Source of the DNA: Eledone cirrhosa | Taxonomy: Eukaryota | Length of the DNA stretch: 64,000 nt | Assembly (NCBI GenBank): GCA_964016885.1 | Contig: OZ024749.1 | Span: 11,780,001 to 11,844,000 of the forward strand | Direction: 5' to 3' | Shown here: positions 1 through 64,000 of the stretch, in pieces | How positions within the stretch are numbered: position 1 is the first letter of the stretch | How the letters are laid out: each line of letters begins with the position of its first letter | The notes under the pieces: model-generated | Database searches by the model: none | Seen by the model: only the letters and a program-made list of their open reading frames with translations | What the model was told of the DNA's origin: nothing | Made by a program: the position numbers and the translations under genes

Positions 1-3000
1 TGTAGGAAGATATTTCACAGGTGTATAACATTGATTGTAGGAAGATATTTCACAGGTATATAACATTGATTGTAGGAAGATATTTCACAGGTATATAACA
101 TTGATTGATTGTAGGAAGATATTTCACAGGTATATAGCATTCATATATAGCATTTATTGATTGTAGGAAGATATTTCACAGGTATATAACATTGATTGTA
201 GGAAGATATTTCACAGGTATATAACATTCATTGATTGTAGGAAGATATTTCACAGGTATATAACAATCATTGATTGTAGGAAGATATTTCACAGGTGTAT
301 AACATTCATTGATTGTAGGAAGATATTTCAAAGGTGTATAACATTCATTGATTGTAGGAAGATATTTCACAGGTGTATAACATTGATTGTAGGAAGATAT
401 TTCACAGGTGTATAACATTGATTGATTGTAGGAAGATATTTCACAGGTATATAACATTGATTGTAGGAAGATATTTCACAGGTATATAACATTGATTGTA
501 GGAAGATATTTCATAGGTGTATAACATTGATTGTAGGAAGATATTTCACAGGTGTATAACATTCATTGATTGTAGGAAGATATTTCACAGGTATATAACA
601 TTGATTGTAGGAAGATATTTCACAGGTATATAACATTCATTAATTGTAGGAAGATATTTCACAGGTGTATAACATTGATTGTAGGAAGATATTTCACAGG
701 TATATAACATTGATTGTAGGAAGATATTTCACAGGTGTATAACATTCATTGATTGTAGGAAGATATTTCACAGGTGTATAACATTCATTGATTGTAGGAA
801 GATATTTCACAGGTGTATAACATTCATTGATTGTAGGAAGATATTTCACAGGTGTATAACATTCATTGATTGTAGGAAGATATTTCACAGGTATATAACA
901 TTGATTGTAGGAAGATATTTCACAGGTATATAACATTCATTGATTGTAGGAAGATATTTCACAGGTATATAACATTGATTGATTGTAGGAAGATATTTCA
1001 CAGGTATATAACATTGATTGTAGGAAGATATTTCACAGGTGTATAACATTCATTGATTGTAGGAAGATATTTCACAGGTATATAACATTGATTGTAGGAA
1101 GATATTTCACAGGTGTATAGCATTCATTGATTGTAGGAAGATATTTCACAGGTATATAACATTGATTGTAGGAAGATATTTCACAGGTATATAACATTGA
1201 TTGTAGGAAGATATTTCACAGGTATATAACATTGATTGTAGGAAGATATTACACAGGTGTATAGCATTCATTGATTGTAGGAAGATATTTCACAGGTATA
1301 TAACATTGATTGTAGGAAGATATTTCACAGGTATATAACATTGATTGATTGTAGGAAGATATTTCAAAGGTGTATAACATTCATTGATTGTAGGAAGATA
1401 TTTCACAGGTATATAACATTGATTGTAGGAAGATATTTCACAGGTATATAACATTGATTGTAGGAAGATATTTCACAGGTATATAACATTGATTGTAGGA
1501 AGATATTTCACAGGTATATAACATTGATTGTAGGAAGATATTTCACAGGTATATAACATTGATTGTAGGAAGATATTTCACAGGTATATAACATTGATTG
1601 TAGGAAGATATTTCACAGGTATATAACATTGATTGTAGGAAGATATTTCACAGGTGTATAACATTGATTGTAGGAAGATATTTCAAAGGTGTATAACATT
1701 GATTGTAGTAAGATATTTCACAGGTGTATAACATTCATTGATTGTAGGAAGATATTTCACAGGTGTATAACATTGATTGTAGGAAGATATTTCACAGGTG
1801 TATAACATTGATTGTAGGAAGATATTTCACAGGTATATAACATTGATTGATTGTAGGAAGATATTTCACAGGTATATAACATTGATTGTAGGAAGATATT
1901 TCACAGGTATATAACATTGATTGTAGGAAGATATTTCACAGGTATATAACATTGATTGATTGTAGGAAGATATTTCACAGGTATATAACATTGATTGTAG
2001 GAAGATATTTCACAGGTGTATAACATTGATTGTAGGAAGATATTTCACAGGTGTATAACATTGATTGTAGGAAGATATTTCACAGGTGTATAACATTGAT
2101 TGTAGGAAGATATTTAACAGGTATATAACATTGATTGTAGGAAGATATTTCACAGGTGTATAACATTGATTGTAGGAAGATATTTCACAGGTGTATAACA
2201 TTGATTGTAGGAAGATATTTCACAGGTATATAACATTGATTGTAGGAAGATATTTCACAGGTGTATAACATTGATTGTAGGAAGATATTTCACAGGTATA
2301 TAACATTGATTGTAGGAAGATATTTCACAGGTATATAACATTGATTGATTGTAGGAAGATATTTCACAGGTGTATAACATTGATTGATTGTAGGAAGATA
2401 ATTTCACAGGTATATAACATTGATTGTAGGAAGATATTTCACAGGTATATAACATTGATTGATTGTAGGAAGATATTTCACAGGTGTATAACATTCATTG
2501 ATTGTAGGAAGATATTTCACAGGTATACAACATTGATTGTAGGAAGATATTTCACAGGTATATAACATTGATTGATTGTAGGAAGATATTTCACAGGTAT
2601 ATAACATTCATTGATTATAGGAAGATATTTCACAGGTATATAACATTGATTGTAGGAAGATATTTCACAGGTGTATAACATTCATTGATTGTAGGAAGAT
2701 ATTTCACAGGTATATAACATTCATTGATTGTAGGAAGATATTTCACAGGTATATAACATTGATTGTTGGAAGATATTTCACAGGTGTATAACATTCATTG
2801 ATTGTAGGAAGATATTTCACAGGTATATAACATTGATTGTAGGAAGATATTTCACAGGTGTATAACATTCATTGATTGTAGGAAGATATTTCACAGGTAT
2901 ATAACATTCATTGATTGTAGGAAGATATTTCACAGGTATATAACATTGATTGTAGGAAGATATTTCACAGGTGTATAACATTGATTGTAGGAAGATATTT

Positions 3001-6000
3001 CACAGGTATATAACATTGATTGTAGGAAGATATTTCACAGGTATATAACATTGATTGTAGGAAGATATTTCACAGGTGTATAACATTGATTGTAGGAAGA
3101 TATTTCACAGGTATATAACATTGATTGTAGGAAGATATTTCACAGGTGTATAACATTCATTGATTGTAGGAAGATATTTCACAGGTATATAACATTGATT
3201 GTAGGAAGATATTTCACAGGTATATAACATTGATTGATTGTAGGAAGATATTTCACAGGTATATAACATTGATTGTAGGAAGATATTTCACAGGTATATA
3301 ACATTGATTGTAGGAAGATATTTCACAGGTGTATAACATTCATTGATTGTAGGAAGATATTTCACAGGTATATAACATTGATTGTAGGAAGATATTTCAC
3401 AGCTGTATAACATTCATTGATTGTAGGAAGATATTTCACAGGTATATAACATTGATTGTAGGAAGATATTTCACAGGTGTATAACATTCATTGATTGTAG
3501 GAAGATATTTCACAGGTATATAACATTGATTGTAGGAAGATATTTCACAGGTGTATAACATTGATTGTAGGAAGATATTTCACAGGTGTATAACATTGAT
3601 TGTAGGAAGATATTTCACAGGTATATAACATTGATTGTAGGAAGATATTTCACAGGTGTATAACATTGATTGTAGGAAGATATTTCACAGGTATATAACA
3701 TTGATTGTAGGAAGATATTTCACATGTATATAACATTGATTGATTGTAGGAAGATATTTCACAGGTATATAGCATTCATATATAGCATTTATTGATTGTA
3801 GGAAGATATTTCACAGGTATATAACATTGATTGTAGGAAGATATTTCACAGGTATATAACATTCATTGATTGTAGGAAGATATTTCACAGGTATATAACA
3901 ATCATTGATTGTAGGAAGATATTTCACAGGTGTATAACATTCATTGATTGTAGGAAGATATTTCAAAGGTGTATAACATTCATTGATTGTAGGAAGATAT
4001 TTCACAGGTGTATAACATTGATTGTAGGAAGATATTTCACAGATGTATAACATTGATTGATTGTAGGAAGATATTTCACAGGTATATAACATTGATTGTA
4101 GGAAGATATTTCACAGGTATATAACATTGATTGTAGGAAGATATTTCATAGGTGTATAACATTGATTGTAGGAAGATATTTCACAGGTGTATAACATTCA
4201 TTGATTGTAGGAAGATATTTCACAGGTATATAACATTGATTGTAGGAAGATATTTCACAGGTATATAACATTCATTAATTGTAGGAAGATATTTCACAGG
4301 TGTATAACATTGATTGTAGGAAGATATTTCACAGGTATATAACATTGATTGTAGGAAGATATTTCACAGGTGTATAACATTCATTGATTGTAGAAGATAT
4401 TTCACAGGTGTATAACATTCATTGATTGTAGGAAGATATTTCACAGGTGTATAACATTCATTGATTGTAGGAAGATATTTCACAGGTGTATAACATTCAT
4501 TGATTGTAGGAAGATATTTCACAGGTATATAACATTGATTGTAGGAAGATATTTCACAGGTATATAACATTCATTGATTGTAGGAAGATATTTCACAGGT
4601 ATATAACATTGATTGATTGTAGGAAGATATTTCACAGTGTATATAACATTGATTGTAGGAAGATATTTCACAGGTGTATAACATTCATTGATTGTAGGAA
4701 GATATTTCACAGGGTATATAACATTGATTGTAGGAAGATATTTCACAGGTAGTATAGCATTCATTGATTGTAGGAAGATATTTCACAGGTATATAACATT
4801 GATTGTAGGAAGATATTTCACAGGTATATAACATTGATTGTAGGAAGATATTTCACAGGTATATAACATTGATTGTAGGAAGATATTTCACAGGTGTATA
4901 GCATTCATTGATTGTAGGAAGATATTTCACAGGTATATAACATTGATTGTAGGAAGATATTTCACAGGTATATAACATTGATTGATTGTAGGAAGATATT
5001 TCAAAGGTGTATAACATTCATTGAATTGTAGGAAGATATTTCACAGGTATATAACATTGATTGTAGGAAGATATTTCACAGGTATATAACATTGATTGTA
5101 GGAAGATATTTCACAGGTATATAACATTGATTGTAGGAAGATATTTCACAGGTATATAACATTGATTGTAGGAAGATATTTCACAGGTATATAACATTGA
5201 TTGTAGGAAGATATTTCACAGGTATATAACATTGATTGTAGGAAGATATTTCACAGGTATATAACATTGATTGTAGGAAGATATTTCACAGGTATATAAC
5301 ATTGATTGTAGGAAGATATTTCAAAGGTGTATAACATTGATTGTAGTAAGATATTTCACAGGTATATAATCATTGATTGTAGGAAGATATTTCACAGGTG
5401 TATAACATTGATTGTAGGAAGATATTTCACAGGTGTATAACATTGATTGTAGGAAGATATTTCACAGGTATATAACATTGATTGATTGTAGGAAGATATT
5501 TCACAGGTATATAACATTGATTGTAGGAAGATATTTCACAGGTATATAACATTGATTGTAGGAAGATATTTCACAGGTATATAACATTGATTGATTGTAG
5601 GAAGATATTTCACAGGTATATAACATTGATTGTAGGAAGATATTTCACAGGTGTATAACATTGATTGTAGGAAGATATTTCACAGGTGTATAACATTGAT
5701 TGTAGGAAGATATTTCACAGGTGTATAACATTGATTGTAGGAAGATATTTCACAGGTATATAACATTGATTGTAGGAAGATATTTCACAGGTGTATAACA
5801 TTGATTGTAGGAAGATATTTCACAGGTGTATAACATTGATTGTAGGAAGATATTTCACAGGTATATAACATTGATTGTAGGAAGATATTTCACAGGTGTA
5901 TAACATTGATTGTAGGAAGATATTTCACAGGTATATAACATTGATTGTAGGAAGATATTTCACAGGTATATAACATTGATTGATTGTAGGAAGATATTTC

Positions 6001-9000
6001 ACAGGTGTATAACATTGATTGATTGTAGGAAGATATTTCACAGGTATATAACATTGATTGTAGGAAGATATTTCACAGGTATATAACATTGATTGATTGT
6101 AGGAAGATATTTCACAGGTGTATAACATTCATTGATTGTAGGAAGATATTTCACAGGTATACAACATTGATTGTAGGAAGATATTTCACAGGTATATAAC
6201 ATTGATTGATTGTAGGAAGATATTTCACAGGTATATAACATTCATTGATTATAGGAAGATATTTCACAGGTATATAACATTGATTGTAGGAAGATATTTC
6301 ACAGGTGTATAACATTCATTGATTGTAGGAAGATATTTCACAGGTATATAACATTCATTGATTGTAGGAAGATATTTCACAGGTATATAACATTGATTGT
6401 TGGAAGATATTTCACAGGTGTATAACATTCATTGATTGTAGGAAGATATTTCACAGGTATATAACATTGATTGTAGGAAGATATTTCACAGGTGTATAAC
6501 ATTCATTGATTGTAGGAAGATATTTCACAGGTATATAACATTCATTGATTGTAGGAAGATATTTCACAGGTATATAACATTGATTGTAGGAAGATATTTC
6601 ACAGGTGTATAACATTGATTGTAGGAAGATATTTCACAGGTATATAACATTGATTGTAGGAAGATATTTCACAGGTATATAACATTGATTGTAGGAAGAT
6701 ATTTCACAGGTGTATAACATTGATTGTAGGAAGATATTTCACAGGTATATAACATTGATTGTAGGAAGATATTTCACAGGTGTATAACATTCATTGATTG
6801 TAGGAAGATATTTCACAGGTATATAACATTGATTGTAGGAAGATATTTCACAGGTATATAACATTGATTGATTGTAGGAAGATATTTCACAGGTATATAA
6901 CATTGATTGTAGGAAGATATTTCACAGGTATATAACATTGATTGTAGGAAGATATTTCACAGGTATATAACATTGATTGTAGGAAGATATTTCACAGGTA
7001 TATAACATTCATTAATTGTAGGAAGATATTTCACAGGTGTATAACATTGATTGTAGGAAGATATTTCACAGGTATATAACATTGATTGTAGGAAGATATT
7101 TCACAGGTGTATAACATTCATTGATTGTAGGAAGATATTTCACAGGTGTATAACATTCATTGATTGTAGGAAGATATTTCACAGGTGTATAACATTCATT
7201 GATTGTAGGAAGATATTTCACAGGTGTATAACATTCATTGATTGTAGGAAGATATTTCACAGGTATATAACATTGATTGTAGGAAGATATTTCACAGGTA
7301 TATAACATTCATTGATTGTAGGAAGATATTTCACAGGTATATAACATTGATTGATTGTAGGAAGATATTTCACAGGTATATAACATTGATTGTAGGAAGA
7401 TATTTCACAGGTGTATAACATTCATTGATTGTAGGAAGATATTTCACAGGTATATAACATTGATTGTAGGAAGATATTTCACAGGTGTATAGCATTCATT
7501 GATTGTAGGAAGATATTTCACAGGTATATAACATTGATTGTAGGAAGATATTTCACAGGTATATAACATTGATTGTAGGAAGATATTTCACAGGTATATA
7601 ACATTGATTGTAGGAAGATATTACACAGGTGTATAGCATTCATTGATTGTAGGAAGATATTTCACAGGTATATAACATTGATTGTAGGAAGATATTTCAC
7701 AGGTATATAACATTGATTGATTGTAGGAAGATATTTCAAAGGTGTATAACATTCATTGATTGTAGGAAGATATTTCACAGGTATATAACATTGATTGTAG
7801 GAAGATATTTCACAGGTATATAACATTGATTGTAGGAAGATATTTCACAGGTATATAACATTGATTGTAGGAAGATATTTCACAGGTATATAACATTGAT
7901 TGTAGGAAGATATTTCACAGGTATATAACATTGATTGTAGGAAGATATTTCACAGGTATATAACATTGATTGTAGGAAGATATTTCACAGGTATATAACA
8001 TTGATTGTAGGAAGATATTTCACAGGTGTATAACATTGATTGTAGGAAGATATTTCAAAGGTGTATAACATTGATTGTAGTAAGATATTTCACAGGTGTA
8101 TAACATTCATTGATTGTAGGAAGATATTTCACAGGTGTATAACATTGATTGTAGGAAGATATTTCACAGGTGTATAACATTGATTGTAGGAAGATATTTC
8201 ACAGGTATATAACATTGATTGATTGTAGGAAGATATTTCACAGGTATATAACATTGATTGTAGGAAGATATTTCACAGGTATATAACATTGATTGTAGGA
8301 AGATATTTCACAGGTATATAACATTGATTGATTGTAGGAAGATATTTCACAGGTATATAACATTGATTGTAGGAAGATATTTCACAGGTGTATAACATTG
8401 ATTGTAGGAAGATATTTCACAGGTGTATAACATTGATTGTAGGAAGATATTTCACAGGTGTATAACATTGATTGTAGGAAGATATTTCACAGGTATATAA
8501 CATTGATTGTAGGAAGATATTTCACAGGTGTATAACATTGATTGTAGGAAGATATTTCACAGGTGTATAACATTGATTGTAGGAAGATATTTCACAGGTA
8601 TATAACATTGATTGTAGGAAGATATTTCACAGGTGTATAACATTGATTGTAGGAAGATATTTCACAGGTATATAACATTGATTGTAGGAAGATATTTCAC
8701 AGGTATATAACATTGATTGATTGTAGGAAGATATTTCACAGGTGTATAACATTGATTGATTGTAGGAAGATATTTCACAGGTATATAACATTGATTGTAG
8801 GAAGATATTTCACAGGTATATAACATTGATTGATTGTAGGAAGATATTTCACAGGTGTATAACATTCATTGATTGTAGGAAGATATTTCACAGGTATACA
8901 ACATTGATTGTAGGAAGATATTTCACAGGTATATAACATTGATTGATTGTAGGAAGATATTTCACAGGTATATAACATTCATTGATTATAGGAAGATATT

Positions 9001-12000
9001 TCACAGGTATATAACATTGATTGTAGGAAGATATTTCACAGGTGTATAACATTCATTGATTGTAGGAAGATATTTCACAGGTATATAACATTCATTGATT
9101 GTAGGAAGATATTTCACAGGTATATAACATTGATTGTTGGAAGATATTTCACAGGTGTATAACATTCATTGATTGTAGGAAGATATTTCACAGGTATATA
9201 ACATTGATTGTAGGAAGATATTTCACAGGTGTATAACATTCATTGATTGTAGGAAGATATTTCACAGGTATATAACATTCATTGATTGTAGGAAGATATT
9301 TCACAGGTATATAACATTGATTGTAGGAAGATATTTCACAGGTGTATAACATTGATTGTAGGAAGATATTTCACAGGTATATAACATTGATTGTAGGAAG
9401 ATATTTCACAGGTATATAACATTGATTGTAGGAAGATATTTCACAGGTGTATAACATTGATTGTAGGAAGATATTTCACAGGTATATAACATTGATTGTA
9501 GGAAGATATTTCACAGGTGTATAACATTCATTGATTGTAGGAAGATATTTCACAGGTATATAACATTGATTGTAGGAAGATATTTCACAGGTATATAACA
9601 TTGATTGATTGTAGGAAGATATTTCACAGGTATATAACATTGATTGTAGGAAGATATTTCACAGGTATATAACATTGATTGTAGGAAGATATTTCACAGG
9701 TATATAACATTGATTGTAGGAAGACATTTCACAGGTGTATAACATTGATTGTAGGAAGATATTTCACAGGTATATAACATTGATTGTAGGAAGATATTTC
9801 ACAGGTATATAACATTGATTGTAGGAAGATATTTCACAGGTATATAATATTGATTGTAGGAAGATATTTCACAGGTATATAACATTGATTGTAGGAAGAT
9901 ATTTCACAGGTGTATATCATTCATTGATTGTAGGAAGATATTTCACAGGTATATAACATTGATTGTAGGAAGATATTTCACAGGTATATAACATTGATTG
10001 TAGGAAGATATTTCACAGGTGTATAACATTGATTGTAGGAAGATATTTCACAGGTATATAACATTGATTGTAGGAAGATATTTCACAGCTGTATAACATT
10101 GATTGTAGGAAGATATTTCACAGGTGTATAACATTCATTGATTGTAGGAAGATATTTCACAGGTATATAACATTGATTGTAGGAAGATATTTCACAGGTG
10201 TATAGCATTCATTGATTGTAGGAAGATATTTCACAGGTATATAACATTGATTGTAGGAAGATATTTCACAGGTATATAACATTGATTGCAGGAAGATATT
10301 TCACAGGTATATAACATTGATTGTAGGAAGATATTACACAGGTGTATAGCATTCATTGATTGTAGGAAGATATTTCACAGGTATATAACATTGATTGTAG
10401 GAAGATATTTCACAGGTATATAACATTGATTGATTGTAGGAAGATATTTCAAAGGTGTATAACATTCATTGATTGTAGGAAGATATTTCACAGGTATATA
10501 ACATTGATTGTAGGAAGATATTTCACAGGTATATAACATTGATTGATTGTAGGAAGATATTTCACAGGTATATAACATTGATTGTAGGAAGATATTTCAC
10601 AGGTATATAACATTGATTGTAGGAAGATATTTCACAGGTATATAACATTGATTGATTGTAGGAAGATATTTCACAGGTATATAACATTGATTGTAGGAAG
10701 ATATTTCACATGTGTATAACATTGATTGTAGGAAGATATTTCACAGGTGTATAACATTGATTGTAGGAAGATATTTCACAGGTGTATAACATTGATTGTA
10801 GGAAGATATTTCACAGGTATATAACATTGATTGTAGGAAGATATTTCACAGGTGTATAACATTGATTGTAGGAAGATATTTCACAGGTGTATAACATTGA
10901 TTGTAGGAAGATATTTCACAGGTATATAACATTGATTGTAGGAAGATATTTCACAGGTGTATAACATTGATTGTAGGAAGATATTTCACAGGTATATAAC
11001 ATTGATTGTAGGAAGATATTTCACAGGTATATAACATTGATTGTAGGAAGATATTTCACAGGTATATAACATTGATTGTAGGAAGATATTTCACAGGTGT
11101 ATAACATTCATTGATTGTAGGAAGATATTTCACAGGTATATAACATTGATTGTAGGAAGATATTTCACAGGTGTATAACATTGATTGTAGGAAGATATTT
11201 CACAGGTGTATAACATTGATTGTAGGAAGATATTTCACAGGTATATAACATTGATTGATTGTAGGAAGATATTTCACAGGTATATAACATTGATTGTAGG
11301 AAGATATTTCACAGGTATATAACATTGATTGTAGGAAGATATTTCACAGGTATATAACATTGATTGATTGTAGGAAGATATTTCACAGGTATATAACATT
11401 GATTGTAGGAAGATATTTCACAGGTGTATAACATTGATTGTAGGAAGATATTTCACAGGTGTATAACATTGATTGTAGGAAGATATTTCACAGGTGTATA
11501 ACATTGATTGTAGGAAGATATTTCACAGGTATATAACATTGATTGTAGGAAGATATTTCACAGGTGTATAACATTGATTGTAGGAAGATATTTCACAGGT
11601 GTATAACATTGATTGTAGGAAGATATTTCACAGGTATATAACATTGATTGTAGGAAGATATTTCACAGGTGTATAACATTGATTGTAGGAAGATATTTCA
11701 CAGGTATATAACATTCATTGATTGTAGGAAGATATTTCACAGGTATATAACATTGATTGTAGGAAGATATTTCACAGGTGTATAACATTGATTGTAGGAA
11801 GATATTTCACAGGTATATAACATTGATTGTAGGAAGATATTTCACAGGTATATAACATTGATTGATTGTAGGAAGATATTTCACAGGTGTATAACATTCA
11901 TTGATTGTAGGAAGATATTTCACAGGTATATAACATTGATTGTAGGAAGATATTTCACAGGTATATAACATTGATTGTAGGAAGATATTTCACAGGTATA

Positions 12001-15000
12001 TAACATTGATTGTAGGAAGATATTTCACAGGTGTATAACATTCATTGATTGTAGGAAGATATTTCACAGGTATATAACATTGATTGTAGGAAGATATTTC
12101 ACAGGTGTATAACATTGATTGTCGGAAGATATTTCACAGGTGTATAACATTGATTGTAGGAAGATATTTCACAGGTATATAACATTGATTGATTGTAGGA
12201 AGATATTTCACAGGTGTATAACATTCATTGATTGTAGGAAGATATTTCACAGGTATATAACATTGATTGTAGGAAGATATTTCACAGGTATATAACATTG
12301 ATTGACTGTAGGAAGATATTTCACAGGTATATAACATTGATTGTAGGAAGATATTTCACAGGTGTATAACATTGATTGTAGGAAGATATTTCACAGGTGT
12401 ATAACATTGATTGTAGGAAGATATTTCACAGGTATATAACATTGATTGTAGGAAGATATTTCACAGGTATATAACATTGATTGTAGGAAGATATTTCACA
12501 GGTATATAACATTGATTGATTGTAGGAAGATATTTCACAGGTATATAACATTGATTGTAGGAAGATATTTCACAGGTATATAACATTGATTGTAGGAAGA
12601 TATTTCACAGGTGTATAACATTGATTGTAGGAAGATATTTCACAGGTATATAACATTGATTGTAGGAAGATATTTCACAGGTATATAACATTGATTGATT
12701 GTAGGAAGATATTTCACAGGTGTATAACATTCATTGATTGTAGGAAGATATTTCACAGGTATATAACATTGATTGTAGGAAGATATTTCACAGGTATATA
12801 ACATTGATTGATTGTAGGAAGATATTTCACAGGTATATAACATTCATTGATTGTAGGAAGATATTTCACAGGTATATAACATTGATTGTAGGAAGATATT
12901 TCACAGGTGTATAACATTGATTGTAGGAAGATATTTCACAGGTATATCACATTCATTGATTGTAGGAAGATATTTCACAGGTATATAACATTGATTGATT
13001 GTAGGAAGATATTTCACAGGTATATAACATTGATTGATTGTAGGAAGATATTTCACAGGTATATAACATTGATTGTAGGAAGATATTTCACAGGTATATA
13101 ACATTGATTGTAGGAAGATATTTCACAGGTGTATAACATTCATTGATTGTAGGAAGATATTTCACAGGTATATAACATTGATTGTAGGAAGATATTTCAC
13201 AGGTATATAACATTGATTGTAGGAAGATATTTCACAGCTGTATAACATTCATTGATTGTAGGAAGATATTTCACAGGTATATAACATTGATTGTAGGAAG
13301 ATATTTCACAGGTGTATAACATTCATTGATTGTAGGAAGATATTTCACAGGTATATAACATTGATTGTAGGAAGATATTTCACAGGTGTATAACATTGAT
13401 TGTAGGAAGATATTTCACAGGTGTATAACATTGATTGTAGGAAGATATTTCACAGGTATATAACATTGATTGTAGGAAGATATTTCACAGGTGTATAACA
13501 TTGATTGTAGGAAGATATTTCACAGGTATATAACATTGATTGTAGGAAGATATTTCACAGGTATATAACATTGATTGATTGTAGGAAGATATTTCACAGG
13601 TATATAGCATTCATATATAGCATTTATTGATTGTAGGAAGATATTTCACAGGTATATAACATTGATTGTAGGAAGATATTTCACAGGTATATAACATTCA
13701 TTGATTGTAGGAAGATATTTCACAGGTATATAACATTCATTGATTGTAGGAAGATATTTCACAGGTGTATAACATTCATTGATTGTAGGAAGATATTTCA
13801 AAGGTGTATAACATTCATTGATTGTAGGAAGATATTTCACAGGTGTATAACATTGATTGTAGGAAGATATTTCACAGGTGTATAACATTGATTGATTGTA
13901 GGAAGATATTTCACAGGTATATAACATTGATTGTAGGAAGATATTTCACAGGTATATAACATTGATTGTAGGAAGATATTTCATAGGTGTATAACATTGA
14001 TTGTAGGAAGATATTTCACAGGTGTATAACATTCATTGATTGTAGGAAGATATTTCACAGGTATATAACATTGATTGTAGGAAGATATTTCACAGGTATA
14101 TAACATTCATTGATTGTAGGAAGATATTTCACAGGTGTATAACATTGATTGTAGGAAGATATTTCACAGGTATATAACATTGATTGTAGGAAGATATTTC
14201 ACAGGTGTATAACATTCATTGATTGTAGGAAGATATTTCACAGGTGTATAACATTCATTGATTGTAGGAAGATATTTCACAGGTGTATAACATTCATTGA
14301 TTGTAGGAAGATATTTCACAGGTGTATAACATTCATTGATTGTAGGAAGATATTTCACAGGTATATAACATTGATTGTAGGAAGATATTTCACAGGTATA
14401 TAACATTCATTGATTGTAGGAAGATATTTCACAGGTATATAACATTGATTGATTGTAGGAAGATATTTCACAGGTATATAACATTGATTGTAGGAAGATA
14501 TTTCACAGGTGTATAACATTCATTGATTGTAGGAAGATATTTCACAGGTATATAACATTGATTGTAGGAAGATATTTCACAGGTGTATAGCATTCATTGA
14601 TTGTAGGAAGATATTTCACAGGTATATAACATTGATTGTAGGAAGATATTTCACAGGTATATAACATTGATTGTAGGAAGATATTTCACAGGTATATAAC
14701 ATTGATTGTAGGAAGATATTACACAGGTGTATAGCATTCATTGATTGTAGGAAGATATTTCACAGGTATATAAAATTGATTGTAGGAAGATATTTCACAG
14801 GTATATAACATTGATTGATTGTAGGAAGATATTTCAAAGGTGTATAACATTCATTGATTGTAGGAAGATATTTCACAGGTATATAACATTGATTGTAGGA
14901 AGATATTTCACAGGTATATAACATTGATTGTAGGAAGATATTTCACAGGTATATAACATTGATTGTAGGAAGATATTTCACAGGTATATAACATTGATTG

Positions 15001-18000
15001 TAGGAAGATATTTCACAGGTATATAACATTGATTGTAGGAAGATATTTCACAGGTATATAACATTGATTGTAGGAAGATATTTCACAGGTATATAACATT
15101 GATTGTAGGAAGATATTTCACAGGTGTATAACATTGATTGTAGGAAGATATTTCACAGGTGTATAACATTCATTGATTGTAGGAAGATATTTCACAGGTG
15201 TATAACATTGATTGTAGGAAGATATTTCACAGGTGTATAACATTGATTGTAGGAAGATATTTAACAGGTATATAACATTGATTGATTGTAGGAAGATATT
15301 TCACAGGTATATAACATTGATTGTAGGAAGATATTTCACAGGTATATAACATCGATTGTAGGAAGATATTTCACAGGTATATAACATTGATTGTAGGAAG
15401 ATATTTCACAGGTATATAACATTGATTGTAGGAAGATATTTCACAGGTATATAACATTGATTGTAGGAAGATATTTCACAGGTATATAACATTGATTGTA
15501 GGAAGATATTTCACAGGTATATAACATTGATTGTAGGAAGATATTTCACAGGTATATAACATTGATTGTAGGAAGATATTTCACAGGTATATAACATTGA
15601 TTGTAGGAAGATATTTCACAGGTGTATAACATTGATTGTAGGAAGATATTTCACTGGTGTATAACATTCATTGATTGTAGGAAGATATTTCACAGGTGTA
15701 TAACATTGATTGTAGGAAGATATTTCACAGGTGTATAACATTGATTGTAGGAAGATATTTCACAGGTATATAACATTGATTGATTTTAGGAAGATATTTC
15801 ACAGGTATATAACATTGATTGTAGGAAGATATTTCACAGGTATATAACATTGATTGTAGGAAGATATTTCACAGGTATATAACATTGATTGATTGTAGGA
15901 AGATATTTCACAGGTATATAACATTGATTGTAGGAAGATATTTCACAGGTGTATAACATTGATTGTAGGAAGATATTTCACAGGTGTATAACATTGATTG
16001 TAGGAAGATATTTCACAGGTGTATAACATTGATTGTAGGAAGATATTTCACAGGTATATAACATTGATTGTAGGAAGATATTTCACAGGTGTATAACATT
16101 GATTGTAGGAAGATATTTCACAGGTGTATAACATTGATTGTAGGAAGATATTTCACAGGTATATAACATTGATTGTAGGAAGATATTTCACAGGTGTATA
16201 ACATTGATTGTAGGAAGATATTTCACAGGTATATAACATTGATTGTAGGAAGATATTTCACAGGTATATAACATTGATTGTAGGAAGATATTTCACAGGT
16301 ATACAACATTGATTGATTGTAGGAAGATATTTCACAGGTGTATAACATTCATTGATTGTAGGAAGATATTTCACAGGTATATAACATTGATTGTAGGAAG
16401 ATATTTCACAGGTATATAACATTGATTGATTGTAGGAAGATATTTCACAGGTGTATAACATTCATTGATTGTAGGAAGATATTTCACAGGTATACAACAT
16501 TGATTGTAGGAAGATATTTCACAGGTATATAACATTGATTGATTGTAGGAAGATATTTCACAGGTATATAACATTCATTGATTATAGGAAGATATTTCAC
16601 AGGTATATAACATTGATTGTAGGAAGATATTTCACAGGTGTATAACATTCATTGATTGTAGGAAGATATTTCACAGGTATATAACATTGATTGTCGGAAG
16701 ATATTTCACAGGTGTATAACATTCATTGATTGTAGGAAGATATTTCACAGGTATATAACATTCATTGATTGTAGGAAGATATTTCACAGGTATATAACAT
16801 TGATTGTAGGAAGATATTTCACAGGTGTATAACATTGATTGTAGGAAGATATTTCACAGGTATATAACATTGATTGTAGGAAGATATTTCACAGGTATAT
16901 AACATTGATTGTAGGAAGATATTTCACAGGTGTATAACATTGATTGTAGGAAGATATTTCACAGGTATATAACATTGATTGTAGGAAGATATTTCACAGG
17001 TGTATAACATTCATTGATTGTAGGAAGATATTTCACAGGTATATAACATTGATTGTAGGAAGATATTTCACAGGTATATAACATTGATTGATTGTAGGAA
17101 GATATTTCACAGGTATATAACATTGATTGTAGGAAGATATTTCACAGGTGTATAACATTCATTGATTGTAGGAAGATATTTCACAGGTATATAACATTGA
17201 TTGTAGGAAGATATTTCACAGGTATATAACATTGATTGTAGGAAGATATTTCACAGGTATATAACATTGATTGTAGGAAGATATTTCACAGGTGTATAAC
17301 ATTCATTGATTGTTAGAAGATATTTCACAGGTGTATAACATTGATTGTAGGAAGATATTTCACAGGTGTATAACATTGATTGTAGGAAGATATTTCACAG
17401 GTGTATAACATTGATTGTAGGAAGATATTTCACAGGTGTATAACATTGATTGTAGGAAGATATTTCACAGGTATATAACATTGATTGTAGGAAGATATTT
17501 CACAGGTATATAACATTGATTGTAGGAAGATATTTCACAGGTATATAACATTGATTGATTGTAGGAAGATATTTCACAGGTATATAACATTGATTGTAGG
17601 AAGATATTTCACAGGTATATAACATTGATTGTAGGAAGATATTTCACAGGTGTATAACATTGATTGTAGGAAGATATTTCACAGGTATATAACATTGATT
17701 GTAGGAAGATATTTCACAGGTATATAACATTGATTGATTGTAGGAAGATATTTCACAGGTGTATAACATTCATTGATTGTAGGAAGATATTTCACAGGTA
17801 TATAACATTGATTGTAGGAAGATATTTCACAGGTATATAACATTGATTGATTGTAGGAAGATATTTCACAGGTATATAACATTCATTGATTGTAGGAAGA
17901 TATTTCACAGGTATATAACATTGATTGTAGGAAGATATTTCACAGGTGTATAACATTGATTGTAGGAAGATATTTCACAGGTATATAACATTCATTGATT

Positions 18001-21000
18001 GTAGGAAGATATTTCACAGGTATATAACATTGATTGATTGTAGGAAGATATTTCACAGGTATATAACATTGATTGATTGTAGGAAGATATTTCACAGGTA
18101 TATAACATTGATTGTAGGAAGATATTTCACAGGTATATAACATTGATTGTAGGAAGATATTTCACAGGTGTATAACATTCATTGATTGTAGGAAGATATT
18201 TCACAGGTATATAACATTGATTGTAGGAAGATATTTCACAGGTGTATAACATTCATTGATTGTAGGAAGATATTTCACAGGTATATAACATTGATTGTAG
18301 GAAGATATTTCACAGGTGTATAACATTCATTGATTGTAGGAAGATATTTCACAGGTATATAACATTGATTGTAGGAAGATATTTCACAGGTGTATAACAT
18401 TGATTGTAGGAAGATATTTCACAGGTGTATAACATTGATTGTAGGAAGATATTTCACAGGTATATAACATTGATTGTAGGAAGATATTTCACAGGTGTAT
18501 AACATTGATTGTAGGAAGATATTTCACAGGTATATAACATTGATTGTAGGAAGATATTTCACAGGTATATAACATTGATTGATTGTAGGAAGATATTTCA
18601 CAGGTATATAGCATTCATATATAGCATTCATTGATTGTAGGAAGATATTTCACAGGTATATAACATTGATTGTAGGAAGATATTTCACAGGTATATAACA
18701 TTCATTGATTGTAGGAAGATATTTCACAGGTATATAACATTCATTGATTGTAGGAAGATATTTCACAGGTGTATAACATTCATTGATTGTAGGAAGATAT
18801 TTCAAAGGTGTATAACATTCATTGATTGTAGGAAGATATTTCACAGGTGTATAACATTGATTGTAGGAAGATATTTCACAGGTGTATAACATTGATTGAT
18901 TGTAGGAAGATATTTCACAGGTATATAACATTGATTGTAGGAAGATATTTCACAGGTATATAACATTGATTGTAGGAAGATATTTCACAGGTGTATAACA
19001 TTGATTGTAGGAAGATATTTCACAGGTGTATAACATTCATTGATTGTAGGAAGATATTTCACAGGTATATAACATTGATTGTAGGAAGATATTTCACAGG
19101 TATATAACATTCATTGATTGTAGGAAGATATTTCACAGGTGTATAACATTGATTGTAGGAAGATATTTAACAGGTATATAACATTGATTGTAGGAAGATA
19201 TTTCACAGGTGTATAACATTCATTGATTGTAGGAAGATATTTCACAGGTGTATAACATTCATTGATTGTAGGAAGATATTTCACAGGTGTATAACATTCA
19301 TTGATTGTAGGAAGATATTTCACAGGTGTATAACATTCATTGATTGTAGGAAGATATTTCACAGGTATATAACATTGATTGTAGGAAGATATTTCACAGG
19401 TATATAACATAACATTCATTGATTGTAGGAAGATATTTCACAGGTATATAACATTGATTGATTGTAGGAAGATATTTCACAGGTATATAACATTGATTGT
19501 AGGAAGATATTTCACAGGTGTATAACATTCATTGATTGTAGGAAGATATTTCACAGGTATATAACATTGATTGTAGGAAGATATTTCACAGGTATATAAC
19601 ATTGATTGTAGGAAGATATTTCACAGGTATATAACATTGATTGTAGGAAGATATTTCACAGGTATATAACATTCATTGATTGTAGGAAGATATTTCACAG
19701 GTATATAACATTGATTGTAGGAAGATATTTCACAGGTATATAACATTGATTGTAGGAAGATATTTCACAGGTATATAACATTAATTGTAGGAAGATATTT
19801 CACAGGTATATAACATTGATTGTAGGAAGATATTTCACAGGTGTATAACATTGATTGTAAGAAGATATTTCACAGGTGTATAACATTGATTGTAAGAAGA
19901 TATTTCACAGGTATATAACATTGATTGTAGGAAGATATTTCACAGGTATATAACATTCATTGATTTTAGGAAGATATTTCACAGGTATATAACATTGATT
20001 GTAGGAAGATATTTCACAGGTATATAACATTGATTGTAGGAAGATATTTCACAGGTATATAACATTGATTGATTGTAGGAAGATATTTCACAGGTATATA
20101 ACATTGATTGTAGGAAGATATTTCACAGGTATATAACATTAATTGTAGGAAGATATTTCACAGGTATATAACATTGATTGTAGGAAGATATTTCACAGGT
20201 GTATAACATTGATTGTAAGAAGATATTTCACAGGTGTATAACATTGATTGTAAGAAGATATTTCACAGGTATATAACATTGATTGTAGGAAGATATTTCA
20301 CAGGTATATAACATTGATTGATTTTAGGAAGATATTTCACAGGTATATAACATTGATTGTAGGAAGATATTTCACAGGTATATAACATTGATTGTAGGAA
20401 GATATTTCACAGGTATATAACATTGATTGATTGTAGGAAGATATTTCACAGGTATATAACATTGATTGTAGGAAGATATTTCACAGGTGTATAACATTGA
20501 TTGTAGGAAGATATTTCACAGGTGTATAACATTGATTGTAGGAAGATATTTCACAGGTGTATAACATTGATTGTAGGAAGATATTTCACAGGTATATAAC
20601 ATTGATTGTAGGAAGATATTTCACAGGTGTATAACATTGATTGTAGGAAGATATTTCACAGGTGTATAACATTGATTGTAGGAAGATATTTCACAGGTAT
20701 ATAACATTGATTGTAGGAAGATATTTCACAGGTGTATAACATTGATTGTAGGAAGATATTTCACAGGTATATAACATTGATTGTAGGAAGATATTTCACA
20801 GGTATATAACATTGATTGTAGGAAGATATTTCACAGGTATACAACATTGATTGATTGTAGGAAGATATTTCACAGGTGTATAACATTCATTGATTGTAGG
20901 AAGATATTTCACAGGTATATAACATTGATTGTAGGAAGATATTTCACAGGTATATAACATTGATTGATTGTAGGAAGATATTTCACAGGTGTATAACATT

Positions 21001-24000
21001 CATTGATTGTAGGAAGATATTTCACAGGTATACAACATTGATTGTAGGAAGATATTTCACAGGTATATAACATTGATTGATTGTAGGAAGATATTTCACA
21101 GGTATATAACATTCATTGATTATAGGAAGATATTTCACAGGTATATAACATTGATTGTAGGAAGATATTTCACAGGTGTATAACATTCATTGATTGTAGG
21201 AAGATATTTCACAGGTATATAACATTGATTGTCGGAAGATATTTCACAGGTGTATAACATTCATTGATTGTAGGAAGATATTTCACAGGTATATAACATT
21301 CATTGATTGTAGGAAGATATTTCACAGGTATATAACATTGATTGTAGGAAGATATTTCACAGGTGTATAACATTGATTGTAGGAAGATATTTCACAGGTA
21401 TATAACATTGATTGTAGGAAGATATTTCACAGGTATATAACATTGATTGTAGGAAGATATTTCACAGGTGTATAACATTGATTGTAGGAAGATATTTCAC
21501 AGGTATATAACATTGATTGTAGGAAGATATTTCACAGGTGTATAACATTCATTGATTGTAGGAAGATATTTCACAGGTATATAACATTGATTGTAGGAAG
21601 ATATTTCACAGGTATATAACATTGATTGATTGTAGGAAGATATTTCACAGGTATATAACATTGATTGTAGGAAGATATTTCACAGGTGTATAACATTCAT
21701 TGATTGTAGGAAGATATTTCACAGGTATATAACATTGATTGTAGGAAGATATTTCACAGGTATATAACATTGATTGTAGGAAGATATTTCACAGGTATAT
21801 AACATTGATTGTAGGAAGATATTTCACAGGTGTATAACATTCATTGATTGTTAGAAGATATTTCACAGGTGTATAACATTGATTGTAGGAAGATATTTCA
21901 CAGGTGTATAACATTGATTGTAGGAAGATATTTCACAGGTGTATAACATTGATTGTAGGAAGATATTTCACAGGTGTATAACATTGATTGTAGGAAGATA
22001 TTTCACAGGTATATAACATTGATTGTAGGAAGATATTTCACAGGTATATAACATTGATTGTAGGAAGATATTTCACAGGTATATAACATTGATTGATTGT
22101 AGGAAGATATTTCACAGGTATATAACATTGATTGTAGGAAGATATTTCACAGGTATATAACATTGATTGTAGGAAGATATTTCACAGGTGTATAACATTG
22201 ATTGTAGGAAGATATTTCACAGGTATATAACATTGATTGTAGGAAGATATTTCACAGGTATATAACATTGATTGATTGTAGGAAGATATTTCACAGGTGT
22301 ATAACATTCATTGATTGTAGGAAGATATTTCACAGGTATATAACATTGATTGTAGGAAGATATTTCACAGGTATATAACATTGATTGATTGTAGGAAGAT
22401 ATTTCACAGGTATATAACATTCATTGATTGTAGGAAGATATTTCACAGGTATATAACATTGATTGTAGGAAGATATTTCACAGGTGTATAACATTGATTG
22501 TAGGAAGATATTTCACAGGTATATAACATTCATTGATTGTAGGAAGATATTTCACAGGTATATAACATTGATTGATTGTAGGAAGATATTTCACAGGTAT
22601 ATAACATTGATTGATTGTAGGAAGATATTTCACAGGTATATAACATTGATTGTAGGAAGATATTTCACAGGTATATAACATTGATTGTAGGAAGATATTT
22701 CACAGGTGTATAACATTCATTGATTGTAGGAAGATATTTCACAGGTATATAACATTGATTGTAGGAAGATATTTCACAGGTGTATAACATTCATTGATTG
22801 TAGGAAGATATTTCACAGGTATATAACATTGATTGTAGGAAGATATTTCACAGGTGTATAACATTCATTGATTGTAGGAAGATATTTCACAGGTATATAA
22901 CATTGATTGTAGGAAGATATTTCACAGGTGTATAACATTGATTGTAGGAAGATATTTCACAGGTGTATAACATTGATTGTAGGAAGATATTTCACAGGTA
23001 TATAACATTGATTGTAGGAAGATATTTCACAGGTGTATAACATTGATTGTAGGAAGATATTTCACAGGTATATAACATTGATTGTAGGAAGATATTTCAC
23101 AGGTATATAACATTGATTGATTGTAGGAAGATATTTCACAGGTATATAGCATTCATATATAGCATTCATTGATTGTAGAAAGATATTTCACAGGTATATA
23201 ACATTGATTGTAGGAAGATATTTCACAGGTATATAACATTCATTGATTGTAGGAAGATATTTCACAGGTATATAACATTCATTGATTGTAGGAAGATATT
23301 TCACAGGTGTATAACATTCATTGATTGTAGGAAGATATTTCAAAGGTGTATAACATTCATTGATTGTAGGAAGATATTTCACAGGTGTATAACATTGATT
23401 GTAGGAAGATATTTCACAGGTGTATAACATTGATTGATTGTAGGAAGATATTTCACAGGTATATAACATTGATTGTAGGAAGATATTTCACAGGTATATA
23501 ACATTGATTGTAGGAAGATATTTCATAGGTGTATAACATTGATTGTAGGAAGATATTTCACAGGTGTATAACATTCATTGATTGTAGGAAGATATTTCAC
23601 AGGTATATAACATTGATTGTAGGAAGATATTTCACAGGTATATAACATTCATTGATTGTAGGAAGATATTTCACAGGTGTATAACATTGATTGTAGGAAG
23701 ATATTTAACAGGTATATAACATTGATTGTAGGAAGATATTTCACAGGTGTATAACATTCATTGATTGTAGGAAGATATTTCACAGGTGTATAACATTCAT
23801 TGATTGTAGGAAGATATTTCACAGGTGTATAACATTCATTGATTGTAGGAAGATATTTCACAGGTGTATAACATTCATTGATTGTAGGAAGATATTTCAC
23901 AGGTATATAACATTGATTGTAGGAAGATATTTCACAGGTATATAACATAACATTCATTGATTGTAGGAAGATATTTCACAGGTATATAACATTGATTGAT

Positions 24001-27000
24001 TGTAGGAAGATATTTCACAGGTATATAACATTGATTGTAGGAAGATATTTCACAGGTGTATAACATTCATTGATTGTAGGAAGATGTTTCACAGGTATAT
24101 AACATTGATTGTAGGAAGATATTTCACAGGTATATAACATTGATTGTAGGAAGATATTTCACAGGTATATAACATTGATTGTAGGAAGATATTTCACAGG
24201 TATATAACATTCATTGATTGTAGGAAGATATTTCACAGGTATATAACATTGATTGTAGGAAGATATTTCACAGGTATATAACATTGATTGTAGGAAGATA
24301 TTTCACAGGTATATAACATTAATTGTAGGAAGATATTTCACAGGTATATAACATTGATTGTAGGAAGATATTTCACAGGTGTATAACATTGATTGTAAGA
24401 AGATATTTCACAGGTGTATAACATTGATTGTAAGAAGATATTTCACAGGTATATAACATTGATTGTAGGAAGATATTTCACAGGTATATAACATTCATTG
24501 ATTGTAGGAAGATATTTCACAGGTATATAACATTGATTGTAGGAAGATATTTCACAGGTACATAACATTGATTGTAGGAAGATATTTCACAGGTATATAA
24601 CATTGATTGTAGGAAGATATTTCACAGGTATATAACATTGATTGTAGGAAGATATTTCACAGGTATATAACATTGATTGTAGGAAGATATTTCACAGGTG
24701 TATAACATTCATTGATTGTAGGAAGATATTTCACAGGTATATAACATTGATTGTAGGAAGATATTTTACAGGTGTATAACATTGATTGTAGGAAGATATT
24801 TCACAGGTATATAACATTCATTGATTGTAGGAAGATATTTCACAGGTGTATAACATTCATTGATTGTAGGAAGATATTTCACAGGTGTATAACATTGATT
24901 GTAGGAAGATATTTCACAGGTATATAACATTGATTGTAGGAAGATATTTCACAGGTATATAACATTGATTGTAGGAAGATATTTCACAGGTATATAACAT
25001 TGATTGTAGGAAGATATTTCACAGGTATATAACATTGATTGTAGGAAGATATTTCACAGGTATATAACATTGATTGTAGGAAGATATTTCACAGGTATAT
25101 AACATTGATTGTAGGAAGATATTTCACAGGTATATAACATTGATTGTAGGAAGATATTTCACAGGTATATAACATTGATTGTAGGAAGATATTTCACAGG
25201 TATATAACATTGATTGTAGGAAGATATTTCACAGGTATATAACATTGATTGTAGGAAGATATTTCACAGGTGTATAACATTGATTGTAGGAAGATATTTC
25301 ACAGGTGTATAACATTGATTGTAGGAAGATATTTCACAGGTGTATAACATTCATTGATTGTAGGAAGATATTTCACAGGTGTATAACATTGATTGTAGGA
25401 AGATATTTCACAGGTGTATAACATTGATTGTAGGAAGATATTTCACAGGTATATAACATTGATTGATTGTAGGAAGATATTTAACAGGTTCATAACATTG
25501 ATTGTAGGAAGATATTTCACAGGTATATAACATTGATTGTAGGAAGATATTTCACAGGTATATAACATTGATTGATTGTAGGAAGATATTTCACAGGTAT
25601 ATAACATTGATTGTAGGAAGATATTTCACAGGTGTATAACATTGATTGTAGGAAGATATTTCACAGGTGTATAACATTGATTGTAGGAAGATATTTCACA
25701 GGTGTATAACATTGATTGTAGGAAGATATTTCACAGGTATATAACATTGATTGTAGGAAGATATTTCACAGGTGTATAACATTGATTGTAGGAAGATATT
25801 TCACAGGTATATAACATTGATTGTAGGAAGATATTTCACAGGTATATAACATTGATTGATTGTAGGAAGATATTTCACAGGTGTATAACATTCATTGATT
25901 GTAGGAAGATATTTCACAGGTATATAACATTGATTGTAGGAAGATATTTCACAGGTATATAACATTGATTGATTGTAGGAAGATATTTCACAGGTGTATA
26001 ACATTCATTGATTGTAGGAAGATATTTCACAGGTATATAACATTGATTGTAGGAAGATATTTCACAGGTATATAACATTGATTGATTGTAGGAAGATATT
26101 TCACAGGTATATAACATTCATTGATTATAGGAAGATATTTCACAGGTATATAACATTGATTGTAGGAAGATATTTCACAGGTGTATAACATTCATTGATT
26201 GTAGGAAGATATTTCACAGGTATATAACATTGATTGTAGGAAGATATTTCACAGGTGTATAACATTCATTGATTGTAGGAAGATATTTCACAGGTATATA
26301 AGATTCATTGATTGTAGGAAGATATTTCACAGGTATATAACATTGATTGTAGGAAGATATTTCACAGGTGTATAACATTGATTGTAGGAAGATATTTCAC
26401 AGGTATATAACATTGATTGTAGGAAGATATTTCACAGGTATATAACATTGATTGTAGGAAGATATTTCACAGGTGTATAACATTGATTGTAGGAAGATAT
26501 TTCACAGGTATATAACATTGATTGTAGGAAGATATTTCACAGGTGTATAACATTCATTGATTGTAGGAAGATATTTCACAGGTATATAACATTGATTGTA
26601 GGAAGATATTTCACAGGTGTATAACATTCATTGATTGTAGGAAGATATTTCACAGGTGTATAACATTGATTGTAGGAAGATATTTCACAGGTGTATAACA
26701 TTGATTGTAGGAAGATATTTCACAGGTATATAACATTGATTGATTGTAGGAAGATATTTCACAGGTATATAACATTGATTGTAGGAAGATATTTCACAGG
26801 TATATAACATTGATTGTAGGAAGATATTTCACAGGTATATAACATTGATTGATTGTAGGAAGATATTTCACAGGTATATAACATTGATTGTAGGAAGATA
26901 TTTCACAGGTGTATAACATTGATTGTAGGAAGATATTTCACAGGTGTATAACATTGATTGTAGGAAGATATTTCACAGGTGTATAACATTGATTGTAGGA

Positions 27001-30000
27001 AGATATTTCACAGGTATATAACATTGATTGTAGGAAGATATTTCACAGGTGTATAACATTGATTGTAGGAAGATATTTCACAGGTGTATAACATTGATTG
27101 TAGGAAGATATTTCACAGGTATATAACATTGATTGTAGGAAGATATTTCACAGGTGTATAACATTGATTGTAGGAAGATATTTCACAGGTATATAACATT
27201 GATTGTAGGAAGATATTTCACAGGTATATAACATTGATTGATTGTAGGAAGATATTTCACAGGTGTATAACATTCATTGATTGTAGGAAGATATTTCACA
27301 GGTATATAACATTGATTGTGGGAAGATATTTCACAGGTATATAACATTGATTGATTGTAGGAAGATATTTCACAGGTGTATAACATTCATTGATTGTAGG
27401 AAGATATTTCACAGGTATATAACATTGATTGTAGGAAGATATTTCACAGGTATATAACATTGATTGATTGTAGGAAGATATTTCACAGGTATATAACATT
27501 CATTGATTATAGGAATATATTTCACAGGTATATAACATTGATTGTAGGAAGATATTTCACAGGTGTATAACATTCATTGATTGTAGGAAGATATTTCACA
27601 GGTATATAACATTGATTGTAGGAAGATATTTCACAGGTGTATAACATTCATTGATTGTAGGAAGATATTTCACAGGTATATAACATTCATTGATTGTAGG
27701 AAGATATTTCACAGGTATATAACATTGATTGTAGGAAGATATTTCACAGGTGTATAACATTGATTGTAGGAAGATATTTCACAGGTATATAACATTGATT
27801 GTAGGAAGATATTTCACAGGTATATAACATTGATTGTAGGAAGATATTTCACAGGTGTATAACATTGATTGTAGGAAGATATTTCACAGGTATATAACAT
27901 TGATTGTAGGAAGATATTTCACAGGTGTATAACATTCATTGATTGTAGGAAGATATTTCACAGGTATATAACATTGATTGTAGGAAGATATTTCACAGGT
28001 ATATAACATTGATTGATTGTAGGAAGATATTTCACAGGTATATAACATTGATTGTAGGAAGATATTTCACAGGTGTATAACATTCATTGATTGTAGGAAG
28101 ATATTTCACAGGTATATAACATTGATTGTAGGAAGATATTTCACAGGTATATAACATTGATTGTAGGAAGATATTTCACAGGTATATAACATTGATTGTA
28201 GGAAGATATTTCACAGGTGTATAACATTCATTGATTGTAGGAAGATATTTCACAGGTGTATAACATTGATTGTAGGAAGATATTTCACAGGTGTATAACA
28301 TTTATTGTAGGAAGATATTTCACAGGTATATAACATTGATTGATTGTAGGAAGATATTTCACAGGTATATAACATTGATTGTAGGAAGATATTTCACAGG
28401 TATATAACATTGATTGTAGGAAGATATTTCACAGGTATATAACATTGATTGATTGTAGGAAGATATTTCACAGGTATATAACATTGATTGTAGGAAGATA
28501 TTTCACAGGTGTATAACATTGATTGTAGGAAGATATTTCACAGGTGTATAACATTGATTGTAGGAAGATATTTCACAGGTGTATAACATTGATTGTAGGA
28601 AGATATTTCACAGGTATATAACATTGATTGTAGGAAGATATTTCACAGGTATATAACATTGATTGTAGGAAGATATTTCACAGGTATATAACATTGATTG
28701 ATTGTAGGAAGATATTTCACAGGTATATAACATTGATTGTAGGAAGATATTTCACAGGTATATAACATTGATTGTAGGAAGATATTTCACAGGTGTATAA
28801 CATTGATTGTAGGAAGATATTTCACAGGTATATAACATTGATTGTAGGAAGATATTTCACAGGTATATAACATTGATTGATTGTAGGAAGATATTTCACA
28901 GGTGTATAACATTCATTGATTGTAGGAAGATATTTCACAGGTATATAACATTGATTGTAGGAAGATATTTCACAGGTATATAACATTGATTGATTGTAGG
29001 AAGATATTTCACAGGTATATAACATTCATTGATTGTAGGAAGATATTTCACAGGTATATAACATTGATTGTAGGAAGATATTTCACAGGTGTATAACATT
29101 GATTGTAGGAAGATATTTCACAGGTATATAACATTCATTGATTGTAGGAAGATATTTCACAGGTATATAACATTGATTGATTGTAGGAAGATATTTCACA
29201 GGTATATAACATTGATTGATAGTAGGAAGATATTTCACAGGTATATAACATTGATTGTAGGAAGATATTTCACAGGTATATAACATTGATTGTAGGAAGA
29301 TATTTCACAGGTGTATAACATTCATTGATTGTAGGAAGATATTTCACAGGTATATAACATTGATTGTAGGAAGATATTTCACAGGTGTATAACATTCATT
29401 GATTGTAGGAAGATATTTCACAGGTATATAACATTGATTGTAGGAAGATATTTCACAGGTGTATAACATTCTTTGATTGTAGGAAGATATTTCACAGGTA
29501 TATAACATTGATTGTAGGAAGATATTTCACAGGTGTATAACATTCATTGATTGTAGGAAGATATTTCACAGGTATATAACATTCATTGATTGTAGGAAGA
29601 TATTTCACAGGTATATAACATTGATTGTAGGAAGATATTTCACAGGTGTATAACATTGATTGTAGGAAGATATTTCACAGGTATATAACATTGATTGTAG
29701 GAAGATATTTCACAGGTATATAACATTGATTGTAGGAAGATATTTCACAGGTGTATAACATTGATTGTAGGAAGATATTTCACAGGTATATAACATTGAT
29801 TGTAGGAAGATATTTCACAGGTGTATAACATTCATTGATTGTAGGAAGATATTTCACAGGTGTATAACATTGATTGTAGGAAGATATTTCACAGGTATAT
29901 AACATTGATTGTAGGAAGATATTTCACAGGTGTATAACATTGATTGTAGGAAGATATTTCACAGGTATATAACATTGATTGTGGGAAGATATTTCACAGG

Positions 30001-33000
30001 TATATAACATTGATTGATTGTAGGAAGATATTTCACAGGTGTATAACATTCATTGATTGTAGGAAGATATTTCACAGGTATATAACATTGATTGTAGGAA
30101 GATATTTCACAGGTATATAACATTGATTGATTGTAGGAAGATATTTCACAGGTATATAACATTCATTGATTATAGGAATATATTTCACAGGTATATAACA
30201 TTGATTGTAGGAAGATATTTCACAGGTGTATAACATTCATTGATTGTAGGAAGATATTTCACAGGTATATAACATTGATTGTAGGAAGATATTTCACAGG
30301 TGTATAACATTCATTGATTGTAGGAAGATATTTCACAGGTATATAACATTCATTGATTGTAGGAAGATATTTCACAGGTATATAACATTGATTGTAGGAA
30401 GATATTTCACAGGTGTATAACATTGATTGTAGGAAGATATTTCACAGGTATATAACATTGATTGTAGGAAGATATTTCACAGGTATATAACATTGATTGT
30501 AGGAAGATATTTCACAGGTGTATAACATTGATTGTAGGAAGATATTTCACAGGTGTATAACATTGATTGTAGGAAGATATTTCACAGGTGTATAACATTG
30601 ATTGTAGGAAGATATTTCACAGGTATATAACATTGATTGTAGGAAGATATTTCACAGGTGTATAACATTGATTGTAGGAAGATATTTCACAGGTGTATAA
30701 CATTGATTGTAGGAAGATATTTCACAGGTATATAACATTGATTGTAGGAAGATATTTCACAGGTGTATAACATTGATTGTAGGAAGATATTTCACAGGTA
30801 TATAACATTGATTGTAGGAAGATATTTCACAGGTATATAACATTGATTGATTGTAGGAAGATATTTCACAGGTGTATAACATTCATTGATTGTAGGAAGA
30901 TATTTCACAGGTATATAACATTGATTGTGGGAAGATATTTCACAGGTATATAACATTGATTGATTGTAGGAAGATATTTCACAGGTGTATAACATTCATT
31001 GATTGTAGGAAGATATTTCACAGGTATATAACATTGATTGTAGGAAGATATTTCACAGGTATATAACATTGATTGATTGTAGGAAGATATTTCACAGGTA
31101 TATAACATTCATTGATTATAGGAATATATTTCACAGGTATATAACATTGATTGTAGGAAGATATTTCACCGGTGTATAACATTCATTGATTGTAGGAAGA
31201 TATTTCACAGGTATATAACATTGATTGTAGGAAGATATTTCACAGGTGTATAACATTCATTGATTGTAGGAAGATATTTCACAGGTATATAACATTCATT
31301 GATTGTAGGAAGATATTTCACAGGTATATAACATTGATTGTAGGAAGATATTTCACAGGTGTATAACATTGATTGTAGGAAGATATTTCACAGGTATATA
31401 ACATTGATTGTAGGAAGATATTTCACAGGTATATAACATTGATTGTAGGAAGATATTTCACAGGTGTATAACATTGATTGTAGGAAGATATTTCACAGGT
31501 ATATAACATTGATTGTAGGAAGATATTTCACAGGTGTATAACATTCATTGATTGTAGGAAGATATTTCACAGGTATATAACATTGATTGTAGGAAGATAT
31601 TTCACAGGTATATAACATTGATTGATTGTAGGAAGATATTTCACAGGTATATAACATTGATTGTAGGAAGATATTTCACAGGTGTATAACATTCATTGAT
31701 TGTAGGAAGATATTTCACAGGTATATAACATTGATTGTAGGAAGATATTTCACAGGTATATAACATTGATTGTAGGAAGATATTTCACAGGTATATAACA
31801 TTGATTGTAGGAAGATATTTCACAGGTGTATAACATTCATTGATTGTAGGAAGATATTTCACAGGTGTATAACATTGATTGTAGGAAGATATTTCACAGG
31901 TGTATAACATTTATTGTAGGAAGATATTTCACAGGTATATAACATTGATTGATTGTAGGAAGATATTTCACAGGTATATAACATTGATTGTAGGAAGATA
32001 TTTCACAGGTATATAACATTGATTGTAGGAAGATATTTCACAGGTATATAACATTGATTGATTGTAGGAAGATATTTCACAGGTATATAACATTGATTGT
32101 AGGAAGATATTTCACAGGTGTATAACATTGATTGTAGGAAGATATTTCACAGGTGTATAACATTGATTGTAGGAAGATATTTCACAGGTGTATAACATTG
32201 ATTGTAGGAAGATATTTCACAGGTATATAACATTGATTGTAGGAAGATATTTCACAGGTATATAACATTGATTGTAGGAAGATATTTCACAGGTATATAA
32301 CATTGATTGATTGTAGGAAGATATTTCACAGGTATATAACATTGATTGTAGGAAGATATTTCACAGGTATATAACATTGATTGTAGGAAGATATTTCACA
32401 GGTGTATAACATTGATTGTAGGAAGATATTTCACAGATATATAACATTGATTGTAGGAAGATATTTCACAGGTATATAACATTGATTGATTGTAGGAAGA
32501 TATTTCACAGGTGTATAACATTCATTGATTGTAGGAAGATATTTCACAGGTATATAACATTGATTGTAGGAAGATATTTCACAGGTATATAACATTGATT
32601 GATTGTAGGAAGATATTTCACAGGTATATAACATTCATTGATTGTAGGAAGATATTTCACAGGTATATAACATTGATTGTAGGAAGATATTTCACAGGTG
32701 TATAACATTGATTGTAGGAAGATATTTCACAGGTATATAACATTCATTGATTGTAGGAAGATATTTCACAGGTATATAACATTGATTGATTGTAGGAAGA
32801 TATTTCACAGGTATATAACATTGATTGATAGTAGGAAGATATTTCACAGGTATATAACATTGATTGTAGGAAGATATTTCACAGGTATATAACATTGATT
32901 GTAGGAAGATATTTCACAGGTGTATAACATTCATTGATTGTAGGAAGATATTTCACAGGTATATAACATTGATTGTAGGAAGATATTTCACAGGTGTATA

Positions 33001-36000
33001 ACATTCATTGATTGTAGGAAGATATTTCACAGGTATATAACATTGATTGTAGGAAGATATTTCACAGGTGTATAACATTCATTGATTGTAGGAAGATATT
33101 TCACAGGTATATAACATTGATTGTAGGAAGATATTTCACAGGTGTATAACATTCATTGATTGTAGGAAGATATTTCACAGGTATATAACATTCATTGATT
33201 GTAGGAAGATATTTCACAGGTATATAACATTGATTGTAGGAAGATATTTCACAGGTATATAACATTGATTGATTGTAGGAAGATATTTCACAGGTATATA
33301 ACATTGATTGTAGGAAGATATTTCACAGGTGTATAACATTGATTGTAGGAAGATATTTCACAGGTGTATAACATTGATTGTAGGAAGATATTTCACAGGT
33401 GTATAACATTGATTGTAGGAAGATATTTCACAGGTATATAACATTGATTGTAGGAAGATATTTCACAGGTGTATAACATTGATTGTAGGAAGATATTTCA
33501 CAGGTGTATAACATTGATTGTAGGAAGATATTTCACAGGTATATAACATTGATTGTAGGAAGATATTTCACAGGTGTATAACATTGATTGTAGGAAGATA
33601 TTTCACAGGTATATAACATTGATTGTAGGAAGATATTTCACAGGTATATAACATTGATTGATTGTAGGAAGATATTTCACAGGTGTATAACATTCATTGA
33701 TTGTAGGAAGATATTTCACAGGTATATAACATTGATTGTGGGAAGATATTTCACAGGTATATAACATTGATTGATTGTAGGAAGATATTTCACAGGTGTA
33801 TAACATTCATTGATTGTAGGAAGATATTTCACAGGTATATAACATTGATTGTAGGAAGATATTTCACAGGTATATAACATTGATTGATTGTAGGAAGATA
33901 TTTCACAGGTATATAACATTCATTGATTATAGGAATATATTTCACAGGTATATAACATTGATTGTAGGAAGATATTTCACAGGTGTATAACATTCATTGA
34001 TTGTAGGAAGATATTTCACAGGTATATAACATTGATTGTAGGAAGATATTTCACAGGTGTATAACATTCATTGATTGTAGGAAGATATTTCACAGGTATA
34101 TAACATTCATTGATTGTAGGAAGATATTTCACAGGTATATAACATTGATTGTAGGAAGATATTTCACAGGTGTATAACATTGATTGTAGGAAGATATTTC
34201 ACAGGTATATAACATTGATTGTAGGAAGATATTTCACAGGTATATAACATTGATTGTAGGAAGATATTTCACAGGTGTATAACATTGATTGTAGGAAGAT
34301 ATTTCACAGGTATATAACATTGATTGTAGGAAGATATTTCACAGGTGTATAACATTCATTGATTGTAGGAAGATATTTCACAGGTATATAACATTGATTG
34401 TAGGAAGATATTTCACAGGTATATAACATTGATTGATTGTAGGAAGATATTTCACAGGTATATAACATTGATTGTAGGAAGATATTTCACAGGTGTATAA
34501 CATTCATTGATTGTAGGAAGATATTTCACAGGTATATAACATTGATTGTAGGAAGATATTTCACAGGTATATAACATTGATTGTAGGAAGATATTTCACA
34601 GGTATATAACATTGATTGTAGGAAGATATTTCACAGGTGTATAACATTCATTGATTGTAGGAAGATATTTCACAGGTGTATAACATTGATTGTAGGAAGA
34701 TATTTCACAGGTGTATAACATTTATTGTAGGAAGATATTTCACAGGTATATAACATTGATTGATTGTAGGAAGATATTTCACAGGTATATAACATTGATT
34801 GTAGGAAGATATTTCACAGGTATATAACATTGATTGTAGGAAGATATTTCACAGGTATATAACATTGATTGATTGTAGGAAGATATTTCACAGGTATATA
34901 ACATTGATTGTAGGAAGATATTTCACAGGTGTATAACATTGATTGTAGGAAGATATTTCACAGGTGTATAACATTGATTGTAGGAAGATATTTCACAGGT
35001 GTATAACATTGATTGTAGGAAGATATTTCACAGGTATATAACATTGATTGTAGGAAGATATTTCACAGGTATATAACATTGATTGTAGGAAGATATTTCA
35101 CAGGTATATAACATTGATTGATTGTAGGAAGATATTTCACAGGTATATAACATTGATTGTAGGAAGATATTTCACAGGTATATAACATTGATTGTAGGAA
35201 GATATTTCACAGGTGTATAACATTGATTGTAGGAAGATATTTCACAGGTATATAACATTGATTGTAGGAAGATATTTCACAGGTATATAACATTGATTGA
35301 TTGTAGGAAGATATTTCACAGGTGTATAACATTCATTGATTGTAGGAAGATATTTCACAGGTATATAACATTGATTGTAGGAAGATATTTCACAGGTATA
35401 TAACATTGATTGATTGTAGGAAGATATTTCACAGGTATATAACATTCATTGATTGTAGGAAGATATTTCACAGGTATATAACATTGATTGTAGGAAGATA
35501 TTTCACAGGTGTATAACATTGATTGTAGGAAGATATTTCACAGGTATATAACATTCATTGATTGTAGGAAGATATTTCACAGGTATATAACATTGATTGA
35601 TTGTAGGAAGATATTTCACAGGTATATAACATTGATTGATAGTAGGAAGATATTTCACAGGTATATAACATTGATTGTAGGAAGATATTTCACAGGTATA
35701 TAACATTGATTGTAGGAAGATATTTCACAGGTGTATAACATTCATTGATTGTAGGAAGATATTTCACAGGTATATAACATTGATTGTAGGAAGATATTTC
35801 ACAGGTATATAACATTGATTGATTGTAGGAAGATATTTCACAGGTATATAACATTGATTGTAGGAAGATATTTCACAGGTGTATAACATTCATTGATTGT
35901 AGGAAGATATTTCACAGGTATATAACATTGATTGTAGGAAGATATTTCACAGGTATATAACATTGATTGTAGGAAGATATTTCACAGGTATATAACATTG

Positions 36001-39000
36001 ATTGTAGGAAGATATTTCACAGGTGTATAACATTCATTGATTGTAGGAAGATATTTCACAGGTGTATAACATTGATTGTAGGAAGATATTTCACAGGTGT
36101 ATAACATTTATTGTAGGAAGATATTTCACAGGTATATAACATTGATTGATTGTAGGAAGATATTTCACAGGTATATAACATTGATTGTAGGAAGATATTT
36201 CACAGGTATATAACATTGATTGTAGGAAGATATTTCACAGGTATTTAACATTGATTGATTGTAGGAAGATATTTCACAGGTATATAACATTGATTGTAGG
36301 AAGATATTTCACAGGTGTATAACATTGATTGTAGGAAGATATTTCACAGGTGTATAACATTGATTGTAGGAAGATATTTCACAGGTATATAACATTGATT
36401 GTAGGAAGATATTTCACAGGTATATAACATTGATTGTAGGAAGATATTTCACAGGTGTATAACATTGATTGTAGGAAGATATTTCACAGGTATATAACAT
36501 TGATTGTAGGAAGATATTTCACAGGTATATAACATTGATTGATTGTAGGAAGATATTTCACAGGTGTATAACATTCATTGATTGTAGGAAGATATTTCAC
36601 AGGTATATAACATTGATTGTAGGAAGATATTTCACAGGTATATAACATTGATTGATTGTAGGAAGATATTTCACAGGTATATAACATTCATTGATTGTAG
36701 GAAGATATTTCACAGGTATATAACATTGATTGTAGGAAGATATTTCACAGGTGTATAACATTGATTGTAGGAAGATATTTCACAGGTATATAACATTCAT
36801 TGTTTGTAGGAAGATATTTCACAGGTATATAACATTGATTGATTGTAGGAAGATATTTCACAGGTATATAACATTGATTGATAGTAGGAAGATATTTCAC
36901 AGGTATATAACATTGATTGTAGGAAGATATTTCACAGGTATATAACATTGATTGTAGGAAGATATTTCACAGGTGTATAACATTCATTGATTGTAGGAAG
37001 ATATTTCACAGGTATATAACATTGATTGTAGGAAGATATTTCACAGGTGTATAACATTCATTGATTGTAGGAAGATATTTCACAGGTATATAACATTGAT
37101 TGTAGGAAGATATTTCACAGGTGTATAACATTCTTTGATTGTAGGAAGATATTTCACAGGTATATAACATTGATTGTAGGAAGATATTTCACAGGTGTAT
37201 AACATTCATTGATTGTAGGAAGATATTTCACAGGTATATAACATTCATTGATTGTAGGAAGATATTTCACAGGTATATAACATTGATTGTAGGAAGATAT
37301 TTCACAGGTGTATAACATTGATTGTAGGAAGATATTTCACAGGTATATAACATTGATTGTAGGAAGATATTTCACAGGTATATAACATTGATTGTAGGAA
37401 GATATTTCACAGGTGTATAACATTGATTGTAGGAAGATATTTCACAGGTGTATAACATTGATTGTAGGAAGATATTTCACAGGTGTATAACATTGATTGT
37501 AGGAAGATATTTCACAGGTATATAACATTGATTGTAGGAAGATATTTCACAGGTGTATAACATTGATTGTAGGAAGATATTTCACAGGTGTATAACATTG
37601 ATTGTAGGAAGATATTTCACAGGTATATAACATTGATTGTAGGAAGATATTTCACAGGTGTATAACATTGATTGTAGGAAGATATTTCACAGGTATATAA
37701 CATTGATTGTAGGAAGATATTTCACAGGTATATAACATTGATTGATTGTAGGAAGATATTTCACAGGTGTATAACATTCATTGATTGTAGGAAGATATTT
37801 CACAGGTATATAACATTGATTGTGGGAAGATATTTCACAGGTATATAACATTGATTGATTGTAGGAAGATATTTCACAGGTGTATAACATTCATTGATTG
37901 TAGGAAGATATTTCACAGGTATATAACATTGATTGTAGGAAGATATTTCACAGGTATATAACATTGATTGATTGTAGGAAGATATTTCACAGGTATATAA
38001 CATTCATTGATTATAGGAATATATTTCACAGGTATATAACATTGATTGTAGGAAGATATTTCACAGGTGTATAACATTCATTGATTGTAGGAAGATATTT
38101 CACAGGTATATAACATTGATTGTAGGAAGATATTTCACAGGTGTATAACATTCATTGATTGTAGGAAGATATTTCACAGGTATATAACATTCATTGATTG
38201 TAGGAAGATATTTCACAGGTATATAACATTGATTGTAGGAAGATATTTCACAGGTGTATAACATTGATTGTAGGAAGATATTTCACAGGTATATAACATT
38301 GATTGTAGGAAGATATTTCACAGGTATATAACATTGATTGTAGGAAGATATTTCACAGGTGTATAACATTGATTGTAGGAAGATATTTCACAGGTATATA
38401 ACATTGATTGTAGGAAGATATTTCACAGGTGTATAACATTCATTGATTGTAGGAAGATATTTCACAGGTATATAACATTGATTGTAGGAAGATATTTCAC
38501 AGGTATATAACATTGATTGATTGTAGGAAGATATTTCACAGGTATATAACATTGATTGTAGGAAGATATTTCACAGGTGTATAACATTCATTGATTGTAG
38601 GAAGATATTTCACAGGTATATAACATTGATTGTAGGAAGATATTTCACAGGTATATAACATTGATTGTAGGAAGATATTTCACAGGTATATAACATTGAT
38701 TGTAGGAAGATATTTCACAGGTGTATAACATTCATTGATTGTAGGAAGATATTTCACAGGTGTATAACATTGATTGTAGGAAGATATTTCACAGGTGTAT
38801 AACATTTATTGTAGGAAGATATTTCACAGGTATATAACATTGATTGATTGTAGGAAGATATTTCACAGGTATATAACATTGATTGTAGGAAGATATTTCA
38901 CAGGTATATAACATTGATTGATTGTAGGAAGATATTTCACAGGTATATAACATTGATTGTAGGAAGATATTTCACAGGTGTATAACATTGATTGTAGGAA

Positions 39001-42000
39001 GATATTTCACAGGTGTATAACATTGATTGTAGGAAGATATTTCACAGGTGTATAACATTGATTGTAGGAAGATATTTCACAGGTATATAACATTGATTGT
39101 AGGAAGATATTTCACAGGTATATAACATTGATTGTAGGAAGATATTTCACAGGTATATAACATTGATTGATTGTAGGAAGATATTTCACAGGTATATAAC
39201 ATTGATTGTAGGAAGATATTTCACAGGTATATAACATTGATTGTAGGAAGATATTTCACAGGTGTATAACATTGATTGTAGGAAGATATTTCACAGGTAT
39301 ATAACATTGATTGTAGGAAGATATTTCACAGGTATATAACATTGATTGATTGTAGGAAGATATTTCACAGGTGTATAACATTCATTGATTGTAGGAAGAT
39401 ATTTCACAGGTATATAACATTGATTGTAGGAAGATATTTCACAGGTATATAACATTGATTGATTGTAGGAAGATATTTCACAGGTATATAACATTCATTG
39501 ATTGTAGGAAGATATTTCACAGGTATATAACATTGATTGTAGGAAGATATTTCACAGGTGTATAACATTGATTGTAGGAAGATATTTCACAGGTATATAA
39601 CATTCATTGATTGTAGGAAGATATTTCACAGGTATATAACATTGATTGATTGTAGGAAGATATTTCACAGGTATATAACATTGATTGATAGTAGGAAGAT
39701 ATTTCACAGGTATATAACATTGATTGTAGGAAGATATTTCACAGGTATATAACATTGATTGTAGGAAGATATTTCACAGGTGTATAACATTCATTGATTG
39801 TAGGAAGATATTTCACAGGTATATAACATTGATTGTAGGAAGATATTTCACAGGTGTATAACATTCATTGATTGTAGGAAGATATTTCACAGGTATATAA
39901 CATTGATTGTAGGAAGATATTTCACAGGTGTATAACATTCATTGATTGTAGGAAGATATTTCACAGGTATATAACATTGATTGTAGGAAGATATTTCACA
40001 GGTGTATAACATTCATTGATTGTAGGAAGATATTTCACAGGTATATAACATTCATTGATTGTAGGAAGATATTTCACAGGTATATAACATTAATTGTAGG
40101 AAGATATTTCACAGGTGTATAACATTGATTGTAGGAAGATATTTCACAGGTATATAACATTGATTGTAGGAAGATATTTCACAGGTATATAACATTGATT
40201 GTAGGAAGATATTTCACAGGTGTATAACATTGATTGTAGGAAGATATTTCACAGGTATATAACATTGATTGTAGGAAGATATTTCACAGGTGTATAACAT
40301 TCATTGATTGTAGGAAGATATTTCACAGGTGTATAACATTGATTGTAGGAAGATATTTCACAGGTATATAACATTGATTGTAGGAAGATATTTCACAGGT
40401 GTATAACATTGATTGTAGGAAGATATTTCACAGGTATATAACATTGATTGTGGGAAGATATTTCACAGGTATATAACATTGATTGATTGTAGGAAGATAT
40501 TTCACAGGTGTATAACATTCATTGATTGTAGGAAGATATTTCACAGGTATATAACATTGATTGTAGGAAGATATTTCACAGGTATATAACATTGATTGAT
40601 TGTAGGAAGATATTTCACAGGTATATAACATTCATTGATTATAGGAATATATTTCACAGGTATATAACATTGATTGTAGGAAGATATTTCACAGGTGTAT
40701 AACATTCATTGATTGTAGGAAGATATTTCACAGGTATATAACATTGATTGTAGGAAGATATTTCACAGGTGTATAACATTCATTGATTGTAGGAAGATAT
40801 TTCACAGGTATATAACATTCATTGATTGTAGGAAGATATTTCACAGGTATATAACATTGATTGTAGGAAGATATTTCACAGGTGTATAACATTGATTGTA
40901 GGAAGATATTTCACAGGTATATAACATTGATTGTAGGAAGATATTTCACAGGTATATAACATTGATTGTAGGAAGATATTTCACAGGTGTATAACATTGA
41001 TTGTAGGAAGATATTTCACAGGTATATAACATTGATTGTAGGAAGATATTTCACAGGTGTATAACATTCATTGATTGTAGGAAGATATTTCACAGGTATA
41101 TAACATTGATTGTAGGAAGATATTTCACAGGTATATAACATTGATTGATTGTAGGAAGATATTTCACAGGTATATAACATTGATTGTAGGAAGATATTTC
41201 ACAGGTGTATAACATTCATTGATTGTAGGAAGATATTTCACAGGTATATAACATTGATTGTAGGAAGATATTTCACAGGTATATAACATTGATTGTAGGA
41301 AGATATTTCACAGGTATATAACATTGATTGTAGGAAGATATTTCACAGGTGTATAACATTCATTGATTGTAGGAAGATATTTCACAGGTGTATAACATTG
41401 ATTGTAGGAAGATATTTCACAGGTGTATAACATTTATTGTAGGAAGATATTTCACAGGTATATAACATTGATTGATTGTAGGAAGATATTTCACAGGTAT
41501 ATAACATTGATTGTAGGAAGATATTTCACAGGTATATAACATTGATTGTAGGAAGATATTTCACAGGTATATAACATTGATTGATTGTAGGAAGATATTT
41601 CACAGGTATATAACATTGATTGTAGGAAGATATTTCACAGGTGTATAACATTGATTGTAGGAAGATATTTCACAGGTGTATAACATTGATTGTAGGAAGA
41701 TATTTCACAGGTGTATAACATTGATTGTAGGAAGATATTTCACAGGTATATAACATTGATTGTAGGAAGATATTTCACAGGTATATAACATTGATTGTAG
41801 GAAGATATTTCACAGGTATATAACATTGATTGATTGTAGGAAGATATTTCACAGGTATATAACATTGATTGTAGGAAGATATTTCACAGGTATATAACAT
41901 TGATTGTAGGAAGATATTTCACAGGTGTATAACATTGATTGTAGGAAGATATTTCACAGGTATATAACATTGATTGTAGGAAGATATTTCACAGGTATAT

Positions 42001-45000
42001 AACATTGATTGATTGTAGGAAGATATTTCACAGGTGTATAACATTCATTGATTGTAGGAAGATATTTCACAGGTATATAACATTGATTGTAGGAAGATAT
42101 TTCACAGGTATATAACATTGATTGATTGTAGGAAGATATTTCACAGGTATATAACATTCATTGATTGTAGGAAGATATTTCACAGGTATATAACATTGAT
42201 TGTAGGAAGATATTTCACAGGTGTATAACATTGATTGTAGGAAGATATTTCACAGGTATATAACATTCATTGATTGTAGGAAGATATTTCACAGGTATAT
42301 AACATTGATTGATTGTAGGAAGATATTTCACAGGTATATAACATTGATTGATAGTAGGAAGATATTTCACAGGTATATAACATTGATTGTAGGAAGATAT
42401 TTCACAGGTATATAACATTGATTGTAGGAAGATATTTCACAGGTGTATAACATTCATTGATTGTAGGAAGATATTTCACAGGTATATAACATTGATTGTA
42501 GGAAGATATTTCACAGGTGTATAACATTCATTGATTGTAGGAAGATATTTCACAGGTATATAACATTGATTGTAGGAAGATATTTCACAGGTGTATAACA
42601 TTCATTGATTGTAGGAAGATATTTCACAGGTATATAACATTGATTGTAGGAAGATATTTCACAGGTGTATAACATTGATTGTAGGAAGATATTTCACAGG
42701 TGTATAACATTGATTGTAGGAAGATATTTCACAGGTATATAACACTGATTGTAGGAAGATATTTCACAGGTGTATAACATTGATTGTAGGAAGATATTTC
42801 ACAGGTATATAACATTGATTGTAGGAAGATATTTCACAGGTATATAACATTGATTGATTGTATGAAGATATTTCACAGGTATATAGCATTCATATATAGC
42901 ATTCATTGATTGTAGGAAGATATTTCACAGGTATATAACATTGATTGTAGGAAGATATTTCACAGGTATATAACATTCATTGATTGTAGGAAGATATTTC
43001 ACAGGTATATAACATTCATTGATTGTAGGAAGATATTTCACAGGTGTATAACATTCATTGATTGTAGGAAGATATTTCAAAGGTGTATAACATTCATTGA
43101 TTGTAGGAAGATATTTCACAGGTGTATAACATTGATTGTAGGAAGATATTTCACAGGTGTATAACATTGATTGATTGTAGGAAGATATTTCACAGGTATA
43201 TAACATTGATTGTAGGAAGATATTTCACAGGTATATAACATTGATTGTAGGAAGATATTTCATAGGTTTATAACATTGATTGTAGGAAGATATTTCACAG
43301 GTGTATAACATTCATTGATTGTAGGAAGATATTTCACAGGTATATAACATTGATTGTAGGAAGATATTTCACAGGTATATAACATTCATTGATTGTAGGA
43401 AGATATTTCACAGGTGTATAACATTGATTGTAGGAAGATATTTCACAGGTATATAACATTGATTGTAGGAAGATATTTCACAGGTGTATAACATTCATTG
43501 ATTGTAGGAAGATATTTCACAGGTGTATAACATTCATTGATTGTAGGAAGATATTTCACAGGTGTATAACATTCATTGATTGTAGGAAGATATTTCACAG
43601 GTGTATAACATTCATTGATTGTAGGAAGATATTTCACAGGTATATAACATTGATTGTAGGAAGATATTTCAAAGGTATATAACATTCATTGATTGTAGGA
43701 AGATATTTCACAGGTATATAACATTGATTGATTGTAGGAAGATATTTCACAGGTATATAACATTGATTGTAGGAAGATATTTCACAGGTGTATAACATTC
43801 ATTGATTGTAGGAAGATATTTCACAGGTATATAACATTGATTGTAGGAAGATATTTCACAGGTATATAACATTGATTGTAGGAAGATATTTCACAGGTAT
43901 ATAACATTCATTGATTGTAGGAAGATATTTCACAGGTATATAACATTGATTGTAGGAAGATATTTCACAGGTATATAACATTGATTGTAGGAAGATATTT
44001 CACAGGTATATAACATTAATTGTAGGAAGATATTTCACAGGTATATAACATTGATTGTAGGAAGATATTTCACAGGTGTATAACATTGATTGTAAGAAGA
44101 TATTTCACAGGTATATAACATTGATTGTAGGAAGATATTTCACAGGTATATAACATTGATTGTAGGAAGATATTTCACAGGTATATAACATTCATTGATT
44201 GTAGGAAGATATTTCACAGGTACATAACATTGATTGTAGGAAGATATTTCACAGGTACATAACATTGATTGTAGGAAGATATTTCACAGGTATATAACAT
44301 TGATTGTAGGAAGATATTTCACAGGTATATAACATTGATTGTAGGAAGATATTTCACAGGTATATAACATTGATTGTAGGAAGATATTTCACAGGTGTAT
44401 AACATTCATTGATTGTAGGAAGATATTTCACAGGTATATAACATTGATTGTAGGAAGATATTTTACAGGTGTATAACATTGATTGTAGGAAGATATTTCA
44501 CAGGTATATAACATTCATTGATTGTAGGAAGATATTTCACAGGTGTATAACATTCATTGATTGTAGGAAGATATTTCACAGGTGTATAACATTGATTGTA
44601 GGAAGATATTTCACAGGTATATAACATTGATTGTAGGAAGATATTTCACAGGTATATAACATTCATTGATTGTAGGAAGATATTTCACAGGTGTATAACA
44701 TTCATTGATTGTAGGAAGATATTTCACAGGTGTATAACATTGATTGTAGGAAGATATTTCACAGGTATATAACATTGATTGTAGGAAGATATTTCACAGG
44801 TATATAACATTCATTGATTGTAGGAAGATATTTCACAGGTATATAACATTGATTGTAGGAAGATATTTCACAGGTATATAACATTGATTGTAAGAAGATA
44901 TTTCACAGGTGTATAACATTGATTGTAGGAAGATATTTCACAGGTGTATAATATTGATTGTGGGAAGATATTTCACAGGTATATAACATTGATTGTAGGA

Positions 45001-47518
45001 AGATATTTCACAGGTATATAACATTGATTGTAGGAAGATATTTAACAGGTGTATAACATTCATTGATTGTAGGAAGATATTTCACAGGTATATAACATTG
45101 ATTGTAGGAAGATATTTCACAGGTGTATAACATTCATTGATTGTAGGAAGATATTTCACAGGTATATAACATTGATTGTAGGAAGATATTTCACAGGTGT
45201 ATAACATTGATTGTAGGAAGATATTTCACAGGTGTATAACATTGATTGTAGGAAGATATTTCACAGGTGTATAACATTGATTGTAGGAAGATATTTCACA
45301 GGTATATAACATTGATTGTAGGAAGATATTTCACAGGTATATAACATTGATTGATTGTAGGAAGATATTTCACAGGTATATAGCATTCATATATAGCATT
45401 CATTGATTGTAGCAAGATATTTCACAGGTATATAACATTGATTGTAGGAAGATATTTCACAGGTATATAACATTCATTGATTGTAGGAAGATATTTCACA
45501 GGTATATAACATTCATTGATTGTAGGAAGATATTTCACAGGTGTATAACATTCATTGATTGTAGGAAGATATTTCAAAGGTGTATAACATTCTTTGATTG
45601 TAGGAAGATATTTCACAGGTGTATAACATTGATTGTAGGAAGATATTTCACAGGTGTATAACATTGATTGATTGTAGGAAGATATTTCACAGGTATATAA
45701 CATTGATTGTAGGAAGATATTTCACAGGTATATAACATTGATTGTAGGAAGATATTTCATAGGTTTATAACATTGATTGTAGGAAGATATTTCACAGGTG
45801 TATAACATTCATTGATTGTAGGAAGATATTTCACAGGTATATAACATTGATTGTAGGAAGATATTTCACAGGTATATAACATTCATTGATTGTAGGAAGA
45901 TATTTCACAGGTGTATAACATTGATTGTAGGAAGATATTTCACAGGTATATAACATTGATTGTAGGAAGATATTTCACAAGTGTATAACATTCATTGATT
46001 GTAGGAAGATATTTCACAGGTGTATAACATTCATTGATTGTAGGAAGATATTTCACAGGTGTATAACATTCATTGATTGTAGGAAGATATTTCACAGGTG
46101 TATAACATTCATTGATTGTAGGAAGATATTTCACAGGTATATAACATTGATTGTAGGAAGATATTTCACAGGTATATAACATTCATTGATTGTAGGAAGA
46201 TATTTCACAGGTATATAACATTGATTGATTGTAGGAAGATATTTCACAGGTATATAACATTGATTGTAGGAAGATATTTCACAGGTGTATAACATTCATT
46301 GATTGTAGGAAGATATTTCACAGGTATATAACATTGATTGTAGGAAGATATTTCACAGGTATATAACATTGATTGTAGGAAGATATTTCACAGGTATATA
46401 ACATTGATTGTAGGAAGATATTTCACAGGTATATAACATTCATTGATTGTAGGAAGATATTTCACAGGTATATAACATTAATTGTAGGAAGATATTTCAC
46501 AGGTATATAACATTGATTGTAGGAAGATATTTCACAGGTGTATAACATTGATTGTAAGAAGATATTTCACAGGTATATAACATTGATTGTAGGAAGATAT
46601 TTCACAGGTATATAACATTGATTGTAGGAAGATATTTCACAGGTATATAACATTCATTGATTGTAGGAAGATATTTCACAGGTACATAACATTGATTGTA
46701 GGAAGATATTTCACAGGTACATAACATTGATTGTAGGAAGATATTTCACAGGTATATAACATTGATTGTAGGAAGATATTTCACAGGTATATAACATTGA
46801 TTGTAGGAAGATATTTCACAGGTATATAACATTGATTGTAGGAAGATATTTCACAGGTGTATAACATTCATTGATTGTAGGAAGATATTTCACAGGTATT
46901 TAACATTGATTGTAGGAAGATATTTTACAGGTGTATAACATTGATTGTAGGAAGATATTTCACAGGTATATAACATTCATTGATTGTAGGAAGATATTTC
47001 ACAGGTGTATAACATTCATTGATTGTAGGAAGATATTTCACAGGTGTATAACATTGATTGTAGGAAGATATTTCACAGGTATATAACATTGATTGTAGGA
47101 AGATATTTCACAGGTATATAACATTCATTGATTGTAGGAAGATATTTCACAGGTGTATAACATTCATTGATTGTAGGAAGATATTTCACAGGTGTATAAC
47201 ATTGATTGTAGGAAGATATTTCACAGGTATATAACATTGATTGTAGGAAGATATTTCACAGGTATATAACATTCATTGATTGTAGGAAGATATTTCACAG
47301 GTATATAACATTGATTGTAGGAAGATATTTCACAGGTATATAACATTGATTGTAAGAAGATATTTCACAGGTGTATAACATTGATTGTAGGAAGATATTT
47401 CACAGGTGTATAACATTGATTGTAGGAAGATATTTCACAGGTATATAACATTGATTGTAGGAAGATATTTCACAGGTATATAACATTGATTGTAGGAAGA
47501 TATTTCACAGGTGTATAA
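1..47518. repeat. Tandem satellite/minisatellite array, 35-bp unit with 39-bp variants, roughly 1,300 copies, continuing upstream of the window
   Basis: Consensus TTGATTGTAGGAAGATATTTCACAGGT(A/G)TATAACA (35 bp, 10/35 GC, no CpG). The 39-bp variants carry an extra TTCA or TTGA, and a rarer longer variant reads TATAGCATTCATATATAGCATT. There are no unique spacers. The array ends abruptly at ...CACAGGTGTATAA|TAAACATTAAC. Copy number is estimated as length / ~36 bp. Confidence 0.99.
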
Positions 47519-47570
47519 TAAACATTAACAATTAGACATTTAAAAAATAAAAACTTTTTCTTTTATTTTT

Positions 47571-47930
47571 TTCAGTCATCTGACTGCAACCATGCTAGGG
47601 CACCACCTTGAAGGGATTGAGTCAATCATATTGATCCTGGCTAGTTAATTTCTTCAAGGCTGCTAATTATTTTATCAATCTCGTTTTGTTGAACTGCCGA
47701 GATATATTGCATAAATAAACAGACACAGTAACATACACACACGCACACACATGCACACAGGCAACATATATATGCACGCATATATATGTTGGGCTTCTGC
47801 ATAGTTTCCATCTACCAAATTTCACTCCTAATGCATTGGTCAAACTGAAGCTATATTCAAAGACACTTATTCAAGGTATCACATTGAACCCCAAACCACA
47901 TGGTTGTGAAGCAGATTTCTTCAACCTGCC
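47571..47930 (-). mobile_element. Decayed tRNA-derived SINE (octopus-type), reverse orientation
   Basis: TTCAGTCATCTGACTGCAACCATGCTAGGGCACCACCTTGAAGG...(CA)n/(TA)n core...CTTATTCAAGGTATCACATTGAACCCCAAACCACATGGTTG, with a B-box-like GGGTTCAA on the minus strand near 47885. It matches my recollection of an abundant Octopus SINE; no database check was possible. Confidence 0.7.
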
Positions 47931-47947
47931 CCTTATTTAATATAAAA

Positions 47948-48100
47948 GGGCAGTGGATTGGCATTTAGTTAGGGCCCTTTTCATTCTGAGTTTAAATCAC
48001 ACCAAGGTCATCTTTGCCTTTCATCATTGTGAGGGTCAATAAAATAATGTACCAGTAAAATACTGGGCTGATTTAATAAAATTTCCCCTCCACCAAAATT
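47948..48100 (+). mobile_element. Diverged, internally deleted tRNA-SINE copy (same family as 49139-49550 and 52211-52806)
   Basis: GTGGATTGGCA...CTGAGTTTAAATCACACCAAGGTCATCTTTGCCTTTCATCATT...GGGTCAATAAAATAATGTACCAGTAAAATACTGGG shares the family core. Confidence 0.7.
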
Positions 48101-48127
48101 ATTTATTATTTAATCTATATAAACATA

Positions 48128-49035
48128 CTGTTCTTCTCATCAAGAGTTTCTACAACAACTTCACCTGTAGAGTAGGGAACAGTGACTCTAGCTTCAAAGT
48201 GAAAACAGGAGTGAGGCAAGGATGTGTGATGTTAGCATTCCTCTTCAACTTTGCTATCGACTGGGTGATTGAACATCTGCTGGAACTTCAACATTGGATG
48301 ATTTTTATTTTGCAAATGTTCTGGCTCTAATGTTTCATATGCCTCAACACATGCAAGAGAAAACACCTCATCTCAACCAATAGAGGAAGCCAAAGATCAG
48401 CCAGAAGTCATCACCATGAACACCGCTAACCCCTTACCTATTCAAGTAAATGGACAACATCTACTAATACTTTCATGGGTAGCACTGTTACAAATGATGA
48501 AAGGGCAGGTAAGGACATTAAAACCCGACTCCGCAAAGCCAGAAATGCCATCAAAATGCTCAACAATGTATGGAGATCTCAATTGAGAATATATCAGAGC
48601 TGTGTTGTTTCCACCCTTATGTACAGCTCAGAATGCTGGTGAATGACAGATAATGACCTGACTAAACAGTCAGTCTTTCACACAAAGAATCTTAGAAGAA
48701 TCCTTAACATTTTTTGACCTGAAAAGATCTCCAGTGAGGAATTGCTGGGTAGATGCCAATAGGAGAAAATGTCAGCAATCCTTCTCAGAAGAAGATGGAA
48801 GTGGATAGGGTATGTTCTCAGAAGAGAGGATGGTAGCATCCTAAGAACAGCCCTTCACTGGACAGCAGAAGGCAAGGGAAAACGAGGAAGGTCAAAGAAC
48901 AATTGAAGGAGAGCAGAAGACCTGGCAACACACATAGGGTACCATCCAGAAGCTGTCCCAGGACAGACAGGAGTTGAGGACCTTTGTTGCTGCCCTACAT
49001 GCTAGAGTGGGCATGACAGGCAGTAGTAGTATTAG
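48128..49035 (+). mobile_element. 5'-truncated, degenerate RTE-clade LINE (RT C-half and 3' end)
   Basis: Translates as LIKSFYNNFTCRVGNSDSSFKVKTGVRQGCVMLAFLFNFAIDWV (RT motif), a decayed FADD region, [35 protein letters not shown] and TIQKLSQDRQELRTFVAALHA, followed by an (AGT)n tail. Contains stops and frameshifts. Confidence 0.85.
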
Positions 49036-49138
49036 TACTTTGAAGCACTGAATGCTATCAAACATTTTCAAATAGCTGTAAATTTATTTTGGTATTGATC
49101 AAAGTGCTCGAATATTATAGGGTATTATATATAAATAA

Positions 49139-49550
49139 AGTGGATTGGTAGTATCGGTAGAGGGTCGGACGCCATGATTTGTAGCATAGAGTTACGGCCC
49201 TTTACGGTCTGAATTCAAATCCCGCTGAGGTTAACTTAGCTTTTCATCCTTATGGGGTCAATAAAATAAAATACCAGTAATGCACTGGAGGGAATTGCTG
49301 GCCTTGTGCCAAAAGAAGAAACAATTATCATTATTATTATTTGAGACTTTGAGGGCGATGGATTGGCAGTATCGCTAGAGAGTCGGACGCCATGCTTTCC
49401 AGCATAGTTACGTCCCTTTACTATCTGAGTTCAAATCCAGACGAGGTTGACTTTGCCTTTCATCCTTATGGGGTCGATAAAATAAAGTACCAGTAATGCA
49501 TTGGGTAATTGATGGCCTTGTGCCTAAAGTAGAAACAATTATTATTATTT
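49139..49550 (+). mobile_element. Two tandem tRNA-derived SINE copies (~49139-49340 and ~49353-49550)
   Basis: Each has an A-box-like GGATTGG(T/C)AGTATCG, a B-box-like GA(A/G)TTCAAATCC, a core like GCCTTTCATCCTTATGGGGTCGATAAAATAAAGTACCAG (resembles the MetaSINE-type central domain, from recall) and a tail GGCCTTGTGCC..AAAG.AGAAACA(ATT)n. Confidence 0.85.
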
Positions 49551-49968
49551 GAGACTTCCTTTGAATTCTGCTTCTTTCCCAAATCAAGCCGAATGTCAAC
49601 CTGGCACAATTTACATTCAATTGTTACACAAAAGATGCCACAAGAATACAAACAACAGCAAATGTCCTTGACAAGTTTTGAATTGGTAATGCTGCCCTTC
49701 TCAGGAAATGGGCAGTACCAGTCAGCACTATTTTCTGTATTTCTTGCAGGTATCTGGTCCAAATATTTTTCAGTTCCCTTTTTTATCATTTCAAGTGCAT
49801 CGACTTTCATTGGTATTGTACAGGCCTGAAGATGGCACATTTTCTCAATTTCAATTGATAGATCTTTATACTTACTGAGCTTTCCTAACTCTTTTGAGGA
49901 GATGTTACGATCTGATGGAATGTTCATGTCATTTAAGAAACATGTTTTCTTTTTATGGTCCTTCTCAA
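49551..49968 (-). mobile_element. 3' fragment of an R4/Dong-clade (restriction-like endonuclease) LINE
   Basis: ORF 49466-49927(-) starts MNIPSDRNISSKELGKLSKYKDLSIEIEKM...ALEMIKKG, the RLE C-terminus (D..IP.D.N..KE.K..KY.DL). The minus-strand 3' end runs into (AAT)n. Confidence 0.8.
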
Positions 49969-50023
49969 TATTATTATTATTGTTATTATGGGCTTACTCT
50001 GAGTATGTGCCTGTAAATTGAAG

Positions 50024-50059
<36 letters not shown>

Positions 50060-50061
50060 AG

Positions 50062-50105
50062 CAAGAAAGGCATCTCATTTGTTGGCCATGTATTAATCTC
50101 TTCAA
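50062..50105 (+). CDS. SHOC1: Internal coding exon (44 nt, phase 0/2) of a SHOC1/Zip2-like meiotic crossover gene: [14 protein letters not shown](N)
   Basis: Acceptor ACAG at 50058-50061 and perfect donor GTAAGT at 50106. It joins the next exon in frame (AA+T=Asn). The joined motif PCIN.(F/L)..AQL.L matches the SHOC1 motif as I recall it from vertebrates ([20 protein letters not shown]); this needs BLAST confirmation. Confidence 0.75.
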
Positions 50106-50110
50106 GTAAG

Positions 50111-50270
50111 TATCTATCTACCTTCTTACCTACAGAGCTACCTACCTACATACCTACCTACCCAGATACTTACCTACATATACATACCTACCTAGATAGC
50201 TACACAGCTACCTACATAAGTAAATTCATACCTACCTACTTCGGTAATTAACCATTTATCTACTTACCTG
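50111..50270 (+). repeat. Degenerate (TACC/TACA)n simple repeat
   Basis: CTACCTACCTACATACCTACCTACC... runs immediately after the exon donor. Confidence 0.8.
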
Positions 50271-50341
50271 TGTGCCTGAAAAGATTTAACAGAAAATATC
50301 TAAAAGTAAGTTAGTTAATTTAATTGTTTGTAGCATTTTCA

Positions 50342-52210
50342 CTAGTAGACATTGTAAATTTTTTCAATTTCAATAAGAAGATCTTTATATTTTCTTAGTT
50401 TGTCAAATTCTTTTGCCACAATATTGTAATTATATGGGATGTTCATATCACTCAGTAAACAGACCTTGCTATGTTGGTCTTTTACACTGATATCTGGTCT
50501 ATTAGCTTTTATGGTCTGGTCAGTATGTACAGGAAAGTCCCAAAGAATTGTTACTTTTTCTCCTTCAGTTACAGCCTCAGGGTGATGATTGTACCACTTG
50601 TCAGCAGCTTTGATTATAAAATGCTGACATATTACCCAGTGTAGATATTGGCCAACTCTGTCATAACTATATTTGTACTCTACTGGGGCTAACACTTTAC
50701 ATCCAGAAACTAGATGGTCCACTGTTTCAACCTCAACATTGCAGAATCAACACTGGATTTACTCCATTTCTCATCCCATTGGCCTGGTAATTCCATGTCA
50801 GTAAGCTTTGATCTTGGGCAGCTAAGATGAAGCCTTCGCTCTCTGCTTTTAGCCCTGAGCTATGTAGCTGATGGGTGTGCTTTTGGTCAACATCAGCTTG
50901 TTTGCTATGGGCTACATATTTGTCATGCAGAGGTTTCTGCTCTCACTTTGATGCTAATTGATCTTGCCTTTTTGGTTTTGCCATTAATTTTATATGCTTA
51001 GCAGCAACAATTGCAACAGTTTCCTCAGTCTGTCCAGCCTGGGGATCAAGCATGAGATCAGTAGCATATTTTTTGCTTTCCTTCAAGATAGAATGAAGCT
51101 CCTTACTTCTCTCATGTTTTTCAACAAGTTTCAGCATACAGTCACTTGTTGTTTCAAGGTATTTGGCCAGTCCAATAGTGGTGGTCTTATAGGTAAGTTT
51201 AAATTAGATCAGGCCACGGCCACCTTGAGTTCTAGGAAGGTAAAGATGATCCACATCTGCTTTCGGGTGGTGCATCCTATTACAAGTCAATAACTTACGG
51301 AGTTTGGTGTTGATTCTTTTAATTTCACTCATATTCCAGTTCAACACACCAACACTATAAGTGATAACTGGAACTGCCAAGGAATTTATGGCTAACACCT
51401 GGTTATGAGCCTTTAATTCTGATTTCAGAACTGAGCGTACTCTCCTGAAACAGTCCTTCCTTATCCTCTCTTTCATACTTGCATGCTGAATGCCAGAGCC
51501 CTCATTAATCCCTAAGTATTTATAGATTTGTTCCTGCTCAAGTTCCTTTATGACTGTTTCAGCATCTAATTCAACTGAGTTTGAGTTAATAAGCTCCCCC
51601 TTCTTGAAAGTGGCTTTGGCACACTTATCAAGTCCAAACTCCATCCTGATGTCATCACTAAATGTTTTTACTGTCCACAAAAGGCCTTCCAGCTTGTCAT
51701 TGTCTTTGCAATATAGCTTTAAATCATCCATAAAATAGGTGGCTTATTTTCAATTTTATAACTGTAACTTGTTCTATTAAGTTCGGATGTAAGCTATGCA
51801 AAAAAATAAGGGTGAAAATGAGTGGAAAATGCCACAGTTCATGATTATATTGTTAGAACTTAGTACTCTATTGTAATGATATAATTGGAGATTTGTGTTC
51901 CACAATGACATATTGTGTTTCAGAAAGTTTGAAATCACAGGTGAGAGTTTGAAGATGTCCAGTAATTTCAGAATCCATGAGTGCGGTATGCTGTCAAAAA
52001 CTTTTTTGAAGTCAATCCATGAGGAACTGAGATTTCTGCATTTATTATGACAATTCTCAAGGATCATACGATTAATCAAGAGTTGATCTTTACAACCATA
52101 TGAACCTCGTCGGTGCCCTTTTTGTTTAATGGGGAAAAGATTGTTCTCTTCTAAAAACACATATGCTTTCTCCATGAGAATAGAGGTTAATAGCTCATAA
52201 GTGGTGGACA
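50342..52210 (-). mobile_element. Degenerate R4/Dong-clade non-LTR retrotransposon (RT, CCHC finger, RLE)
   Basis: Minus-strand ORF pieces: QKGHRRGSYGCKDQLLIN...WIDFKKVFDSIPHSW; HLF(fs)MDDLKLY...MEFGLDKC...YKYLG; HHPKADVDHLYLPRTQGGRGL; ETVDHLVSGC (CCHC) and ILWDFPVHTDQTIKANRPDI...KEFDKLRKYKDL (PD-D/ExK endonuclease). Multiple stops and frameshifts. Confidence 0.9.
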
Positions 52211-52806
52211 GTGATTGGCAGTACCGATGGAGAGTCGGACACCATGCTTTGCAGCATAGAGTTATGGTCCTTTACGGTCTGAGTTCAAATCCCACCGAGG
52301 TTAACTTTGCCTTTCATCTTTAAGGGGTCGATAAAATAAAGTACTAGTCACACACTGGGGTCAATTTAATCGACTCCCCCCCCCCAAATGACTGGCCTTG
52401 TTTCTATATAAGAAACCATTATTTCCAGCATAGGGGTGGATTGGCAGTATTGGTAGAGGGTCGGACGTCATGCTTTGATGCATAGAGTTACGGCCCTTTC
52501 CATTCTGAGTTCAAATCCCGCTGAGGTCACCTTTGCCTTTCATCCTTACGGGGGTCGACAAAATAAAGTACCTGTAATGTACTGGGTATTTGCTGGCCTT
52601 GTGCCAAAAGTAGAAACAATTATTTCCAGCATAGAGTTATGTCCCTTTGCATTTCAGAAAATCATAAGAATCCGATATGTTGATCAAGATCTGAGTTCAA
52701 ATCCCACCGAGGTTAACTTTGCCTTTCATCCTTACGGGGTCGATAAAATAAAGTACCAGTAATGCACTGGGTAATTGCTGGCCTTGTGCCAGAAACATTA
52801 TTATTA
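52211..52806 (+). mobile_element. Cluster of three tRNA-SINE copies (~52211-52425, ~52435-52630, partial ~52689-52806)
   Basis: Repeated GATTGGCAGTA...GTCGGAC.CCATGCTTTG..GCATAGAGTTA...CTGAGTTCAAATCCC..CGAGGT.AACTTTGCCTTTCATC...GGGGTCGA.AAAATAAAGTAC core. Confidence 0.85.
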
Positions 52807-52857
52807 ATACTATTGCACTAAAACCTAAAATTCCATTAATTAATTTTTTTTCATTAG

Positions 52858-52960
52858 TGCTCAATTAATTTTGAAATCCATTTCACTCAAAGACTTTATG
52901 AAGATGTCTTCAGAAGACTTCAAAGTTAAATTCAGCAACATATCTCCAAATGTTTTCCAT
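52858..52960 (+). CDS. SHOC1: Internal coding exon (103 nt, phase 2/0) of the SHOC1-like gene: [34 protein letters not shown]
   Basis: Polypyrimidine acceptor TTTTTTTTCATTAG, donor GTAAGT at 52961, open frame, and phases compatible with both neighbouring exons. Unique sequence lying between repeats. Confidence 0.8.
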
Positions 52961-52990
52961 GTAAGTAGATATGTACCATATATGTGTGTA

Positions 52991-53100
52991 CATCATCACC
53001 ATCATTACCGTTTGTCATCCATTTTTCCATGCTAGTAAGGGTTAGTTGTCCTGTTGTGAGTAATGTCAGGTCAGGTGACCATGTCTTGCTCATACAGAAC
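52991..53100 (-). mobile_element. Short 3' tail fragment of the main RTE family
   Basis: (CAT)n-like start, then CCATTTTTCCATGCTAG...GTCAGGTCAGGTGAC..TGTCTTGCTCATACAGAACTG, nearly repeated at 53112-53225. Confidence 0.65.
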
Positions 53101-53111
53101 TGATTATACAT

Positions 53112-55580
53112 ATCATCATCATCATCATCGTTTAATGTCTATTTTTCATGCTAGCATGGGTTAGACAAGTTGTTCCATTTGAAACATGTCAGGTCAGGTG
53201 ACTGTGTCTTGCTCATATAGAACTGTTTCTATGGCTGGATGCCCTTCCTAATACCAACCACATTTACAGTGAGGATTGTGTGACTTTTATTGTGGCACAT
53301 ACATGACCACTTTATTGTGTGGACTAGGGCTGGGATGGGGGGGGGGTAAAGACATGGGTAAAGGATGGGGTGTTAGGGCATCCAAGGTGTATGGAAGGAG
53401 AGAGGGAGGGTAGGGGATAAGTGATCCCTACTAGAATATATGCTTTAATCTGTGCACATGGGAAGGTGTGTCTTTTGTATTACTGCATAATGCCAAAGAT
53501 CTCGATCCTGTGTTATCGCCTTTCAGAGGTGGAATTGTGCAAAATCACCACATCCCATGTCTTCCTAGGTCTCCTTACTCCATAGCTTCCATCAACTTTG
53601 ATCTCTCTGCATCTTTTTATACAGCATACAGGCTTCATTTCTTTCCAATCTTCACAGGTGCTCTGCACACAGGACCAAGGTCTCATTTCAATGCAACATT
53701 TCTGTTCGTATACAGGTATCATACAATGTGTTCTTCATTTTTAGGGAAAGACCTTTTGTAGCTAAAAGCAGTAGTAGCACCCTGAACTTTATCCATCCCA
53801 TTCACACTCCGGCTGTTGTACTTTCAGAACATCCTCCTCCACTGCAAATTTGGTCACCTAGGGAACAGAACCTGTCAACTACTTCTACAGAGCCCTCTGG
53901 GCATTTGAGAGAGCTAGCTAGTTCTTGCTACTAACTGCACGTGTGCATCAGCCACATGTAAAACCTGCATTCTTTGATAGCTTGTCTGTGATTCCACTAC
54001 ATCTCTTGTATACCCATAGCTTGCATTTGGAGCATAGGATGGGATTTCTACCTACTCTTTTCCTGCACACTCAGGAGGTCCATTTCCCTGTGGGAATCTG
54101 AGCCCTGTTTTCCTTTCTACATACTAAAACTTTAGTCTTTGACAAGTTAACTTTAAAACCCTTTGATTCTAGGCCATGCTTCCAGGTTTGGAATTTCTTC
54201 TCTAATCCTGCCATAGATTCAGCTATAAGGGTTAGATCATCTACATATAGAAGTTCCCATGGGTAACGAATCTTAAACTCTTCTGTTATAGCATGCAGGA
54301 TGATAATAAACTGAAAAGGGCTAAGGATGGAGCCCTGATGGATACCTACCTACACACTAAATTCTTCACTAAAGTCATTGTTAATTCTAACCTTGTTGAC
54401 TGTGTCCTTTATACTTGATCTGTACGGCCTTCACAAGCCACTCATCTTCTCCTAAAAGCCCACCAGATTATGGCACAGGGCACTCTGTCAAAAGCTTTCT
54501 GCAGATCAACAAATGCCAGATAAAGCAGCTTACTTTTAGTTAGGTACTTCTGTAGCTGCTTCACCAGGAAGTGAGCATCTGTGGTGCTTTTACCTGGTAC
54601 AAATCTGAACTGCATCTCATCTAGATTTATCCAGTCCTTAATCAGCTGTGCTATAACTCTTTCTGTTACTTTCATGACCTGGTCCAACAACTTAATGCCT
54701 CTATAGTTTCCTCTATCTAATGCATCTCCTTTACCCTTGTAGCTGTTGACAGTGATGCTGCTGTGCTAATCATTTGGTATAACACCATTTAGTATTACTT
54801 GGTTAACAATATATATTGAGGTGCTTTCAGCATCTCAACAACTATACCCGATGGGCTGGTTGCTTTCCCTGTCTTCATATCCTTAATTGCCTTACTTACT
54901 ACACTGCTGCTGACTTGTATGGCTGGAGCCTCTGTAGGGTCCACTTGGAGTAGGGCCTCTTTCTCCCATGCATTTTCCTCATTCAGTAATCTTTTATAAT
55001 GGCTCTGCCACACAGCTTTCTTTTTGGCGCCTGTGAGGCAAGTGTGTCTTTATCGTCATGGCCACACTTCTCACCAATGACATCACAATTTTCTCTAACA
55101 CACTGCCTCACAATCCTGAACACTTCATGCCACTGGTCATCACACTGCAAAACATGCTTGAATTTTTTATCCTCTGCATCCCTCCTTGCCAAGTATACTT
55201 GTCATCTAGCTTTCCTTCTGGCCCCTATGTAGTGTACCCTGCTTCTCCCTTTCTTCCATTGTTTCATGCATGTCTCTTGGCCTAAATCATTTCACCTACG
55301 TTATTGTTCCATTACCAAGTCACACTTCTCTATGTAGCTCTGTTCCATCCACAGATCTCATCTGTCACTTCCCAATGCTCTTCTGTATTGAGTGCCTTTT
55401 TCTGTTCTTCTTTACTGTCATAATGTTGAGCAAAATATCTCTAAATCTGTTACTGGCTGAGGGTGCTTTCAGTTTCCACATCCATCTCCTCCAAGTTGCC
55501 CTTCTGTCTTAAAGTTCATCTAGCTTGAACAGTGAAGTTACTTGGTTATGTTGGGAGGTGCATTCCTCACCAGGGAAGGA
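53112..55580 (-). mobile_element. Degenerate RTE-clade LINE (end of APE domain, RT, PHD-like insert, 3' UTR, (GAT)n tail)
   Basis: Minus-strand pieces: SFPGEECTSQH (APE end), ARRDAEDKKFKHVLQ, AIKDMKTGKATSPSGIVVEMLKA, LDQVMKVTERVIAQLIK...AFVDLQKAFDRVP. Colinear with the 59616-61998 copy. Confidence 0.9.
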
Positions 55581-55971
55581 TATATATATATACATATATA
55601 TATATATTCATACAAAGAGGCTATTTTTCTGTAAATGCCAGCAGATGGAGTAGTGGAAATTAATTAGTCTGGGAAGTTTGGAACAGTTTAGTGTCTGCCT
55701 ACTGTCTTGATTAGATATTGCCATTACAGTAGTTTTTGTCTCCACTCTCTGTGTCATGTGACTGTGAAAGGGAGCTAATCAGGTACGTACTATATAAAAA
55801 AATCACGGTATATTTTTTCAAAATGAACAAAGAAAAAATGAACCAAGAAGCACTCGACCAGGGCTTCTGAGTAAAAAGCAAAGACAGAAACTGCAAAGAA
55901 TTAATAAAATCTAACTATAATAAATGGAGTAAAAAGTTCAACTTGGATTTGGGTAATCCTGTATCATCATT

Positions 55972-56313
55972 CGTGTAGGTGGCATGATAAAAAGCACCCA
56001 TCCCACACTGTAAAGTGGTTGTGTAGGTGTCACGACAAAAAGAACCTGGCCCACACTGTAAACCAGTCGTGTAGGTGTCACAACAAAAAACACCCAGCTC
56101 ACACTGTAAATGTGGTTGTGTAGGTGTTATGACAAAAAGCTCCTAGCCTACACTGTGGTTGGCATTAGGAAGGGCATCCAGCTGTAGACATGAAGCCAAT
56201 ACCTGTCCTGTGTGAGCAAGATATGGTCATCAGATCTGGCCTGTCTCAAAAATGGGGCAACTCGTCTAACCCATGCTAGCATGGAAAAATGGATGTTAAA
56301 TGGTGATGATGAT

Positions 56314-56318
<5 letters not shown>
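55972..56318 (+). mobile_element. RTE 3' UTR / RTE-mobilised SINE-like fragment with four ~48-bp internal tandem repeats
   Basis: GTGTAGGTG...AAAAA...CACACTGT units start at ~55973, 56021, 56069 and 56118. They are followed by GGTTGGCATTAGGAAGGGCATCCAGCTGTAG and the tail CATGCTAGCATGGAAAAATGGATGTTAAATGGT(GAT)n. Confidence 0.8.
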
Positions 56319-56345
<27 letters not shown>

Positions 56346-56875
56346 AATTGACAGTTTGAAGTTCAGAACTGGGAAGTGCTTGCTTTAAAGAGGGTTTAAA
56401 AGAATGGAGAGGACGTGTGAAGGAAGGCTGCAGAATGTTTGAAGAGAGATGTATTGACCATGAAAAACTTAAACGTCAGCTTCGAAAAGGCCTCAATAAC
56501 AACATAGGGAGCTGGATTTATGAGGTGTGTGGTCGTTTACTGCTCTCTGGGTACATCACTCATTTAAAATCACATAAAAAGCTCTATTCCTCCAATGCTA
56601 GGTGAGACAACATGTGTGGTTGCAAAAAATCTGCAAATCAATTTCTGATCTTAAAAGGTATATGAAGGTACATAAGGATGACATACCACAAACTGACCCA
56701 ATCAATCCAATAGAGGGCACATCTTTTGTCTGTCTCATTTGCTGTAGACCATGCAAATTTAAAGCTAGACTTAAAAGCCACCAAAGAGACTATGAACGTA
56801 AGTTTGGAGTTGTTGATGGTTGATGGGGGTGCACAGGGAGATGGCAATCATCTGTAAAGATGAAGCAATCACCCT
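56346..56875 (+). mobile_element. 3' end of a different RTE-like LINE with C-terminal C2H2 zinc fingers (decayed)
   Basis: NWEVLAL..WRGRVKEGCRMFEERCIDHEKLKRQLRK followed by EVCGR..THLKSH, CGCKKICKSISDLKRYMKVH and FVCLICCRPCKFKARLKSHQR, with frameshifts. Confidence 0.65.
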
Positions 56876-57412
56876 CATCATCATTGTTATCATCATCGTT
56901 TGACGTCTATCTTCCACACTAGCATGGGTTAGACGAGAGTTGTCCCACTTGAGGCAAGATTGGTCGGGTGACTGTGTCTTGCTCGTATAGGACTATCTGG
57001 TAGGTTTTCTACGGCTGGATGCTCTTACAACCACATTTACAGTGTGGACTGGGAACTTTTTACCGTGTTACCTACATGACCACATTACAGCGTGGACTGT
57101 ATTTTTTTGTCGTGACACCTACACGATCTCATTAGTTTGGACTGGATGTTGTGGGACCAACATAACTTTATAGAGAAAGGGTGCTGTTGGTGGGAGTGGG
57201 AGGATAGAGTGGGGTAGTGGATTGGGGTGTATGTTTGGTTTGGAGGGGCCTACTGACTGTAGGTTAACTTTGCACGTAGGAAAGGTGGGTCTTCTGTATT
57301 ACTGCGTGACGCCAGAGATCTCGATCCAGTGACATTGACATTGCGAGGTGTAAGTGTGTAAGGTCGGACTTTATCGTGTCATCCCAGGTTTTTCTGGGTC
57401 TACCTACTCCGT
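56876..57412 (-). mobile_element. 5'-truncated RTE copy (last ORF codons and 3' UTR)
   Basis: The reverse complement matches 61481-61998, e.g. CACGGAGTAGGTAGACCCAGAAAAACCTGGGATGAC vs CACGGAGTAGGCAGACCCAGAAAAACCTGGGACGAC. (CAT)n tail at 56876. Confidence 0.85.
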
Positions 57413-57429
57413 GTGTATGTCTGTATACA

Positions 57430-57604
57430 TATGTATATATATATATCAGTGTGTGTGGTGTATATATATATATTAGATTTTATATAGGTGTTTCAAACTA
57501 TTGCAAATGAAGAAAACAGCTTAAACAGCATAGAAAAATGGACGTTAAAGGATGATGATGATCGTATATATATATATATATACATATATACCTGTGTGTG
57601 TGTG

Positions 57605-57661
<57 letters not shown>

Positions 57662-57730
57662 CATATATAATATGGCATTATATTTTATATAGGTGTTTCA
57701 AACTATTGCAAATGAAGACAACAGCTTAAA
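57430..57730 (+). repeat. Direct duplication of the splice acceptor and first 38 nt of the large exon, separated by a ~37-nt RTE 3' tail
   Basis: TTTTATATAG|GTGTTTCAAACTATTGCAAATGAAGA(A/C)AACAGCTTAAA occurs at 57488-57525 and 57693-57730, each preceded by GTGTGTGTGGTG(TA)n. The insert is CAGCATAGAAAAATGGACGTTAAAG(GAT)4 at ~57526-57562. Confidence 0.9.
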
Positions 57731-59162
57731 GTTATCGAACATCTATAGCCAGCAACAAAGTGAAGATAAATTCTTACTATCTGACAATAACAGCATAAAC
57801 CTAGACTCTGATGTTGTTGTGTCTATTGAAGATAGTCCTGAGATTCTAGAGACTAAACCGTTCATACATCTTTGGTCACCAAACCAAGAAGAAAAAGAAG
57901 ATATTCAAAACACAAGTCAAACAGATTCTCCTTTGATGATATTACCAGTAAAGGAAGATCAAAAAGAAGAAGAAGATTGCCTTTTTCAGCCATATCACAC
58001 CTTTTTACCAAAACCTAATGAGGATTTTGACAGTAGTTTCATACCTGAACTGATGACAACAGGTAGCAGATCTTTTGAAATAAACTGGAAGGATAATATA
58101 AAAAATATATGGATGGGATCAATTTCTAACCCTTGTAAATCTGTTGAAAAAAATACTGGTAAAAATAATAATTTAAACAGCGACTGTTTGAAATATAATG
58201 AGAATACGATGAGATATGAAAGTAAAGCCATCTTGCCTCTAAGAAGGGAATATTTAACAAGACATAACTATGATATTCCCCAAAATAATGACTCACATAA
58301 TTATAACAGCCAATATAAAGATTTACACTTCATTAAAGAAAGCAATGACAGCCAAGAAACTAATGATAATAACTGTGGATTTTCATCAATTAAAAGATTG
58401 CAAGATTCTGAGATTAATGAAGAACTTTTAATTAAAGCTAAAAGACAGAAGAAAATTATTTTATCTGAGAAATGTAAACACGACTGGAAATACTCAAAAC
58501 CCTTGTCTTTTTCTCCACTTTCTCCTCTTACTCCTCATCAGCATAATTTACAACTCAAAAGCTCTCCAAATGATATGCTTAATCTAAATACTAAAGAATT
58601 AAATCTTTCACTTGATATCCAAACATCACACTTGAAATCACCTTCAATCCCAAAACAAAAGCAAATGTGGTTAACAAGAGACAAATTAATTGATAATATT
58701 TCTCTCAAACCAAGCAGTTTTACTCATCAAGATATACAAAAGACCACACCTATTCCTTCAAAAGATTCTTCAAATAAATACTTTGATTTAATGGAACAAA
58801 GTATGTTCAAGAGACCCAATCCTACAAATATTGTTTATCCTAAGCAAAAGGTTTCACCTGTCTTAGAATCTGAAGGCAAACTTTCTTCTGGATATTTTAA
58901 TATATCTAATCAGAACACTTTTTACCAACCATTTCAGAAAACACCTCAGATGGCTCCAGTTAATGAAAATGGCCACATACTGACTTTAAATAATAATAAC
59001 AACAATAATAACAGCAGATACTTTGAATTCCCTAATAAGGTTTCTTCTAAAGCTCATTATCTTGATGAAGTCAAACTTTTAAAGCAGAGAATGAAACATG
59101 TGACTGATGATCTTGCCCAACGTTTCAAGTCCAACTTCCAAAAGAATGGTTGGTATACTTGA
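57693..59162 (+). CDS. SHOC1: Large coding exon of the SHOC1-like gene ([11 protein letters not shown]..., low-complexity N/S/K-rich disordered tail); may end at a donor after 59148 rather than at the stop
   Basis: A 489-codon open frame in AT-rich unique DNA begins exactly after an acceptor AG (57691-57692) in phase 0, matching the 52960 donor. The track's start 'M' is a GTG Val, not an initiator. A possible donor G|GTTGGT lies at 59149. Coding status is strong; gene identity rests on the upstream exons. Confidence 0.8.
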
Positions 59163-59275
59163 TATTTTGGTGTTTAAAATGTAACCTTAACTCTCTCTTT
59201 TCCATATATTAATGAAAAACACTGCCTATGATTTTCAAATATATCATATTTATATATATATCTGATATATATATG

Positions 59276-59310
<35 letters not shown>

Positions 59311-59545
59311 AGAGGGTGTTAAAGTTTGCTTGAAGCATTGTGAAATGTGTAAAATATGTAGTTTAGAAAGCAACTTTTCCCCCGTTGATGGGCGTGAGCC
59401 CGAAATATTGGGATTAAATCTCCTCTACGGTAACCCTTCTACCTTTGTTTTGTTTTCATTTTCATTTTCACTTTTCTCCTATTTCTCACTCACTTCTTAC
59501 CTCGAGATTTCCCATCTGCATTGTTGTGGCTTTCTAAACTACATA
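59311..59545 (+). mobile_element. Probable Penelope-like element terminal-repeat remnant with a degenerate minimal hammerhead, flanked by (TA)n
   Basis: TCCC-CCGTTGA-T-GGGC GTGA GCCC-GAAAT-ATT-GGGA at 59378-59413 has type I minimal hammerhead topology with two changes in the core. Confidence 0.5.
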
Positions 59546-59579
59546 TTTTATATATATATATATAGATATATATATATAC

Positions 59580-59615
<36 letters not shown>

Positions 59616-59619
<4 letters not shown>

Positions 59620-61998
59620 AAGCATGGCGGGATGGGGGAAGTAGAGAAGACTATCAAGTGGCCAGGAGGGAAGCTAGGAGACAAGTGTACTTCGCAAGAA
59701 GGGAAGCAGAGGAAAGAAAGTTCAAGCATGTTCTACAACACGAGGACCAAAAACGTGAGGTGTTAAGGATTGCTAGGCAATGTGTCAAGGAAAACAGTGA
59801 TATTGTCAGGGAGAAGTGTGTCCTAAATGATGATGGTGTACTGACGCTGATAAGAAGGTAGCTTGGAAGTGTCACTACGAAAGGCTACTAAATGAGGAGA
59901 ATAATTGGGAGAAAGACAGTCTCCCCCACATTGACCCAATAGAGGGACCAGCAGTGCTAGTTGAAGGTAGTATAATAAGTAAGGCGATCAAAGACATGAA
60001 GACGGGCAAGGCGGCCGGGCCTTCGGAAATAGTTGCCGAAATGCTGAAAGCATCTGGAACGGTGGGACATACTATGGTCACCCGGATAGTAAACCAAGTC
60101 ATGCAGAATGGGGTCGTTCCGAAGGACTGGCGCAGCAGCATCATCATTAACTGCTACAAGGGTAAAGGTGATGCCCTAGATAGGGGAAATTATAGAGGCA
60201 TTAAATTAATTGACCAGGTCATGAAGGTCACAGAAAAAGTAATAGCGCAACTAATCAGAGAGAGAATTGATCTAGATGAAATGCAGTTCGGGTTTGTGTC
60301 AGGAAAAAGTACAACAGACGCTCTTTTCATTGTACGACAACTACAGGAGAAGTACCTAGCTAAAAGTAAACCCCTATACTTAGCTTTTGTTGACTTGGAG
60401 AAAGCCTTTGACAGAGTACCCCGCTCGATTATCTGGTGAGCCCTTAGAAAACTAGGTGTTGATGAATGGCTTGTGAGAGCTATACAAGCCATGTATAAAG
60501 AAACAGTCAGCAAGGTTAGAATTAACAACGAATATAGTGAAGAGTTTAGCGTAAAAGTTGGTGTTCATCAGGGCTCCGTCCTTAGCCCCCTACTATTTAT
60601 TATTGCCCTTTAGGCTATAACAGAGGAGTTCAAGACCGGCTGCCCATGGGAACTCCTATATGCAGATGATCTAATGCTCATAGCTGAATCAATGGCTGAA
60701 CTAGAGAAGAAATTCCAAACATGGAAGCATGGCCTAGAATCAAAAGGCCTTAAAGTTAACTTGTCTAAGACTAAAGTTCTAGTTTGTAGGAAGGAAAATA
60801 AGGCACCGGTCCCATCTGGAAAATGGCCATGCTCAGTGTGTAGGAAAGGAGTAGGTAGAAACTCCATTTTATGTCCCAAATGCAAAGTATGGGTACATAA
60901 AAGATGTAGTGGGATCACAGGTAAGCTAACTAAGAATATAGATTTTATATGTGGCCGGTGTTCTGGTGCAATAAGTAGCAAGTGCCCACAGAATACTAAC
61001 TCATTCCATTGCACAGATGGCTCTATAGAAATAGTGGACAGTTTCCGTTACCTGGGTCATAAAATCAGCAGTGGGGGGGGGGGGGGGTGCTCTGAAAGTA
61101 CAGTAGCTAGAGTCAGAACGGGATGGAAAAAGTTCAGAGAGCTTATACCACTATTGGCCGCTAAAGGGTTCTCTCTAAAAATGAAAGGCAGGCTGTATGA
61201 TGCCTGCATACGAACAGCAATGTTACATGGCAGTGAGACCTGGGCATTGTGTGCAAAGGATATACGCAGACTGGAGAGAAACGAAGCTTGCATGCTCCGC
61301 TGGATGTGTAATAGTAATATATGTGAACGGCAAAGCATAAACGAACTAAGGGAGAAATTAGGAATAAGAGGGATCAGATGTTGTTTACTCGAGAGAAGAC
61401 TACGTTGGTATGGTCACGTGATGGGCATGAAAGACGACAGCTGTATAAAAAAGTGCAGGGCAATAAAAATAGACGGTAGCCACGGAGTAGGCAGACCCAG
61501 AAAAACCTGGGACGACTTGATCAATTCCGACCTCACACACTTACACCTCTCCAAGACAATGTCACTGGACCAAGAGCTTTGGCGGTACACAGTAATAGAG
61601 AAGACCCGCCTTACCTAAGTACAAAGTGAAACCTACTACAGTCAGTAGGCACCTCTAACAAAATACACCCCCGTCCCACTACCCACACCACCCCTTTCAA
61701 TGTAAAGTTATGTTGGTGTCACAACATCCAGCCCGAAACAAACGAGGTCGTGTAGGTGTCACGACAAAAAAACACACAGTCCACGCTGTAATGTGGCCGT
61801 GTAGGCAACACGGTAAAAACCTCCCAGTCCCACACTGTAAAGGTGGTTGGTGTTAGGAAGGGCATCCAGCCGTAGAAAACCCGCCAGACAGTCCTATGCA
61901 AGCAAGACAACCACTCTTGCCTCAAGTGGGAAAACTCCCGTCCAAACCCATGCAAGCGTGGAATATGGACGTTAAACGATGATGATGATGATGATGAT
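59616..61998 (+). mobile_element. 5'-truncated, relatively young RTE-clade LINE (RT with YADD, PHD-like insert, 3' UTR, (GAT)n tail)
   Basis: ORF pieces 59658-59861, 59954-60439 and 60674-61618 give GKAAGPSEIVAEMLK, NYRGIKL, QFGF, AFVDLEKAFDRVPR, GVHQGSVLSPLLF and YADD at 60659-60670. Only a few lesions: a frameshift near 59850, TGA at 60437 and TAG at 60611. No endonuclease domain is present. Confidence 0.95.
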
Positions 61999-62086
61999 AT
62001 ATCACAATAAATTAACGGAGCCATAGACACCTGCTATTCCCTGTCAATAATTTGCTCAAAGGAAAAGGAATCCCGAGCTCTTTAAA

Positions 62087-62195
62087 ATACAATATGTTGA
62101 AAAGGTAACTCACTAGAGAGAGATAGTGTGCCATCCCTGTTTTATTGATGGCGCACTATCTCTCTCTAGTGTGTTACCTTTTCAACATATTGTAT
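62087..62195. repeat. Near-perfect inverted repeat (49-bp arms, 11-nt loop)
   Basis: ATACAATATGTTGAAAAGGTAACTCACTAGAGAGAGATAGTGTGCCATC / GATGGCGCACTATCTCTCTCTAGTGTGTTACCTTTTCAACATATTGTAT, with 2 mismatches. Confidence 0.9.
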
Positions 62196-62208
62196 ATACA
62201 TATATATA

Positions 62209-62270
62209 CATCATCATCATTTTACGTCCACTTTTCCCTGCTTGCAAGGGTGGGACGGGTCTTATTCAGC
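62209..62270 (-). mobile_element. Very short RTE/SINE 3' tail fragment
   Basis: (CAT)4 TTTACGTCCACTTTTCCCTGCTTGCAAGGGTGGGACGGG is approximately the reverse complement of 61937-61990. Confidence 0.7.
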
Positions 62271-63244
62271 ACAGCATCTCTCCACTCGTCACGGTCCCTA
62301 TACATATATTTCCTAAAACTGTATTTCTTTTGAGATACAAAATTCTTATACATACATATATACATATAGATATCAGGCGTGCGTATGTGCATGCGTGTAT
62401 TTTGTTTTTCTTTGTGTACGTGCTTATATTTGCATACCCATTGCGGGTGTTTTCGCGTATGCTTGTGTATGTACGTATATGGATGCGTGTATGTATATAT
62501 TGAATTTCAATTACCTCTGTAATATATTTACTTTATTCTTAACTCTGAAGCCGAGAATCATTCGGTTTCCTAAATAGAATTTTAGTCTATGACTTCAGTT
62601 ATACCATATATGTGGTTTTGCCTTTGCATGTAATTGTTTTCACCGCTCCAATTAATGACGTATTATCTTCGTTTTTATCCGTTCTTTGCCAGGGAATGTT
62701 TCCACGACGGTTGCAACGTTTTTTGAAATATTTACTTCTGCATTCACAGATTGATTTTGTTAGTTTCAGAAGATCCCGTTAAGGGTGAAAGCAGCGATTC
62801 TTTGCTTAAACTTTAATCTGTTATTTTAATAAATATATATGTATATGTATACATACACACTCCCTCTGCCCTACCCCTTCCCACCCTCCTCCATCCACAT
62901 GCACACACAGACTTACACTCCACCCCATGTTTTCTTAAAACCCAAGCATGGAACTTCGTTCTCCCCCAAACTCTAACACTCACATCCACGCACACACACA
63001 CACCTACACACACACCCCCACCTTTCGCCCTCCCTGCTCAGACCCCCAATTTCCTTCTCCCCTCTCCGTCCCCCTCCATCCACCCACCCACCCACCACCA
63101 TCTCTACACGCCTCACACCCTTTCACCACTTGTTTTCAACTCATTGTCCCACTCATGTTATTTTCATTTTAATTTTTTTCCTGTTATTTTAATGTTTTTC
63201 CACCATTGCTCCCTCAAATCCTCTCGGAATTCCTCTTTCCCACC

Positions 63245-63280
63245 ATTCTCCTGATGAAGAGCTTATGCCCGAAACGTTGT
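63245..63280 (+). ncRNA. Minimal hammerhead-ribozyme-like motif (Penelope-type)
   Basis: CTGATGA-A-GAGC TTAT GCCC-GAAAC-GTT has intact core boxes, one mismatch in stem II and a palindromic AACGTT stem III. Stem I is not evident. Confidence 0.55.
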
Positions 63281-63540
63281 TCCCCACCCCCAATCTCAAG
63301 CGTGAACCTAATACCTAACACATTTTGTAACTGTACTCCTTGATGTTGTTATTTACTTTTCCAATATATATATATTCTCATATTTACACATATTTTTTCC
63401 CCCACTGTGACCCGTCTATTTCGTTCTTACTGCTTCCTCTTTCTCTGTATCTTTACCCACTCTAACAGTCACTCTCTCTCTGTTAGCCTCTTCCTCACCC
63501 TTCACTCACTCATTCTTTGTTACTACCTCTCCTCCTCCTT

Positions 63541-63800
63541 CCCGTTTGACCTGTGTGTAATTCTTTTCTTTCGCACCCTTGGTCAGGCTGGTTCGCCTTT
63601 TTTCTCTCTCTCGTCTACGATTTCACAGAACTTACGTTCACCGAAATCACAGACTAGATCCCTTCTTCCTCCCGTTAGACCTGTGCGAAATTCCTTCCTT
63701 GCTTACATTCCAACCAGGTTTGATGGTCTTTATTCTCTCTCGTTCACGATTTCACCGAACTTATATTCATGGAAATTTTGGACTTGACTCGTTCTTCCTC
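63541..63800 (+). repeat. Diverged 130-bp tandem duplication
   Basis: CCCGTTTGACCTGTGTGTAATTC at 63541 and CCCGTTAGACCTGTGCGAAATTC at 63671. Both copies contain TCTCTCTCGT..ACGATTTCAC.GAACTTA and end in TTCTTCCTC. Confidence 0.8.
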
Positions 63801-63985
63801 ACTTTTCGTTGCTTCGCCATCTTTGTTTGTTTACACTCTCGTGTCCCCTTTATTTACGTGTCGCAACGACTTTTTTTAGCCGTTGCTCGCACCAACCGGA
63901 GGTATATGGTCTTTAAAGCGATGAAATACCAATGATGGTTGGAAGATCACTGATGAAGGACTAACTTTATTCATATATATATATA

Positions 63986-64000
63986 TACGAGGGTAATCCC
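63986..64000 (+). mobile_element. Possible start of a Tc1/mariner terminal inverted repeat, cut off by the window edge
   Basis: TA|CGAGGGTAATCCC follows a (TA)n run. Many mariner TIRs begin TA-CGAGGG, but only 13 nt are visible. Confidence 0.3.

Follow-up and report, generated by a model that had tools for sequence, protein, structure and literature searches.

A 1,877-unit tandem array of an exon end and splice donor in the SHOC1 gene of Eledone cirrhosa

The SHOC1 locus and the array

The window is a stretch of 64,000 nt (C9:11780001–11844000; contig OZ024749.1) from the 3.0-Gb genome of E. cirrhosa, and 160 kb upstream and 40 kb downstream of it were also analysed. It holds the greater part of a large tandem array (positions 1–47518, forward strand) and, on the same strand, exons of the gene in which the array lies. 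Judged by homology, this gene is the SHOC1 orthologue. Its exon 23 scores above the cut-off against PF17825 and matches Octopus proteins at 78–82%, and the core of the protein is identical to that of O. sinensis at 472 of 598 residues. The homologue clusters are named SHOC1 in O. bimaculoides, abalone, scallop, duck and frog. Exon 23 has a single match genome-wide, as in a single-copy gene.

The gene model was built with Octopus proteins, with the first donor of the array (donor 1) joined to the exon at 50062. It spans 183 kb with 27 exons, its 1,571 codons are free of internal stops, and all 26 introns are GT-AG. One exon, between exons 6 and 8, was recovered with the O. sinensis protein, which resolved an apparent phase break at that place. 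No counterpart of a 43-aa segment in the tail of the Octopus models was found in the E. cirrhosa gene; its absence leaves the frame intact. Exon 23 (C9:11758824–11758958) is upstream of the window, is open and has 135 nt. Exon 24 (50062–50105, phase 0 to 2) is preceded by AG, and is followed by exon 25 (52858–52960, phase 2 to 0), by exon 26 (57693–59148), which has 1,456 nt and codes for a poorly conserved tail, and by the last exon just past the window (C9:11844456–11844547). Intron 23 has a total length of 71,103 nt. The part that is not array (47527–50061) contains dispersed repeats and ends in an (ATT)n-ACAG acceptor.

The array begins at C9:11758933, 21 kb before the window, with 578 units there and 1,299 within the window. 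As assembled, the whole array is 68.6 kb and has 1,877 units, and there is no N in the 264 kb that hold it. The main unit is 35 bp; 39-bp variants are also present and units of 44 or 52 bp are rare. Each unit is a copy of the exon end followed by a GT(A/G)TAT donor, and the GT is kept in 1,863 of the 1,877. Five unit types of 35 or 39 bp predominate, and these differ by A or G at intron position +3 and by a 4-bp slip. The last exon-end copy (47487–47510) is intronic and has two stops within it. It is followed by GT at 47511 and by what is presumed to be the ancestral start of the intron, up to position 47526.

When the 3.0-Gb genome was searched with a 25-mer from the unit, allowing up to two mismatches, there were 1,877 matches, all of them at the SHOC1 locus, with none on the reverse strand and none for a reversed control. 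An exact 22-mer gave 1,730 matches, every one inside the array. The repeat is confined to its own locus, as in the known class of minisatellites that span an exon-intron boundary. A first-pass annotation had read the unit as an exon end plus a GTR donor on the strand of the gene, had placed the last copy, its GT and the next exon (in phase 0) at the positions given above, had taken the gene to be still open, and had predicted an amplification of more than 1,000-fold at a single locus. All of this is borne out by the assembly.

The junction of exons 23 and 24 was compared in 58 homologues (3 from cephalopods and the next 55 of 128 representatives), of which 55 were above the score filter. No insertion at the junction is found in these 55; one has a gap of 3 residues and one diverges past the junction. 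The tryptophan of the junction is conserved in 53 of 55, as is the glutamate at position +2 (E+2). The first-pass annotation had aligned the joined exons without gaps to vertebrate SHOC1, and the vertebrate-type sequences do stand in that register. Searches of the sequences of solved structures with SHOC1 gave no match under an E value of 0.35.

A meiotic role of SHOC1 in crossover formation is described for mouse and human (PMC5962103, PMC13245411). In mice, a missense mutation of the XPF-like domain causes sterility (PMC13245411), and a human fragment that ends at residue 1041, without the (HhH)2 region, has reduced DNA binding (PMC5962103). By Pfam numbering, the exon 23-24 junction would lie near human residue 1045. 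Evolution of the protein in E. cirrhosa shows a slight excess in rate that is not clear. With Argonauta as the assumed outgroup there are 55 changes in E. cirrhosa versus 34 in Octopus at 685 sites (chi2 5.0). With distant outgroups the differences are small and mixed (own versus other changes 21/18, 20/10 and 21/13 against Octopus; 26/29, 22/18 and 19/28 against Argonauta).

Origin of the unit from the end of exon 23

The first unit of the array is the end of exon 23 itself and is the coding copy. Exon 23 follows a T-rich AG acceptor and ends in the codons for WLKEDISQ, and its real donor GT is at C9:11758959. The 39-bp unit and the exon end agree at 26 of 28 nt. In the units, the two mismatched positions of the exon copy convert the W codon to TGA and the K codon to TAG. 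The sequence WLKEDIS is present at the matching place in Octopus bimaculoides, O. vulgaris, O. sinensis and Argonauta, and since both W and K are kept in these four orthologues, the exon represents the ancestral state and the units are derived. The first-pass annotation had anticipated each of these features, i.e., a 5' edge that merges into an open SHOC1 exon, a TGA derived from TGG, and an EDISQ-like exon end in other cephalopods.

The 3' edge also departs from the inner units. Its exact match stops 8 nt past the start of the intron. After the last donor it has 4 additional nt compared with the units, and the unit sequence then resumes for 6 nt, to approximately position +16. The earlier statement that the array stops 8 nt into the intron is correct for the exact match, but the likeness extends beyond it. 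The only AATAAA in the array is at 47517, within this 4-nt difference; it is one event and not a statistic.

The old exon part is retained at the 5' edge and the old intron part likely at the 3' edge, while the changed spacer is common to the inner units. A single tandem duplication with subsequent amplification would be expected to leave such a pattern. The likely first step was one short tandem duplication of the exon end with its donor. The spacer that separated the two initial copies would have changed by two substitutions on its exon side and by the 4-nt difference on its intron side. This changed spacer would then have been amplified in place by unequal exchange, with growth by blocks of tens of units, and the older states would have been left at the edges.

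The array almost certainly derives from the end of exon 23 and its splice donor, and the match to the exon end is not due to chance. Large arrays are common in the E. cirrhosa genome, and an unrelated satellite could in principle have landed in the intron with a fortuitous likeness to the exon end. That such an insertion took place here is next to impossible, as the first unit is a coding exon conserved in orthologues and the unit is absent elsewhere in the genome. We put at roughly 0.78 the probability of the full reading, in which the array is a 1,877-copy repeat of the SHOC1 exon end and donor that arose by a short duplication, expanded at its site through unequal exchange and is removed whole through donor 1. 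For an array of satellite size, it is rare that the birth can be followed base by base, from the seed and the direction of change to both edges, as it can here.

Growth, size and genomic setting of the array

Units differ by 0.4% per site in their core, i.e., they are 99.6% alike. Exactly repeated blocks extend up to 95 units (3.5 kb), compared with 9–12 units in five shuffles of the array, and they recur at offsets of 54–605 units. Most rare variants are restricted to parts of the array. These properties point to growth by stepwise duplication of blocks.

Read depth confirms that the array is large. In short-read contigs from one sample, which is possibly that of the assembly itself, words of the unit have depths of 850–4,650 versus 5–8 for a single-copy contig; the baseline is one single-copy contig per run, and contig depth is not a copy number. 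In the three runs of this sample the unit is at hundreds of times single-copy depth, and no contig spans exon 23. The ratio of A to G in the donor is 60:40 and 61:39 in reads and 59:41 in the assembly. Three reduced-representation runs from other samples contain no array reads, but this type of library is uninformative on the array. The depth implies approximately 565–600 copies of words that are counted about 1,100 times in the assembly. This shortfall may be due to a shorter second allele, to bias or to over-assembly.

Over-assembly would mean that the array is real but its length is overstated, for example by two haplotypes or duplicated blocks that were placed end to end. The depth ratio of about 0.5–0.55 and the exact repeats of up to 3.5 kb are in accord with this, as are seven units of odd length clustered at C9:11782350–11785342, a segment that looks like a thin consensus. 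The uninterrupted sequence does not favor it, nor does the gradual shift of rare variants along the array, in which no exact repeat exceeds 95 units, nor the donor A:G ratio, which is equal in reads and assembly. An overstated length is unlikely on this balance, and half the size would still provide about 900 donors.

A shorter allele on the other haplotype is also the starting point of a second alternative. The giant form could be a recent and mildly harmful allele, perhaps present on one haplotype, that yields less correct SHOC1 mRNA by slippage between donors or early termination. A depth of about half the assembled count is what a short other haplotype would give, and the close similarity of the units in their core and the slight rate excess in the gene point the same way; the position that is assigned to the junction implies that use of any later donor would truncate the protein ahead of or inside the (HhH)2 region (Pfam numbering and PMC5962103). 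The inner units nevertheless share three differences from the edges, and the repeat itself is therefore not brand new. The depth measure has the limits of its baseline given above, and the gene is single-copy with an intact frame. A recent harmful allele is thus rather improbable, although an intact frame is no proof of function if the expansion is recent.

The array is not the only repeat near a splice site in this gene. SHOC1 contains 25 minisatellites (each array collapsed), and 16 of these are within 200 bp of a splice site versus 4.0 expected, a number reached in none of 3,000 simulations. Three of them span donors (exons 10, 19 and 23) compared with 0.39 expected (p 0.007). As controls, 53 exons from myosin loci (the best 30 of 72 matches) and tRNA-synthetase loci (all 23 matches) were used; some of these loci overlap and their exon edges are those of profile matches. 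An array is present within 200 bp of 11 of 106 control exon sides and of 14 of 54 SHOC1 sides. Of the SHOC1 donors 3 of 26 are repeated, versus none in the 53 control exons (p 0.03), but when the array by which the gene was ascertained is left out, the SHOC1-specific excess of donor repeats (2/25 versus 0/53) is not significant (p 0.10).

Of 40 stretches of 10 kb sampled from the genome, four consist wholly of tandem array, and 13–19% of the sampled bases are in arrays. By its size alone, the SHOC1 array therefore does not stand out here. Short local sequences are often amplified in the E. cirrhosa genome, and the best reading of the repeat is passenger DNA that is tolerated.

Donor choice and comparison with known systems

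Donor 1 faces a very large number of equals. Its 9-mer is present in 1,180 of the 1,877 units, so that 1,179 of the 1,876 donors after it carry the 9-mer as well, and it scores within the top 1% of intronic GTs with a matrix from the other 25 donors of the gene. The splice matrices were built from the gene's own sites, and rest on 25 of them. Use of any of the 1,876 later donors leads to a premature stop, found 26–35 codons past the junction in seven listed cases. The 1,875 possible one-unit pseudo-exons all shift the frame or contain a stop.

An acceptor 135 nt upstream singles out donor 1, and exon definition with choice of the first donor is therefore the best reading. Donor 1 alone is preceded by an exon that an acceptor defines, and for this reason the array probably leaves the transcript in one piece. 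Exon definition together with a first-come choice would select donor 1, as in human F7, and slips to donors 2 or 3 would give nonsense transcripts that are removed. The gene is probably still spliced correctly from donor 1. Masking of later donors by secondary structure was considered and rejected: the unpaired probability is 0.44 at donor 1 and 0.29–0.51 at nine others.

The intron might instead be removed stepwise by recursive splicing, with the CAG|GT of a unit acting as acceptor and then as a regenerated donor; each step would remove whole units and restore the exon end. AG|GT is kept in 1,858 of 1,877 units and CAG|GT in 1,822, a duplicated AGGT is able to serve as both donor and acceptor (PMC3443670), and at 71 kb the intron is far longer than the others of the gene (at most 11.4 kb). 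Such a pathway is nonetheless improbable, since the unit CAG scores -3.4 to -4.8 bits, under all 26 true acceptors (1.6 to 15.7 bits), 34–44% of random intronic AGs score equally well, and two other AGs are just upstream of the CAG in every unit. By matrix score, the strong acceptor context expected of recursive (ratchet) sites is absent from the units.

The TAG of the unit scores higher (1.0 to 3.3 bits) and would permit an in-frame micro-exon, in which TAG is followed by 15 nt coding for EDISQ and by GT. If it were sometimes included, it would lengthen the linker before the (HhH)2 region. The arrangement of AG, 15 nt and GT is present in 1,834 of 1,877 units, and the TAG acceptor was created by the A-to-T change in the units. 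Yet this site is at the bottom of the range of true acceptors and, as noted, the junction has no insertion in 55 homologues, which makes inclusion very unlikely.

A more far-reaching proposal is that transcripts of an essential, single-copy meiotic gene undergo correct splicing past about 1,900 copies of the gene's own donor with the array taking part, either as a recursive ladder or as U1 landing sites that would carry transcription through 69 kb, and that growth was possible only after the unit lost the poly(A) signal still present at the 3' edge. From what can be read in the DNA, this is a long shot. If true, a satellite born from a splice junction would help to remove itself, and variation in its length could tune the output of a crossover gene.

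Minisatellites that span an exon-intron boundary are a known class. Repeats of an exon end and donor are described in human F7, 6-16, CBS, LAMIN B2 and PDGF (Borensztajn et al., PMC1557585), with 25 pseudo-sites in 6-16, the largest number given there, 15–20 in CBS, 10–15 in LAMIN B2 and 16–18 in PDGF; the F7 unit is a 37-bp VNTR in intron 7. As in F7, the first unit in E. cirrhosa spans the exon end and donor, identical donors run into the intron, and the unit length is similar. The differences are in scale (1,877 units and 68.6 kb compared with 5–26 units), in the multi-kb block structure found here, and in the exon nucleotides per unit (24–28 compared with 4 in F7). The copy number is about 75 times the largest reported in the accessible text of PMC1557585.

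In amphioxus, such repeats in Adh3 and globin genes have been named mirages (PMC3087553). These also are tandem duplications of an exon-intron boundary with edges that escape homogenisation, and there are several cases per lineage; the globin case, however, has 3–6 units, while here there are nearly 1,900 units and a single gene has three donor repeats. Intron gain by tandem duplication of AGGT (PMC3443670) is similar in that a duplicated AG|GT could provide donor and acceptor and leave the coding sequence unchanged. It differs in that the duplication here heads an intron with its own unique 3' part and acceptor, and the internal acceptors are poor. The fertility genes of the Drosophila Y chromosome (PMC11207136, PMC6508621) likewise have satellite-filled introns in germ-line genes, as SHOC1 is presumed to be, but their introns are far larger and, in the accessible text of PMC11207136, their satellites are not described as copies of splice junctions.

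The first-pass annotation had named no described case on this scale. That holds for the size, as no array near it was found in a literature search that covered mainly the main text of openly accessible articles; the class as such was already described in the papers above. What is new here is the scale, the multi-kb blocks and the occurrence of three donor repeats in one gene. The surprise is limited because the class is known and the genome is rich in large local arrays.

In F7, the most upstream of 5–9 identical donors is the sole one used (PMC1557585); donor use is known in that gene and predicted here. The E. cirrhosa array would extend this first-donor model from fewer than 30 competing donors to about 1,900, in a gene whose protein is truncated by any wrong choice. 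A long-read view of gonad transcripts would pit first-come exon definition against recursive removal. In the human genes 6-16 and CBS, splicing also takes place at two pseudo-donors (PMC1557585), a counterpoint to the first-donor model.

Minisatellites beside splice sites

Minisatellites cluster beside exons, both in SHOC1 and in the control exons of myosin and tRNA-synthetase genes (L061-L113). Of the 25 minisatellites of the SHOC1 gene (OZ024749.1 positions 11661752-11844547), 16 have a splice site no more than 200 bp away. At the control loci, where 1,500 bp was examined, 11 of the 32 nearest arrays are at a distance of 200 bp or less (p ~0.002, computed with overlapping loci kept in). Protection from deletion near exons would be a neutral explanation for exon-adjacent minisatellites. 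A 10.3-kb array of 63-bp units (positions 11698874-11709208) stops 30 bp short of the SHOC1 exon 9 acceptor.

Two other repeats span SHOC1 donors. In the second donor repeat, a 16-bp unit made up of the end of exon 19 and GTAAGTT is present in ~12 copies (positions 11751573-11751767, i.e., 1573-1767 of locus L003). Its copies are 77% matched, and it is therefore more decayed. The third lies across the exon 10 donor and has three copies of a 67-bp unit (positions 11717594-11717803, locus L007). Large local arrays are abundant in the Eledone cirrhosa genome; four of 40 sampled 10-kb stretches (L030, L033, L041 and L047) are entirely array, with units of 25-57 bp.

Units and 3' edge of the main array

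The presumed ancestral intron start (window positions 47511-47526) contains AATAAA. The amplified unit does not have this motif owing to a 4-nt difference, and thus there is no canonical poly(A) signal in the 68.6-kb array. Seven units are of odd length (36, 40, 75 and 77 bp) and are clustered at window positions 2350-5350, which likely represents a thin consensus in the assembly.

The SHOC1 tail

The tail of Octopus SHOC1 includes a 43-aa segment for which no match was found in window positions 59149-64000; loss of this segment would leave the frame intact. The SHOC1 intron in this region contains a putative LINE-like reverse-transcriptase element, so labelled by its motifs (window positions ~59650-61620).
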